Notes under the pieces: generated by a model | Database searches by the model: none | What the model was told of the DNA's origin: nothing | What the model saw: the letters and a program-made list of their open reading frames with translations, nothing else | From: the human T2T-CHM13v2.0 reference genome, Homo sapiens | Direction: 5' to 3' (one strand) | Assembly (NCBI RefSeq): GCF_009914755.1 | Contig: NC_060934.1 | DNA length: 64,000 nucleotides | Program-made: the position numbers and the translations under genes | Shown here: piece after piece, positions 1-64,000 of the stretch | Position numbering within the stretch: position 1 is the stretch's first letter | How the letters are laid out: each line of letters starts with the position of its first letter

Positions 1-2214
1 TTCCTGATAGGTATACTTTTTAGTTTAGGCATTTAAAAAAAAGTCTGCAGCGTACCTTTATTTTCACTTTTACTTTGGTGTTTTGATGTCTATAGAAATG
101 AGCGGTTTCTCTACTTCTTTCCCAGAAATTTATCTCCAATGCTGACATGAGCACAAAGACCTTATGTACTGTGCTGGGAAATATCTTGTGTCTTAAGAAT
201 AAAAATTTTCATTAGAGTTAGTCCATGCATCACAGATATTATCCTTCCTGATGAGGAACACTGAGGCACAGACACTGTGTTGGGCTACAGTTCTCAATGG
301 AAAAATTAAGCTTTTCAAAATGTTAGTCACTGCCATGCTAGATGTTTAAGTCATTTTTACAACCTGTTTTGATAGATTCTAAGAATCAGTCTTACATTGT
401 ATTTTTCTATGGCTTACTGTTAAAATCTTATTCATAAAAATAACTATCATGCATGGAAATAGTATATACCAACATCATAAACCAGAAAGTAATTTATATT
501 TAACCCTCATAACAGTACTTCAAAGTAGAAATTATCTCATATTGTAGAGGAAACACAGGCTCAGATAGGATATAAATTGCCCATATCACAAAATTAGTAA
601 GTGATGGAGCTAGAATACAAACAAGATCTGCCTATTTACACAAATCAATAATTTTTCCTCTATAGCATGTTGTCATTACATGCCTTTGGTTTTTAAGTGA
701 AATGCACTCAACTTCACATTTTAAAATATGCCACAAATGTACCCACAAAGTAAGTGAACATGACTATTGAGTGGGATCACAATTATTAAAAAGTTTGCCT
801 TGGGACCTTTGAAACAAAGACAATATACTGACCCTCAGGGAACTGAGTTACATGCCCAAAGGGGACATGTGCCATCTACCTGGGCTCAATGGGGGTTTCC
901 CAGTGGATTCTTTGTAAATAGGTGTTGCACATATTTCTGGTTTTTTTTTAAGCTTTCCTTTATAATTTCCAGACCTAGTTCTGATGGTGATGAACTTCTT
1001 TCAAAACCTAACCCTAGATATGGGGTCAGCTTTAGGCAAAATTGAGAGTTGCTAGCTAACAAAAGTAGCTAATATTTTAATGAAATGTCTTATTATTAAG
1101 CTAAATGCCAAACACTATTCATTACATGTATTAATCAGTTATCACAATTTTATGAAGTAGATATGACCATCATTTTTATTTATCAGTTGAAGAAACTAAG
1201 ACTCAGAAAAGTTAAATACCTTACCCAAAGTCATGTTGCTTGTGGAGAAGTTGCAATTCATCTTGGTTATCTTGACCTAGAGTCTGCGTGCTGGATGACT
1301 ATTTTAGACTGTTACGTGTGCATGCAGAGCTCAGTGTTTGTCTGGTCCCACTCCCTCCTACCCTTCTGTCCCCTAGTGACTTCATCCTGTTCCCTACTTC
1401 TCAAGACTACTCCTCTTCTTGGACACTTTTTCATATTCCAGAACTAACCATTCTGTTTCATTTTTTTCTGCTCATCATGCAAAGTTAGCAGGGCAGCTGA
1501 AATAAAGGAATTCATACTAAAAAATGGCATGCTCAGTTTGTAAAATTTTCCAGAGTTAAATAGGTAGAGTGAAATGCGCAATTTCTTCTTTGAAGAAAAC
1601 AATGTTGAATTTTACTTAAATGAATGATAAATATAATTTTGACATGTATTTGTGATCTGTATGAGTAATATCATATCCTATCCTGCTTCACATTCTCACA
1701 CTCTTATACCATTAATGATCTCTACATCTATCCCCAATCAGCTACCACCTCTCTTCCTCAGCTGTGTTATGTCAGGTCTGAAAATTAAATTTTAAAAGTA
1801 GTTCCTAAGTTTTCAACATTCTTAAAGTTTTTTTCCTGGAAGGACATGATGAGTAACCTGACTGTCAGCAAATGCCTTAGGTATTAAGGAGAACAATCAT
1901 AATGGCAATAGCTAATATTTTTTGGCAGAGCCAAGTTTCAGTATCTCTTTGCAACTCTGTGACATCATGATCATATTAATTCTTATTACAAACCTATGAA
2001 GTGGCTATCCACTTTATTTTAATTTTATAAGGGAAAAAACAAGTCCTTAGAGAGTCTAAGTAACTTGGCTCTGGATTTGAACTTCAATCTAGCTATCTCT
2101 ATAACTTGACCTTTAAACATTATACCACCTTATATGTCAAACTTACCTTGAAAACCAACAAGTAAACCAACTAAATAAAACAATAAGAACAACCTATAAT
2201 AAAAAGCCTTCTCA

Positions 2215-2595
<381 letters not shown>

Positions 2596-2613
2596 TTAGA
2601 TCAACTGCTGTGA

Positions 2614-2982
<369 letters not shown>

Positions 2983-5900
2983 TATGTATCTTTGCTTTGG
3001 TTCCAAATATATTTTTTAAATGTTTGATACATGGGGACACATCACAGTGTATATTATCAAATTACTTTGAGTTATAAATAGAAGAGGAAAATCAAAATAG
3101 GAAAATTACAATAGCCTTAAATCTCTCAGTTGATGTTAAAAGTACTAAATTCTGGCAGCTAGGGTAAAATTAATATAATAAAAGAATAGATACAGCACTC
3201 ACTTTTTCTATACCCCCAAGTATTTTAATTATTTCTATATTTGGAAATGAATTCATAATCTATTAGTCACATTATTTGAAATTTCAAATTATAATTTTAT
3301 TTATTTCAGATAAAAGCCTCATCCTTTAAAAACATACCTTTGGGTGAATAAACAAAGCAAACTTTCTATGACTTTCATATAAACTACTTTATCATCCTAT
3401 ATTGCTCCATTGAGTTAGTGAGGTCAGGGTTTTGATAGAATGAGAATATTCATACAGTGAATTGCAGACATATTTGCAGGTTTTTAAAAATGATGTTGGC
3501 TTTGTCTAGGGCTGAGGGTGATGTTGCAGGGCAAGTGTAAAGGACAGAGTCACATAGAGACTCCTGAGAACTAGAAAGCAACCAGTGAGTCCCAGCATCT
3601 TAAGGGCAAGGAAGTGTCAACGTAGTTCCATATAAATTTAGTAAAACATAAGGCAAGCACTCAATTGTTTTCCAACACAATATGCTAATTGGAGTGGCAG
3701 AATTGTATGGTAGAAAGAACATACAAATGACAAATATATTCACAACACTGTGCCAAGTGCAATGAGAGGTACAGTGACATAAAGACATGCATTTTCAGAC
3801 CTTATAGTCGGTTTGAGGATTTAATATATTAATCATGTACAGAGATCTAAAATTTCCTTGAGTACGTATTATGCATGCCGAATGGTAGGAAATGTGTGTT
3901 AAGTTTTTTTTTTTTCTGGATTCTCTCAAATAAAACTGACCTCATAGCTCTGAGTTAAGTAATTTTATATTTACCACATAAGAAAATTGGAGTACAAATG
4001 AGGAAATCGAGGTACAGACAGATTAAGCAACTCGTCTAAGACTATACAGCTGCTACACAGAGCATCTGGGATTCAAACCTAGGAATGAGTGAAGAATTTT
4101 ATTACTAATCACATAAGTAAATACATACGTCTAAGCTAGTCATATATTCTTTGTTGGTTCTATGACCCAATATTGCAGAAAATAATTATAGAATTAGATT
4201 TTCTATTTGAGTACAAAATTTACTTCATAAAATTATAATTCTGTTGCTTAAATATTGAATGTATAGTATGAATTATTATCTAATAGTAGTATCTATTTTA
4301 ATGTCACATATTGGTAAATATTGCCTTAATAATGATTATGAGTCAGGAACTGTTCTTAGTACATGTTATATCAATGAATCTTTTCAAATAGTTAATGTGG
4401 TAAGTGTAGACCAAATCAACCAATAATTAGCTAAGCCTCAGAGGATTTGAGTACTGTATCTATATTTACATGGCCAGTGAGTAGAGAGGTTGTCTTAATT
4501 CCAGTGATGTGACAGCAGTGATCTCATTTGTGTGTATGATTCCAGAATCACTGTGAGAGAATGTGAACCCATATTTAGACAATGTATAGTTCCCAGCAAC
4601 AACTAGAGTCTTATCTTGCTCTGGGAGTGCAGAAAATACATTATGATAACTTGGTAATATTGTAATGTGAAAAGCGTAAAGAGAATAACTCACAAGAAAA
4701 ACATTAAGAAGTTTTCTGAAGCACACTTCTGTTGTGGCTTCCAGATTAATGTGCTTTCAAATTCTAAGCAGTGTTTTCCACAGACAGATTTTCTGTGTAA
4801 GCAGAAATTGGCTTAATTTAAGGAGATACAAAGGATGGTACAGTATTTTGTGTTTACTACAGAGGTTGGCTGCCATTTGTTAGTGCAGTAAAATTTTGTA
4901 AAGCTGCTCCTCATGAGATTCTTTGAAATTCATTTATAACAACGAGACTGGATACTTAACATCTGCTGCAAATGTTTTCTAGGAGACTTAGTTACTCCTG
5001 TTCCCTACTTTCTGTAGTTTATTTCCATTCTATGATTGTTTATCTTTTGAAATAATTTCAACAATTGACTCTGTTTAATTTGTCTGGTTCTGAGAAAACA
5101 TTAGCTAGATGACAAATTTAACAGTTTAATCCAACAGGCCTTGAGTGGTATATATCGGCATGTGTTACCAAAGGAGTCAAGAAATTAACTCCAGCTCTTA
5201 AACATTGAAAAAAGAAAAAGAAGGTAGGGGAGGGAATCTTGATAGCCACTTTGGTAATGACGCAAAGTGAGAGAAAATACCATCCTGGAGCTCAACGGTG
5301 AGCACACTTAATGGCAAAAGAAGTGAGAACTGACCATCTGCTCATCCACATGGTGAGATATGGACAAATACCTCTTCTTGAGAATGAATGAGTGGCTATA
5401 TGAATGAATAGGTGAATGAGCAAATGAAGGCCTATCTGTGAATAACCAAACTGGAAACCCACAGTCAGTTTACAAGCCTCTTGAGGATATGATCATAACT
5501 TGAATATCTCACTGAGAGCTAACCCTTTATATGAACTTAGCTCATTTACTTTTGCATTTGTTGTTGAAGGTCCTTCATACCCTGCTCAAAGGCTGAATTC
5601 TTAAAAATATACTACCACCATTAAAAAAGAACAAAAGAAAATTTTTGGAGGTGAATAAGTATGTTCAGTACCTTGGTTGTGATGATGGTATTGGTGTATG
5701 CACACATGTCCAAACTCATCCAAGTGAATATATTAAAGGTGTACAATTTTTTATATCAATTATGCCTCAGTAAAACTTCTAAAAAATGATTTAAATCTAA
5801 ACAGCAACAGCAACAAAACACTTAGGAAACAATATAAATTTCTGTCCCTGTTCTAAATGTTAACTTTAAAGGTTTGATTAGGAATTTATTTTTTAGTGCA

Positions 5901-8279
5901 GAAACATGCTTTTCTTTTTCAAAACACAAACATTATAATACAGAGCTAGTTAAAATCTACACATTTCCCTTATAAAGGCAGAGGCCCTCATGCAACCATC
6001 ATCTTTAGAAATAGAAGTCCCTGTAAAACCACAATGTGTAGCTTTTTGACTGTTTATGCATTAACAGCATTTTTTGTTTTTAGCCTTGGAAATACATCAG
6101 AAATAGATCTCCTGACTGTGTTTGCATGGGTCCCTTAGAAATGACTTAAATATAAGCAAACCATATTACTTAAACAATGTTAAGCTACGCTATAGCACTG
6201 TATTACTGCTTTGAGAAATTCATGTAGTTCAACTGAGTATTGTAGCAGTAATTCATGTTCATACAAAAATCAATCAAAGGTTTTGACAAGATTGAGGCAC
6301 GTAAGGAAATGAAGGTCAGGCATTGTATTGCAAGTTCCTTATTCTAAATTGTAGTTCTTACAAATAGGCTTCTGAGGTCCCATAGCTTTAGCAGGCCTCT
6401 TACATATGCCTTCATTGTCTGTTCTTTCCATGACATTTAGACATTTATTTCTTTCTCCCTCCCATTGTGTCCAAGTCCCTCACACTGTTGAACTTGTGCC
6501 TCTCTCGCCTCTTCCTTCTGTCTCTCTTTTTAATACCTTGATGCAGCAGCAATGGATGGTGGGATGCATTTTATTCAGCTCTCAAGGCAGTCAGAGTTCC
6601 ACTTGAGTTTCTGTAGCATCTGTTATAACAAGGTTAAAATTACAGAAAGTACACGATTTTATTCCCTTTAGCTGAAGGACAACAAAGGTGGATTTTCATG
6701 TTTCCTTGTAAAGTGCTGCTTCCGAGAAAGCACATTTTGGTATCCACTAATCCCAAGTAAAGTGACTTGGTTTCTAATGTTGGTTTTGCCATTAGCCTTT
6801 GTTAGGTTATTTATTTTCTTTAAGCCCATCAACCCTTCAGTTAGTCTCCATTCTGCCTATTTGTTGTTGAAATTTAAAAGGCCTCCTAGTAGCTCCAATA
6901 GTTATAGTATAATAGAAACAAGCAAATACTCTTTTAAAAAAATTATATAAGGGTAAAAACACTTGGATTCAAAAGTGAGTTTGGACAATATCTACCAAGT
7001 GGTAATCAGATAGACTTTTAAACTAAAAATACACCACAAGACTATTGCACACTCCTACTAAGGTCCCAAGGATTATTGAAAAGTAGAAAGAAAAAAAATA
7101 GTGGGAACTTCTTTTAGTTAAAATGTACATCTTATCAGGATTACCATAATAATAGTAATTGTGAGCTTTAGTTTGAATTTCTTTTCTGGAAATATGAAGT
7201 CTTAGGGAATTGTGATATAAATCCCAAGGCTAAAATAGGTGTCCAGTGATCATTCTGATTTTTATTTGATAATAGTCTTCCTCAATAGACTATTATAAAA
7301 TGGAAGGAGCAAGTTGGAAAACTTAAGAAAACTCCGCAGAGCAGGCATTTCTAATTAGGAAGCTATAGGAGAAAAGGCTTATGACTATCCAAAGCACTTA
7401 GGCATCTGATGTATTATATGGAATGTCTTTCTCTTTTCCCTCAGTTATCAAAGAGAGAACAAGTTTAATGGTATTAAAACAAGAAAAAATGGTCTTAGTT
7501 GGATTAAATAGGCCTTCAAAGGGCTCTTTGACAGATACACTCATGAAATTATGACACAACTCTGCAAACTTAATCTATGTGAAATAGAAAACACGTAGAA
7601 GACACAAAATTCTAAGGGAAACTCAAGGATTTTCTAACATTGCTTTACGTAACTGCTTCTTTTTTCCAAACTTTACCTTCTCTAACGACAAGCCATGATA
7701 TAACAGTGTCAAAGGCTAGACAGTCCAATGGCAAGAATGCTGACAAAGGTAGTTGTATAAGAAAGAATGAGTCATATTTTGAATGACAAAATGGTTAACA
7801 CCTTCTTTCTTGCTTTTTTATATTGGCAATTTTTTGTATGTTTTAGAGGAATTGCGGATTAGAAGGTTATTTATGAGAGAAAGACTTGTAAGAGTATAGG
7901 TAAATTTAACTTAATTCATTAAATAGTTATTGAATCTGCAAAACATTGTGGAGGATATAGAAAATTGTTACAGTATGAATCTTATCCTCAAGGTGCATAA
8001 TCTTCACCCAATATGAAGTTTAAGAGACTACCAAAAAACAGTCTTCTTGTTAGAACAGGTTTTTTATAATGGATTTTGCTCCTAAATCCAACGTAATAAT
8101 GGCAGATTTAGAAACTGAGATAAAAATGTGAAATAAGACTTAGAACTTATTTGATACAAAACTTTACTGGGCAAATCTATTGACAGCAGATATTATGCAG
8201 AATTTAAATTCCCCTACCTCAGCTGGAAAGTAGTTAAGGTCTCATTATTATCTTATGCTCATGCAATCCAGTGCGTTTT

Positions 8280-8699
8280 CAGTTAACCCTTGAACAACAC
8301 AGTGGTTAGGGTGCTGACCTCTATGAAGTCAAAAATCACTGTATCACTTTTGACTTTAACTGCTGGTAATATAATAATAGCCTACTGTTGATCAGAAGCC
8401 TTTCCAATAACATATACAATTAACATATGTCATGCATGTTATATGTATTATACACTGCATTCTCACAATAAAGAAAGTGAGAGAAAATGTTATTAAGAGA
8501 ATTACAAGATCTTCACTATTCACTGAGTGGAAACGGATCATCATAAAGGTCTTCATCCTCATCATCTTCATGTTGAGTAGGCTGAGGCACAAGAAGAGGA
8601 GGGATTGATCTTGCTGTCTCAGGGATGGCAGAGGCAGAAGAAAATCCTTGTATCTGTGAACCCATGCAGTTCAAACCTATATGGTTCAAAGGTAAACCG
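8280..8699 (-). mobile_element. Tigger2/MER28-like DNA transposon (TcMar-Tigger)
   Basis: Terminal inverted repeats cagttaacccttgaacaacac.. / ..ggttcaaaggtaaaccg followed by TA; acidic transposase-tail remnant EDDEDEDLYDDP on minus. Confidence 0.8.
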
Positions 8700-8832
8700 T
8701 ATATGGAAATTATAGAGGGGGAACACAATTAAATTAACTAACTTAATATTTAAGTAAATAATTTAGAGACACAAAACCAAGAAGAGGGTAATACACAAAT
8801 CTACACAAATGAAGAATTGTTTGGAGTGTGGG

Positions 8833-8875
8833 GTGTGTGTGTGTGTGTGTGTATGTGTGTGTGTGTGTGTGTGTG
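8833..8875. repeat. (TG)n microsatellite, one interruption
   Basis: Seen directly. Confidence 0.95.
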
Positions 8876-9339
8876 ACAGAGGGAGAAAGAAAGAGATTAC
8901 ATGAAAATGGAAATGTGGATCTTTTCATAGTAATACAGAGGTTAAAATGTCCAAAAATAAATTTGCTAACTTCTGAGTAAACTGAAATGCACATATGAAA
9001 GCTTTGTAATTCATCCATGAACTTATAAGCACACATATACATACACTCCCCTCCACACACCACACACACATTTATGCACTTGTAGAGACACAGATAAATA
9101 GGCAGATAGATACAGACCACTTCTGTAGTAGTTAAAATCATTACCAATAGTAAAATATGAAAAAATTGTATGGTGAGAAGAAGAAGATATTTAATTAAAT
9201 TAATTATTATTAGAAATATATAGAGAGAAGCAGTAATGAGAGCATGTAACTACCAGAATAAAAGTTGCTTCAGTTTCTAAATTTCAAATCCCAAACTCTA
9301 TGTTTCCCAGAAGGCTAACCCTTGAGTGCCAAATAGTAT

Positions 9340-10480
9340 CATCTTAGAAATGACATACCATCACTACTGGCATATTCTACTGGTCATATAGATGAACCCT
9401 GGTACACTGCGGGAGGCAACTATACCAGTGCATGAATACCAGGAGGTAATGTCCATTGGGGTCCTTCTTAGAGGCCGGTTACTGTAGACTGCTCTCTGGC
9501 TCCAAGTAATGCACACACCTCACTAATTGTATCCTAAGTCTACCAAAGCTTCATCTCATCACAGCATTAGTTTGAAGTCTAGAATCTTGTCATTTAAATC
9601 AGGTCTAGCTGCAAATACAACTCCTTGAGTACAGTTTGTCTTGATTTGAAGACCTTTGAAACTAAAGAAACAACTTACCTATCTTTCACACATCTATCAT
9701 AAAATGATGAGACAGGCATAGAATAATCATCATAGGCACTCGGACTTAATAGAGGAAAAAGGGAGACATACAGAAGTCAGCAGTCAATGAGAGTTCTGAA
9801 ATCTAGCTGGGAAAATGTTAATTTTTTCTTTTTTTTTTGAGGGGAATTTAATCCTATTCCTACCAATCAATGGCTATTTCTTGATTCCACCATCTGGTCT
9901 CAGTCCTATCCTTTGAAATAGCCTACTTTTTCATAAAAGTTAGAACATATTTAACTCTGAGTAGTTTACTCAGCCTGCTATCTGCTTAAAGAAACTTGGG
10001 TGGCCCACTTTAAAATGAATCTGGCTTATTCAGTTTAAATTATCAATATTTTTACATATGTAATTTACCTTCAAATTTTTGTAGGTTTACTATGAATCTT
10101 ACTAAGATTCACTCATACACAAAGGGTAACTCAGTAATATTTTCAGAAACATGCCCTTCTCTTTCTTGAACTTTTGTTGAGGAGGCTGCAGAGCAATGCT
10201 GTGAGCTTCCTGCAGGTTCCATTGTTCGATTGAGTTATCTGTATATCATATACTTTATATTTTAGAGGACCGTATGTCTAACTAAATGGCATTCCAAAGC
10301 ACAACCTTTGATCTTCCTGCAACATATGGAAAATTTTACAGTTATCTTTTTGGCTACAATTTTGGACCATACTTTCCTGGCAGTGCCCTGGATTCTATCT
10401 TTGCTTGAAAGCTATTTATTCATTTCAGCATCATTTGCCATCTGGTGAGTCTCAGAATTTTCAAAGCCATTATATCCATT
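9340..10480 (-). mobile_element. MaLR (MLT1-type) LTR end plus internal remnant
   Basis: ..gaataccaggagg..ttggggtccttcttagaggccggttac MLT1-like terminus followed by diverged internal-like sequence; boundaries approximate. Confidence 0.5.
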
Positions 10481-10817
10481 ATTTTTAAGTTAATATAATT
10501 TATTTATTTATAAAAACAAAGGGAACATATATGCAAAAATAGAACCTTTTGAACTCTACAGAATGTTTTAATCAAAACTAGGTTAACAAGTAATTGTTGA
10601 GCATCACTTTTATGTTATGCAATCTATTCTGTGATGTAAAAAGAGATACAAAGTACTTACTCCCATAGTGATTGCATTATATTTGATGTAGACAATAAGT
10701 AAATTTGTATTTTTTGGATTTTAGCAAGTACATTCAATAAACAAATCGGGGGCAATAAGAGTACTGACTGGTAGTCTCTGTTTCAGCTAAGATAGTCAGG
10801 GAATGAACATGATGATT

Positions 10818-13030
10818 GTATTAGTCAAGGTTATCTAGAGGAACAGAAAAAAATGTGTATTTATACACATCCATGTATATTCAAAGTAGGCAGCCCTCAT
10901 CCACTCAAGGACTTTGCTTCCTCTTCTAGGGAAGGGGTTAGTGCATTTTTGGTTGCCACAGGATAGTTGTATCACATCAGGCAGAATTATGACCTTGCTA
11001 TTTTCTTTAATTGACAATTAAGTATGGTTTTAGGAGACACATGGCTGCCAGGTTGACAGGGGATGAACTTATAATAGCTAATTTTATGTGTTGATTTGAC
11101 TAGGCTATGGGTACCCAGATATGCTGACAAATGATATTAAGTGTATCTGCAAGGATGTTCTAGATAAGATTAATATTTAAATTCATGGAGTGAGGAAAGC
11201 AGATTGTTCTCTCTAGTGTAGGTAGCCCTTTCCAATCAATTGAAGAGGTGAATAGCACAAATAAAGTTGATTAAGAGAGGATTCCTTTTCAATGTTTCAA
11301 ATAGAAACATTGTCTTTTTTGGGTATTGAGCCTGCCAGCTTTTGGACTGAATCTTACTCTACCAGCTCTCCTGGTTCTCATGCCTTTGGACTCAAACTGG
11401 AACTACATTTAATCTCTCCTGTGTCTCCAGCTTGCCAACTACAGATATTGAGACTTCTCAGCCTCTATAAGGATGGTGTGAGCCAATTTCTTATCCTTTC
11501 TTGCTCATCGTATGTTTCTCTAGATAACATTGAGTAATAGAGTCATCATGTCCATTCCATGACTATCTTAGCTGTGTATACTGCTCTCAATATTGAGAGA
11601 GAGAGAGAGAGGGAGAGAGAGAGAAAGAGAGATTACAAGAAATTGGCTCACATATTATGGAGGCTGATAAGTTTCAATATCTGCAATTGGCAAGCTGGAG
11701 ACACAGAAAAGCTGAAATTTAGTTCTAGTTTGAGTCCAAAGGCATGAGAACCAGACCTGATAGTGTAAGCTTCAGTCCAAAGGCTGGCAAGCTCAATACC
11801 CGAGAAAATCCATGTTTCCATTTGAATATAAAAGCAAGAAAAGACCAATGGCCCAGCTCAGGAAGCCAGGCAAGAGGAGTCCTCCCTTAATCAACCGTTT
11901 TGTGCTATTCAGGTCTTCAATTGACTGGATAAGGCCTACCTACTTTAGAGAGAACAATCTGCTTTACTCACTCTATGAACTTAAATATCAATCTCATCTA
12001 GAACATCCTTGCAGATACACTCAATAGTATTTGTTTCCATATCTGAGCACTCCATGGCCTAGTCAAGCCAACACATAAAACTAGCTATTATAAGTTTATT
12101 CTGTGTCAATGTGGCACCTATATGTATCTTTTAAAACCATATTTAATTTTCAAATAAACACAATAGCAAGGTCATAATTCTGCCTGACAGGATACAACTA
12201 TCCTGTATACACCAAAAATTGCACTAATCCCTTCCCAGAAAGAGGAAGCAAAGTCATTGAGTAATGTTTACTCTTCTTGATATCCCCTAACTTAAATACT
12301 ATGATGTAAAATTAGGATTACGTAAATACTATGAAACAAATTCAGTACATCTCATATTATATGATAAAGTCATGAAAACAGGAAGCAACCATCTTGCTAC
12401 TGAGTCACTACAGGTAAGTAATAGTGAACTCTGTCACTCTCATTTACACTCCTTCATTCCTGGAGCCATGAATTCTGCTATGGTAAAAACAGCACCATAT
12501 ATTGAATGCTGATTCAGAGCGTATACAGCCTTCTGGAGAATTTGTCCCAATTCTGCAAGACATTGCCACCTAGCTGGTGCTGCAGCAGAGTTTTTAACAG
12601 GCTATTCCACCATTCTATCAATCCAATTGCTTCAGAGTCATGCGGAACATGGTAAGACCATTGGATCATAAGCGTGGGCCCATTGCTGACATCTATTGCT
12701 AGGAAGTGACTTATTTGATCACACGCAATGGTGTGTGATACACTGTGATAGTGTATAAGGCATTCGTAAGTCTCTTATGGTAGTTTGGGAAGAGGCACTG
12801 CATGCAGGGAAGGCAATCCGTATTCAAAGTAAGTGTCTATTCCTATAAGAACAAAATGCTGCTACTTCCATGATGAAATTCATACCATGTAATCAGCCTG
12901 CCCCCAGGCAGCCAGCCGATTACTCCAGGGAATGTCACCATATCAGGGGCTCAATATTGTCCTCTGCTACTGGTAGACTGAGCAATCAAGTCAGGCTTGG
13001 TGAGTGGAAGTTCATATTGTTCAATATATT
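10818..13030. mobile_element. ERVL/MLT2 cluster: minus-strand LTR plus internal region, interrupted by a plus-strand internal-3'-end plus LTR fragment (~10880-11540)
   Basis: MLT2 termini tgtattagtcaaggtt..gaacagaa and gctaattttatgtg..gactaggc; (GA)n 11596-11631; ERVL pol/3' remnants at 12090-13030. Confidence 0.75.
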
Positions 13031-13034
13031 TTAA

Positions 13035-14400
13035 CACAGTTAGGCACACCAGCTGCTGCAGCTGGGACAGGCAGCTCCAGGTGCCAGCATGAGTGCTAGC
13101 TCACTATAAGGCTTTGGCTGGACCAGACACACCACAAGCAGCTTCCATGGCTGTTACAAGGGAACACAGTTGTACCTGGAAGCTTGCAGACTCCAGGAAC
13201 CACAGGGTCCCATAGCGGGAGTCACAGCTCTGGCCTGGGGAGCTCCCAGGTCTGGGTTCCCATAGAGCCACAGCTCTTTTTTTCTTCTCTCTTCTTGTCA
13301 TCCACAACATGGTGAGCAAGGGGCATGTTTCAACCTTGTTTGTGTTACAGCATTTTTAGTCCTGTCATTTGGCAAGTCCCAAGTTCTTGTGCTACCTCCA
13401 GGAAGAATGAGGTATATAGACAAGTGGAGAGTGAGCAAAGAGGAGCTATATTGAGTGACAGAATAACTCAGAGGATGTCCTGGAGTGGGCACCTCCATTC
13501 TGCAGCTGGGCATCCCAATATCTGCATCTCTCAGAAGAGATGAGGCCCTGGAGTGGGTAGCTGCTCTCTGTAGCTGGTTGTCCCTATGTCTGCTCAGTTC
13601 TGACTGAGCCTGGGGCTTTTATAGGTCTCAGAAAGGAAGAAATGCACACTGATCGGTCCATGAGAGGCCATGGATGGCCCCAGAAAAGGCATCACAAGTT
13701 TACACTCTGGTTCACGGGACTGGCAGCCCAGACCCCAGCCTTCACACCCATCCTGGCCTGAAGGAAAGGCCTCACCAAGGACCCACCCCCTTCTGTGCAG
13801 GAGCCTGTCTGCCTCCTGCTGCCATTCATGGCACCCAGGCTATTTGTGCCAAAGGATGCCTGCAGGCCAGTGCCAAGCTGCCCTCAGCATCTCCTCAGCT
13901 TCCCTCCCATGCTTGTCAGTGCCCAAAGCCTGGGCAGGGGCCAGAGACAGTATGGTACTGGTGTATCAGCACTGCCTCAAGCATGTGCACACCCACCAGG
14001 CTGCAACAGCACCTGAGCCTACCCACAACCTTGCTCCAAGATCAGAGCAGATGTCAAGAGTGGGGAGGAGCCAGGCAATGGGAGCAGAAGATACCTCCAA
14101 GTCTGCAAGGGCCTGGGGTTTTTTCCTGTGCCCCCAAGAGTGTAGAGATGCCTGACTCTGCAGCCGTGGCTTGGGCATCTGTAGTTGCATCTTGAAGGAC
14201 AGGTGTCCTGTGTGCTCCATGGAATGGGAGGCCCAGATCTGCAGCCACTACTTGGGCTGCTGCAACTGTTCCCAGGAAGCTCTAACTCCACCAACTCAGA
14301 AGGGGCATGTTTCCCACTTGTATCCAGCTCTTTACCATGTTTCACCGCTGTAGCTGATGTGACGGCAGTGGCTGCTCCAGATGGGGTGCCACTGCCATCT
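13035..14400 (-). mobile_element. MER52-family LTR (ERV1), 3'-truncated
   Basis: GC-rich 1.4-kb island; reverse complement starts gatggcagtggcaccccatctggagcagccactgcc, the MER52 5' end. Confidence 0.8.
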
Positions 14401-16392
<1,992 letters not shown>

Positions 16393-16764
16393 TGTTAAAT
16401 CAAGTTTAGCCTAAAGCTGCCTCCTTACATATTAAAGTTCAACCTAAAGGTTTTTCTATACATCGTGAACTATAACAAGTGAAGTTGTAAACCAACTGTA
16501 GCCCACATCTGTACCAATCACTGAGTCTTGGCCAAATGTAGCTAACAGTTCCAACCATGTTCAAATAAGGCAAAGACCCAGCTGCAACCAATCCAGTTGT
16601 TTCTGTACCTCACTTTCCTTTTGCTGTCCGTAAATCTTCTTCCACCACGTGGCTGCGCTACAGTCTCTCTAAATGTGCTGTAATTCTGGGTGCTGCCTGA
16701 TTCTCCCATCATTCATTGCTCATACTACTTTACATTTAATTTGGTTGAAATTTTTCTCTTAACG
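16393..16764 (+). mobile_element. MER57-family 3' LTR
   Basis: tgttaaatcaagtttagcctaaagctgcctccttacatat.. to ..tttttctcttaac, preceded by the PPT. Confidence 0.85.
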
Positions 16765-16929
16765 ACAATCATAGAATCAGTGTAACAATCTGTCTTGAAA
16801 AGTAGTAAAGTGTGTTACTTCTATAGGAGAAAACAAGACATCTGTAATGATAAGCCAGAATGGTCACTGCAAACAGCAAGATGTATATTTAACTCAGCCT
16901 ATTCTTTGTGTAAAATATATATATATATA

Positions 16930-17133
16930 AAATTTAAAGTAGTTTGAGCAATGAACGATGGGAGAATCAGGCAGCGCCCAGAATTACAGGAGATTTAGAG
17001 AGACTGTAGCGCAGCCACGTGGTGGAAGAAGATTTATGGACAGCAAAAGGAAAGTGAGGTACAGAAACAACTGGATTGGTTGCAGCTGGGCCTTTGCCTT
17101 ATTTGAACATTGTTGGAACTGTTAGCTACATTT
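16930..17133 (-). repeat. Inverted duplicate of 16534-16737
   Basis: 204-nt reverse complement, 9 mismatches counted by hand, no indels. Confidence 0.95.
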
Positions 17134-17484
17134 ATATATATATAATCTATTTATATATTATTAAATATATTTACATTTTTATATATTATATATTATTAAA
17201 TATATTTATATTTAGATATATTATATATTATTAAATATATTTATATTTAGATATATTATACATTATATATTTACATATATATTTATATATTTTTATATAA
17301 AATTTTAAATTTATAAATATTTATATATAATTATAATATATTTATAACTTTTAAATTTATAAATATTTATTTATATATAATATATAATATATTTATAAAT
17401 GTTAAATTTATAAATATTAAATTTATTTATGTTTATTTATATATAATATATATTTATTTATATATTATGTATATTTATATATAT
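17134..17484. repeat. AT-only low-complexity/(TA)n tract with internal tandem duplications
   Basis: Almost no G/C over 350 nt; recurring units tatattattaaatatattt and taaatttataaatatt. Confidence 0.95.
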
Positions 17485-19304
17485 GGAAAACACATTTTAA
17501 CTAGCTTCTGCACTCTCTCTTTTATCACTTTTTTACTTAGATTTAGAACAATGTGAATAGTTCATGAGCTCAAATGTTCTCCCAAGTTCAGTTAATAACA
17601 CCAGCTTGAGGTTGCTGCACACTTAATGAAATGTGCTAATATTTAATAAAACTAATATTAATAATTACCTCATAGACCCTCCACTCTTTCTCTTTTTCAT
17701 AATAAGCAAATCTCCTCTTTTTATAAGGCTCACATTGGAGGGTTTATGCCATATTTATTTTAATACACCGACTTTGTGAAGATATCCTGAGTTCTAGAAT
17801 TTTTTACATCAACATTTTTCAGATTGATTTGTCATGAATGTTATTCCCTGTCCATCTTTTTTTCATCTGTAACTGTTTATTAGGACTTGTTATGTACCAG
17901 ACATTTTGCTAGCAACTTTATAAGCAGTATCCCATGTAATCCTCAAAATACTCTATGAGGAATTTTTGTTATTTATTCTCCTTTACAGGCAAGGGAATCT
18001 AAATCTCAGGGAAGTTCATTACCTGTTCCAGTGTTACAGAGGAGAAAGGTGATGGAACTGGGATGTTAGTTGCATCCAGGCAATCCCACATCAGCTCTCA
18101 CTTTTAATCTCTTCCCAACTTTGTCTCTCTCTATTTCTTTTCAGCTGTTAATGATTTCATATGTATGATTGATTTTGCCTGACTGAGCCAAACTATATTA
18201 GCATGTTATTAGATTAGAATAACTTAATCTCTTTACTTGGAGAAAAAAAAAACAAATCAATTAAACAACTGCACTGATGAGACAGAGGAACTGTTTTAGG
18301 CATAATGTAGTCTAGAAGTTTTTTAAGTGTGATCAACAGACCAACAGCATCCACATCATACATAAATGTATTAGAAATGCAAATTCTTGGGTACCATTCC
18401 AGCATGAATGAATCAGAAACTAAGGAAACAGCAATCTGTCTTTTAACACATATTTTAAGTGAATTTTAAATTCTAAAATATATTAACCACTGCCATAATA
18501 AAGGGGTCAGCAAATTAATGAACATGAGTCAAGCTTAGGCACCTCCTATTTGTTTGCTTTTTAAAATTTCAATATGATATACATACATCATTTAAAAATT
18601 TTTAAGTGTATAATTCTATGGTAGTAATTACATGCAAAATGTATAAACATCAGCAACCTCACGTTCTTTTCTTTGTTCTATGCCAGGTCACGAGTCAGAC
18701 ACAGGGTGAGCAGGAATCAGTGGCCTAGCTTTCACTCACAGGGGCCTGCAGTTTGGTTATTACCAAGCCTCCCAAAAGGACCTGATACATTGGTTTTTGG
18801 ATCACATGGTGGCTGCAGATGTGCTCAGTGGGGTGTCCAGGAGAGGCTGGGTTTAAGACAGTTCCCACATGCTGGCTGTAGCATTTGGGGCAGGACACTT
18901 AATAGCTTTGACTCTGTTTTCTCATGTTTGAACTGGGATTACACCTTCCTGGTGGGTTTGCTGAGAAGATGGGAAGATGTCCATATCTTCCTATATGTAT
19001 ATCTAAGGTGCCCATCACATGGCTAGAGCTTAATAAGGGATAGCTGGCCTTATGAACTTCTTTTGAGCCTACGCATTCATAGTTGGGTCACGTAAGCTCT
19101 ATCTAGGTTTCTAAATCCCATGTAGAATCTTCCCTTTCTCTAATCTAAATGTAACATCTTTCAGGAGGAGCTAAATTCATATTGTACCCGAGCAGCTATA
19201 AACGATCACTCTGTCACTGGAGGAAAACGCTGTGCCCACATAGAGATGCCACCAAGAAACCAGCCTTTTTAAGCTGTTGACTTTTTCTTGGCTTGTTTTT
19301 ATAG

Positions 19305-19510
19305 GTGTTGGTGGAAATAACCCAGATGAAGAAAAGAATAGCACAGCCAATTCTGGGGTCTCCTCTACAGACATCCTGAGCTTCGGGTACCAGGGAAGTT
19401 TGTTGTCACACACACAAGACCAGGACAGAAATACTGAAGAACTAGACATGGCTGGGGTGCAGAGCTTAGTGCCCAGGCTGAGACATCAGCTTTCCTTTCT
19501 GCCGTTAAAG
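19305..19510 (+). CDS. FRMPD2B: FRMPD2B exon (PDZ1-PDZ2 linker; [18 protein letters not shown]), phase 1 to 0
   Basis: Acceptor ttgtttttatag|G, donor AAG|gtaatc; open frame; 206 nt. Confidence 0.93.
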
Positions 19511-20600
19511 GTAATCATCCCTTGGTTTACTTTCTAGATCTGGATGAAAGAGAACAGACTGTGAAGCCCAACAGCCTGGCCCCTAGGCCCTTCCTGTTCT
19601 CTGTTTTCCATGTCAGGTGGATGGAAGTTACTTAGCCCGTTTGAGCCACAGCTTCCTCATTTGCATACAGAAGCAAATGCCTGCATGGCATGGTTGTTGA
19701 GAAAAACGCATAGAAGAAGGCAGAGTTCTAGGACAGTGTCTGGGCACAGGCTCAGTGTGGGTGCCTCTGGAGTCTTTAGTCACTAATTATAATTGTTGTG
19801 ATAATAGCACCATGAGGAAATTGATTGCTGCCAATGGCAAGGCGTGGGCAATCAGGCACCTCCTATTCTTGTCCTTGAATTGGTCCTCAAGCTGGGAACT
19901 CAGTGGCTTTGCTCTTGACCATACCCCATGGAGGAAGAAGATGGGATCTGGAGTAGGTGTATGGAGGGCTGTGTGCTTCAGTCCCAGCTCTGCTGTCCTC
20001 TGCCGTCTCTTTGGACTCCCAGTGGTGTTGTCTTCTCAGGCCCCGCCAGACCCATGCCCCAGCCTCTCCATTCTGCTCTGGGCCCTGCACAGCTGGTGCT
20101 CATGGACTGAGTCACCTTGCTGTGTTCTGCTTGGTTCTGCCCAGTCAAAGCCTCAGCAGGAGCCCGCAGTTGTGGGATGAGTGAGGACAGGGTGGCAGTG
20201 CTGGAGTCTCAGTTGCACACCCTTCATTCCACTCTCTCCCTGTGCTGACACAGGTTGCCTGTGCCCCTCTACAAAGAGCACAGCTCCTATGAGGGTCCAT
20301 CGACCACTCCCTTCTCTCGCCCTTCAGGCTCAGGGGTGGTCACAGCACCCAGTGTTTCTAGCCCCAGGTGCTGAACTGATATTACTGGTTTCTCCAAAGG
20401 CTGGCAAGACCTTTGAAAACAGGTCTCCCATGACCTATCCTCCCTTACTCAGGCTGAGTGTATGCCCTTCTCATTCTTGCTGGGACAACTTGCTGGTTGA
20501 AACAGGCAGGTTATTGCACCTCTTTCAACCTTGTTTCTCTTTTTATGATGGAGATAATGATGTCTGTCCACAGCCGTGGAAACTAAGGTACTATGCCCAG

Positions 20601-21124
20601 TGTCGGGGATAAAACCCGTATCTTTCTTCTACTCATCTTAGCTTCATCAGCTGGGACCCCTGTAACTAAAGACAGATTAATGAGAGAAAAGCATCCACGT
20701 GTATTTACTATAAGTTTTATGTGACATGTGAGCCTTCTTACGGAAATGACCTGAAGAAACAGTTCTCCCTGAGTATATTTGATGAAGAATGGAGAGTCAT
20801 GGAGAAATGAGATAAGACAAAAAGCAGGAGTATGTAAGGTGGGAGGAACTCAGCAGGGCCTGCTTGTTCAGATTCCTCTCTCAGTCCCTGTGTCTTCCCA
20901 CATAAGATGCTCCATTTTTCCAGATATAGGGAGGGCATTCTCACTTGAGGGTCTTGTGCCCTGCTTCGGGGGAAGATTAGAAAATCCTTCCTAGGTTTTA
21001 GGGCCTGCTTCAGAAGAGAAGGGCAGGGGAAGGTCAGAGAAACCTTCCCTCATGTGCTGTTTCTCCAATTCCTCCAATGTGCCAAGGTGCCCTATTTTGG
21101 GGTAGTGTGTCTTGACCTCTGTCA
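20601..21124 (-). mobile_element. MER31-family solo LTR (ERV1)
   Basis: Reverse complement starts tgacagaggtcaagacacactaccccaaaataggcaccttggca; TG..CA ends. Confidence 0.75.
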
Positions 21125-22161
21125 CAAGGATCTGGCATGCAATAGGGCTCCATGAATGACAGTGCCTTCCTAATTGGCCATGGTGCTCACCTGGACAGAA
21201 CATCCCATGAGGAACTGGATGCAGGAGGCCAGTGGAAGAACAACGATAGTAGCTGCCATTAATTGAGTGCTTACCTGTGTGCCAGGCAGTGTCCTGAGCA
21301 CTTTATATGTATTAGCTCATGGAAGCTCCATGGTAACCCAATGAGATCATTCCTATTATCAACCCCTTTTATGGGTGGGGTACCTGAGACAGAAAGAGCA
21401 AAGGAGCACACCCAAGCTCTCTCAGGGAGCAGGGGACAGAGCTGGGATTCAGATTGGCCTCCAGAGCAGAAACCTTCACCCCAGGCCTTCCTCTGGTAGG
21501 TCCTCTCTGGCAGGAAGCAGAGCAGAGAGGCCTTCATGCTGGGGCTTCTTTGGTGGCAAACCTGAGAGTTGGTTTCCTGGGGCTGGGGGCCGTTGAGGGG
21601 AGCAAGGGAGCTCTAAGGCCACGTTGACCATGGTGCAGGCTGTAGGACGCAACCCAGATGCTGCAGGCTCTTCTGGGTCTCTTGGCCAACTTTGTGGCCA
21701 GATGATCCTCTGTGGTATGGTGGACTTTAGATTCTCACTTCAGGTCTCAACCTCAGCAGTTGAGGCTTCGTTGTTCAGCTTCCTCCAGCTTGTTTATTTT
21801 CCTGCGTGTCGTTAGAATTTTCTAACATTCATGGTGATTAGAAAGCACTAAGTAAAGGGGGCAGATAGGACAAAAGACCCCATCTTCTAGGCAGAGGGAC
21901 AGCGGAACATGAACAGTGACCCAAGCATTCTCTGCCTAGAAGTGGCATCAGCCCAGCCCATCACTCCCTCATCTTCCTCCTGCTTTGTCTGAGGTCACAT
22001 GCAGAAGGCCTGATAAAGCTGGAAATGAATCCCCTGCTGGCCCAGTCCAAAACTCATGATCTTTCTGAGGTGCAATGCTGCCTGCTCCTGAGAGCAGTAT
22101 GAGCCAAGAGGTGACATCTTCCTTCATCCCATCTTTATTTTTGTTTGTTTGTTTATGGCAG

Positions 22162-22266
22162 GGTGCTGGTTCTTCTTGTCCTCCATCACCTCCAGAAATC
22201 AGTGCTGGTGAAATCTACTTTGTGGAACTGGTTAAAGAAGATGGGACACTTGGATTCAGCGTAACT
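22162..22266 (+). CDS. FRMPD2B: FRMPD2B exon, start of PDZ2 ([35 protein letters not shown]), phase 0 to 0
   Basis: Acceptor gtttatggcag|G, donor ACT|gtaaga; 105 nt; TLGF carboxylate-binding loop. Confidence 0.95.
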
Positions 22267-22692
22267 GTAAGAGTTTTTAGGAGAGCTTGAAAAGCAGTTA
22301 ACAAGATGTCCGTCTAGAACCTGGTGGCCATTCCACCCAGATGGCAACCTCTGACAGTGTGCTTAGTTTGCACAAATGTAAGGGGTAAATAAAAAAGCAA
22401 ATGGGGGCCTGCACTGGGGGATGAGTTCAGAGACAAACAGAGGTACTGGGGAACCTCAGGATGAGCAGGGCATGCACTAGGGGACTCCAAACTCATGAGG
22501 AGGCAGTGTGGGCAGAGTTGGCTGATGTGTCCTGACTCTGAGGTCAAGCTGGACTGCAGAGAGAGAGAAGCACATTGGGGCTTCAGGGACACAAGCTAAA
22601 GGTAAGAAGGGCAGTCCACTGTCATCTGGCCAAGGATGGGTGGGGCAGTCCACTGTCATCCAGCATAGAATCAGTGTGGAGCCTCTGGCTCA

Positions 22693-23250
<558 letters not shown>

Positions 23251-24379
23251 TCAGGAATGTCATTGTTGGATTTAACTGTTGATGGGAAATAGAATGGCAT
23301 CTCCCACCAAAGTAAGGACACTCTATGGCTGATGAAAATTTTCAGAGGAAATTCAAGAGATATGTGAATGGAGGGCATTCTTTGCTTTCCCCTGTGATAA
23401 TGCTATGTACCTAGAGCAAGGATATGTGTTTTCTTGGACCCTAAGCCTGCAATGAATTTGTCATCAGTAGATGATTTTAAGGGACCAAGTAAGAAACCAA
23501 GCAATAAGGCTCATGAATCCACATGGAGTGAACAGGCTGATACCAAATATGGTCCATTTATTCTTGGCTTGGGGTAACAGCCTTATCAGACACCAAACAT
23601 AGCTATTTTTCATCTGAAAAACTGACTAAATTTTGGGTTATTCACAAATATATATTTGCTGAGAAGAGTTTGATGATTTCCTTTGGCTGGCAAAAACTTG
23701 GATTTTCTTTGCAGATATTTAATTTCAAAAATAATTCTTGAAATGTCTCACTCAAATCCAAATGGCCATTAAACACATGAAAAACACTCAAACCCGTGAA
23801 AAGCCACAGGAATACAAATTAAATTAAAATAAAATTTTAAACTTTATGTCTACCAGCTTGGCCAAATACAGCTGGTGGAACGTAGAAAAATGGTACTGTC
23901 ATACAAAGCTGGTAGAAATGTGAATAAGTATATCCATATTCACATAGGGATGCAATCTGGCAACATCTATTATAATGAAAAATGCACATATCCTTTGGCC
24001 CATCAAAGCACACAAGACGTGCCAGGCACAAGCCTTCAGGCCCACAGCCATATCCACCTACGCTGGTCACTACCTATATAGAGATAGTGGTGCATCCCAC
24101 GTGAGCAGTTGCTGAGCACCCGCCTTGTACCAGTGCTTGGGCTGGGGACATGCCCAGATCTCTCACATAGTTGCTATTGTTAAGCTTATGAACACCTAAT
24201 CTTATTGCTCAGTGGAGAATACAATCTAAACAAACAGGTGAATACAGAAGACAGTGCCAGTCGGAGGTAAGGTCATGGGATAGAGTGGTGGGCAGGTGGG
24301 GATTCCCTTAGCTGGGGAGGTTGGGGAGGCTTCCTGGAGGAGGAAAGATGGGTGGTGAGTTTTTTGTTGTGTTTTTCAG

Positions 24380-24473
24380 GGTGGCGTTAACACCAGTGTG
24401 CCATATGGTGGTATCTATGTGAAATCCATTGTTCCTGGAGGACCAGCTGCCAAGGAAGGGCAGATCCTACAGG
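24380..24473 (+). CDS. FRMPD2B: FRMPD2B exon, PDZ2 middle ([32 protein letters not shown]), phase 0 to 1
   Basis: Acceptor gtgtttttcag|G, donor CAGG|gtgaga; 94 nt. Confidence 0.95.
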
Positions 24474-24997
24474 GTGAGAGATGGGGATGGGTCCTCATTG
24501 GGAACTCTGTGCTCCATGGTGTAAAGAGCCCTGCACTGGGAGGGGCAGCCTCTAGGCCTTGCCCTGCTCCCATTCTGAAAACTCATGCAAATGATTGCCT
24601 CCCCAGGTCATACTTTTCTCACCTGGAAAGGAGGTGATAGAATCTGCCCTGCCCATTTGATAGGTTGGGGGGTCTGCAGTGGCACACTGGGAAGCATAGG
24701 TGATAGAAAAATAGTAGAAGACTTAAAAGACTTGTGTTGCTCTTTGGCCTCCATGGGAAAACATACTGCTTCCCTTGGAGGACAAGTGGGCCTCGGTAAA
24801 CTCACTCGCACATCCGGGGAGGACACCTGAGCCTTCTGTTTGCCCTTGCTCAGCTCCCACTTCTCTGATGGAAGGGGGTGATTTTTATTGGTCTCCAAAA
24901 CTGCCAGAATTGAGCCAAAAGGGGAACCTAGGATCTTACTTATCTCCATTTCCCCTAGAATTCTGGTGTCCCCAGCGTCAACCATGCCTCCCTGACC

Positions 24998-25295
24998 TTT
25001 TTTTTTTTTTTTTTTGAGACGGAGTCTCGCTGTCGCCCAGGCTGGAGTGCAGTGGCGCAATCTCGGCTCACTGCAGGCTCCGCCCCCTGGGGTTCACGCC
25101 ATTCTCCTGCCTCAGCCTCCCGAGTAGCTGGGACTACAGGCGCCAGCCACCTCGCCCGGCTAATTTTTTGTATTTTTAGTAGAGACGGGGTTTCACCGTG
25201 TTAGCCAGGATGGTCTCGATCTCCTGACCTCGTGATCCGCCCGCCTCGGCCTCCCAAAGTGCTGGGATTACAGGCGTGAGCCACCGCGCCCGGCC
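24998..25295 (-). mobile_element. Young AluY of the Yh-type lineage
   Basis: gagtctcgctgtcgccc (2-nt deletion), ctgcaggctccgccccctggggttcacg and ccacctcgcccggc variants; CpGs largely intact; TSD gaccttttttt. Confidence 0.85.
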
Positions 25296-25665
25296 GACCT
25301 TTTTTTGAAATAAAAAAAATACATCCTGGAGATATAAATATCTAAGTGACTTGAAAATACTTTCAAAAACGGTTTCACAGGAAAACAGGAGGAAGGATAA
25401 GGTTGAACAGAGCTGGCTCAACCATTCTGTGAGCCAATAATAGAAAGGCTTTTATATCCCTGATCTGTGATGTGCCTGAGAAGAAGGGAGTGAGACTGCT
25501 CAGAGAGGCAGGATTCCTGCTGACTCCAGGGGGACACCTGGCACCTCAGCTTCCTTTCCCACTTCTCCAGGCTGCATGGAGGGGTGCCGGGCAGGGGCCT
25601 CCTGGAAGGGAACCTCCTGCAGCCTCAAGCACCAGGTCATGACATGACATCTATCCCTTTCCCAG

Positions 25666-25751
25666 GTGACCGACTCCTGCAGGTGGATGGAGTGATTCTG
25701 TGCGGCCTCACCCACAAGCAGGCTGTGCAGTGCCTGAAGGGTCCTGGGCAG
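25666..25751 (+). CDS. FRMPD2B: FRMPD2B exon, PDZ2 ([28 protein letters not shown]), phase 1 to 0; extends 5' to an in-frame ATG at 25644 in the short isoform
   Basis: Acceptor cccttttcccag-like ctttcccag|G, donor CAG|gtgagt; 86 nt. Confidence 0.95.
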
Positions 25752-27528
25752 GTGAGTGGACTGTTGCTGACCAGCTTCCCCTCCTTCCGGAACTTTCCTG
25801 AACAACATCAGAAGCTGAAATCGCCTCTGGGTGGGAGGGAGGCAGGCAGGAAACAAGACTTTTTCTTTGTTAGTTTTTTTTTTTCTCTTCCATTTCTTCT
25901 TACCCTCACTTTTCTATGGGGATGTGAAACCCAGGAGATAGCAGATAGATGTTTCTGAGTAAAAAAAATCTCACCCCCCATAGATAGCCTTAGAAACTTA
26001 CTGGTGGCTTGCCTGAATTCTGGAATCAGACAGCGGAATGGAGAAGATGGAGTGAAGAGACTGCTCTAGCCTGGCTCTGGCTGCCCCAGCCCCGCTGGCC
26101 CTGTGTCCATGGGCCTTCTTACCTCCCTACGTTTGCATGGGATGACCCCACTCCATTCCCTGTTCATGCCATTCCCCCTCACCCTGTGTTGTACCCACCG
26201 GGGCGTGGGTCAGAGTGTCCTGGGATTCTTTTCCTCACAATGAGGTAGGAATTCAGGGTGCCAAAAGCAGAGCCATTCATCCTTTATGTCCCCTTTATTC
26301 CCTGCCCCGCAGTGACTCGATGTTATCCCACTGTGCCGAGTCCTCTGCCTGAGGTTAGGAGCCTCTAACTGCCTCTGTGTCCTGAGCCACAGAGCTGGCA
26401 TCACCCTCTTTTGGCAACTAAAAAGTCAACAGAGACAGGAGGGATTCCTGAAGGCCCTTCCAGCAAGCTTGGGGCAATGTTCTGGCCACTTTTCGCTTTC
26501 TTTCCCAAAGCGTTTTTCTGGTGTCTGGTGAAATTTGCTTATATTAGTGACTTTGGTTGACCTATCTTGAGAACAGAGCCATAATTTATTGGCACCTTCT
26601 GATATTTAGACCTTTGCTAATGAGCATGGGTAGAGAGGGTACTTGGCTGGCCTCTTGGCAGCTTAAGCAGGTAGGAATTGTCCCTCTGGGATCCTGGGCC
26701 AGGTGCTGAGTGACAGGTGCAACAGGAAGATGAAGGCAGGGCCACATGCCCTGAATGGGAGCTTGGCATTTCTGAGAAGCTTCCAGGTGATGTCTATCTG
26801 CTGGTTCTTGAATCACACTTAGGGCGACAAGGGTATATGGTGTTGTGGGGAGAAATGTGGGAAATCACATTGGAAAGAAAGGGGAGGGCAGGTGGTACAG
26901 ACCTGGGGTGCCATGGGTTTGGGTCTTAGGTGATGGGAAGCATTGGAGACTTCAAATCAAGAATGTTGCATGTTCAGTTTTTGTCTTAGACCAATTCACT
27001 GGCAGCCATGATGGGGTGGACCAAGAAGGGTGCAGACAGGGTCCAGCGAGCCAAGGTAACCAGAGCTTGCCACGGCCCAGCGGGTCACTGGCAGTGAGAG
27101 AGGAGGTGGAGGGGAGGGGGCACTGAGGAGCTGTTCTTGATGGGGAATGTTCACATCTTAGAAACCAGATGGGGGAGAGCTGGACCATTCCAAATGTGGC
27201 CCTTGGCAGGTTAATGGTGGGGTGAGCCAATGCGAGGGGAGGAGTGTTTTAGGAAGAATGAGGAGGGGAAGTGAGGGTGAGTGAGGGGAGGAAGATGAGT
27301 GTGGCACTGCATGTGTGAAGTGGAGGTACATGTGTTGCTTTCAGGTGCACTTGTCTAATAAGCACTGAGAAATCTGGGTCTAGATCCCAATATATAGGCT
27401 AGTTGAGAGATTCAAATGAGTCTGCTTATAGGAAGGATTCGAAAATTAAGAAGCATTTGCAGAGTCAAGGGAGTGCCTCCTGGTTGCCATATGAAGTGTA
27501 AACTGAGTTTGTTCACCTTTCCTTCTAG

Positions 27529-27676
27529 GTTGCAAGACTGGTCTTAGAGAGAAGAGTCCCCAGGAGTACACAGCAGTGTCCTTCTGCTAATGACAGCATG
27601 GGAGATGAACGCACGGCTGTTTCCTTGGTAACAGCCTTGCCTGGCAGGCCTTCGAGCTGTGTCTCGGTGACAGATG
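27529..27676 (+). CDS. FRMPD2B: FRMPD2B exon ([25 protein letters not shown]), phase 0 to 1
   Basis: Acceptor cctttccttctag|G, donor GATG|gtgaga; 148 nt. Confidence 0.94.
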
Positions 27677-28887
27677 GTGAGAGGGGAGAGAATTGAGTGT
27701 TACTATTGTCATGTTATTGTGTGCCGCTTTTGAATTGTCAAGTCAAAAGGGAAAGGCAGGAAGGCTTCCTCTGGGTCCTGAAAAGAAAGCGAGCCATGGT
27801 GATCATGCTGAGATCGGCTTTTTCATGCCATGGAAGCCCATCTCATGGAATAGGTTTCTGGAAACAAATGCATTTTCCCCAAATGATTTCTAGGCATCTT
27901 TCTGCCCCCAGCCTTCCTCAGTCCTTTGATCAGCTGCCAGAATGTTAATGTTTGTGTGAATATTTAGGATGAAATTGACTGAAAGGGTCATACACTTTCA
28001 GATACATTTGGCTTCACAGTCCAGCCAAGTCATTTGTAACAAAGTTATTTGAGGAATGACTAGGCAGGTTGGGAGAGAAGGTTCAGGAATCTAGCCTTGT
28101 TATTAGCATCATTTTAAAAGGCAAATGAACGATCATTTAGAGGGACAAAACTGCACGTTTTCCGATGGGCTGCCCATCTGCAATTCCCTTGTGATTTTGG
28201 TATTTGCCAGGAACACGCTGATTTCCTCAGTAAGAACGATTTGGACCTTAGCCATGTTTTAGTCCCTTCATAGAGATTTTCTGATTTTGCTGCAGAAGAC
28301 TCAAGCCAGCCATAGGGTAGGGGTGGGGCAAAGGGGCATGCTTCTGTTTAAATCAAGTCTCCTCTGTCCTCACCCCTTTGCTCACTCCCTTGGGGCCTTT
28401 GAGAAATGGACTCCAAAGAGTGGAGGAGGCCTTAGGGCGATGGTAGAACTGGTCGTGTGACACACCTTCACATAATTGCTTCACATAATTGCTTCACATG
28501 CTTCCATTCTTGCCCTGGTGAAGTTTGCAAGCTGTGCTCTGTCCCTCTGTGCATTGATGCCAGCGGGGCAGCCCAGAGGCCTCTTTGGTGGACAGACCAT
28601 GTAGGTTGCCAGCTCTGTTCATCCTTGGTGCCCAGAGGCAACTGTTTTGTCTTATGGTCAGCCTACATGGGTAAACAAAATGGCAGCTAAAGCATTGTCC
28701 ATAGAATTGGTCATAATTTTCTCCATGGTCTAATTATTCAAAATTTAGTTTCAAGTATACTACAAATGACTAGAGTTCTAAAGGAGTAATAGGAATGTAT
28801 GTGATACAAGTTTTATTAAATGCCAAGAGCATGTTGTGTATGCCTAGCAGCTATATCTTTATGTATAAACATAGTTGAGTTATCTAT

Positions 28888-29252
28888 AATTGTGCTATTC
28901 AATATGGTAGCCACTTGCCACATGTGGTTATTGAGGACTTGAAATGTGACCAATCTAAATGGATAAAATATGTATTGGATTTTGAAAGCTTAGTTCATAA
29001 GAAGAATAAAAAATATCTCGTTAATAATTTTTTCATATTGATGACATGTTGAAGTGGTAATATTTTAGATATATGGGATTAAATTAGATGTACGATTATA
29101 GCGTATTTAACCTGTTTCCTTTTACTTTTTAAATTGTTTTATTTATTTTTTGTTTGCTTTTTCCTTTTATTTTAATGTAGCTATTTGAAAACTTCAAAAT
29201 GACATTTGTGGTTTGTATTTATAGCTCACATTATATTTTATTGGACAGCACT
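28888..29252. mobile_element. MER3/MER33-like hAT-Charlie element
   Basis: Termini gtgctattcaatatggtagccac.. / ..tattggacagcac. Confidence 0.7.
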
Positions 29253-29413
29253 AATCTATAACATACATAATGTACTCTGTCATAAAATTGGCAAAGGAAT
29301 TATTTGAACGTAAAAGAAATAATTCATCTACTTGACAATCTGCATTTTGAGACTGGTCAATTTCACTTGTAATCTACTGAAGAATTTATTTTTATCAACA
29401 TCCCACACTACAG

Positions 29414-29628
29414 GTCCTAAGTTTGAAGTCAAACTAAAAAAGAATGCCAATGGTTTGGGATTCAGTTTCGTGCAGATGGAGAAAGAGAGCTGCAGCCATC
29501 TCAAAAGTGATCTTGTGAGGATTAAGAGGCTCTTTCCGGGGCAGCCAGCTGAGGAGAATGGGGCCATTGCAGCTGGTGACATTATCCTGGCCGTGAATGG
29601 AAGGTCCACGGAAGGCCTCATCTTCCAG
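29414..29628 (+). CDS. FRMPD2B: FRMPD2B exon, PDZ3 ([32 protein letters not shown]), phase 1 to 0
   Basis: Acceptor cacactacag|G, donor CAG|gtgccg (weak); 215 nt; GLGF motif. Confidence 0.95.
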
Positions 29629-30811
29629 GTGCCGGGGGTCATGGGCAATGCAGCTCTCTGTGCAGGCTGGCCCCAGCTTTGCCTCTTACTAGCCTGCTGC
29701 CGTGGGGAAAACTCTGGGCTCTCAAAAATCACACCAGCAGCCCGGATTTTAATCACACAAAGAGAGTAATTAGTGGTACATGCTCACATTTAATTTAAAA
29801 TCTCTGTTTTTAAATATCTGACCTTGAGTCAGCCTTGCTTCTCACTGGGTTCATGAGAGAAGCTGAAGATAAAGCCCTGGCCTTTGTGCTGGCTGACATC
29901 TCTTCACACACATCCTGGGAGGTGGGCGTGGGGCTGAAGGGACTAGAGTGGGTCCCTTTCTGCTCTCCTTCCCATTTCTCAACACATTTACAGCTTTTCA
30001 TACATTATTACACTGATTGTCCTGTCTATGATAAAAAATGCAATTTAAGAAGAGAGAGTAATGAAATACTGTATATATTAGACAGAGTCCTGGAAGAAAA
30101 TGGAGTCATTTGAGGAACATTTAATAAAGGTGTGGGCAGGTTGTTAGGAAGCTCAAGGGAGCATGTTGTGGCCTAGGGCTAGGATAGGAAGAGTGGGATG
30201 CAGTTACCCCTATCCTGAGGCCAAAGGGGAAGGGAAAGAGCAGTTATTCCACCCCAGGAATGGAGAGCTGTTGGAGGGGACTCACTGGCATGAGCTCTCA
30301 CTTTGGCTGAGGTTGTAGTCGTCCCATGGCAACCTGAAGGGAGGAATTTGGAAGGAGCAATGACCTCCGCTCCTCCCTGTCTCTGGTCTCTTGCCGTGTT
30401 CCCCTAGCTGAGCCCAACAGGAAGCCTCATGCAGCCTTTATAAGTCAGCTCCAGAAACACAAAGCAAGATGGACAAAGGGGGACAGTGGCTCTGGGCAGG
30501 GCTGGGGGGAGGTCTCTAGAACACCATATGCTTGGGTGGGAGGGCATGCCTTCATCCATCCATCTCCTGATCCAAGAACCCTTCTCTGAGAACCACTGCT
30601 GGGCTGGCAACTCTATGAGAGACTGAAGACACAGAGGAAGACAGCTCATGCAGTTTCAGAGCTCATGGACAGAAAACAGCGGTGATGGCAGGAGATATGT
30701 ATCCTGAGAGATGAAAGCCCATGCTGCAGTGCTCACACCAGTGAGCCAGGAAAGAAGTGCACCCCTTGGAAGTCCTGCGTGGCTGAAGCAGGGACTGGGG
30801 AGTGTCTTGAT

Positions 30812-31029
30812 CAGCAGTTCTTAAGCAGAGATTATTTCCTTCTCATGGGATATTTGATTAAGTCCAGAGACATTTGTGATTGTCACAACTGATGAGTGCT
30901 TCTGGCATCAAGTGAGTAGAGATCAGAGATGCTGCTAAACACCCTACAATGCACAGGACAGGCATTCGCATAAGGAATTGTCCAGCCTGAGAGGTCAACA
31001 GTGCCAAGAGTTTGAGAAATCCTGGTCTA
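30812..31029 (+). mobile_element. MER20 (hAT-Charlie)
   Basis: ..gattgtcacaactg..ctggcatcaagtgagtagag..gatgctgctaaacaccctacaatgcacaggacag..tgagaaatcctg. Confidence 0.8.
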
Positions 31030-31933
31030 AATAGGAAATAGGAGCTATCGAGGCAACCTTGAACCCTGGACATTGAGAGGGTGGCTTGGAGCAACAGATT
31101 CAGCATGGCAGGGGCTTAGGACGTGGGTGCAGAGGGGAGTAGATGGGAGAGAGGGAACTGTGGTGAGAGGCAGAGGCAGGCAGAAACGGGGTCTATGTGC
31201 TATGCCTTGGAGCTTACATTGAGGGAAAAGTGAGTCAGCCAGGGTGTGCAGTGGGGGAAGGACTCAGTTATATCTGCACTGTGGAAAACTACCCTTGAGC
31301 ATTGCAGAGGGAGGCAGGTGGGTGACACTGGAGAAGGCAGCAAGCAGTGAGGAGGTCACTGCAATACTACAGGTGAGAGGTTCCCAGAGCCCAAGCCGAG
31401 CCCTGATAGGAAGCTCAGAGCCAAGGGTCAGGCTTTAGAGATTCAGATGGTGGAGGCTGCAAAATTGCTGGCCCAAGATGAGGGCAGGTTGGGAGGAAAG
31501 GGCAATTGAGATGAACAGCTATTTGTTGGAGTCATTCTTTCTCTCTCTGAAGAAAAGGCATTGGTATTGGCAGATATTGCCATTCCCTTGAGCAATGTGG
31601 AAGGAGGCAGGTGGGTGACACTGGTGAAGGCAGGGAGCGGAGAGGAGGTTACTGCAATATTACAGATGAGAGGTTCCCAGAACCCAAGCTACACAAAGGT
31701 GATGCACAGCCCAGCATCTTGCATCAACTTTGTGGAAGCTGCAGGCCACTGACCTTGGTTCCTTGCACTTTGAAAAGTCAGGCCCACAGCAGGGTTCTCC
31801 GGAGTTCTCTGGAGTGAGAAATAGATCAAGGTGCAGGGAGGAGGAGCTAGTGCCTGGGACGCAGTGGGGAGAACATCACTGCATCCCCAGCAATGCAAGC
31901 CCAAATCTAACAGTGAATCTTGGTTTCTCGCAG

Positions 31934-32032
31934 GAGGTGCTGCATTTACTGAGAGGGGCCCCACAGGAAGTCACGCTCCTCCTTTGCCGACCCCCTCCAG
32001 GTGCGCTGCCTGAGATGGAGCAGGAATGGCAG
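31934..32032 (+). CDS. FRMPD2B: FRMPD2B exon, end of PDZ3 ([33 protein letters not shown]), phase 0 to 0
   Basis: Acceptor tttctcgcag|G, donor CAG|gtaggc; 99 nt. Confidence 0.95.
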
Positions 32033-32498
32033 GTAGGCTGCAGTGTCTTCTACTCTCTCTACCTGGCTCTGGTTGGGCCCCCCTTTTCCAGACTCTAGGG
32101 TCCTAAGAGGGTTGTAGATAGGTTCAGTGCCACCTCCTTTCACAGGGGTAGGAAAATAGCTGGCCCCCAAACCTCAGTAGGTCTCCTTCCTCTCCCTGAT
32201 TCTGCCTCTTCTGACATTTGGGTCTTCTTGTAGATGTTTACATGTTTAGACTTTGGCTGTGAAACTTTTAGGGCCAGGCTCTCTGGAAGCTCAGGCATCA
32301 GAGAGGGAAGCCTGGGAAGAAGGAGAGTAGACACAGAAGCAGACCAAGGGAATTTCCAATAAGAATTTCCATTCTGAGAGATGATGTGGAAAATAGGATA
32401 TATGATTACCCTCCTAAAGCATGAAATAGGCACGTGCAGTCTGGTTCAAAGAAGAGAGCCATTGGAATCAGGAAAATAGGGATTTTTACCTTGACACA

Positions 32499-32950
32499 TA
32501 TATTAGTCAGGTTCTCAGAGAAATAGAACAGATAGAATGAGTGTGTGTGTGTGTGTTTATGTGTGTGTTTATATATGAAGAGAGTGAGAGAAAGAGATTT
32601 ATTATAGGAATTGGTTCATGTGATTTTGAGGGCTGGCCAGTCCAATTCTACAGGGGAGGCCAGCAGGCTGGAGACCCAGAGAATAATTGATGGAGATCAA
32701 GCCCAAAGGTGGTCTGGAGGCAGAACTCCCTCCTCCTCAGAGAGGTCAGTCTTTCCTCTTAAGGGCTTCAGCTGACAGCATGAGGCCCACTACATTATGG
32801 AAGACAATCTGTTTTACTCAAAGTTTGCTGATTTAAATGTCAAATCACATCTAAAAAAAAATACCTTCACAGTGACATCTAGATGGTATGTGACCGCCTA
32901 TCTGTGTACCATGGCCTAGCCAAGTTGACAGATACAATTACCCATTGCCA
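32499..32950 (-). mobile_element. MLT2 LTR (ERVL)
   Basis: tattagtcaggttctcagagaaatagaac, TG/GA microsatellite spacer, end ..ggcctagccaagttgacagatacaattaccc. Confidence 0.8.
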
Positions 32951-33879
32951 TGCCTTCTGTGGGGTTCCTAGGAAACAGATTTTGCAGCAGAGATGTGAGC
33001 GTGGGAGGTTTTATGGGGCCTGCGCTTGAGAACATCCCCTGTGAGGGTGACTGAGGTGGGGTGGGGCAGAAGGAGAGATCAATGTGCAGCTATAAACAGG
33101 GCCTCAGCTGATTCTGGAGGGAGCCCTGGAGCAGAGATGGCCCCTTGGAGCTGCCATGAATTGGGACAAGAGAACCTGTGCCTTTGCTTGTTGCCCTAAC
33201 CAGCGCTGGGGTGTGGGCTGCCCCAGGGGAGGGGAGATGAGGCAGTAGGATGCGAATCTCAGTCCTGGAGGGGGATCTGGGCGGGTACCTGGATCACCTG
33301 TACCTGCTGTGCTGCATGGGCCTTGGGCAGTTGCCTGTCCTCTCTAGGCCCCATGATTCCTCATCTCTAGGATGTGGATAAAAGTGATCACTTATTGTGC
33401 CTGAGGGTGACACCATCACTAGGACAACATAAAGGACTTGATGTCCCAGATCCTGTTGATGCTTAGACTCCAAGAGGTCATTTGACATAGCCTCTAGGGA
33501 GGGAAGAGCTATGGGAAAGATATCCAAAAGTTGCTGGGTTGGAAAAGAAGGTAGACAGCAGCAATTGTGTTAAGAAACCGAACCAGGTGAGAGAGGGCCA
33601 AATTTCACACACACAAATTCAGGCCAAGGTGCTGGGACCCTGTGTTTTTGTTGAAATATCTAGGAAATCCCAGGGAAAAAAGTGGTATTTCCATCCTGGA
33701 GAATAGCTCCTCCCAGGAGAGCCCATAAAGATCTAGCAGGAAGGGTCCAGGTGAGGTGTGGGGGTGAGCTTTCCCTCCTCATACCCGAAGGCCAAGTGGG
33801 AGGATTGTGATTTGCTTGGGTGGCTCCAGTGGTCAGATTGCAGAACAAGGGTCAGCAGCTCTGGGGAGCAAGCATTTAG

Positions 33880-35900
33880 TCCATAAAGTAAAGCACCTCT
33901 GAGAAGGAGGCAGCCATGCCCACATTTGGGGTAAGGGCATTCCAGGCAGAAGGAACAGCATGAACAAAGGCCCTGAGATGGGAACCCACTTGGATGTTTG
34001 AGGGACAAAAATACAAGTGTGCTTGGGCCATCGTTAATGAAGCAGAAGTGGAGGAAGTTGTGGAGGTGGCAGGGACCCTGGAGGGCCTTGGGGATCAGAG
34101 GAGCATGATGCCACCATCCTGCATGCAGTGGGAAGCCACTGGGCTGGCATGGAGGGTTAAGCAGGAAATGCCCTCCTCCGTTCTTCAGAGGGGCCACTCG
34201 GGTTACTGGTGCACAGGGACTAAAGGAGGTCAAGCAGCAGTCATTCAGGTCAAACATGATGTGGCTTGGACTCAGGCTGTAGCTGAAGTGTTAAGAAGCA
34301 GCCAGATTTGGGATACATCTGGGAGGCGGAGTTCAGGAGACTACTTTGGGATTAGAAACAGGCATGAGGAAAGAGAGCAATCAAGCTTTGGCATGAGGAA
34401 GCCTTGGGGAAATGGTGGTACCACCAATGCAGGGTGAAGGAGGGGTAAGAAGGTAAAAAGCCTGATTTTCCTGATTCCAATACCTCTCTTCTTTGCACTA
34501 GATCACATATACCTATTTCATGCTTTAGGAGGGTAATCATAGATCCTATTTTCCACTTCATCTCTCTTGGTACCAGTTCCCAAGAGAGGGACTGCTTACA
34601 GGGGCTGGGGAAGGCCATCTGGGGTGCATGGAAGAGAAACAATAGTTCTTGGTATCATTTAAAACTGAGATGTTTATAGGCTATCCAGTGAAGAGTCTAT
34701 TAGGCAGTTGTGGAGAATAGGCATGAGATCAGGGCTGGGAAAAGTGAATTTGGGAGTTGTCAGCATATATAGAGGTCGTGTAAAGCCATGAAATGGTTGA
34801 GATCACCTTGGGAAAGAGTGCAGATAAGTTCAAGGAGAGGACTGAGAAGTCAGCACAGAGCATAACAACATTGAGAGGCCTGGTACAGAGATGGGACAAC
34901 ATATGAGATTAAGATGGGGCCTGGGAATTGGTGGAAAAACCAAGCAAGGGTGGGGCTCATGGTCAACTCCATGTAAGTAGGGCTAATGAGCAAGGAAGCT
35001 CTCAGGAAGGAGGGAGGGACACACTTTGTTGAACGTTGCTGAGAGAGAGAGTGAAAGGACAAAATATTGTTCTTCAGCTTTAGAAAGATAGAGGTCGCTG
35101 GGGACCCTGATGTGGGCTCCTTCCCTTGGGTGGTAAGGACAGAAGGCTGGTGCTAGTGGGTGCAAGAAAGAAGGAGGGAGGCGTGGAAACGGTGAGAAGA
35201 GACACTCATCTAAGAGGCTGCCATGAAGTAGAGCACAGAAATGGGTGGCGAGAGGTGGAAGCTGAAGTTGGGGTAGGGGCACAGGCTGCTCAGTGGAATT
35301 TGCTGTGGGAAGATGAAGAGTTCTCATCTGAACGTGTCCATTCTCACTGTGAGGTCACAGGCAAGTTCAGGGTGGAGTTGTTAGAAACTTGAAGAGAGAG
35401 ACAAGATGAGAAATAATTTAGAGAGCAGAGGTAGAAAACTGAATGGATTAAGGACACAGAGAAAGATTATGTGGAAGTCTTGACTGCCCATTTGACATCT
35501 GCAGTCACACACTTGAAGCTAATCTAGTCAGAGGCTCAGAAGCAGGGGTGAGGTTCACACAGTTTGAGTAGGAATTAAAATGGAAACTCAGAATCTGCAA
35601 GTGACACGTGATGGAGGAAGAGAGGGGCAAGGAGGTGGGAGCTCAGGGTCTTCCTTGTCTGTAAGTGAGCATCTAGGGGCAGAGCCATGGAATCTAAGCA
35701 GAATAAGAGGCACACCGAGGACATGTGTGACAGGGAAGGGGAGTGGGGGTAATGATGAAAAGCAGCAGCTCCACAGACTGGAGGTCTTGGAGTGGGGAAG
35801 GATTGCTGGAGAGCATGTCCAGGGATAATGAGCTAGAAGGAGAGGATAGGTTAGAAAACAGATTTTGGAGGTCTCTCCAAAGAGTATGAAAATGTGACAA
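33880..35900 (+). mobile_element. Ancient L2 remnants
   Basis: Purine-rich L2-like phrases (gcattccaggcagaaggaacagcatgaacaaaggccctgag; tttgggagttgtcagcatata; aaagccatg); boundaries approximate. Confidence 0.6.
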
Positions 35901-36959
35901 AATATGGTCTTCTTAAAATTTTGATTTTTGGTGTATCCTTTATAATGTCCAGTCTATCAGAAGAGTAGTAAATGTTTATGATTTATAATTAAATAAATGT
36001 GCACATTTGGAGGTGTATCCCTCTCATTGTTAGGGATGTACAATCAGAAATGTGGGGAGACCACTCATTGGGGTGGTTCTTCTTTTGTAGGTGAGGGCAG
36101 GGGTGGGAACCCAGGCATGGGCTCTATTACATCAGGTATGGAGATCATGGGGTGGAAGTGCTGGAAGATAATTTTCAGGAAAAGGTAAAATCATGATTCC
36201 TACAGATATAAAAATGAACACGTTAAAGATTTTATTTAACTCATTCAGTGAGGGAACCAGGCAGATGTTAAAACTGGCTCAAAAGAGATTTCAAAGGACC
36301 TGTTTATTTATAGAGTTGTAAAATAGCTCAAAGACAGTGGAGACAGCCAGAATCAGAGAACCCAGCAAGTTCTGCTGTAGATAAAAACAGTTTTCTACTG
36401 AAACACAGATTGTTTTTCTGTAGAAGGTCAAGCAGTGGCAGCAAGACATAGCACATCATCAAAACCAGAACCTAAAAGGCTGACAGGGAGGTGAGCAGTT
36501 GAGACGAAGCAAGTCATGTCTGGGAAAGTGAGGAGGAGACCCAGGAAAGAACATCACCTTGATGGGGGTGGAGACAGGGAGACAAGCCCTGAGATGACAG
36601 ATGAAGATGAAAAACTTAAAAAGAAACATTTCTTATCGGAAAGTGGAATAGAGTCATTGTTTTGCATATTTATCTTCCATTTTTATCTTTGTCTAAATTT
36701 TGCAAATATTTTTTATTTAAAAATAAGGCTCACATTTATGGAGAGCTTCCAAAGCCCCCTAAGCTAAGGTGCCTGAGTGTGTTGCCCAGTGTCCAGCTGG
36801 GAGCATGTGGAGGAGCTGGGATGCTATGGTGATAGACAGACCTCAAAGCCCATCTTGTAACTACTCTGATCTATAATCACATGGGGGAAAAAAGCTTTGT
36901 ATTTTTAAAAAAACAATGTGCATCCCGCAGCCAGTAATTAGTAGCATTTCTTTTAATAG

Positions 36960-37303
36960 ACACCTGAACTCTCAGCTGACAAAGAATTCACCAGGGCAAC
37001 ATGTACTGACTCATGTACCAGCCCCATCCTGGATCAAGAGGACAGCTGGAGGGACAGTGCCTCCCCAGATGCAGGGGAAGGCCTGGGTCTCAGGCCAGAG
37101 TCTTCCCAAAAGGCCATCAGAGAGGCACAATGGGGCCAAAACAGAGAGAGACCTTGGGCCAGTTCCTTGACACATTCTCCTGAGTCCCACCCTCATTTAT
37201 GCAAACTTCACCAAGAAAGGGATGAATCAACATTGGCGACCTCTTTGGAAAAGGATGTGAGGCAAAACTGCTATTCAGTTTGTGATATCATGAGACTTGG
37301 AAG
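36960..37303 (+). CDS. FRMPD2B: FRMPD2B exon ([22 protein letters not shown]), phase 0 to 2
   Basis: Acceptor tttcttttaatag|A, donor AAG|gtaaga; 344 nt; translated by hand, no stop (missing from the ORF track for lack of an early start codon). Confidence 0.94.
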
Positions 37304-37690
37304 GTAAGAATCACCACATTTGCAGACATTTTGTAAACTATGTGCATCTCATTGCTAGGAAATTGTAATCAAGCCATCAATAACTATGCTTGGATGATTT
37401 TGTGCCCAGCACTGTTCCAGGCATTTAGAAGAGAGGTTGCAACAAGAGAAGCATAAGGTCTGGTGCTGCTGTGACCACCTGTGAGCTTTTGGGAAAGCAA
37501 ACCCTACCCAGACCACAATTGTCCCCAATATGTCTTGGAAGCTATAGGTGGCAGGCCTCAGGTTTTCTCCTGGCACACAAACCTTTCTCTTGTATCTTCC
37601 ATGGCCTGTTAAAGCTTTGTAGTAAGAAGGAAGTTCCTACATGCATCCTCGTTTCTATTGCTAGTATAATGCTTCATTATCAACATCAGC

Positions 37691-37820
37691 TTTTTTTTTT
37701 TTTTTAAAGATGGGGTCTTACTATGTTGCCCAGGCTGAATTCAAAATCCTGGGCTCAAGTGATCCTCCCACCTCAGCCGGTCAATAGCTGGGTCTACAGG
37801 CACCAGCCATCATGCCTGGC
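37691..37820 (-). mobile_element. FLAM (Alu monomer)
   Basis: T tail plus a single arm; TSD-like acatcagc/acaccagc. Confidence 0.8.
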
Positions 37821-40800
37821 TACACCAGCTTTTGTTTTCTGAACACATCTATATCTTCAAGACCACCCTGCAACATTCATTTTCACAGTCATTTTAAATT
37901 TAGTCTGCATTTTTGTGTCCATCCATCTGTAAGTATTTCCGATTCTCAGTCCTATGCTGAGGGAACACATAGTCTTTGATTCAGTTTGACAAGTACTTAT
38001 TACACAAGGTGCTTGGAAACCTGTTGAGAGCAGACAGAGGGCTGCACATGTAGGGTAAGACCTGCTTCTAGCATTTGCCAGCCAGAGGCATGGGCACAAA
38101 GCAGGTAAATAACAAGGGGCAATTGTTTGTGTTTGACACTCTATAAACCCACTGAGATTAAATGGCTCTCATTTGGTAGCCATCCTAGACGACTGTCAAA
38201 GGTAGATCCATAGGAAATGATAGTCTCTGTGAAGTGTGAAGCAGTCGTGTAATACCGTTGGACCCGATGAGAGCTGTGACAAGCAGGAGCCAGGCATGCA
38301 TTCCCTAAAAGTACCCTGCTACAATTTTTTGAAGAATGCTGTGTCAGCCAAACAAAAGCTAACTGGTTTGCAAAGTAGAACAGGGTGAACAAGCACATTC
38401 ATCAATGATATTCACTTTCGTTGTCTGATAATGTATAACATAAGTGTATTTATAGTTCTTTACAATTGCAGTCTAGGCAGTAATTGACATACTTGATAAA
38501 ATAATAAAGAAAGTAACCTACAGAGACTTGTCCAAGGACAACTATTACCATGATCTTAAAGGATATATTACAGGAACGGTACTTTCCTGTAGGGAGGAGG
38601 CACTTGTTTGGATATTGAAAGGTTTTGCTGCCAGATAGCTTGGGATAATGAACAGGGACCCTGAGAGCTGAATTATAAAGTGACCCTGGGTATAGGTACA
38701 AGCTGGGAATTTGACTTGCCAAGTGCCTTTAATTTAATATAGCCAATAGTTATTTAAAATGGTATTTTAAACTATTAGTATAGGCAGTCACTGTTTCATT
38801 CATTAAACTACAGAAAATCAGCCTGTTCAATATAAAAATGATCTAATCTAGCCTCAAACTCCATGCTGGAATCTGCTCCATAACATTCCTGAAGAAGGGG
38901 TCCCAGCTTTTGCTTGAATATCTGCAGGGATGCGGAACTTGCTACCTCTTGAATGACCCATTTTATCATCATCTAGTTACTGATCAGAAGGTTCTTCCTT
39001 ACATTAAGGTGAAATCTTTATGCTGTTATGCTGTTCTTATAGGGCCAGCATTTAAAGTTACACATTTTGCATACAGCATGGCTCATAAATTCAAGCCTCC
39101 TAACTTCATCTGAAGCTCAACCAAAGAAAAAGTGATTTGCTCCCACATCTTCCACATCTTTATGCCTCTTTATGTCTTCTACTTCCAAGTCCGGATACCT
39201 ATTTCTGCCTATCTGTTAGCATTTGCTGTTTTTTTTTTTTTTTCATCAAACATCACATTATTCTGTTTTTCTGAACCAAATTAAATTTGGCTTAGTGGCC
39301 CTATTTGCAAGGGTATACCAGATGTCCAAAATCTGTCATTCTTGGAGGGACTGCTCCTTTTAGAGCCACACGAGAGTCCCAAGGGCTTGTCCAGAGCATT
39401 CCAGGGGAGTCTCCTATCTTCAGTCTGTTGTGAACGCCCATCAACCATCATACTCACTGCCGGGCCCACATGGTCCATGTACCCATGGATGAACTGTGAG
39501 CAGGCAGCTTTACTGTTCTCGGTATCCTGGCTCTCTCAATGGCCAACCGCACCCCCTTTTTCTCTTGCCTCCCTGTGGTAGTTCTGTTGATGAATGCTTT
39601 CTGCCTCATCACATTTCCTGGCTTTATTTTTACTTCGTTTTCCCTCCCTCACTTAGGAACCTTTCCTCCCCTCTGAAAGAACTCAAACCAAGTCCACCTC
39701 TCCTCCAATAGGACGTCAGTTTGCATTTAATGCACACATAGTGGCTGCCCCCTACAGGAAGAAAAGAGGGACGCATGCCCAGCGACCCCTGGACACAGTT
39801 CCCCCAGCTCCTGGATAGGGTCTGAATCAGGATTCCAAAGTGGGATTGTGACTCTGCAGAAGCCTTAGAAGTGTTTGCAGCTCAGTTCTGAGGTGACTGT
39901 CGCAGGCCACTGCCTCTTAAGTGTCTGGCATCTGTGAGTTAAACTCTTCAACAAAAAGAGCATGGATTTCTGTATCCTATTATGTGGTTTCAGCGTTGCC
40001 ACTTACTAGTATGCCTGGAGCGTTGCCTTCCCTAAGCTGGAGGCTTCCCAAATGTAAATGGGGACCATGACAGTTCCACAGGGTACTGTGCAGGTCAAAA
40101 GAAATAGCACGCTCAGGGTGCTGTCACAGTGCCTGGCATGCGGTAAGAACTCAATGCAAGTCTGTTTTCCTTCCCTTTCCTGAGCTATTTCCAGCTAAAG
40201 AACAGGTCCCTTCAATTGAAATTCCCAGCAAATTGCCGGAACTTACCATCTGCCAGGTGGCAATTTCCTACAGCCAGATGGCTGCCAGCACCACAGCAAA
40301 CCCAAAGTGTTCATGGACAAGATTCGATTTCACTTTCTTTCCCTGTTCTCTTTTCTCACACTCTATATCTAGAGATTTTACCATCTAGTAGTAGATCTTT
40401 ATAAAAATATCTTGTAATAAAGCAGTACAGTACATTTTTATGAAGGAGAGTTGGATTACGTGCCTATCAGAGGGAAAGCTTGGCTGGAGACATATTTTTT
40501 ATAAGGTTAGTTCCTAAAGGTAGGCAGAAGGCAACAATCACATCAAGTCTCATTACCCTTGAAACATCACTTTGGAAGGAGTGATGTTATTTGCCCCTTG
40601 GTGTGGGAGCAAATCACTTTTTGTTTGGTCGAGCCTCAGATGAAGTTAGGAGGCTTGCATTTATGGGCCATGCTGTATGCAAAATGTTTGTCTTTAAATG
40701 CTGGCCCAATAGAAACAGAGACAGATTGACAGGATGAAAGATTTAGTTCTCCCACTCATGTGCACTTCAAGGCTTACACTTATCGGTTGGAAAGTTGGTC

Positions 40801-43257
40801 TTTGCAGAATGTTTAAGGTTATCTTTCTCTTTCTCTTTTTGCCTAGCACATATCATTAAACTCATGTAAGTAAAATGCACGTAAGTTCCACAAGCATCAC
40901 TTTGTGAAAGTGATGGTATAAATCTTGATGGTCATTTATTTAAGAAAGCAAAATGAAGCAGGACTCCTGGAAATGAACCTAAAGTTATGATATACCTTCT
41001 GGGGAAGGGCACTGCCTGGAATAGCAAAAGATAATTAGGAGGCCAGAGATCTCACTCAACTGCAGGGGCCGGGCCAGGTGTGATGTCAGAGTAGTTAGGG
41101 AGGGATGCAGTTGCCAGGTGAGGGAGATGTCATGCCTGCTCTTGGGTTGGAGTGTGGCTGAGGGGAGTGAGGGAGGCGGCAGAGCCTGGGCTAGATCCTG
41201 GATGCTGCCTCTAGCAGGATTCTCTTTACACCTTACAGGCTCCCAGGGCTATCCTTGGGTATCCCCAGATACCCAGGGGTATCTGTCCACACTACTGTGA
41301 CAAATCCTAAGTATTGTACTTCAGCTCAGATTTATCATCTGAGCTTCAAATCTGGCAGTCCGTTGAACTTGTTTACTTTGATGTCTTAGAGATACTGTAA
41401 ATCCAACCTGCCAAAACTAAATGCAGTTGTCAGGAGCAGAGACCTGGGGCTCCCAGCTGTGTCATCAGGGCTAATGGAGACATCAGTATGGGGCCTGATG
41501 TTGGAGAACTGGAGACATGAAGGGACACAAACCCCAAACTTTGTTGTGAGTTTAACCGTAAGTAAATAGGACAATTATAATACCTTCATATTTCAAGCCT
41601 GAAATGCCCAATCTGCTTCTATGAATTTCCTCCTGAAAGGCAGAGATGAATTTGGTGGCCCAAGTCTTTAAAGGACAGCTGTCCAGAAAAGTTGGGCACA
41701 GTGTCTTTTCTCAGTAAACATTCTGTAGCAAGCAGAGCCTTCAGAATGGTTTCACTGACTTCAGAGCTGAACTGGGATTCCTCTTAAAAATACCCACTGA
41801 AGAGTTTCAGGACTTGGTGGGGACCCTGGTTCTGGGGTCCTGCTGGTTTGTATGGGAGACATGGCTGGCCAGGAAGCCCAAGTGAAATCTCCAGATTCTC
41901 CTCTAGTTATCATCTGTCTATAAAAGCCTCCTTCTGTTGGACAGCTTGGTGGGCAGAGAGTGAGGGCAGGAAGAAGCTGAGATCATTACACAGAATCAGG
42001 GGGTGAGCAGAGAGCCCCGTGTACTCCGACAGCATCAGGGTCTTGCTGAAAGTCCTGCTACATTAGCCATGAGCTGGCCGGCCTTGAACCCTGGGTGAAG
42101 AACTCCACCTCTTTACTCATCATGTCCACATGCAAAACATGAGGCTTGCTGTGAAAGAATGTCTCTATCTTAATGAAATTCTCCAAATTTCCAAGTCTTG
42201 CCCTTTCTGTGAAATAGGCATACAGGCTTCTGGTGCCTCTTTATTCCCTATTCACCCTTTCCCTATGTCCACAGTTGAGCCCCAGGTCAAATCTCCAAGG
42301 GCAGCCTGATGGCACGTGCAAAAGGATAGAAGGAAAGGCAGTCGTTCTCCCAACTTGTGGTGGGATGATGGCCAAGATTTCACCCTTGGGACCACCAAGT
42401 CCCCCTGGACAAGTGGGGAGCAAATCGCTTTTTCTTTGGTTGAACCTCAGATGAAGCCTTGCCTCTTGCCTCTCAGGCTGATGGCTTCTCTAGGTCTCTG
42501 TCCAGGCAGAGCCAGTAGCTGGAGCTCAGAATCAAAACCAGAGGGCAAGGAGCTTATTAGAAGAGGTGGAGGGAGTCTACGGGTGGGAGGTGAGGTGTGG
42601 ACACTGAGGCAGCTGCAGTGGCCAATGGACACATACAGCTGCCATCTTCCACTCCTCAACAAGGCTTAGTGAGCTCAGAAAGGAGGGAAGGGGGTGCTGC
42701 TTGAGGTGGTGGGGACAGTGGTGAGCCTAGGCCTGGGCAATAGGCTAGATTTCCCATTCTTTGATAAAACTTCTTGAATGTTTCTTTCCCATGTTTATAA
42801 GAAAACACAGTTTCTACATGATTTAGCCAAGCTTAAAGTCAATTTTCCCTGCAAATGCTCAAGAATTAAAAATGTCTTTTGACAGTGAGTGTTCCTCTTC
42901 AGTCTTTGTAGAATAATTTCTTTTTTATACACTTGAGTGTGCATATATTTACATGAAATTCACTATTTCACATACCTTGTAGCTCTCATGAGTGGAAATA
43001 ATGTCTCTTTCACAGTGAAGCTCAGTTTGGGACAGATGCTTCCGGCTCTACTGGGGAGGAGGACGTGCTCTCTGGGTATCTAAGGGTTTGTAGCTATTGG
43101 GGTGCACCAGAGCCAATTTTAAGAGAAAGAGGCAATGCAGGAAAGGAGAAGGAGAGCAGCAGCACATAACAAAGCCAACCCATTGATTTGGGTGGGGGTA
43201 AGGAGGCTGAGAAATGAGGATCCATGTATTTGCTAAATCTTTGTGCTTTTCTCTTAG

Positions 43258-43306
43258 ATATTCCTTCTCATCTCCTCTAACCAGACTTTCGACAGATATT
43301 TTCTGA
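43258..43306 (+). CDS. FRMPD2B: FRMPD2B terminal coding exon (R-YSFSSPLTRLSTDIF*)
   Basis: Strong acceptor ctttgtgcttttctcttag|A; phase 2 completes AGA; TGA at 43304-43306. Confidence 0.92.
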
Positions 43307-43838
43307 GCACCTTCTCTGCATGTCTGCAGTGCTGTGTAAAATGCCCTACCTTTGCATGGACTATTCTTTCTAATCAAGAGGCGTGTGTGGCGAACTTGGG
43401 GCAGCCCCTGGAAGTCTTGTTCTTTGACCATTACGTCTGCGGCTGCATCACCAGATAATGAGCTTCACCACTTGTCTGCCTCCTGTGTCCTTCCGCGGGG
43501 AGTAAATGTCACTTCAGCTTGCCGCATCTCTAAATAGGCAAATTTTCAGTGCTCAGAAAAGGACCTGATCTTTGCACAAAGTGCTTTGATGGTTGCCTGC
43601 TTGAGTCACTCCCAATCCCTTCCTGAAGCCCTTTCTTTATAATTCTTCTGTTGAAATAGCCATCATATTCACAGTACTAATCACAGCATCTCACATTTAC
43701 TAAAAACTTACCCCATACCAGGAACCCAGAGTTGGGGGGGCTGTGTCAGAATTATGTAATTTACGTGTCCCAATAATCCTAGATGCTTCTTGACCATCTA
43801 GTTTTGTCAAATGAGAAAACTGAGGTTCCAAAGAAGTC

Positions 43839-44050
43839 AATAAACTTGTCCAAAGTCTGACCGACTCTGCTTGCCATGTGACGAGTCTGTCTTAGAACTG
43901 GGTCATTGCCCTGCTTGCAATGCTGTGCCCTCTGGCAAGCCCCCCCACCCCCCTGGTCTCCTGAGCTCGGTAAGGTGCTCCAGCTGCCTCTACCATAGCA
44001 CTTCCTACATGGACTGTAACATTTCTTTACTGCTCCAACTTCTCATTAAA
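43839..44050 (+). terminator. Candidate poly(A) signals of FRMPD2B: AATAAA 43839-43844 (in a MIR-like remnant) and ATTAAA 44045-44050
   Basis: Hexamers seen 530 and 740 nt after the stop codon; usage not demonstrable from sequence. Confidence 0.5.
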
Positions 44051-44253
44051 TTGGGGGCTCCTCAAAGCCAGGGTTGGTGCCTTATAAGTTTCTTGCTTCC
44101 TGGTGCCCAGAGCAGCCTCTGGCATGAGCTGTTTGAACACTGGCTGAGTCTCACGGGCCTGTGTCGTGCAGAGTATTCTAAAAGGCAAGGGGAAGGTGGG
44201 GTGAGGAATTTTTTTTATCAAGGCTGGAAGAAACATGGGCTTCTGTATTCTAG

Positions 44254-44535
44254 TCCTGAATTGGATGGGGAGGATGGGGAAGGTGACATGTACCATCCAT
44301 GTGGAGCCCCTTCTCCCACCTCGGAGGATGAAGAGTATCTTACCATCAACTCTACATGCCAAGGCCAGCTACCCTGTGAAGAATGTTTGGAGGCAGATTC
44401 TGGGACCATTCCCTTGCCACAGTTCTGCTCTTGGGGCACTGTCCCAGAGTCTTTGCCTCCAGAAGAGTCCCCAGAGAGTGGGAGTGAATGGGAAGACCTG
44501 GAGGAGCCTGTGGCCCTGGAATACGGTGCCCTCAG
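44254..44535 (+). CDS. Candidate alternative/ancestral FRMPD2 coding exon (S-PELDGEDGEGD..ESGSEWEDLEEPVALEYGALR), phase 2 to 2
   Basis: Acceptor ttctgtattctag|T, donor CAG|gtgggt; 282 nt; in phase with the donor at 37303; protein-like acidic sequence inside the longest ORF of the window. Confidence 0.65.
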
Positions 44536-46728
44536 GTGGGTGTCACTCTGGCTGGGTGAACTGGGGCTGAGCTCTGACCAGAGCAGGGCTCAGTGCTATC
44601 AAGCCACTTCAACTGGGGGTGGGGGATGGTCTGTGGGCATTGCCCAGTTTCCCCTGCATCTTCTTTGGGGGTCATGCATCATTGTAATGGCCATTTTCAC
44701 AGAACACTTACCATGGCCCTTGCACCATGACAACGACCTACAACATGGGGACTGTCATCACCCCCATTTCACACATGACACATTTGGGGCTTTCCCAAGG
44801 TTATCCAATAAGTAAGTGACAGAACTAGAATTCAAACCTGATCGGTTCCCCACTCCACGGCCCACCTGTCGAGCACCCATCTGTTCTGCCTCCTATGTAC
44901 AGGAGTGTGCATCCCTCTCCTCAGGTCTCTCTCTTTTGGGGGTCTGAATGTCTAGTGCTGATTCCTGTTTTGCCTGCTCCTACCTGCCCCTCTGCTGGAT
45001 GTACTGCAGAGAAGAGTCTTGGTGTCCTGTCATAGGGCCCATCTTGTTGGACTGCTGTGGCTGAGTATAGACCAGCATCAGGAAAGTCTCACTGTTAATG
45101 CAAGGAGCCACCAGAAGCTGACCTGGTCACCAGGCAGGGTCAGAACATATTGATGAGGACACAGAAAAAGTAAGGGCAACAGAAACTGTCACACTGGGAA
45201 GAAGGGAGGTTAAATTCTGGGCAGGTCTGTAACCACTCAACATTCTGTTAAAGTACTTACAGTGTATATTTAAAAATGCTGAATGTTCCAAAAACTTTCA
45301 CATAAACACAGTTTCAAGGTCCACTGAAACTTAACGAGACAACAGTTTGAGAAGTTTCAAGTATAATTGAAACCCACTCCTTAACTTTCCTCCTATTGTG
45401 TCCCAGCTCCATTTTCCTGGCTGTACATAAGGAAGCTCAGCCACCACAAATGATTGAGCTGGAGCCTCAGAGGACAGTGGTGGGCCAGCTGATAAGGAGA
45501 GTGGATATTTGAAATTAAAATATAACAAAAGGGCTGGTTCTTATCTGAAATAGGAAGCAACAAGTTAATAGAGTGGAAGATTCAGAGGCTTTGAAGACTG
45601 TGCATGTTCATTTATGGGGAAGTACAACACTTTACAGCATTGGGAGTGTACGTTATGGATTCACAGAAATGTGGGCAAGCAGGAAGCAGCTTGTATGCAG
45701 GGGGCAGTCTTCTTGGAGCTGGCTCCGCAGGGCTGGGAAACAGAAAGAAGAAGGCTGAGCAATTGGTGGGGACCACAAGGGCCAGTCCACTGAGATCTGC
45801 AGTGCGTCTGAGCCAGCCGGGAAGAGAAAGGCAGAAGATGTGGCATTGTGGTTGGGGGAGCTCAGATTTGAAGCCTGGCCCTGCCACTCACTGGCTGGGA
45901 GACCTGCAGCACATGACTTTTAAACCATTCAATATGCAGCTGACTGCCAGATAACCAAACCCACTTCATGCGGTTATGACAACGCCAGGTGTGTAGTGGT
46001 AAGCGCTTAAAAAACATTAGCTATTTTTATCATCAATCACAAAGGAGAGAATTACTCCAGTGAGAAGATATAAGCTTTTTAATGCATTCAATCCTGTTGG
46101 GTTTTTTCCATGTAGTCAAAGAAACTAGACAGTTGGACTTGTGCCCTAACATGTGGTATGGGTCTGGGTGGGGAGAAGCACTCACCTATGGCAAGGGTGC
46201 CAGGCTCTACCATGCCCTCATCTATATATGGACTGTAGCATGGGCTGTGCTCAGGGTGAGTCCTGTTAGAATCACTGATCCTGCACAAAAAGGAGAACAG
46301 GTCTCACCCTCCCCTGCAGACAGAGGATGGGTGTGCCAACATGAGTGCCCAAGGCATGAGTTCTTAGTTTGGCTCCATGCAGCAGCCCACAGGTGTTCTT
46401 CATGGCATCTATGGGCTATTGCACCTAGAATGTTGACTTGTGTGCTTCTTTTGGGAAATACAGGTCTTAACAGCCTTTAAATTCTCCAAAGTGTCTATAA
46501 CCCCTATAAGCTGAACCCCCTCCACTGTATATATTATCTCATTTATAAAGAGGACTTTGCCTACAGAGCAGTGTAGCCTTTAAACCTAATCACCAATTAT
46601 TTCATTTGGTCCTTTTAGACATTAAGACAGTCATAGTGCGTCTTAAGGTAGTTTCTACATGTGATTTAACTTAATCCTTATGTCAGTTTTGAGTGATATT
46701 CTTATTTCTGTTTTTAAAGGGGGCTTAG

Positions 46729-47082
<354 letters not shown>

Positions 47083-47638
47083 TCACACTACATCTGTCTG
47101 CTTCTACTTTTGGTGGCTTTTCACATTTCCCCTAGAATGTGTCTTTCATGTGAATTTGTGTAACACAGGTCTTTCCATAAAGTGGCATGAGTCCTACTTT
47201 TCCTTCACAAAATATTTCTCTTTTATGAGGCTAAGGAAAACTCCCTTGCTCAGTGGGATTAAGAAGAGGACGGAACTGTTCTGTTTAGGGAAGGCTACTG
47301 GCAAAATGACGAGGTCACCCATTAAAAGCTGCTTATTGTTTTAGATAAACACAGAGAACAGCCGTCTTCCGAGGCAGAGACTGAGGGTTTCTGCATGGAG
47401 GTCCTTTGGACAGAAGAGCCCTCAGGTGACCTTGGTCCAAAGAGTGTACCCACCAGCTCTGCCACTGGGAAAGAAACCTGTAGGCTCCTGCAAAGGTGAC
47501 CTGGGATGAAGGGCCTGGCCCAGTTGTTAAGAGCTCACTTCAAGAAGAGCATGCTTGTCAATTCCAAGACTCATTTTGAATCATGGCTGTTGCCTCTCTT
47601 CAGTTCTGGGGTTTACGTCCAGCAAAGCTTTGTGCGCG

Positions 47639-47663
47639 TGTGTGTGTGTGTGTGTGTGTGTGT
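47639..47663. repeat. (TG)n microsatellite
   Basis: Seen directly. Confidence 0.9.
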
Positions 47664-48305
47664 GGGAAGGGGAGGTGGTGAGAAGGGGGTGGGGGCTTCC
47701 CTTTGTGAAAGGAATTGAGAACCAATCTCTTCCTCCAAGATACCCCAGGCAGGGTGAAGTCTTGCTGCAGCACTGGCACACACTCTCCGGGACAGATACA
47801 GTGTTGCAGGGTGCACTTCATAGTTCACCTTGGAACAAAGGAGTTTTATGGTTATCACAGTGGAAGGACTCTGTTAAGGGGCTTGGCTCCAAGGTTATGG
47901 GTGTAATATGTTTTGATATCTTTCTGTATCTTTTCTATACAACTCCACATAGCTATACATTCTTTTAAAAGGACTTTCCTTTTGGACTTTATACCTGATT
48001 CTACAAAGCATATGAAGGAAAAATAAGATGGGGATATCTAGTAAAGAAAGCAGAGTGATGTGTTAGATCCAGCATTACCCCATATTAGGACAAAGAACTA
48101 AAGACACATGGATTAGCAAATGCACAAAAGAAACACTGGGGGACCACAGGCAGGCCCAGGAGCATATCTGGTGCTGTGTAACAGAGAAAGCAGGGCAAAG
48201 TTGGGGTCTCAGCATAGGGGAAGGGGAGACAACTTCATTGATACAACTGGGAGAGCTGGAAAAATGATTCAGTTTCAAAGCCCACTTCATCTACTAGAAT
48301 CACAT

Positions 48306-48308
<3 letters not shown>

Positions 48309-48343
<35 letters not shown>
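48309..48343. repeat. (CA)n microsatellite
   Basis: Seen directly. Confidence 0.95.
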
Positions 48344-48344
<1 letters not shown>

Positions 48345-50239
48345 CAGAGAAAGACTGGTAGGAAACAGGCTCTCGTTTTATCAGATCTGCAGAGGAATGA
48401 TCACTCTTCCAGCTTACTGCAGTAGACCAAAAGTATAACAACAGAAAACCTACAAAGCTGACAATATTGAAAAAGTTTAAACTTCCATACAATAATAATG
48501 ACAAAACTCATGTAAAAAGAATAGCAATGGGTTGGGAAAGCATTTACATAATTGTGAACAAAGATTAATATTTTTAATATTTAGAAAGCCCATTTTAATT
48601 TATAATAGATCAATACAGGATTTCCATAGACAAAATATACGATAAAATACAAATGGCCAACAAACACACAAAATATTCTAACCAAAACAATGTCAATATA
48701 CTGATTTGCATTCATTACATTCATAAAATTTAAAAAAACTGTCCAATGCTGGCAAAATTTTGCTGAAGCTGGCATATTCAGAAATATCAAAAGCTATAAA
48801 AATGGGTATACCCACTCACCCAACAATGAAATCCCTGAGAATTATCCCACAGAAATAATCCAGAATAAGAAAAAAATCAATTTATTTAAAAATGTTCACT
48901 GTAGTGCTCTTGATAAAAACAACAAATTGGAATTGGCTGAAATGCATTAGAATAATGATAACATTAGAGAAAATGATGGTACAATAGCATAATAGAATAC
49001 TGCACTGCCAAGAAAGTAATATAACTACGAAGAACTCGCAACTTAGTAAAGTGTTTGATATAATAACTCAGAATTACATGCTGGTTACAACTATGGAATG
49101 CCTCGCAGGCACAAGGAGAAGCACCGTGAACAGAGGGGAGGCTCAGCAATGGAACAGAAATTGACCAAAGTTTGGGTGATGGGATTAGGAGAATACACTT
49201 TATTTTGTTAAAAATTACCTTTATATATCTATTACTTATATAATAAATTTTACATTGAAAATAAAGAGACTGAAACTGCAAAATAAGAGAAGGAAAGCAA
49301 CAATAACCAACCAAACAAAAACAAAGACTAAGATTAAAAAAGCCTGTGCTCTAAAATCTAATTCATGAACTCTCCTCTATGTTCTTTTGTTTCTAATTTT
49401 TCTGTTCTCCTTATGACAGAAAAATCTTATGGGTCATTTGGCTTCTTCTGCTATTAATGAAAAAGATGTTTCCAGGGATCTGAACAGCCTTGTTCTAAAT
49501 TCTCTCAGAGCTGAGGCCAGCTCCCCTGGTGCATCATTACAGTTTCACAGGCCTCAAGGTTAGGGAACTAATCAAGTATGCAATGAAGTGATTAAATAAC
49601 AGTATTTACAATTTAGGAACTGCTCACATTCTGCTGAACATTGGTTGCTTATTTCCTCTTTGGAAAAGAAATTGGTGGATACAGGCTCAAAATACATCTG
49701 GTCCTCCTCCTTGTAGGAAAGGACCACCCTTGACTCCCAGGCTGCTATACTCATTTTGAGCCATATATCAGGAAGAACATGTTAATTTGTCTTAGGTGGA
49801 CTCAATTGCAGCTACCACTTGCTTTGTTTCAGGGCAAATGTCAGAAAGAACAGCTAATTCCTAGGAGACTCAGCTCAGCGCCTGCACACTGCTTCCATTG
49901 TTGGCTGCTACATGCTACAAACCTGGCTGTGCTTGAGGATCAACTATAGCAGGTGTTCAAAATACAGATTCACTGGCCTCATCCCGGAGATTCTGAATCA
50001 GTAGGGCTGAGATGAAGCCCAGAAATCTGTACTTTTACCAAGCTCAGCAGATGGTTGTTTCTGTGGCCAGATTTAAGGACAACTGATCCAAACTCTTCAA
50101 GACTTCACTTGGCCTTCCCATCCTTCCTCCCTGCCATAAATATTTATGAAGCTCCTATTATGTGCCAGCACACCGTTGTTACGAGGTTGCTAAAGCATAT
50201 ACATATTCAGCACTAAATTGTAGTGCAAAAGTGGGCTTC

Positions 50240-51770
50240 CAAACTCAACATAGTAAAAGCATCAATTCTCCCCAAATTAATTTTATAGGTCCAATGCAAT
50301 TCTTACCAAAATCCTAGCAAGGTATTTTGTAATCATAGATGAGTTTATTCTGAAATTAATTTTATAAATTTTATTGTATATTCATAATGTAATTTACATT
50401 ATACAAATAAAAATATCTTCTGAAACTTATTTGAAAATGCACAAGCACTAGAATAGCTATAATCTTCAAAAAGTAGAGTGGAGTGGGAGGAATCACTGTA
50501 ATTAATATTAAGGCTTACTATATAGCTACAGTAATAGTGAGACAGAAAGATGGACACATAGATCAATGGAACAGAATAGATAATCCAGAAATAGACCCAC
50601 ACAAATATTCCCAACTGATATTTGACAAAATGCAGGAGAAATTCAATGAGGAAAGAATTGCTTTTTCAATAAATGGTGCTGGAACAATAGGACATCCGTA
50701 GATGAAAAAAAAAAAAAAAAAGATCATTGACATTAAACCTCACACCTTGTACAAAAATGAACTCCATATGGATCCTGGACTTACATGTCAATGCAAAACT
50801 ATATGATTTTTAGGGAAAAAAAGGGGAAGAAAATCATTGGGATCTAAGGCTAGGCAAAGAGTTCTCAGACTTGACACCAAAAGCATGATCTGTAAAAAGA
50901 AAAGGAAAACTTGACAAATTGTTTTTTGTTTATTCTTTTTCTCTGTAAAAAGTCTCTGTTAAGAGGATAAAAGATCCAAGCAACAAATGAGGAGGAAGTA
51001 TCCGGAACAAAGGACTAGTATTTAGAATACATAAAGAACTCACAAAACTCAACCTTGACAAAAGAAAAAAATCCCATTAGAAAATAAGAAAAATACATGA
51101 ATGGATATTTCACTGAAGATAATATACAGATGGCAAATAAGCACATGAAAAGATGCTCAACTTCAATTAGCCACTGGGGAAATGCAAACTAAACTACAAT
51201 AAGATATCTCCACATATGTATCAGGATGGTCAAATAAAAAATAAGGACAACACCTAATGCTGCTGAGGACATGGAGAAAGGGGATTGCTCATACATTGCT
51301 CATGGGAATGTAAAATAGTGTATACATTGTGGAAAATGGTTTGATTGGGTCTTACGAAACTAAACACACGATCACCATAAGACCCAGCAATTGCACCTTG
51401 GGTATTTATCCTAGAGAAATTAAGATTTGTGTTTATACAAAAACCTTTACGAAAATATTCATAGCAACTTAACTTGTAATGACCCCAAATGAGAAAGAAC
51501 CCAGATATCCTTCAAATAAGTGAATGGCTAAGTAACATGTGGTAATCCATATCAAAAGAAATAACTATTGATACTCACAACAACTTCTATGAAACTCCAG
51601 AGAGTTATGTGGAATGAGAAAATGCCAATCCCCAAAGGTAGTACAAGTATGATTCAATTTATAGAACATTCTTAAAATGACAAAATTATGGAAATGGAGA
51701 ATGGATTAGTGGTTACAAGAAGTTAAGGAGAGGTGGGGGAGAAGGGAAGGCCCAATTGGCTTTAAGGCAA
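50240..51770 (+). mobile_element. Old L1 (L1M) ORF2 3' end plus 3' UTR
   Basis: ORF 50483-50701 [42 protein letters not shown] resembles L1 ORF2p; frameshifts and stops around it. Confidence 0.88.
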
Positions 51771-52211
51771 CCCTTCTTGCTAGGGACAGAAGTCATAGTT
51801 AAATTTAAGCCAGTGAAACACACAAATATTTCATAGGGACTTTTAGAAAAGTGCCCACACATCTTTAGGGAAAATTTCCAGAAGCAATTATTTATCTACC
51901 CCACTGTATAGCTTCTGACAGCCTTTCCATGACCTTAAAAGGGATCTGTCTTCAAAGGAAGCCAAGCGAAATCAACACTCTGGATGCCAGAGCAGGAAGA
52001 ATGGCGAGAACTGGGGTCCCAGTTGTTATAACTGAATCAACCAACTGAACCCTGTCATGCAGCGGGACTTGGAGCTCCTGTGGCAATCAGTCTATGCATG
52101 CTTAAGCCAGCTTAAGTTGCTCTGCCTGTTTCTTGCAAATGAAAACTTTCTTACACAAGAGATTATCAACCATCTTTCCTCAAATTTTGTCCTTGGAGCC
52201 CTCTCTGTCTA

Positions 52212-52648
<437 letters not shown>

Positions 52649-54289
52649 TTAGCAGTGTTACTGTAGACAGTATGCTTTTTCTAAAGTACTTGCCAGTGCG
52701 AATCTGGTAGTCTTGACCACAGCTGTGGGTGGAGGCTGCTCTTCCTAGAAGAGTTTTGTCGGAACCTGCCAGCCTTCAAGCCCTGCACCAGGCTCTTTGT
52801 GTTGTAGCCCATGTAACCCTCACCCTACACCTGTGGAGTAGGCATCTGTGGTAGTCACACAGGGCCCCTTTGTGGTGGAGCAGGGCCATGTGATTTCCAA
52901 CCACGGAGCTGTGAGGAGAGGCATGGATTGCCAATTCCATGCCGGTGTATTTAATTGCAGGTGGACGACCCACCAGAGTGCTCCTTCCATCTGTCACCAA
53001 GATCCTAATGTGATCACAGACAGTGGGCGTGCCATCAGCCTGTGTGCTAAGTCAGGGAGCAGGGAGCAGAGTGGCCAGCTGACCCTCACTGCATATGCAC
53101 TGAGAGCAAGAAGGAAACCTTTACTGATACAGGTGGCTAAGATTCAGGGTTTATCTATTACAGCAGCATAATCTAGTTTATTCTGACTCGTACACTGCAA
53201 GGGTCATTTTTATAGATGAGGAAATTGAGACCCAGAGAAGTTCAATAATTTGTCTGAGGCCACAAGTAGATAAAGGCACTGAAATAAAACCCAGGCCTAT
53301 GCCCTTCTCACTCAATCATGCTGCCCACCTAAGGACCTGGCAAGCTGTTTTGTATTCTTTTATGATGTGGTCAGTCAGGTGTGGCCACAAGAAGAGACCC
53401 AGGACAGGCTCAGGAAAATAAAGTTTATGATACACACAGGTCCTAGAAACAGGAGGCATTCCATGCCACTCCACATGGGAAAGACATCAGGGTGGTCAGG
53501 AGGCAGAAGACAGGTGAGGGGGCCACCTAGGCCATAGCTTTTACCGGGTTTCCATGGGAAAGGCAAGGCAAGGCAGGGTGAACAGCTTAGGACTAGCTAG
53601 TTTGAATCATTCCAGCGGGCTTTGGCTCTAGGCACGGTTTCTAGTTGTCTTGTACCTGGCCCTGGGATGATTAAGGAGAGGAATATGGTCTCTGGAGCGT
53701 AGGGCCAGATAGAGATGTAGCTCTGTGCTGGTTAGTTTGTATATCAAATGCATGCTCCTGTCTTCAGTCTCCTGGCCACCCTGGTGTCTTCCCCATGTGG
53801 TCCTGTGTGGCCTGCTGTGCCTGCTGTCTCTAGGACCCAAGAGTATAATAGGTTTTGTGTTCCTGAGCACTAAGTCTCCCCTTGTGGCCTCACCTGATTG
53901 ATGAACTCATAAAAGAATACAAAACCCAAACCAGGAAGAATGTCTGGCTCTCAAGACCGAATTAGAAACCACCTTGAGAAATGAGAAAAAAAGATGAGAA
54001 ATTTTTTTACTTTGAATGGAAGATTCTCTGAACATTGCTTATTAACCTACTTAGTGCACACCAAAGAGGTCTCCACTTTCATCATGCCTCTCCACCCAGC
54101 ATGCTCAGAGGCAAATAAGACCAGGTACTCTCCTGCTGAATATCGTTCACCTGCAATCCTATGGGATAAAGTTCAAATTTCTTAGCATGGCATGTGAAAC
54201 TCTCCAGTATCTGGCTATAACCTAGTTCTCCAATTCCAATCCCAGCTCTTGGACCATCTCCAAACTCTCTCTTGCAGTCATTTGGAGCT

Positions 54290-54981
54290 CCTGGTAGGTA
54301 GCTAGTCAGGCAGGAGCAGAGCAGGAGAGGGCTACCCCCACCAACAAGAAATGTCAGGCAACCAACAGGTGATGGTCAGGCAATTGTCACATTGCCTCTC
54401 TGAAAGAATAATTGGTCACAGCCAGCACCAGAGAGAGGCAGCTTCCCAATAGATAAAAACATCTGTAACTGGCAGCTTTCAGGAATTGGGCAAGTGGGCT
54501 CAAGCATGCACATTAACGGGCAAAATGGCAGAGTATGACCTTCCAGAGGCATTCCACCAGGAAAGGGAAGAAAGCCTCAGGTGAACATGCGTACAGCTCC
54601 ACTAAACACACTGCCCATGCTCACCTCCCAGGTGCTAGTAGGCCACTGTGCATGTGGGTAGCTCACCCTGAGAGAAAAATCAAGGGAAATGGGGTGCAAA
54701 ATGCTGGAAGTCGGTCAGCATATGAAATCCTAGGTTCAAGGTCAAATGGGGCACTTGTCCTTCAAGTTGCCCACCTGGGCCTCTTCCAAGTGTACTTTCT
54801 TTCCTTTTGTTCCTGCTCTAAAGCCTTTTAATGAACTTTCACTCCTGCTCTAACACTTGTCTTGGCCTCTCCTTCTGCCTTATGCACCTCAGATTCTTTC
54901 TTCTGAGGAGGCAAGAGTTGAGATTGCTGCAGACCCATACAGGTTTGCCACCGATAACCTAGATAACTTCCACCACTAACA
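54290..54981 (+). mobile_element. MER50-family LTR (ERV1)
   Basis: gaaatgtcaggcaaccaacaggtgatggtcagg..ttctttcttctgaggaggcaagag..gctgcagaccc signature. Confidence 0.8.
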
Positions 54982-56244
54982 CACCCATGAGGGTTTATAA
55001 AAAATTGAGGCCAGGAGTAGAAAATTCCTCTGAAAAGAGTTGTTGGAATGCTATGACATTTCCCCTTCCATACCTCTTTCCCCTCCTTGTGGAGGGGAGA
55101 GGAATGAGGTACCTCTCCTTTCCCTCCAGCCACATGAGAAAGACTGCTCAAATCATATACAGGGTTTGACATGTGTCTTCTGAAAGGGCTTGGTGTCTGG
55201 AACATCCCTGAGCAATCTCATGGTGAGAGGTGATGACGGCAACAACATGTCTGGCGGGAGAGCAAAGAGAAAGAGGATGGCGCTAGGAGTGAACCGCCAA
55301 TCCCCGTGTCAGGGCAAGGGCGCGGATGCCCTTTTTATGTAGGCAAGTAAGCTGCAGGCAGGTCATAGCCTGTAAAACAAGCAGGGGTGATGTTGACCCC
55401 AGCAGAGAGAGAGCCAGAGCCTCAGCTCACACAGAGCATGCATTAGGGGGAATCACAAAAAGGCATCCACCTGTAGCTTATGAATTACACAAAGGTGGCC
55501 CTTCCTTTCCTGTGCAGCCCATTATTGGGGCACAAAACCATGCCTACAACTCAGCCTCCACTTACTCATTTGTCTGGTACCTTTATTCATGGCACAAATT
55601 ACATAAACAGATTGGTAGCCCTGGATGGGCCAAGGAATGGTCTTGTAAGTAGCTGGGCAGAGGCAACATCACTGGGCATGGGTTTGTACTCAGAGATCTT
55701 CTGCAGGGGAATTCCTGAGAAAACACAAGATTGTCTCACAGAAGAAATGGCCAGCTCAAAATATCTGCTGAGCCCAGGGGGCCCATTGCTGAAGGACTCC
55801 AGCTGTAGAGGTGTCAGACACCCACTGAGTCTGGAGGGCCTGGGTGTGAAGCTGGGTGAGAAAGGAGAAATTGATGGTACCCATTTCTCAGGCTGAAGGT
55901 GAAGAGAGCCTAACAATTAGATAAGTCAGAGGGAATCTTAAACTGAAATGGGAATATTCTGGGTGTTCAAAGTTATAAACCAGCCCAAGATTTCATCTGC
56001 ACGGGCCCAGGGGAAAAAAGCATCTGGGCATTGAGTTCAAATGGCATTGGAAAGAAATTTGCACTCTGTTAGGTCCAGCTAATGAGATGCAGTTCAATGA
56101 AGACATCTGTATTCTTGCTGTAAAGCACAGGGCTTGGCGCAGACCAAGGAATGACTCATAAGGATTAAAAGGCATGAAACCAGGTTCTTTCTTAGAATTT
56201 GGCAGTCTTTGCACTTCACTTTCTGCCACATCATTATTTTACAG

Positions 56245-56430
56245 TTAGTACGTAGAGCTGGAAGTGGAGGGCAGGACATTTATGTTCAAGGGTTTGTGGC
56301 AGGCTCTCCTGCCAGCTGAGCAGCTCTCTCCTGTCGAAGTCTATGGATTCTCTCTCCTTGTGGTGTGTGCACGCAGAGCCATGGGCTGGCTGAAGCTGCA
56401 AATGGATGAGCAGCCAACAAATTGATCAAT
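56245..56430 (+). pseudogene. Decayed PDZ-domain exon
   Basis: After ttattttacag| it reads LVRRAGSGGQDIYVQGFVAGSPAS*AALSCRSLWILSPCGVCTQSHGLAEAANG*AANKLIN, colinear without gaps with PDZ2 of this window; two in-frame TGA. Confidence 0.6.
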
Positions 56431-57169
56431 CTATTAATATTTATTGGGCATCTGCCGTGTGTCAGGCTCAGGGACCAGGCAGCCGGGGATTCACAACAAG
56501 ATAAATGTATGTCCTTGTGCTCTTTAAATAGTTTTCTACCTCCACTGGGATTTTTACTGGCATTGAAATCTCCACAGTTTATTTTTATAGAGTCTTTTAT
56601 GTGAAGTGTCTCAAAGCAGGGCAGAGAGAAACAGACAGAGAGGCCCCCACGGCTTCTTCCAAGCTCATGGTCCTCATCAACTCACACTTAACAGGGCTGG
56701 GTGTGAAGCATACCATTCCCAAATGAACCAGGCTGCAAAGCACAGGCCTGAAGCAGGCGGTCCTGTGAAGGGTAATGTCAATGAAGTGATTATTTTTTTC
56801 TGTCAGTATTGTTCTTAGTTATCTTCTGTTCCTGGGCTCCAAGCCTGAATTAGAAAACTCTGAACTCGAGCATAGGCCTTGGGATCTCTCCTGAGGTCCT
56901 GAGTTCCAGCTATCCACTGGGGTCCTCCTGACTGTATCTGGGGACCCATGGCTTGGAGGAGGGTATGTTTGGCAGTAAGTTCTTATACTTGTAAGGAGTA
57001 GATGAGCCCTACCTCAGCAGAGAGCAGACATTGGCACGGCCCTCAAGGTCCATCTCAGAGGGCGTCTGGGTATCCGGATCAAGGCCAAGGACTGCAAAGA
57101 CAAAAATTCCAAACCCAGCATTACCTCCCTGTGCTGGCCAATTCTGCTCCTCCAGCTGAGCCTTCCCAG

Positions 57170-57548
57170 TGTGATGATTTGAATGTTTGTCCCCTCCCAC
57201 ACTCATGTATTAATATTCAAAGAAATTTGGTTGCTGCTGTGGCAGTGTTAGGAGGTGGGACCTTCGGGAGGTGAAAGGACCATGAGGACTCTGTCCTTCT
57301 GGGTGAGATTAATGCTATTAGAAGAGGGTGAGTTTGCCTTCCTTTTTCCTATTTGCTCTCTGCCTTCTGCCACATGAGGACACAATGTTCCTCTCCTCTG
57401 GAGGATGCAGCAAGAAGACTCACACCAGATGCTGGCACCTGATCTTGGACTTCCCATTCTCCAGAACTGTGAGAAAAAAATGTTTTGTTCTTTACAAATT
57501 ATCCAGGCTCAGGAATTCTGTTATAGCAGCACAAAACAGACTAAGACA
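57170..57548 (+). mobile_element. MaLR solo LTR (MST/MLT1A-like)
   Basis: tgtgatgatttgaatgtttgtccc..aacagactaagaca with a perfect 5-bp TSD cccag. Confidence 0.88.
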
Positions 57549-58591
57549 CCCAGGGATTAGCATTGAGCCTCGGACCATGCAGGAAATAAGGAGGCGGTGT
57601 CTGGGGGCTGTGGTGCAGCAGGCAGGGGACAACCAAGCGACTTCCCAGCCCTGTTGGAAAGTGGATCTGGAGGGATGGACTAAAAGAGGCAGAACTGAGG
57701 CCTGGGCTGGAGGACCTGAGAGTGAAACTGGGCCTGCACTGGGGAGTGAGGAGGACCTGAAGCTGCAATGGGAAGCCCTGTGTGGCTGAATCCTAGAACC
57801 ATGAGGAGAGGCAACATTAGCAACTAGATCTCTGGCCTCTGCTTTTGGAATCACTTTTGGATTCACTTTTGGATGAGTGGTGCATGAACTCATCCAGACT
57901 GATGTGTGAAGGGCATCCAGGCTTACCCCTGAAGTATGGAGACTGCAGTGGGTCTGTTGCTCACAGAGGAACTCCCAGAAACTCTGGGAGAGTCACAGAC
58001 CTAGAGAAGCGTATGGCTCAAACCTCTTGAGCAAGAAAAGCAGTGTTCACTGCCAGGCGTGGTGATGAATGCTTCTGTTTTTTGTGTCATTAAACACTTG
58101 CAACTGTGTCTCCTTTTTTAAAAAAAGGAAAACTGAGACACAAGTTGGGAAGTAACCTGCCAAAGGTCACCAACTATTCAGTAGCAAAGCAGGGACTTAA
58201 GGCCAGGCTTGCAAAGCTCCTAGTGCTACTGGTAATTGGTAAGACTCAAGGGTTTAAAGAGGCCTCCAAAGAAGGGTAGTAAACTGTGATGGGCCCTAAA
58301 CTTTATAGTTCTTCGAATTTTTCACAGGTAAAAGGACAGAAAGCCAAGAAGAGCCTTCTGGGTCACTGGCTTCTGGGAATATTGTGTGGTCAAGCAGGAA
58401 GTCTGGGGGAGATGGAATGACACCTCAGGGTCCACTCTTACCAACTGTTCATTTAGCCTCCATGCAAGGATTTCCTGGTGATGTGAATGGGGGTTATTCC
58501 CTCTGTGTGTCTTGGAGCAGCCATGCTGCTCATGTTTGTGAAATGATGACCAGTGCAGAATCTTGATGTTAGGCACTATGAAGAAACATTA

Positions 58592-59355
<764 letters not shown>

Positions 59356-59959
59356 TATGGCAATGGCGTGGGTTGCTTGCAGGGTACCTTGGCTGCTACA
59401 GAAAGAAAAAGTCTCTGTAGAGACTCACTGTCAGTGACTCACGGAGCAGAAAGCTGGCCTCAGAGCCTGGACAGAGGGTAGCTGTCACTGCTTAACTGCA
59501 GTTCAGCTCAAGCATATGGCTCTCTGTGGGACCAGCACTGAAGGCTGGGGGATAAGTGAGGCAGGTCTTGTCACACCTTCAGGGTATCTGGATTCACCAA
59601 AGTGGCTCAGGTCAGGACCAATGAATAGAGGTTTGTTCGTCAAGATAAAAAGATTCTGGCTTCCTGTTTTCAGGCAATGCCAACGATTGAATTCCCTCTA
59701 CATTGACCACCCTTGCTGAAGTTGTCTTAATTGACCTAGCAGCCAACTGACCTCATATTCTGGCACAGGCTCTGACTCCTTTTGCCTATCTGCCCTGCTC
59801 TGATACTACAAAGAGACCCCCCCACCCCAGCCCTCTGGGGCCTCATTAGGGGCTTAGAGGGCAGGCGTGGGTCAGGCGAGCATTCCTGGAGAACACAGTC
59901 CTCAGTGGTTCAGGATATGAGCATAGCTCAGAGAGCTGTTGACATTATCAGCCTGGCCT

Positions 59960-60560
59960 GGGAGAGGGGGACGCGCACAGGGTGGTGCACAGGGCCCGCA
60001 GGGAATTTACAGCGGCGTCCGCGGCGATGGGCTCTCAGTGCCTTGGAAGACCGGTAGAGGCAGGTTCTGTCTCTCCCGGCCTGGCAAGCAGAGGGCCGCG
60101 GCGCAGGGCAGAGTGCCGCGGCGCAGGGCAAAGCTCCAGTGCGCAGGCTCGCGGGCGCAGGTGGGATTGGATAGCGACGAAGGCCGGCAGGCTAGGCGTG
60201 GACCCAACTGGCGAGGCTGCTGGGGTTGCAGCGGGACAGTTGGGGCGGCCCCGCAGGCCCAGGTGAGGAAAGGTGGCTGGGGGCCAGGTGGGCAGGGGGC
60301 GTGCGGGAGGCCGCTGCGCCGGGCTGTGGGAGGGCGGGCGTGAAGAAGGAAGATGCCGTTGACGTGCAGGGGTCACAAGGCGTGGGTTGTGGCCCTGGCC
60401 CGGGAGACTGCCCGGGTGGGCCTGAGCTGTGAAGTAGTGTCGCTGCAGCCAGAGGGCAGGACGTGATTCTGGCCGTGTGATGCCAGCTGCACTGTGACGC
60501 GTGTTGGGGCGCCTATGCGAGACGGGACCGGGACAGGAACCCTGTGGCTCTGTGGTAGGG
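59960..60560. promoter_or_regulatory. PTPN20: CpG island promoter (PTPN20)
   Basis: The only CpG-dense non-Alu stretch in the window; GC-box-like motifs, inverted CCAAT (gattgg ~60165), duplicated gccgcggcgcagggca; about 17 kb downstream of FRMPD2B, where PTPN20 lies by my recall of the locus. Confidence 0.85.
60170..60262 (+). other. PTPN20: PTPN20 non-coding first exon (5' end approximate)
   Basis: Within the CpG island, ends at consensus donor CAG|gtgagg; gene identity from synteny, since PTP exons are outside the window. Confidence 0.65.
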
Positions 60561-60603
60561 GAATGCCACCAACTCCCTGAGGAGCAGCCGTGTGGTATGA
60601 TTG
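60480..60603 (+). other. PTPN20: PTPN20 alternative first exon contributing ATG ATT G (Met-Ile-, phase 1); 5' end approximate
   Basis: ATGATTG|gtaaga at 60597-60603; agrees with my recall of a PTPN20 isoform starting MIVNDYEG. Confidence 0.55.
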
Positions 60604-63485
60604 GTAAGAAGCCATCATCAGGCGCTGAGACAGCCCAGAACTTCCCAATGACTCAAGGGCGGGTGGAGGTCGAGGGACCTAGAAAGAAAGAACATGAATT
60701 CATCAATCCATTCAGCAGCTATTTTGAACGCCTCCTGTGTGCCAGATGCTGTTCTAGAAGCTCAGAATATCTATGAACGCGATAGGCAATGCCCCCATAT
60801 GCCAAGGCCCTCATATGCTAGCCTTGACTCAAGGAAAACTGTAGGATGGGGTAGGTTTCATTTTTGGAAGTTGTGGAATCAGTACTTATGTTTTGAATGT
60901 GTTAGGTTTGAGATGCCCAGTAGGTTTTTCCCAATAGAAGACATAAGCATAGCTGGGAAGAATTTTGCAGAGGACTCTGACCACCTACCACCTACAGGTG
61001 CCATGAATATTTAGCACATTTGATTTTTCACATTACCTATTCACCTTCTCTCCATTTTTCAGTCACCTGGTAGTTTTTTTTAGTATGGTGAAATATACAC
61101 ACATAAATTATCTAGTAGATATTTGGGTTGAGATATCAAATGTGCTTTTTAGAAATTTAAATCTGAAGTTCTGGAGGATGTCGGGCTAGAGTTAACCTTT
61201 GGAATCGGCATCATATACTGTACATAGTATTTAAAATATATGGGACTGGTGAAGACATCTAGTTTAATAGTGTACACAAAGAAGAGGAGGCGAAGCCAAA
61301 AAAGGGAGGGAGGTAGTGGTCAACCATGTTGAATGTTACCGTATAAGATGACTTTGGTAATTAGGAGGATTTTAATCATTTTGACAAGAACAACTTTAAT
61401 GGGGAAGAGGGGCCTTAAGGTTGGGTAGAGTTTTTTTCAAGATAGAAGAAAGCAGAATGTTTATATGGCAATGTGATTAAACTCGTAGAAAGGAAAAACT
61501 GCTGCAGATGAAAGAGGGGAACATTGTAAAGGGTAGTTGTTGAATACCTGAGAAAGGAGAAGACCCTAAGCAGGTGAGTAGTTGGTTTTGAAATGAGCAG
61601 GGACACTTACTCTGTTGTAACTAGAGGGGAAGCTGAGATAACAGGTGCAGATACAGTGGGTGGTGGGAAAAGAGTCTATTGGTATAGGCATCCATCAGCT
61701 TAGAGGGAGGGCAGCGGGGGAGAGGAAAGGTGTGGGAACTTGGAGGAGAGATATGTGACAGAGTCCTAGAGAGGGTGAAAGTGAGCGTACTAGAGAAATA
61801 GAGTTGGATTCCCAGGCAGTGCTCAGGGCCCATTTGAGACGTGTAGTCTTACATTTAAAGTGATATAAACCAGTGTGGTTGTTTCATGTTCAACTTTGGA
61901 AGGGTGTTGTGAGGATTAAAGAAGGTAATGCATGAAAAACATTTAATAGAGTGTCAGGCGTTTAATGAATGTTAACGCTTTTTATTTGAGCCCTCGTTTT
62001 GTTTTTCTTTTCTGTTTATACATATGTGACTGAGGATGGCTGGCAATTACCACTTGACAGGCTGTTCTGGGGCATGTTCTCCCATCACAGAGAACTGCAG
62101 TTTGCAGCTACTCAGAAGTCTGGTTCCTGTTGTGTTTACATGTACACAGCTTGATAATTGAAGATGTTTGCTTTTTAGAGCCATTGTCCTGGACTGTTTG
62201 GGCTGGGGTTTGTCACAGTGACAGTCCTTAAGTTTTTGTGAAAATCTTTTATGACTGCATTTCATATTGGATCTGATGTACTGGTAATCTACAGAATCTA
62301 CAAATCTAAGATTGGCAGGAAAATTTTCAGTTTAATAGATTTTCATTTCTCCCTGACCACTTGAGCTGTTTTAAAATACAAATAATAATAATGGCTGACA
62401 GAAAGCTCTTAAAAGTGCCAAGTACTTTTCTAAGCACATCACATGCCTAATCTTGTTTAATCATCACCTCAGCTCTACAAGGCAGGTACAATTATTATCC
62501 TGATTTTTCAGATGCAAAAATAGGCTCCAAGAGGTTAAGTAATTTGCCCAAGGTGCCCATACCCTGACCTCCAGTTTCTACTGCAGACAATAACTTTTTC
62601 TTTTTTTTTAAACTGCTTGGCCATCACTCATCTGCATTGCAGTGGAGTACTTAAGATGTTGGACTCCAAAGCCAGATTGCCTGGTTTCAGAAAACTGCCA
62701 CTTAGTAGCTATGGGACTTTGGGTAAATCATCTAACTTCTGTGTGCCTTTGTTTCTTTTTTGACAAAATGGAAATAATAATAGTACCTGCCTGATAGGGC
62801 TATTATCATCGCAGTTGAGAATCACATGAGTTAATATATTTAATATGCCTAATATAGTGCCTGGTTGTTTAAATGCTACTATTATCACCTGCCTGGTAGT
62901 ACCACCATGGTGCTGTATATACTGATTGGTTTGATCTATCAAAATAAGATTCCAAGTGTCCTGTTATTGTCTAAGCAGAGTTTTAAAATTGCAGCCCACT
63001 ATATTATTCCCACCTCAGGGATCACTCCTGTTTCCTCTGAGTTTATCTCTCTGAGGGAAACAAATAGATAACAGTTTGCTTCCAGGAGCAGACAACAACT
63101 CAGATTTCATTCAGACTCATTTGACCAATAGAGTTCATTTCATTAATCCTGGCATTACATACCACTTAGCAAAGGGGAATAAGGCTTGGGGAGTAATGTG
63201 ATTCCATGTTGCTTTTCCCAGATCAGCAGCCCATTTAGAGGAATTTGGTTAGAAATACCAACGGACTACATAGCCAGTATTTGGCACAGCATAGGGTAGG
63301 TGATGTGGGTCAGTGGGCTGGACATAAAAGTGTTCTGAAAAGATCTGTAAAGTCATTGGAGTTACTGTGATGTGTTGTGTCAGTTACTGATTAAAAGTAA
63401 CTGGCAGGCTTGGCATTTGAGACCACTGAAAGTTTTAAATGATCTTTCTGATATACAACACGTAGAGTAAATGTATGATACAAAG

Positions 63486-63870
63486 TAGTGGTTCTCAGTG
63501 AGTTTGCATCAGAATCACCAGTGGGGAGTTTTATGAAGATTTGCACAATGACAGGCTCCACTTCCACAGATTCTGAATCAGTAAGTCTCGGTAGGGTTCT
63601 GGAATCAATCAACTTTTTTAAGAGCTCCCCAAGTGACTGTGATGTGCAGTTAGCATGGCATATCGTTAGTACAAATCAGTGCTTTTAAGCCCTGACTGTG
63701 TTTTACAATTACCTTTCTATCAGCTTTTTTAAAAAATACTGATATTCTGGAGCCACCCCAGGGATTCTGATTTAATTTGGCCTGGTGAGTTCTGGACATA
63801 CGTGTGTTTCTTTAAAAAAATTTCTGAGATGATTCTAATGTACAGCTAGGTTTGAGATTCACTGGCATAG
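63486..63870. mobile_element. MER5-type hAT elements (two fragments)
   Basis: gtggttctcag..gcatcagaatcacc..agattctgaatcagtaag..aagagctccccaagtgactgtgatg; similar elements at ~18320-18490 and ~49950-50090. Confidence 0.7.
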
Positions 63871-64000
63871 TCAGCTAGATTTCCCGCCATAGTTTATTTA
63901 CTCTTGAAAATTTAAACATAGCTTCAGGCAGCATCTTACCACCAGGAAAGTGGAAAAATGAGCATTTCTGAATTTCCTCAATGTAAATGTTCAATAAAAT

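What the first reader, a model, noticed from the sequence alone, without database searches (positions are those of the whole stretch)
19305..62340. A split gene caught in decay: the FRMPD2B-PTPN20 spacer appears to keep the missing middle of an ancestral PTPN13-like KIND-FERM-multiPDZ-phosphatase gene
Established: PTPN13 is KIND-FERM-5xPDZ-PTP, FRMPD2 is KIND-FERM-3xPDZ and PTPN20 is a bare PTP. From recall, fish ptpn20 has been described as a full-length PTPN13 paralog that includes the FRMPD2 part. Seen here: the two genes lie in tandem on the same strand. Between or just after them, in plausible domain order, are an intact acidic exon (44254), a GSFGF-type PDZ remnant (~49400), a stop-disabled PDZ exon (56245), a possible linker exon (58328) and a GLGF remnant (~62200). 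Inference: fission happened by gaining a new terminal exon/poly(A) (43258-44070) and an internal CpG promoter (~60 kb), leaving the intervening PDZ exons as unannotated fossils. Rare read-through could still yield PDZ-PTP chimeras.
Basis: partly seen in the sequence, partly recalled or inferred. Interest (0 to 1): 0.85.

Follow-up and report, generated by a model that had tools for sequence, protein, structure and literature searches.

The report
One fossil PDZ exon between FRMPD2B and PTPN20
The DNA between the human FRMPD2B and PTPN20 genes keeps one working acidic exon and one broken PDZ exon from an ancestral single large gene, which supports an idea published in 2012, while the other three proposed remnants look like chance.

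Summary
Partly confirmed, and the main idea is already in print. Van Eekelen et al. 2012 (PMC3335823) showed that FRMPD2 and PTPN20 are one PTPN13-like gene.

Two of the five proposed spacer elements are real.
- **Acidic exon, 44254-44535.** It is intact, conserved from sharks to humans, and in frame with the upstream FRMPD2B exon. It is also in frame with a downstream PTPN20 coding exon.
- **PDZ exon relic, 56239-56409.** It carries two in-frame TGA stops. It matches, in colinear order, the main exon of the fifth PDZ domain of full-length FRMPD2/PTPN20 proteins of marsupials, sauropsids, caecilians and fishes. It scores 21.8 bits with an exon-specific profile, against at most 7.7 bits for any control or other exon profile.

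The GSFGF (49.4 kb), 'linker' (58.3 kb) and GLGF (62.2 kb) sites never exceed control scores. GLGF-like motifs are as common on the opposite strand (4 versus 4).

No trace of the other PDZ4-6 exons was found across 91 kb. The relic is 421/421 identical downstream of the full-length FRMPD2 copy.

Two results appear new. The ancestral gene had six PDZ domains, not five. The human genome cannot encode the 'five-PDZ' read-through protein stated in the literature.

The parts
19304..22266 (+). FRMPD2-derived exons upstream of FRMPD2B (annotated LOC100420617), at 19304-19510 and 22159-22266
   Evidence: tblastn of macaque FRMPD2 X1 (P0002): residues 864-932 at 94% identity and residues 932-967 at 94% identity
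24380..25751 (+). PDZ2 exons, at 24380-24481 and 25665-25751. The second lies inside FRMPD2B exon 1.
   Evidence: tblastn hits from all 7 full-length orthologues. Pfam PDZ E=0.007 for 25425-25751.
29414..32032 (+). PDZ3 exons, at 29414-29628 and 31934-32032
   Evidence: Pfam PDZ E=3.4e-10. tblastn E=1e-18 to 1e-26.
36960..37303 (+). Post-PDZ3 tail exon, ending '...CDIMRLG'
   Evidence: tblastn colinear hits. In frame with both the annotated terminal exon and the acidic exon.
43258..44070 (+). Annotated FRMPD2B terminal exon. It adds 16 residues and a stop, and has ATTAAA at 44045.
   Evidence: In-silico splicing and motif scan; hub annotation
44254..44535 (+). Acidic exon, intact and conserved, and not annotated in this window's gene table. 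It carries the 'DEEYLTI' and 'SEWEDLEE' motifs.
   Evidence: Splice sites. 36 mammalian proteins carry it. 13 of 13 non-eutherian orthologues hit it. Profile score 51.8 bits. In frame with exon 36960-37303 and with the PTPN20 exon at window coordinate 95329.
45408..45512 (+). Possible alternative terminal coding exon, 'SIFLAVHKEAQPP...RVDI*'
   Evidence: 97% match to the C-terminus of a macaque model, P0036; sequence
56239..56409 (+). Vestigial main exon of ancestral PDZ5 (the homologue of the PTPN13 PDZ5 exon). It has TGA stops at 56317 and 56407 and no frameshift over 53 codons.
   Evidence: tblastn 7 of 7 and 12 of 13, best E=7.7e-6 at 49% identity. Exon profile 21.8 bits against at most 4.5 bits for the same profile elsewhere. 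Closer to orthologues than to paralogues. 421/421 identical in the FRMPD2 parent locus.
60000..60600 (+). CpG island around PTPN20 exon 1 (60189-60262)
   Evidence: GC 0.65-0.72 and CpG observed/expected 0.61-0.94; hub annotation
49362..49562 (+). 'GSFGF' site. Not supported as a PDZ remnant.
   Evidence: No tblastn hit at E<=1. Not among the top PDZ4 profile scores, and plus-strand scores do not exceed controls. Two copies in the genome only.
58309..58563 (+). 'Linker exon' ORF. Not supported.
   Evidence: No hit with the linker profiles or with any of 37 eutherian model tails
62125..62361 (+). 'GLGF' site. Not supported as a PDZ remnant.
   Evidence: PDZ6 profile scores of 0.8 bits or less near this site, while controls reach 8.3 bits. 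The spacing from GLGF to the 'GD' motif is about 10 residues too short (by eye).

Best explanation
The window holds the 3' part of a human-specific partial copy of FRMPD2 (FRMPD2B) followed by PTPN20. Together they are the eutherian remains of one ancestral gene, a paralogue of PTPN13 that encoded KIND-FERM-six PDZ-PTP.

In the lineage leading to placental mammals, the module holding PDZ4 to PDZ6 was lost. Two pieces of the old middle survive in the spacer.

1. The acidic exon (44254-44535) is still a working coding exon. It can end FRMPD2 long isoforms. Because its end phase matches, it can also splice in frame to a PTPN20 coding exon.
2. The main exon of PDZ5 (56239-56409) is dead, disabled by two TGA stops. 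The first TGA sits where glider and caecilian proteins have Arg, which fits a CGA-to-TGA change.

The other PDZ4-6 exons have been deleted or have decayed beyond detection. The GSFGF, GLGF and 'linker' sites are chance resemblances.

What is shown: homology, colinearity, the stops, frame compatibility, and presence in both human copies. What is inferred: the timing (placental stem lineage), the mode of loss, and any present-day read-through product.
For: - Fused orthologues with FERM, PDZ and PTP domains are found in marsupials, caecilians, birds, turtles, alligator, squamates, gar, bowfin, shad, sharks and chimaera.
- Pfam finds 6 PDZ stretches in alligator, eagle, gar, shad and sawshark, and 5 in glider, koala and one caecilian.
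- The hit order is colinear: FRMPD2B exons, then 44252, then 56239, then PTPN20 exons at window coordinates 92.7, 95.3, 113.8, 116.8 and 133.0 kb.
- Relic: 21.8 bits, against at most 4.5 bits for the same profile anywhere else in 91 kb of plus strand and three control sets. The caecilian tblastn hit has E=7.7e-6 with 26/53 residues identical.
- The relic is nearer to FRMPD2/PTPN20 orthologues (BLOSUM62 scores 48-101) than to the human PTPN13 PDZ5 exon (26) or to FRMPD2B's own PDZ2/3 exons (18-37).
- The PTPN13 exon C4:90104931-90105149 covers the same profile positions, 218-290. The relic therefore corresponds to one ancestral exon.
- The acidic exon lies in FRMPD2 models of many mammals and at the N-terminus of squirrel and hamster PTPN20 models. 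The in-silico joins are open in frame.
- The relic is 421/421 identical, and its surroundings 3409/3421 identical, in the FRMPD2 parent locus.
- None of the 120 listed relatives of the alligator PDZ4-6 region is a placental mammal.
Against: - Generic tools do not see the relic. Pfam PDZ gives no hit at E<=10 or E<=1, and the PDB search gives only E of about 1 to DLG4 PDZ3.
- Individual tblastn E-values are weak for most species (0.002-0.8), and sawshark gives none at E<=1.
- No other placental genome could be examined. Timing and mode of loss are therefore inferred only from gene models, which can miss exons.
- Two published texts state that the elongated human transcript encodes five PDZ domains (PMC3335823, PMC9900141; passages read). 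Their figure and supplements could not be seen, so a conflict with their sequenced RT-PCR products cannot be excluded.
- Short or fast-evolving exons (PDZ5a is about 20-28 residues) could escape these profiles.
Confidence: 0.85

Rival explanations
1. One reading: five colinear fossils (acidic exon, GSFGF PDZ remnant, stop-disabled PDZ exon, linker exon, GLGF remnant) preserve the whole missing middle, decaying in place.
For: The motifs exist and lie in a plausible order. By eye, 'SFGFFCY**K...S*GQL' at 49.4 kb resembles the skink PDZ4 'SYGFTVVANK...SDGRL'. The three stretches are not high-copy repeats; each has two copies.
Against: There is no tblastn hit at E<=1 from up to 13 orthologues. The PDZ4, PDZ6 and linker profiles never place these sites among the top scores, and plus-strand scores do not exceed controls. 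The GLGF-like motif count is 4 on the plus strand and 4 on the minus strand. If these sites had decayed in place for as long as the 56.2 kb relic, they should be about as detectable as it is.
Confidence: 0.06
2. The 56.2 kb match is a chance PDZ-like ORF, or a fragment copied from another PDZ gene, and is not an orthologous relic.
For: Pfam and the PDB search give nothing significant. Most single-species E-values are weak.
Against: The exon profile scores 21.8 bits, against at most 4.5 bits elsewhere. The hit has the same frame and boundaries in 12 of 13 species and lies in colinear order. It is nearer to the orthologues than to PTPN13 or to FRMPD2B's own PDZ domains. Only two copies exist in the genome, both in the FRMPD2-PTPN20 units.
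Confidence: 0.03
3. The PDZ5 exon is not merely a fossil. It is still spliced into read-through transcripts as a stop-carrying ('poison') or non-coding exon, and this has slowed its decay.
For: A polypyrimidine tract and AG lie directly before 56245. There is no frameshift over 53 codons. Its identity to orthologues (36-49%) is about that of the functional acidic exon (32-44%). It alone survives while at least four neighbouring exon pieces are undetectable. Read-through RT-PCR products with 'missing exons' were reported in HEK293 cells (PMC3335823).
Against: No exon is annotated there in RefSeq (hub table). No expression data could be examined. Survival of one exon while the others were removed by deletion is an equally simple account.
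Confidence: 0.1

Closest known systems
FRMPD2 and PTPN20 as a single PTPN13-paralogue gene (van Eekelen et al. 2012, PMC3335823; Hendriks et al. 2023 review, PMC9900141)
   Same: Same locus and same conclusion: FRMPD2 is the 'missing upper half' of PTPN20. Fused forms exist in fishes, and read-through products were reported in human cells.
   Different: Those texts describe five PDZ domains and imply an intact human full-length form. Here the ancestral form has six PDZ stretches. The human sequence holds only PDZ1-3 (PDZ2-3 in FRMPD2B) plus one stop-disabled PDZ5 exon. No passage read mentions a relic exon. Their figure and supplements were not seen.
PTPN13 (PTP-BL/FAP-1) PDZ4-PDZ5 exons on human chromosome 4
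   Same: The exon layout is the same. One exon covers profile positions 218-290, the main body of PDZ5, which is exactly the part that survives as the relic.
   Different: PTPN13's exon is intact. The relic has two stops and shares only 16/49 residues with it. No PTPN13 counterpart of PDZ6 or of the acidic exon was detected in the 40 kb examined.
Vestigial exons left by domain loss or gene fission (general phenomenon; recalled, not searched)
   Same: A colinear, stop-disabled exon lies in what is now intron or intergenic DNA.
   Different: Here the relic lies between two units that are annotated as separate genes but can still be joined in frame through a neighbouring live exon.
FRMPD2B as a human-specific 5'-truncated duplicate (Soto et al., bioRxiv 10.1101/2024.09.26.615256; Dougherty et al. 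2018, PMC6169893)
   Same: The window's FRMPD2B keeps PDZ2, PDZ3 and the tail, as those papers state (passages read).
   Different: The passages read do not discuss the acidic exon, the relic, or the link to PTPN20.

Membership tests
Orthologous exon of the FRMPD2/PTPN20 (PTPN13-paralogue) gene: 56239-56409 | Significant similarity to the same exon in orthologues | tested here: met
   Exon profile built from 54 sequences scores 21.8 bits; the next best score for that profile in any of the four sets is 4.5 bits. The caecilian tblastn hit has E=7.7e-6.
Orthologous exon of the FRMPD2/PTPN20 (PTPN13-paralogue) gene: 56239-56409 | Colinear position between flanking orthologous exons, on the same strand | tested here: met
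   The order is 44252, then 56239, then 92684, in 12 of 13 queries.
Orthologous exon of the FRMPD2/PTPN20 (PTPN13-paralogue) gene: 56239-56409 | Closer to orthologues than to paralogous PDZ domains | tested here: met
   BLOSUM62 scores are 48-101 for orthologues, 26 for PTPN13 PDZ5 and 18-37 for FRMPD2B PDZ2/3.
Functional PDZ domain (Pfam PF00595) | Open reading frame and a match to the family model | tested here: not met
   There are two in-frame TGA stops. There is no Pfam hit at E<=10 or E<=1. The exons for the rest of the domain were not found.
PDZ4 / PDZ6 / linker relics at 49.4, 62.2 and 58.3 kb | Similarity to the corresponding ancestral exon above control level | tested here: not met
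   The best plus-strand scores are 2.3-7.0 bits and lie elsewhere, while controls reach 7.7-8.3 bits. There are no tblastn hits at E<=1.
Live coding exon: acidic exon 44254-44535 | Open frame, canonical splice sites, conservation, and use in gene models | tested here: met
   Splice sites and frame. 36 mammalian proteins carry it. 13 of 13 non-eutherian orthologues hit it. Human expression was not tested.
CpG-island promoter at PTPN20 exon 1 | GC above 0.5 and CpG observed/expected above 0.6 over at least 200 bp at an annotated first exon | tested here: met
   Over 60000-60600, GC is 0.65-0.72 and observed/expected is 0.61-0.94. Promoter activity was not tested.

The most novel reading that the evidence does not exclude
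The PDZ5 exon survives, when every other PDZ4-6 exon has vanished, because it still works at the RNA level. It would be a stop-carrying exon that is spliced into FRMPD2(B)-PTPN20 read-through transcripts and so keeps the two halves functionally separate. The acidic exon would offer the alternative in-frame bridge to the phosphatase. In that case placental mammals would regulate, rather than have simply lost, the link between scaffold and phosphatase.
Probability: 0.1. Interest if true: 0.55.

Novelty: new member of a known kind. Interest (0 to 1): 0.33.

Why it matters
The idea that FRMPD2 and PTPN20 are one gene has been in print since 2012, so the headline is not new. Four things here go beyond it.

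1. There is a concrete molecular fossil, with coordinates, that ties the human locus to the ancestral fused gene.
2. The ancestral gene had six PDZ domains. Marsupial gene models keep five. Placental mammals keep three.
3. In this assembly the human genome cannot encode the 'five-PDZ full paralogue of PTPN13' described in the literature. The most it could encode is PDZ1-3 (or PDZ2-3 from FRMPD2B), the acidic segment and the PTP domain.
4. A conserved acidic exon is absent from this window's gene table, yet it could bridge the two genes in frame.

This matters for annotation. It also matters for reading studies of FRMPD2B and PTPN20 as human-specific duplicates.

Tried and rejected
- **Generic Pfam scans.** Scans of the candidate sites and of read-through frames of 48-52, 55.5-58.7 and 61.5-63 kb found nothing. 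They missed even the true relic, so their silence says nothing about the other sites.
- **PDB sequence search with the relic.** It gave only E of about 1 to DLG4 PDZ3, which is not usable.
- **Transposon check.** I asked whether the 49.4, 58.3 and 62.2 kb sites lie in high-copy transposons. Each is present only twice in the genome, so this did not refute them. By recall, an L1-ORF2-like peptide ('[20 protein letters not shown]', about 50.5 kb) lies nearby, but Pfam did not confirm it.
- **Short PDZ5a profile.** It gave plus-strand scores of 7.2 bits at about 78.4 kb and 5.8-7.1 bits at about 63.8 kb ('SNVQLGLRFTG'), against controls of at most 4.3 bits. Both lie out of order, the longer exon-accurate profile did not support them, and I treat them as chance.
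- **Hamster PTPN20 model exon.** It matches 49806-49862 weakly (12/19 residues, E=0.05-0.3) but matches no ancestral PDZ profile.
- **Whole-protein search of the human genome.** It ran under a stricter filter and did not list the relic. The DNA search did find it.


Full report
**Observation.** The window is human chr10 (T2T) with FRMPD2B followed by PTPN20 on the plus strand.
- The acidic ORF has a good acceptor (ttctag|T at 44254) and donor (AG|GTGGGT after 44535).
- At 56245, after a pyrimidine tract and AG, the frame reads LVRRAGSGGQDIYVQGFVAGSPAS*AALSCRSLWILSPCGVCTQSHGLAEA.
- GSFGF (49431) and GLGF (62200) are bare motifs surrounded by stops.

**What is already in print.** Van Eekelen et al. 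2012 (PMC3335823; passages read) proposed that frmpd2 and ptpn20 are one ptpn13-like gene. They amplified products joining the two from zebrafish embryo and HEK293 cDNA. [quoted passage not shown]
- A 2023 review (PMC9900141; passages) repeats this for the human gene.
- Soto et al. (bioRxiv 10.1101/2024.09.26.615256; passages) and Dougherty et al. 2018 (PMC6169893; passages) describe FRMPD2B as a 5'-truncated human-specific copy keeping PDZ2 and PDZ3.
- None of the passages read mentions a relic PDZ exon. The other literature searches turned up no such report either.

**The acidic exon is alive.** A search with its 94 residues found 36 proteins. They include FRMPD2 'isoform X1'-type models of primates, carnivores, rodents, ruminants, elephant and mole, in which the exon follows '...CDIMRLG' directly. 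They also include PTPN20 models of a ground squirrel (P0011) and a hamster (P0035) that begin in or just before this exon.
- Splicing exon 36960-37303 to 44254 keeps the frame open. The annotated terminal exon (43258-44070) instead adds 16 residues and a stop, with ATTAAA at 44045.
- The exon ends with two bases of a codon, the same phase as the PTPN20 exon that precedes the one starting at window coordinate 95329. An acidic-exon-to-95329 join therefore reads through into PTPN20 ('...EYGALSGSDPSMW...'), as in the squirrel model.
- The exon is ancient. 13 of 13 non-eutherian orthologues hit it, and it scores 51.8 bits against their profile. The conserved motifs are 'DEEYLTI' and 'EWEDLEE'.

**The ancestral gene.** Searches with squirrel PTPN20 and with the alligator PDZ4-6 region recovered fused proteins of 1981-2353 residues. 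They come from marsupials, caecilians, birds, turtles, alligator, squamates, gar, bowfin, shad, anchovy, sharks, rays and chimaera, and are mostly named 'FRMPD2'.
- Pfam finds six PDZ stretches in alligator, eagle, gar, shad and sawshark. It finds five in sugar glider, koala and one caecilian.
- None of the 120 listed relatives of the alligator PDZ4-6 region is a placental mammal (193 passed the threshold, and 73 were not listed).

**The relic.** By tblastn, 7 of 7 and then 12 of 13 (sawshark missed) full-length orthologues hit 56239-56397. The hits share one frame and one set of boundaries, and lie in colinear order after the acidic exon. The best is the caecilian, at E=7.7e-6 with 26/53 residues identical.
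- I built a profile from 54 orthologues spanning the acidic exon to the start of the PTP domain.
- Run against read-through frames of 43-64 kb, it gave only two positive scores: the acidic exon (31.2 bits) and 56254-56403 (7.9 bits). The best of the minus-strand, reversed and complemented controls was -4.9 bits.
- Exon-wise profiles on overlapping tiles gave 20.7-21.8 bits at 56.2 kb. The next best score for the same profile, across 91 kb of plus strand and the three control sets, was 5.2 or 4.5 bits.
- The human PTPN13 gene has a single exon (C4:90104931-90105149) covering the same profile positions, 218-290. The relic is therefore the counterpart of the main PDZ5 exon.
- The relic is nearer to the FRMPD2/PTPN20 orthologues (BLOSUM62 scores 48-101) than to that PTPN13 exon (26) or to FRMPD2B's own PDZ2/3 exons (18-37).
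- It carries TGA at 56317, where glider and caecilian have Arg, and TGA at 56407.

**The other three sites.** No orthologue hits 49.4, 58.3 or 62.2 kb at E<=1.
- Profiles for PDZ4a, PDZ4b/5a, PDZ6a, PDZ6b and the two linker parts never rank these sites among their best. Their plus-strand maxima are 2.3-7.0 bits and lie elsewhere, and do not exceed control maxima of up to 7.7-8.3 bits. The one exception is the known PTPN20 exon at 113.7 kb, at 24.6 bits.
- GLGF-like motifs occur 4 times on the plus strand of 44.6-64 kb and 4 times on the minus strand.
- None of 37 eutherian model tails uses these sites.
- The stretches are not high-copy repeats. They are therefore unsupported rather than explained away.

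**Beyond the window.** I read the next 70 kb. It holds PTPN20 coding exons in colinear order, but no trace of PDZ5c or PDZ6.
- The whole unit is duplicated. The parent FRMPD2 locus lies on the minus strand near 48.99-49.02 Mb.
- That locus carries the relic with 421/421 identity, and 3409/3421 identity around it. The relic is thus a feature of the human FRMPD2-PTPN20 unit, not of the FRMPD2B copy alone.

**Reading.**
- Shown: one live exon and one dead exon of the ancestral middle remain, in order.
- Inferred: the PDZ4-6 module was lost on the placental stem, mostly by deletion. An exon decaying in place should be about as visible as the relic is.
- Inferred: the scaffold and phosphatase halves then came to be expressed separately, through terminal exons after PDZ3 or after the acidic exon, and through the CpG-island promoter at 60.0-60.6 kb.
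- A present-day in-frame scaffold-phosphatase product is possible through the acidic exon, but it would lack PDZ4-6. This is at odds with the 'five PDZ' description of the human product in the two texts read.

**Limits.** No other mammalian genome, no conservation track and no expression data could be consulted. Gene models can omit exons. Very short exons may escape the profiles. Generic Pfam and PDB searches do not see the relic, so the case rests on orthologue-specific comparison with controls.

Noticed in passing
P0053, P0157, P0256, P0266, P0257 (orthologous proteins): Full-length FRMPD2/PTPN20 orthologues of alligator, eagle, gar, shad and sawshark show six Pfam PDZ stretches, one more than PTPN13's five. 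Glider, koala and one caecilian show five and lack the first post-acidic PDZ in their models.
   Followed up: partly
window 44300-44510: Two short motifs in the acidic exon are conserved from sharks to humans: 'DEEYLTI' and 'S(E/D)(E/N)EWEDLEE'. The second looks like an acidic W-x-x-L motif of the LC3-interacting type. That motif definition is recalled, not tested.
   Followed up: no
window 45408-45512 and 44920-44952: Short ORFs match the C-terminal tails of other primates' FRMPD2 models: macaque P0036 at 97%, and Aotus P0004 at 11/11 residues. They suggest alternative terminal exons just after the acidic exon.
   Followed up: partly
window 49806-49862: 'LQLPLALFQGKCQKEQLIP' matches an exon of a hamster PTPN20 model (12/19 residues, E=0.05-0.3). 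It may be a rodent-used 5' exon, and it has no ancestral PDZ signal.
   Followed up: partly
window about 63830-63880, and window coordinate about 78400 (outside the window): The short PDZ5a profile scores 5.8-7.2 bits here, for example at 'SNVQLGLRFTG', against controls of at most 4.3 bits. The hits are out of colinear order, the longer exon profile does not support them, and they are probably chance.
   Followed up: partly
G000 C10:48.91-49.08 Mb versus the window's locus: The full-length FRMPD2 copy lies upstream of the PTPN20 copy annotated as a pseudogene, while the protein-coding PTPN20 lies behind the truncated FRMPD2B. The two PTP-domain exons examined score identically in both copies (166.8 and 93.6 bits).
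   Followed up: no
P0001 (296 aa; sources lgn, ena): A 'protein' in the metagenome-derived database is 100% identical over the query to the human ORF 43844-44812. This is presumably human DNA in metagenome assemblies.
   Followed up: no
window 47640-47680 and 48300-48345: Dinucleotide (TG/CA) microsatellites, seen as CVCVCV and THTHTH runs in translation.
   Followed up: no
window about 50480-50700: The ORF '[20 protein letters not shown]...' looks like a LINE-1 ORF2 fragment. The resemblance is recalled; Pfam gave no hit.
   Followed up: partly

What the first reader, a model, noticed from the sequence alone, without database searches (positions are those of the whole stretch)
44254..44535. 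Intact, in-phase 282-nt acidic exon just past the FRMPD2B poly(A) site: an unannotated alternative C-terminus
The donor at 37303 leaves AG (phase 2). Joining to 44254 gives AG|T = Ser and continues PELDGEDGEGDMYHPCGAPSPTSEDEEYLTINSTCQGQLPCEECLEADSGTIPLPQFCSWGTVPESLPPEESPESGSEWEDLEEPVALEYGALR with no stop, ending at a good donor CAG|gtgggt, also phase 2. It lies in the only >300-codon ORF of the window, and the acidic, S/P-rich composition with EEYL (possible Tyr phosphosite) and EWEDL motifs is confined to the splice boundaries. Having a donor marks it as an internal exon of a once longer gene. If the donor is ignored the frame runs to TAA at 44813-44815. The short RYSF..TDIF exon may be the newer terminus.
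Basis: partly seen in the sequence, partly recalled or inferred. Interest (0 to 1): 0.8.

Follow-up and report, generated by a model that had tools for sequence, protein, structure and literature searches.

The report
Old FRMPD2–PTPN20 linker exon, unannotated here
The 282-base acidic exon just past the FRMPD2B poly(A) site is a real, very old coding exon that once linked FRMPD2 to the neighbouring phosphatase gene PTPN20; other mammals' gene models include it, so it is a gap in the human annotation and not a new kind of thing.

Summary
Window 44254-44535 has an acceptor (ctag|T), a strong donor (CAG|gtgggt) and an open frame in phase with the donor at 37303. It sits in the only long ORF of the window.

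It is not a chance ORF. The 93-residue peptide occurs in predicted FRMPD2 proteins of at least seven placental orders. Two rodent PTPN20 models start with it.

A profile search found the same segment between the third and fourth PDZ domains of single-chain KIND-FERM-5xPDZ-phosphatase proteins of newts, with relatives in caecilians, a paddlefish and a catshark. The motifs DEEYLTI and SEWEDLEE are kept from shark to human.

In human, a probable fourth-PDZ relic with two stop codons lies at 56244-56544, and no fifth PDZ was found. The exon's donor is in frame with a PTPN20 coding exon 51 kb downstream.

So the exon is the surviving linker exon of an ancestral PTPN13-like FRMPD2/PTPN20 gene, copied along with FRMPD2B. 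A 2012 RT-PCR paper already linked the two genes. Whether the FRMPD2B copy is spliced in humans could not be tested here. Interest is moderate to low.

The parts
36960..37303 (+). FRMPD2B coding exon before the choice point. It ends ...CDIMRLG plus AG (phase 2 donor AG|gtaaga).
   Evidence: Hub annotation.. tblastn of gorilla and macaque FRMPD2 gives 99% and 93% identity.
43258..44070 (+). Canonical terminal exon. It codes R-YSFSSPLTRLSTDIF, with the stop TGA at 44304-minus-1000, that is 43304-43306, followed by the 3' UTR. ATTAAA lies at 44045-44050, about 20 nt before the annotated end.
   Evidence: Hub annotation. The tail is 100% identical to the gorilla FRMPD2 tail. The 16-residue tail is conserved in 45 of 96 FRMPD2-type proteins.
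44254..44535 (+). The acidic exon, 282 nt. It enters in phase 2 (AG|T = Ser) and leaves in phase 2 (CTC AG|). Acceptor ctag|, donor CAG|gtgggt. Conserved motifs: DEEYLTINST, LPCEECLEADSGTIPLPQFCSWG, SEWEDLEE.
   Evidence: Identical in the paralogous copy at C10:49005034-49005312.
44925..44955 (+). Start of a possible small downstream exon after acceptor ctcctcag|. Joined to the acidic exon it reads R-SLSFGGLNV-stop.
   Evidence: The tail of an Aotus FRMPD2 model (P0005) matches 11 of 11 residues.
45407..45519 (+). Possible alternative terminal exon after acceptor ttgtgtcccag|. It reads S-SIFLAVHKEAQPPQMIELEPQRTVVGQLIRRVDI-stop (TGA 45510-45512), with ATTAAA at 45514-45519.
   Evidence: The tail of macaque model P0037 matches 33 of 34 residues.
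49796..49952 (+). Exon seen in hamster PTPN20 and macaque FRMPD2 models, with acceptors at 49796 and 49833. In human both readings run into a stop: TAG at 49947-49949, or R-ANVRKNS-TAA from 49833.
   Evidence: Hamster P0036 LQVPLALCQGKYEKEWYSP against human LQLPLALFQGKCQKEQLIP, 12 of 19 identical, E 0.14. Macaque tails RANVRKNS (P0039, P0041). Sequence.
56244..56544 (+). Probable relic of the fourth PDZ domain of the ancestral long gene. It begins after an acceptor-like ttttacag| and is broken by TGA at 56317-56319 and 56407-56409.
   Evidence: tblastn with PDZ4 of P0120, P0122 and P0117 gives E 0.012, 0.006 and 0.088, colinear with the other exons. It scores 31.2 bits against a best of 22.7 bits for the reversed query. 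Pfam does not recognise it. Sequence.
60189..60262 (+). PTPN20 first exon (its own G+C-rich promoter exon). It has no acceptor, so a read-through from the acidic exon must skip it.
   Evidence: Hub annotation; sequence.

Best explanation
Window 44254-44535 is the FRMPD2B-side copy of an ancient, conserved coding exon of the FRMPD2/PTPN20 locus.

In the vertebrate ancestor this locus was one PTPN13-like gene: KIND, FERM, five PDZ domains and a tyrosine phosphatase domain. The exon encoded the acidic, disordered start of the linker between PDZ3 and PDZ4.

In placentals the gene came apart. PDZ4 decayed and PDZ5 is not detectable in human. PTPN20 has its own promoter. FRMPD2 usually ends at a proximal terminal exon (R-YSF...STDIF, poly(A) at 44070).

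The acidic exon survives as a distal alternative. When the proximal terminal exon and its ATTAAA site are skipped, the 37303 donor splices to 44254. The message then either ends in one of several small downstream exons, giving a protein about 80 residues longer with an acidic tail, or runs on into PTPN20 exons. The human donor at 44535 is in frame with the PTPN20 coding exon at G000:C10:47835327-47835440, the same join as in a squirrel PTPN20 model.

The peptide has no fold of its own. It most likely works through short linear motifs (DEEYLTI, SEWEDLEE and, in placentals, LPCxxCLEADSxTIPLPQFCSWG) that bind partner proteins.

What is shown: the exon's anatomy, its phase, its conservation, its place in long proteins, and the broken PDZ4.

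What is inferred: that the human copies, and FRMPD2B's in particular, are spliced this way, and what the motifs do.
For: Anatomy and phase.

Homologues: 36 proteins at E<=0.01 among 99 candidates. 27 are named FRMPD2-type, 2 are named PTPN20 (Callospermophilus P0011, Cricetulus P0036) and 7 are unnamed. Identity to human is 98% in macaque, 84-90% in New World monkeys and 57-73% in rodents, carnivores, moles, ruminants, camel and elephant.

In the FRMPD2 models the peptide follows the upstream exon directly. Its identity to human is close to that of the upstream exon: squirrel 68 against 75%, cat 70 against 72%, polar bear 68 against 63%, elephant 63 against 59%.

33 of the 96 proteins that hold the upstream exon continue into it. 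In a 16-sequence alignment, 19 of 93 columns are invariant.

A profile search of 1.84 billion representatives gave 19 hits at E<=0.001. They include P0120 (2255 aa, segment at 1338-1415), which Pfam reads as KIND, FERM, 5 PDZ and Y_phosphatase and a source names FRMPD2 of Pleurodeles waltl. Relatives with FERM, PDZ and phosphatase domains occur in Lissotriton, two caecilians, Polyodon and Scyliorhinus.

A PDZ4 relic with 2 stops lies at 56244-56544.

Phase-compatible join: the PTPN20 exon ...ttttctag|T GGC AGT GAT... takes AG|T, and the squirrel model reads ...DDGGL-S-ESDHNVW.

Published RT-PCR from HEK293 cDNA, from the second-to-last FRMPD2 exon to the second PTPN20 coding exon, gave products that 'identified the missing exons' (PMC3335823, passages read).

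AlphaFold2 on the alignment gives mean pLDDT 62.6 and pTM 0.16, with two 5-6 residue helices only.
Against: I have no human transcript, junction or peptide evidence for this particular exon.

The gene models of other species are mostly automatic predictions. Several come from the same species, so the counts are not independent.

None of the 36 hits is named as human. RefSeq gives FRMPD2B a single transcript that ends at 44070 (hub table).

The two human copies are identical over the exon, but the flanks differ at only 16 of 3482 positions. About 1.3 differences would be expected in 282 nt, so this says nothing about constraint.

Joined to the first two PTPN20 coding exons, the frame closes at once (S-K-R-L-stop and R-F-L-K-I-K-L-I-Q-R-R-stop, read). 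Only a join that skips them is in frame.

The PDZ4 relic is weak: 31 bits, and Pfam finds nothing.
Confidence: 0.78

Rival explanations
1. A relic that is silent in human. The exon is a true ancestral coding exon still used in other mammals, but in human, or at least in the FRMPD2B copy, it is no longer spliced. It looks intact only because the duplication is young and primate sequence has changed little.
For: RefSeq shows one FRMPD2B transcript, ending at 44070 (hub table). No hit is named as human. The proximal terminal exon has the stronger acceptor (ctttgtgcttttctcttag|) and comes first. FRMPD2B is described in print as encoding 320 aa (bioRxiv 10.1101/2024.09.26.615256, passages read). 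[quoted passage not shown]
Against: Human and macaque differ at only 2 of 93 residues, and both splice sites are kept in both human copies. That is fewer changes than unconstrained sequence would be expected to collect since the human-macaque split (inference; no macaque DNA was available here). RT-PCR products joining FRMPD2 to PTPN20 were reported from human HEK293 cells (PMC3335823).
Confidence: 0.2
2. A chance open frame with chance splice-like sites in the sequence past the 3' UTR. It would not be an exon in any species, and the database matches would be artefacts of ORF calling.
For: Seven of the 36 hits are unnamed ORF-type translations that also include flanking intron, for example P0002 and P0007. 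The 323-codon ORF runs well beyond the exon on both sides.
Against: 27 named multi-exon FRMPD2-type models splice it at the same boundary. Conservation reaches amphibians and fishes inside 1600-2260-residue proteins. 0 of 300 simulated windows reach 323 codons.
Confidence: 0.01
3. Mainly a 5' coding exon of PTPN20, not a 3' exon of FRMPD2. Transcription would start just upstream of 44254 and the exon would supply the N-terminus of a longer PTPN20 isoform.
For: The squirrel PTPN20 model P0011 (450 aa) begins MSFTASYVLLRH-PELDRDDEE..., that is, in the sequence just upstream of the exon, and runs into the phosphatase domain. The hamster PTPN20 model P0036 begins inside the exon. The human join to the exon at C10:47835327 is in frame.
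Against: Only 2 of the 29 named hits are PTPN20 models, against 27 FRMPD2-type models. The hub table lists no PTPN20 exon of any of its 96 RefSeq transcripts upstream of 60189. I did not run a promoter scan.
Confidence: 0.1

Closest known systems
The distal C-terminal coding exon of FRMPD2 'isoform X1'-type models in other mammals (for example Macaca fascicularis P0003 1390 aa, Cebus imitator P0004, Ictidomys P0008, Felis catus P0015, Elephas maximus P0022)
   Same: It has the same upstream exon, the same phase-2 join (G|S|PEL...), the same length (92-93 residues) and the same motifs. Identity to the human window is 57-98%.
   Different: In this window it lies beside the 5'-truncated duplicate FRMPD2B, which RefSeq classes as a transcribed pseudogene, and it is not part of any listed transcript (hub table).
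Long single-gene FRMPD2/PTPN20 of non-mammals (KIND-FERM-5 PDZ-phosphatase), proposed as the PTPN13 paralogue by van Eekelen et al. 2012 (PMC3335823) and taken up in a 2023 review (PMC9900141)
   Same: The homologous acidic segment follows the ...RxNCYSVCD exon and precedes PDZ4 in newt P0120 and P0123, and in caecilian P0124 and P0125. The DEEYLTISSTS and SEWED(L/M)EE motifs are shared.
   Different: The human interval between the exon and the PTPN20 coding exons holds only a broken PDZ4-like stretch and no detectable PDZ5. A human read-through therefore cannot encode the five PDZ domains that the papers state (passages read). The placental core LPCxxCLEADSxTIPLPQFCSWG differs from the non-placental ...STIIPTPQPR....
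PTPN13 (PTP-BL/FAP-1), the paralogous KIND-FERM-5 PDZ-phosphatase
   Same: Overall architecture, and a long linker after PDZ3 (architecture as stated in PMC3335823).
   Different: tblastn with the shark, paddlefish and newt segments against 40 kb of human chromosome 4, from the PDZ3 exon to the first phosphatase exons, hit the PDZ and phosphatase exons but nothing for the acidic segment at E<=1. The human peptide has only two strong genomic matches, both on chromosome 10.
Alternative last exon choice (a proximal terminal exon with its poly(A) site against distal exons)
   Same: One donor (37303) faces a proximal terminal exon (43258-44070, ATTAAA) and a distal exon 184 nt past its poly(A) site (hub table). 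Models of both kinds exist in the same species, for example Aotus, Cebus and Felis.
   Different: The distal exon is not terminal: it has a donor. Its downstream partners differ between species' models (tails).

Membership tests
Orthologue of the distal FRMPD2 coding exon annotated in other mammals | Sequence homology of the encoded peptide over its full length | tested here: met
   36 hits at E 2.9e-54 to 8.8e-5; 57-100% identity, mostly 90-100% coverage; alignment A2.
Orthologue of the distal FRMPD2 coding exon annotated in other mammals | Same position and reading phase after the ...[12 protein letters not shown] exon | tested here: met
   In P0003 the upstream exon ends at residue 1295, S is residue 1296 and the peptide starts at 1297. 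33 of 96 proteins show the same layout.
Orthologue of the distal FRMPD2 coding exon annotated in other mammals | Intact acceptor, donor and open frame in the human copy | tested here: met
   ctag|T and CAG|gtgggt, with no stop. Both human copies are identical over the exon. No splice-site scoring program was available, so strength was judged by eye against the consensus (recalled).
Orthologue of the distal FRMPD2 coding exon annotated in other mammals | Inclusion in human transcripts | not testable with these tools
   No RNA-seq or EST resource was available.
Linker exon of the ancestral PTPN13-like FRMPD2/PTPN20 gene | The homologous segment lies between PDZ3 and PDZ4 of a single protein that also carries the phosphatase domain | tested here: met
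   P0120: segment at 1338-1415, five PDZ stretches, Y_phosphatase at 2003-2231, FERM and KIND. Named FRMPD2 of Pleurodeles waltl; five further long proteins.
Linker exon of the ancestral PTPN13-like FRMPD2/PTPN20 gene | The human locus still encodes PDZ4 and PDZ5 downstream of the exon | tested here: not met
   No PDZ in the 125 plus-strand ORFs of 40 aa or more between 43002 and 63685, while 2 of 7 control ORFs over known exons scored. tblastn over 118 kb found only a PDZ4-like stretch with 2 stops and nothing for PDZ5.
Linker exon of the ancestral PTPN13-like FRMPD2/PTPN20 gene | The donor phase is compatible with a PTPN20 coding exon | tested here: met
   The exon at extended coordinate 95327 (C10:47835327) takes a phase-2 donor. 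The two coding exons before it do not. The squirrel model P0011 uses this join.
Any Pfam domain or solved structure | A match to a curated family or a PDB chain | tested here: not met
   Pfam: 0 families at E<=10. PDB profile search: 0 at E<=10. AlphaFold2 pTM 0.16.
LC3-interacting-region type motif (recalled consensus: acidic residues, then W/F/Y-x-x-L/I/V) | Core aromatic-x-x-aliphatic preceded by acidic or Ser residues, in a disordered region | tested here: inconclusive
   DEE-Y-LT-I and SE-W-ED-L fit the recalled pattern and are conserved from shark to human, in a region with no predicted fold. The pattern is short and common, and no binding test was run.

The most novel reading that the evidence does not exclude
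FRMPD2B has its own internal promoter and sits directly upstream of the protein-coding PTPN20 copy, and the acidic exon's donor is in frame with a PTPN20 coding exon. Humans may therefore make a chimeric protein that other apes lack: PDZ2-PDZ3, the acidic linker and the PTPN20 phosphatase domain, a short PTPN13-like phosphatase. Alternatively they may make a longer FRMPD2B isoform that carries the shark-to-human DEEYLTI and SEWEDLEE motifs. Either would change how the proposed dominant-negative action of FRMPD2B is read.
Probability: 0.15. Interest if true: 0.6.

Novelty: already known. Interest (0 to 1): 0.35.

Why it matters
FRMPD2B is under study as a human-specific gene that may alter synapse signalling. 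It is modelled as a 320-residue protein ending in ...STDIF (bioRxiv 10.1101/2024.09.26.615256). A conserved distal exon 184 nt past its poly(A) site means the set of possible products is wider: a longer acidic C-terminus, or read-through into PTPN20.

The result also qualifies a statement repeated in the phosphatase literature, that the 'elongated' human PTPN20 encodes five PDZ domains (PMC3335823, PMC9900141). The human interval holds only a broken PDZ4-like stretch.

Two short motifs conserved from catshark to human, in a segment with no predicted fold, are concrete candidates for partner-binding sites. No function has been assigned to them in the papers I could search.

For the scan itself, the finding is a gap in the human annotation. 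It is not a new biological entity.

Tried and rejected
- The first DNA alignment of the two paralogous loci failed. One search was over the length limit, and one search used the wrong strand of L002 and is meaningless. It was replaced by blastn.
- The own genome cannot be searched with an alignment. The single peptide was used instead: two strong matches only, plus four weak ones at E 0.9-4.1 that I set aside as chance.
- Pfam on the peptide and on the PDZ4 relic found nothing.
- The PDB profile search found nothing.
- The ESM Atlas query with P0122 residues 1290-1400 gave no usable hit.
- The structure prediction gave no fold, so no fold search was run.
- A homologous acidic segment in human PTPN13 was not found. 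This is a weak negative.
- Whether catshark P0127 and paddlefish P0126 are orthologues of PTPN13 or of FRMPD2/PTPN20 stays open. Against the human genome, P0127's phosphatase domain is 53% identical to the chromosome 4 gene and 47% to the chromosome 10 gene. One of its PDZ domains is 62% against chromosome 10 and 57% against chromosome 4 (run with a stricter first look).
- The exon behind the models that end in R-stop right after the acidic exon was not identified in human.
- The idea that zero differences between the two human copies shows constraint was rejected, because only about 1.3 differences are expected.

Full report
**Observation**

- The FRMPD2B exon 36960-37303 ends ...CTT GGA AG|gtaaga.
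- 184 nt past the annotated transcript end (44070) there is an acceptor, ...ttctgtattctag|T, at 44254.
- An open frame of 93 full codons follows, then a donor, CTC AG|gtgggt, at 44535.
- AG|T gives Ser, and the peptide continues PELDGEDGEG...EEPVALEYGAL. If the donor is ignored, the frame runs to TAA at 44813-44815.
- The surrounding stop-to-stop ORF (43844-44815, 323 codons) is the only one of 220 codons or more in the window. None of 300 simulated 64-kb sequences with the same dinucleotide content reached that length; the maximum was 262. Local G+C is 0.53 against 0.433 for the window, so that control is somewhat generous to the ORF.
- The stretch is not among the masked repeats in the hub table.

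**Copies in the genome**

The 482 bases around the exon, and the peptide itself, each have two strong matches in the assembly: this one, and one on the minus strand at chromosome 10, about 49.005 Mb. The gene order in the window and the papers on this duplication suggest the second is the FRMPD2 parent side, though I saw no annotation for it. Over 3482 aligned bases the two copies differ at 16 positions, none inside the exon; the nearest are 43993 and 44542. Only about 1.3 differences would be expected in 282 bases, so this says nothing about selection. It does show that both copies keep identical splice sites and frame.

**What the peptide matches**

A word-seeded search of 5.8 billion proteins, set to longer lengths, returned 36 proteins at E<=0.01 among 99 candidates.
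- 27 are named FRMPD2 or FRMPD2-like. They come from primates, rodents, carnivores, moles, ruminants, camels and an elephant.
- 2 are named PTPN20, from a ground squirrel and the Chinese hamster.
- 7 are unnamed.

In the FRMPD2 models the peptide follows the homologue of exon 36960-37303 directly.

Identity to human is 98% in macaque, 84-90% in New World monkeys and 57-73% elsewhere. That is close to the identity of the accepted upstream exon in the same proteins. In a 16-sequence alignment, 19 of 93 columns are invariant: C..CLEADS, IPLPQF and WEDL.E.

A second search, with the upstream exon as query, gave 93 proteins. Together with the earlier hits, 96 proteins hold that exon. After it:
- 33 go on into the acidic exon;
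- 45 go into the 16-residue R[FY]S...STDIF tail;
- 4 read RLSTDIF;
- 4 read STYH;
- 4 read a lone R;
- 2 read RANVRKNS;
- 4 read something else, one of which uses only the second half of the acidic exon.

These are database clusters, often several isoforms per species, and most are automatic predictions. The counts show that both endings are widespread in placentals. They do not give frequencies of use. That ending is at least as old as the placental radiation.

**Deep ancestry**

A profile of the 16-sequence alignment, scored against 1.84 billion cluster representatives, gave 19 hits at E<=0.001. Three are long proteins.
- P0120 has 2255 residues, with the segment at 1338-1415. Pfam reads it as KIND, FERM, five PDZ stretches and a tyrosine phosphatase domain. 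A source names it FRMPD2 of the newt Pleurodeles waltl.
- P0122 has 1672 residues, with FERM and five PDZ stretches.
- P0117 has 937 residues and four PDZ stretches.

Searching with the newt segment found five further long proteins with FERM, PDZ and phosphatase domains: another newt, two caecilians, a paddlefish and a catshark. The last two are named PTPN13 by their source.

In all of them the segment follows the ...R.NCYS.CD... end of the upstream exon. All share two blocks with human: P(V/I)DEEYLTISSTS (human EDEEYLTINSTC) and SDSEWED(L/M)EE (human SGSEWEDLEE). The placental core LPCxxCLEADSxTIPLPQFCSWG is replaced in the others by ...STIIPTPQPR....

Whether the two fish proteins are orthologues of PTPN13 or of FRMPD2/PTPN20 is open. 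I found no counterpart of the segment in the matching 40-kb interval of human PTPN13 (a weak negative).

**What lies downstream in human**

I joined the window to 54 kb of following genome and searched it with the other species' proteins.
- Small exons seen in other species' models map to 44925 (R-SLSFGGLNV-stop, Aotus), 45407-45512 (S-SIFLAV...VDI-stop, followed by ATTAAA; macaque) and 49796/49833-49952 (hamster and macaque). In human both readings of the last one close on a stop.
- At 56244-56544 all three long non-placental proteins align their fourth PDZ domain to a plus-strand stretch that begins after an acceptor-like ttttacag| and holds two TGA codons. The score is modest: 31 bits, against at most 22.7 bits for the reversed query. 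Pfam does not see it. It is, however, colinear with the other exons.
- No fifth PDZ was found, and none of the 125 plus-strand ORFs of 40 residues or more between 43002 and 63685 scored as PDZ. Two of 7 control ORFs over known FRMPD2B exons did.
- The PTPN20 coding exons lie at extended coordinates 89388, 92684, 95327, 113766 and 116743. Joined to the first two, the frame from the acidic exon closes within 4 and 11 codons. The third (...ttttctag|T GGC AGT GAT...) takes a phase-2 donor, so AG|T continues in frame into the phosphatase domain. The squirrel PTPN20 model uses this join (...DDGGL-S-ESDHNVW...).

**Literature**

van Eekelen et al. 2012 (PMC3335823; passages read) noted an frmpd2-like gene 5' of ptpn20 in all species they examined. 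They obtained RT-PCR products from zebrafish embryos and human HEK293 cells, using a forward primer in the second-to-last FRMPD2 exon and a reverse primer in the second PTPN20 coding exon. They reported that sequencing 'identified the missing exons', and concluded that there is one PTPN13-like gene with five PDZ domains.

A 2023 review repeats the five-PDZ statement for human (PMC9900141, passages). My scan of the human interval does not support five PDZ domains in a human product.

FRMPD2B is described as having an intact ORF and an internal promoter (PMC6169893, passages). It is also described as encoding 320 residues that may act against full-length FRMPD2 (bioRxiv 10.1101/2024.09.26.615256, passages; see also PMC13081824). 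None of the passages I read mentions the distal exon. Two full-text searches ('FRMPD2' with 'PTPN20'; 'PTPN20', 'FERM', 'PDZ' and 'paralog') turned up no other paper on the link.

**How it most likely works**

Shown: one donor (37303) faces a proximal terminal exon with a strong pyrimidine tract and an ATTAAA signal, and, 184 nt past that poly(A) site, a distal internal exon with good splice sites.

Inferred: when cleavage at the proximal site loses to splicing, the acidic exon is included. The message then ends in a small downstream exon, or continues into PTPN20.

The peptide has no predicted fold (mean pLDDT 62.6, pTM 0.16) and no match in Pfam or the PDB. It is acidic and rich in Ser and Pro, and its conservation is concentrated in short blocks. 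That is the signature of a disordered linker carrying short binding motifs. Both deep motifs fit the recalled pattern of LC3-interacting regions (acidic residues, then an aromatic, two residues, then an aliphatic). These are guesses and were not tested.

**Verdict**

The exon is a genuine, ancient coding exon: the start of the PDZ3-PDZ4 linker of an ancestral PTPN13-like gene. It now serves as an alternative distal exon of FRMPD2 and as the bridge to PTPN20, and it was duplicated along with FRMPD2B.

It is already present in many species' gene models, and the FRMPD2-PTPN20 link was published in 2012, so I rate it as already known. The parts that add something are these:
- the exon's depth of conservation and its two motifs;
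- the broken PDZ4 in human;
- the in-frame path from FRMPD2B to the coding PTPN20 copy.

Use of the exon in human transcripts remains untested here.

Noticed in passing
window 19352-19510, 22159-22266, 24311-24481: LOC100420617 ('FRMPD2 pseudogene', no exons given) is not a processed copy. Macaque and gorilla FRMPD2 place two further upstream exons here at 94-100% identity, and a third at 67% with one stop in the match. All are colinear with the FRMPD2B exons, so the duplicated piece of FRMPD2 reaches back to at least 19.3 kb.
   Followed up: partly
window 56244-56544 (+): A probable decayed fourth PDZ domain of the ancestral long gene. It has an acceptor-like site and two in-frame TGA codons, and Pfam does not see it. 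No fifth PDZ was found up to the PTPN20 coding exons. This does not fit the published statement that the elongated human PTPN20 encodes five PDZ domains.
   Followed up: partly
window 43844-44253 and 44536-44815: The open frame runs 410 nt upstream and 280 nt downstream of the exon, far more than the exon needs. One macaque model (P0037, 'PDZ domain-containing protein 5C') uses about 44111-44194 of the same frame as an exon (SSLWHELFEHWLSLTGL...), together with only the last third of the acidic exon. Whether this is more than chance plus high G+C is unexplained.
   Followed up: no
window 44925-44955, 45407-45519, 49796-49952: Several small candidate exons downstream of the acidic exon match the C-terminal tails of Aotus, macaque and hamster models. 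45407-45512 ends in a stop followed at once by ATTAAA.
   Followed up: partly
window 44536-44550: Intron-retention-type models from several orders all read R-W/L-V-S/A-L after the exon. The first ~15 intron bases after the donor therefore seem conserved across placentals.
   Followed up: no
extended coordinates 89388-89486, 92684-92781, 95327-95440 (G000:C10:47829388-47835440): Of the three N-terminal PTPN20 coding exons, only the third accepts a phase-2 donor. The exon before it (92684-92781) ends AG|gt in the same phase as the acidic exon, so the two are interchangeable upstream partners for it.
   Followed up: partly

What the first reader, a model, noticed from the sequence alone, without database searches (positions are those of the whole stretch)
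56245..56430. Fossil PDZ exon in 'intergenic' DNA, ungapped and colinear with PDZ2
After a good acceptor (tcattattttacag) the frame reads ..GSGGQD-IYVQGFVAGSPAS*AALSCRSLW-ILSPCGVCTQSHGLAEA. PDZ2 of this window reads ..[44 protein letters not shown]. Counting from the I of IYV, IYV(1-3), V7, G9, PA(11-12), I/L-L(24-25), GV(29-30) and A40 fall at identical offsets with no gap. TGA at 56317 and 56407 hide it from ORF finders. An exon starting just after the GLG loop also fits PDZ exon structure. It is far too diverged to be a recent copy of PDZ2, so it is best read as one of the lost downstream PDZ domains.
Basis: partly seen in the sequence, partly recalled or inferred. Interest (0 to 1): 0.85.

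Follow-up and report, generated by a model that had tools for sequence, protein, structure and literature searches.

The report
Decayed PDZ exon between FRMPD2B and PTPN20
This stretch of human chromosome 10 is the broken remnant of an exon that once encoded the fifth PDZ domain of a single large FRMPD2-PTPN20 gene, which birds, reptiles, fish and marsupials still have whole and placental mammals have in two parts.

Summary
Window 56239-56409 (+) reads, without a gap, as the middle of one specific PDZ domain. It is the fifth of six PDZ domains in the long FRMPD2/PTPN20 proteins of birds, reptiles, fish and sharks, and the fourth of five in marsupial models.

- **Generic tests fail.** Pfam PDZ gives no hit at E<=10. 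PDB gives E about 0.9.
- **A profile of the orthologous domain passes.** A profile from 95 distinct non-placental sequences scores 25.8 bits (P 4.3e-10). Profiles of PDZ1, 2, 3 and 6 score -0.9 to 0.6 bits, and PDZ4 gives nothing.
- **It is the best PDZ5 hit in the window.** E is 2.3e-6 among 2130 six-frame pieces.
- **Shuffles do not reach it.** None of 12,000 shuffles does; the maximum is 8.0 bits.
- **It is colinear.** It sits between the FRMPD2 read-through exon and the PTPN20 exons.
- **It is dead.** It has two in-frame TGA, and 19 of 36 conserved residues are lost. An interspersed repeat abuts its 3' side.
- **No placental model has it.** None of 113 FRMPD2 models without a PDZ5 orthologue (110 named placental) has a PDZ after PDZ3.

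That FRMPD2 plus PTPN20 derive from one gene was published in 2012. I did not find the relic exon itself in print.

The parts
56239..56409 (+). Recognisable relic of the PDZ5 exon: 57 codons in one frame, aligned without a gap to profile positions 24-80. It runs from the strand after the GLG loop, through the IYV and GSPAS motifs and the I-C-G turn, to the first helix turn of the second helix.
   Evidence: 25.8 bits, P 4.3e-10, against the PDZ5 profile. 13-23 (median 21) of 57 residues are identical to each of 95 distinct orthologues. 17 of 36 columns that are at least 90% conserved are kept.
56317..56319 (+). First in-frame TGA. It aligns to a variable position: V in birds, R in koala and sugar glider, K in wallaby.
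56407..56409 (+). Second in-frame TGA. It aligns to a Cys kept in 94% of orthologues. One base change from a Cys codon gives TGA (inference).
56220..56244 (+). By analogy with PTPN13 the ancestral exon began near 56237, so the last two codons of this tract (L, Q) are already exon. No AG remains at the PTPN13-equivalent place.
   Evidence: sequence. (PTPN13 exon starts at profile position 23, with a phase-1 intron in the Gly codon). (alignment starts at the L at 56239).
56410..56448 (+). Expected last 13 codons of the ancestral exon (profile positions 81-93, by PTPN13 analogy). They are no longer alignable, and an interspersed repeat overlaps or abuts them.
   Evidence: no partial profile hit in any frame of 56395-56900; the 30-mer at 56438-56467 has 7 genome matches at up to 3 mismatches, against 0 for the reversed control.
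44252..44590 (+). The preceding colinear exon of the ancestral gene. Its frame is open. It lies 182 bp beyond the annotated end of FRMPD2B.
   Evidence: Koala P0115 residues 1298-1407, E 7.7e-11. It is the terminal coding exon of placental 'isoform X1' models; macaque P0007 is 98% identical over 95 aa.

Best explanation
Window 56239-56409 is a dead exon (pseudo-exon). It is the orthologue of the exon that encodes most of the fifth PDZ domain of the ancestral KIND-FERM-PDZx6-PTP gene.

That gene is still one unit in sharks, ray-finned fish, coelacanth, reptiles and birds. It is also one unit in marsupial models, which lack PDZ4. In placental mammals the same locus is annotated as two units: FRMPD2, which ends after PDZ3, and PTPN20, which has the phosphatase only.

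I infer the following history. In the placental stem the exons for PDZ5 and PDZ6 stopped being used. FRMPD2 came to end in its own terminal exons (window 43258-44070, or 44252 onward in the long isoform). PTPN20 came to start at its own promoter (60189). The unused PDZ5 exon then drifted. It picked up two TGA stops, lost about half of its conserved residues, lost its acceptor AG at the ancestral place, and lost its 3' end to, or beside, an interspersed repeat.

It has no function of its own. It survives because about 170 bp of neutral DNA in the slowly evolving human lineage is not yet erased. The human segmental duplication then copied it, so it occurs twice, identically.

Shown: identity of the domain, colinearity, decay, two copies, absence from placental protein models. 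Inferred: order and timing of events, neutrality.
For: - **Colinear, domain-specific tblastn hits.** 7 of 7 non-placental proteins hit 56239-56316..56388 with the same PDZ and with no other of their PDZ domains, E 0.009-3.0.
- **Profiles.** Six domain profiles were built from 121 non-placental proteins. The stretch scores 25.8 bits against PDZ5 (P 4.3e-10), -0.9 to 0.6 bits against PDZ1, 2, 3 and 6, and is not reported against PDZ4.
- **Clade profiles.** Fish and sharks 21.5 bits, marsupials 22.1, reptiles 19.2, birds 23.6.
- **Window scan.** It is the best of 2130 pieces for PDZ5, E 2.3e-6. It stays the best of 4794 pieces over 144 kb, E 5.2e-6.
- **Shuffles.** 0 of 9000 and 0 of 3000 reach it; the maximum is 8.0 bits.
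- **Exon order, wallaby P0215 against human.** 36960-37289, 44252-44590, 56239-56367, then PTPN20 exons at window-scale 92684, 113778, 116779, 133024 and 136129.
- **Exon start.** The paralogous human PTPN13 exon starts at the same profile position. The chr4 locus was identified as PTPN13 through PDB entry 1wch.
- **Decay.** Two TGA stops; 19 of 36 conserved columns are lost, including the invariant K2, T4, G13 and G29.
- **Placental models.** Of the 113 proteins that lack a PDZ5 orthologue (110 carry placental species names, 3 are unnamed), 0 have any PDZ profile hit above 5 bits after PDZ3. None of the 120 best of 208 PDZ5 relatives listed is placental, while three marsupials are.
- **Not a high-copy repeat.** 56100-56500 has only 2 genome copies, itself and the segmental-duplication copy at 100% identity.
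- **Literature.** FRMPD2 and PTPN20 were shown to be one PTPN13-like gene (PMC3335823, passages read).
Against: - The generic Pfam PDZ model gives no hit at E<=10. PDB phmmer gives E 0.89 for PSD-95 PDZ3, no better than unrelated hits.
- Single tblastn E-values are weak, 0.009-3.0.
- The central 9 codons (56317-56343) share none of the 7 conserved residues there.
- Neither the N-terminal piece of PDZ5 nor any PDZ4 or PDZ6 trace was found in 144 kb. The relic stands alone.
- The absence of an indel over 171 bp is a little unexpected for DNA that has been neutral for about 100 million years. This is my rough estimate, not a computation.
- No DNA of other mammals could be compared. The time of death, and whether every placental shares the stops, are not shown.
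- Placental absence rests on gene models, which can miss exons.
- The literature states that a human read-through transcript exists and that the elongated human gene encodes five PDZ domains.
Confidence: 0.9

Rival explanations
1. Chance resemblance: a short PDZ-like motif (G..IYV....GSPA) thrown up by one of six frames of non-coding DNA.
For: Pfam finds nothing. PDB hits have E about 1 and are mixed with non-PDZ proteins.
Against: The match is domain-specific: 25.8 bits to PDZ5 and about 0 to the other PDZ profiles. E is 2.3e-6 in the window scan. 0 of 12,000 shuffles reach it. It is in colinear order and on the right strand. It shares lineage-specific residues with PDZ5 that are not typical of PDZ domains, such as I-C-G in place of the V-N-G seen in PTPN13 and the other PDZs, and GSPAS.
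Confidence: 0.02
2. A live but unannotated exon. It is still spliced into FRMPD2-PTPN20 read-through RNAs in humans. It could act as a poison exon whose TGA stops end translation or trigger decay. Or TGA could be recoded; the second TGA sits at a conserved Cys, the pattern seen for selenocysteine.
For: A read-through RT-PCR product from HEK293 cells with 'missing exons' between FRMPD2 and PTPN20 is reported (PMC3335823, passages). A usable-looking pyrimidine tract plus AG ends at 56244. The second TGA aligns to Cys.
Against: RefSeq lists no exon between 44070 and 60189 among 96 PTPN20 transcripts and the FRMPD2B transcript (hub table in the task). 19 of 36 conserved residues are lost, including four invariant ones. 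The exon's 3' end and donor are not recognisable, and a repeat abuts it. No protein among 5.8 billion resembles the peptide, though this is weak evidence. The first TGA is at a variable, non-Cys position. I did not look for a SECIS element.
Confidence: 0.06
3. A recent or retroposed copy of another PDZ exon, either PDZ2 or PDZ3 of FRMPD2 or one from another gene, that landed here and decayed.
For: The region is full of segmental duplications and FRMPD2 pseudogene pieces (hub table).
Against: The stretch scores about 0 bits against PDZ1-3 profiles. The only other genome copy is the segmental-duplication twin at the equivalent place beside full-length FRMPD2. The PTPN13 PDZ5 exon is a far more distant relative than bird or marsupial PDZ5. 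The strand and order are colinear.
Confidence: 0.02

Closest known systems
PDZ5 exon of the long FRMPD2/PTPN20 ('Ptpn20', PTPN13-like) gene of birds, reptiles, fish, sharks and marsupials
   Same: Same domain, same place in the exon order, same strand. 13-23 of 57 residues are identical to each of 95 distinct orthologues. The stretch shares domain-specific motifs.
   Different: The human copy has two stops, has lost 19 of 36 conserved residues, lacks a recognisable 3' end, and is in no gene model.
PDZ5 exon of human PTPN13 (PTP-BL/FAP-1), chr4
   Same: Paralogous domain. Its exon begins at the same profile position, just after the GLG loop, and encodes the rest of the domain in one exon.
   Different: It is intact and used. 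It is much more diverged in sequence: 41-42 bits to the PDZ5 profile, with V-N-G instead of I-C-G. PTPN13 showed no counterpart of the sixth PDZ in the 40 kb scanned.
Generic PDZ family (Pfam PF00595), for example PSD-95 PDZ3
   Same: A G-x-x-IYV strand and G-x-PA helix start at PDZ spacing (alignment).
   Different: It does not reach any Pfam threshold: no hit at E<=10.
Relic exons (pseudo-exons) left in introns or intergenic DNA after domain loss or gene fission
   Same: A single decayed exon in syntenic order with in-frame stops. This category is from my general knowledge; no call tested it.
   Different: Here the relic marks the seam between two units now annotated as separate genes.

Membership tests
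PDZ domain (Pfam PF00595) | Score at or above the Pfam gathering cut-off (23.2 bits) with stops read as X | tested here: not met
   0 families at E<=10 for 56245-56430 and for 56200-56450.
PDZ domain (Pfam PF00595) | A complete fold of about 80-90 residues, from the first strand and the GLG loop to the last strand | tested here: not met
   Only profile positions 24-80 of 96 are present. No trace of positions 1-23 or 81-96 was found nearby.
Orthologue of PDZ5 of the FRMPD2/PTPN20 long form | Scores specifically with the PDZ5 profile and not with the other five PDZ profiles of the same proteins | tested here: met
   25.8 bits against -0.9 to 0.6 bits, and none for PDZ4. Four clade profiles give 19.2-23.6 bits.
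Orthologue of PDZ5 of the FRMPD2/PTPN20 long form | Syntenic and colinear: same strand, between the exon after PDZ3 and the first PTPN20 exons | tested here: met
   Exon order. The synteny of the living orthologues' own genomic DNA could not be examined.
Orthologue of PDZ5 of the FRMPD2/PTPN20 long form | Exon boundary shared with relatives | tested here: inconclusive
   The start agrees with the human PTPN13 paralogue to within 1 profile position. No AG remains at that place, and no orthologous genomic DNA was available.
Pseudo-exon (non-functional relic) | Disabling lesions and loss of constrained residues | tested here: met
   Two in-frame TGA. 19 of 36 conserved columns are lost.
Pseudo-exon (non-functional relic) | Not included in mature transcripts or proteins | not testable with these tools
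   It is absent from RefSeq exons (hub table) and from protein models. No RNA data were available here.
Transposon-derived sequence | Many dispersed copies in the genome | tested here: not met
   56100-56500 has 2 copies only, though the tool says it skips very common words. In contrast, the flank at 56438-56467 does have dispersed near-copies. RepeatMasker and Dfam were not available.

The most novel reading that the evidence does not exclude
The relic may not be inert. Its surviving pyrimidine tract and AG could let it be spliced into FRMPD2-to-PTPN20 read-through RNAs as a stop-carrying poison exon. The dead PDZ5 exon would then itself keep humans from making a fused scaffold-phosphatase. 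A variant of this reading is that some placental lineages still carry it intact and make a longer protein. Either way, the published statement that the elongated human PTPN20 encodes five PDZ domains would need correcting.
Probability: 0.1. Interest if true: 0.6.

Novelty: new member of a known kind. Interest (0 to 1): 0.4.

Why it matters
The relic is direct genomic evidence, in human DNA, for how a multi-domain scaffold-phosphatase gene was cut down and split in placental mammals. The seam between FRMPD2 and PTPN20 still holds one recognisable exon of the lost part.

It also bears on a claim in print. A 2023 review says the elongated human PTPN20 gene encodes a full PTPN13 paralogue with five PDZ domains (PMC9900141, passage read). 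In both copies of the complete human assembly, the only trace of a further PDZ is this exon with two stops, and no PDZ4 or PDZ6 trace appears in 144 kb. A human read-through protein could therefore carry three PDZ domains at most.

The case also shows that a generic domain model misses such relics, while a profile of the orthologous domain finds them.

Tried and rejected
- **Pfam hmmscan** of the stretch with TGA read as X: nothing.
- **PDB phmmer:** E about 1, uninformative.
- **Search of 5.8 billion proteins with the relic peptide:** none at E<=10 among 35 candidates. The tool itself calls this weak evidence.
- **Search for the missing parts:** no PDZ4 or PDZ6 relic, and no N- or C-terminal piece of PDZ5, in 144 kb or in the flanks. 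Such short, decayed pieces would be hard to see.
- **A second tblastn hit** of marsupial PDZ5 C-terminal halves at 41125-41280 (E 0.13-3.0): gapped, not colinear, and not seen by the profile. I rejected it as chance.
- **Repeat test by local blastn** of 56100-56800 against 184 kb: only noise.
- **Whole-genome blastn of 56425-56720:** 2 copies only. The repeat next to the relic showed up only with a 30-mer pattern search. I recall it as a MIR SINE but did not test the name.
- **PDB search with the PTPN13 PDZ5 exon:** no solved structure at E<=1e-5.
- **Literature:** searches for 'PTPN20' with 'pseudoexon', with 'PTPN13' and 'placental', and with 'exon' and 'relic' found no description of this relic.

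Full report
**What is there**

In-frame TGA stops lie at 56317-56319 and 56407-56409. A pyrimidine-rich tract ending in cag lies just before 56245. I recounted the listed equal-offset matches from the two strings and they are correct.

**Generic tests do not see a PDZ**

With TGA read as X, Pfam returns 0 families at E<=10 for 56245-56430 and for 56200-56450. A phmmer search of all PDB chains gives five hits at E 0.75-1.2. Two are PSD-95 PDZ3 constructs (E 0.89, 0.98). The others are a phage receptor-binding protein and a ribokinase.

**What the locus is**

A full-text search found van Eekelen et al. 2012 (PMC3335823; passages read). It reports the following:
- frmpd2 lies 5' of ptpn20 in all species examined.
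- RT-PCR in zebrafish embryos and HEK293 cells links the two.

A 2023 review repeats this for the human gene (PMC9900141; passage read).

I then searched 5.8 billion proteins with the window's PDZ3 exon. The search returned placental FRMPD2 models with three PDZ domains. It also returned longer bird and koala models, some carrying a phosphatase domain (Pfam).

**The key result**

tblastn of 7 non-placental proteins (koala and six birds) against the window gave a hit on 56239-56316..56388 (+) in 7 of 7. The hit always came from the same domain, for example emu P0117 residues 1364-1413 and koala P0115 residues 1451-1493. No other PDZ domain of these proteins hit the stretch. E-values ran from 0.009 to 3.0, with no gap or one gap. 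Each hit is colinear after a strong hit on 44252-44590 (koala residues 1298-1407, E 7.7e-11).

A second database search with the emu domain found 208 relatives, of which the best 120 were listed. They were birds, turtles, an alligator, lizards, coelacanth, sharks and rays, ray-finned fish and three marsupials. No placental was among them.

**Domain-specific profiles**

In these proteins I located six PDZ domains. Marsupial models lack the fourth. I built one profile per domain from the 121 proteins that have a PDZ5 orthologue, of which 95 PDZ5 sequences were distinct.

Scores for the human stretch (56200-56450, stops as X):

| Profile | Score |
|---|---|
| PDZ5 | 25.8 bits, P 4.3e-10, profile positions 24-80, ungapped |
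| PDZ1 | -0.3 bits |
| PDZ2 | 0.6 bits |
| PDZ3 | 0.2 bits |
| PDZ6 | -0.9 bits |
| PDZ4 | not reported |

Profiles built from single clades give similar scores:

| Clade | Sequences | Score |
|---|---|---|
| Fish, sharks, coelacanth | 26 | 21.5 bits |
| Marsupials | 4 | 22.1 bits |
| Reptiles | 14 | 19.2 bits |
| Birds | 51 | 23.6 bits |

**Controls**

- **Window scan.** In a six-frame scan of the whole window (2130 overlapping pieces), the best PDZ5 hit is the piece holding the stretch, E 2.3e-6. It is ahead of cross-hits to the real PDZ2 exon (19.4 bits) and PDZ3 exon (13.8 bits). All other DNA scores at most 4.8 bits.
- **Extended scan.** Over 144 kb (4794 pieces) it remains the best, E 5.2e-6.
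- **Shuffles.** 0 of 9000 frames from 3000 dinucleotide shuffles, and 0 of 3000 peptide shuffles, reach 25.8 bits. The maximum is 8.0 bits.

**Colinearity**

I added 80 kb downstream from the same assembly. Wallaby P0215 then maps in this order:

| Wallaby residues | Window-scale position | What it is |
|---|---|---|
| 1175-1284 | 36960-37289 | |
| 1289-1397 | 44252-44590 | |
| 1441-1483 | 56239-56367 | the stretch |
| 1691-1724 | 92684-92782 | PTPN20 exon |
| 1764-1810 | 113778-113918 | PTPN20 exon |
| 1824-1840 | 116779-116829 | PTPN20 exon |
| 1842-1954 | 133024-133362 | PTPN20 exon |
| 1951-2026 | 136129-136356 | PTPN20 exon |

The relic therefore sits where PDZ5 should.

**Exon shape**

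In human PTPN13 the paralogous PDZ5 is one exon. The chr4 locus was identified as PTPN13 through PDB entry 1wch. That exon starts at profile position 23, with the intron inside the Gly codon of the loop, and ends after ...KATR followed by gt.

Carried over to the relic, this gives about 56237-56448.

The last 13 expected codons (56410-56448) do not align, and nothing alignable lies in the flanks. A 30-mer at 56438-56467 has 7 matches in the genome at up to 3 mismatches. Two are the stretch itself and its duplicate; five are on other chromosomes. The reversed control has 0. An interspersed repeat therefore abuts or overlaps the exon's 3' end. From memory it looks like a MIR SINE, which I could not test.

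**State of decay**

- 13-23 of 57 residues (median 21) are identical to each of the 95 orthologues.
- Of 36 columns that are at least 90% conserved from sharks to marsupials, 17 are kept and 19 are lost. The losses include the invariant K2, T4, G13 and G29.
- The second TGA falls on a Cys kept in 94% of orthologues. The first falls where koala and sugar glider have R.
- The central nine codons keep none of the seven conserved residues there. Frame 3 reads S-L where the conserved S-L is expected, so a compensated frameshift is possible but unresolved.

**Copies**

56100-56500 occurs twice in the assembly. One copy is here. The other is at chr10:48,993,041-48,993,441 (-), 100% identical. The second copy lies between full-length FRMPD2 and a second PTPN20 copy. 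The stops therefore predate the human segmental duplication.

**Who has lost it**

I examined the 113 proteins that lack a PDZ5 orthologue; 110 carry placental species names and 3 are unnamed. None has a PDZ profile hit above 5 bits after PDZ3. The tail after PDZ3 has a median of 124 aa and a maximum of 289 aa. No PDZ4 or PDZ6 relic was found in 144 kb. No protein in the large database resembles the relic peptide, which is weak evidence.

**Reading**

The stretch is the dead orthologue of the PDZ5 exon of the ancestral FRMPD2-PTPN20 gene. The order of events is inferred: loss of use in the placental stem, new FRMPD2 end, own PTPN20 promoter, neutral drift, repeat at the 3' end. No DNA of other mammals and no RNA data could be examined.

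The idea of one ancestral gene is in print. The relic exon was not found in print in three searches. These searches cover only the held library, and the 2012 paper's figures and supplements could not be seen.

The result does not fit the statement that the elongated human gene encodes five PDZ domains.

Noticed in passing
window 44252-44590 (+): An open, conserved coding exon lies 182 bp beyond the annotated 3' end of FRMPD2B (44070). It matches koala residues 1298-1407 (E 7.7e-11). It is the last coding exon of placental 'isoform X1' FRMPD2 models; macaque P0007 is 98% identical over 95 aa. It is not among the exons of NR_033172.1.
   Followed up: partly
window 56438-56467 and rightwards: An interspersed repeat abuts the relic. 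The 30-mer has 5 near-copies on chr1, 7, 11, 12 and 16, besides itself and its duplicate. The reversed control has 0. From memory it resembles a MIR SINE; I did not test the name.
   Followed up: partly
window 56317-56343 (+): The nine codons after GSPAS keep 0 of 7 conserved residues in the main frame. Frame 3 has S-L where the conserved S-L is expected. A pair of compensating one-base indels is possible.
   Followed up: no
proteins P0115, P0215, P0218 against P0117 and others: Bird, reptile, fish and shark long forms have six PDZ domains by my profiles. Marsupial models lack the fourth (no PDZ4 hit, or 21 bits elsewhere). The 2012 paper speaks of five PDZ domains.
   Followed up: partly
G000 chr10:48.91-49.10 Mb (-): The second copy of the locus holds full-length FRMPD2 followed by a PTPN20 copy. 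Its phosphatase exons match wallaby P0215 with the same score and identity as those beside the window (161.7 bits, 69%).
   Followed up: no
window 41125-41280 (+): A weak, gapped tblastn hit of marsupial PDZ5 C-terminal halves (E 0.13-3.0). It is out of order and unsupported by the profile. I judged it chance.
   Followed up: yes
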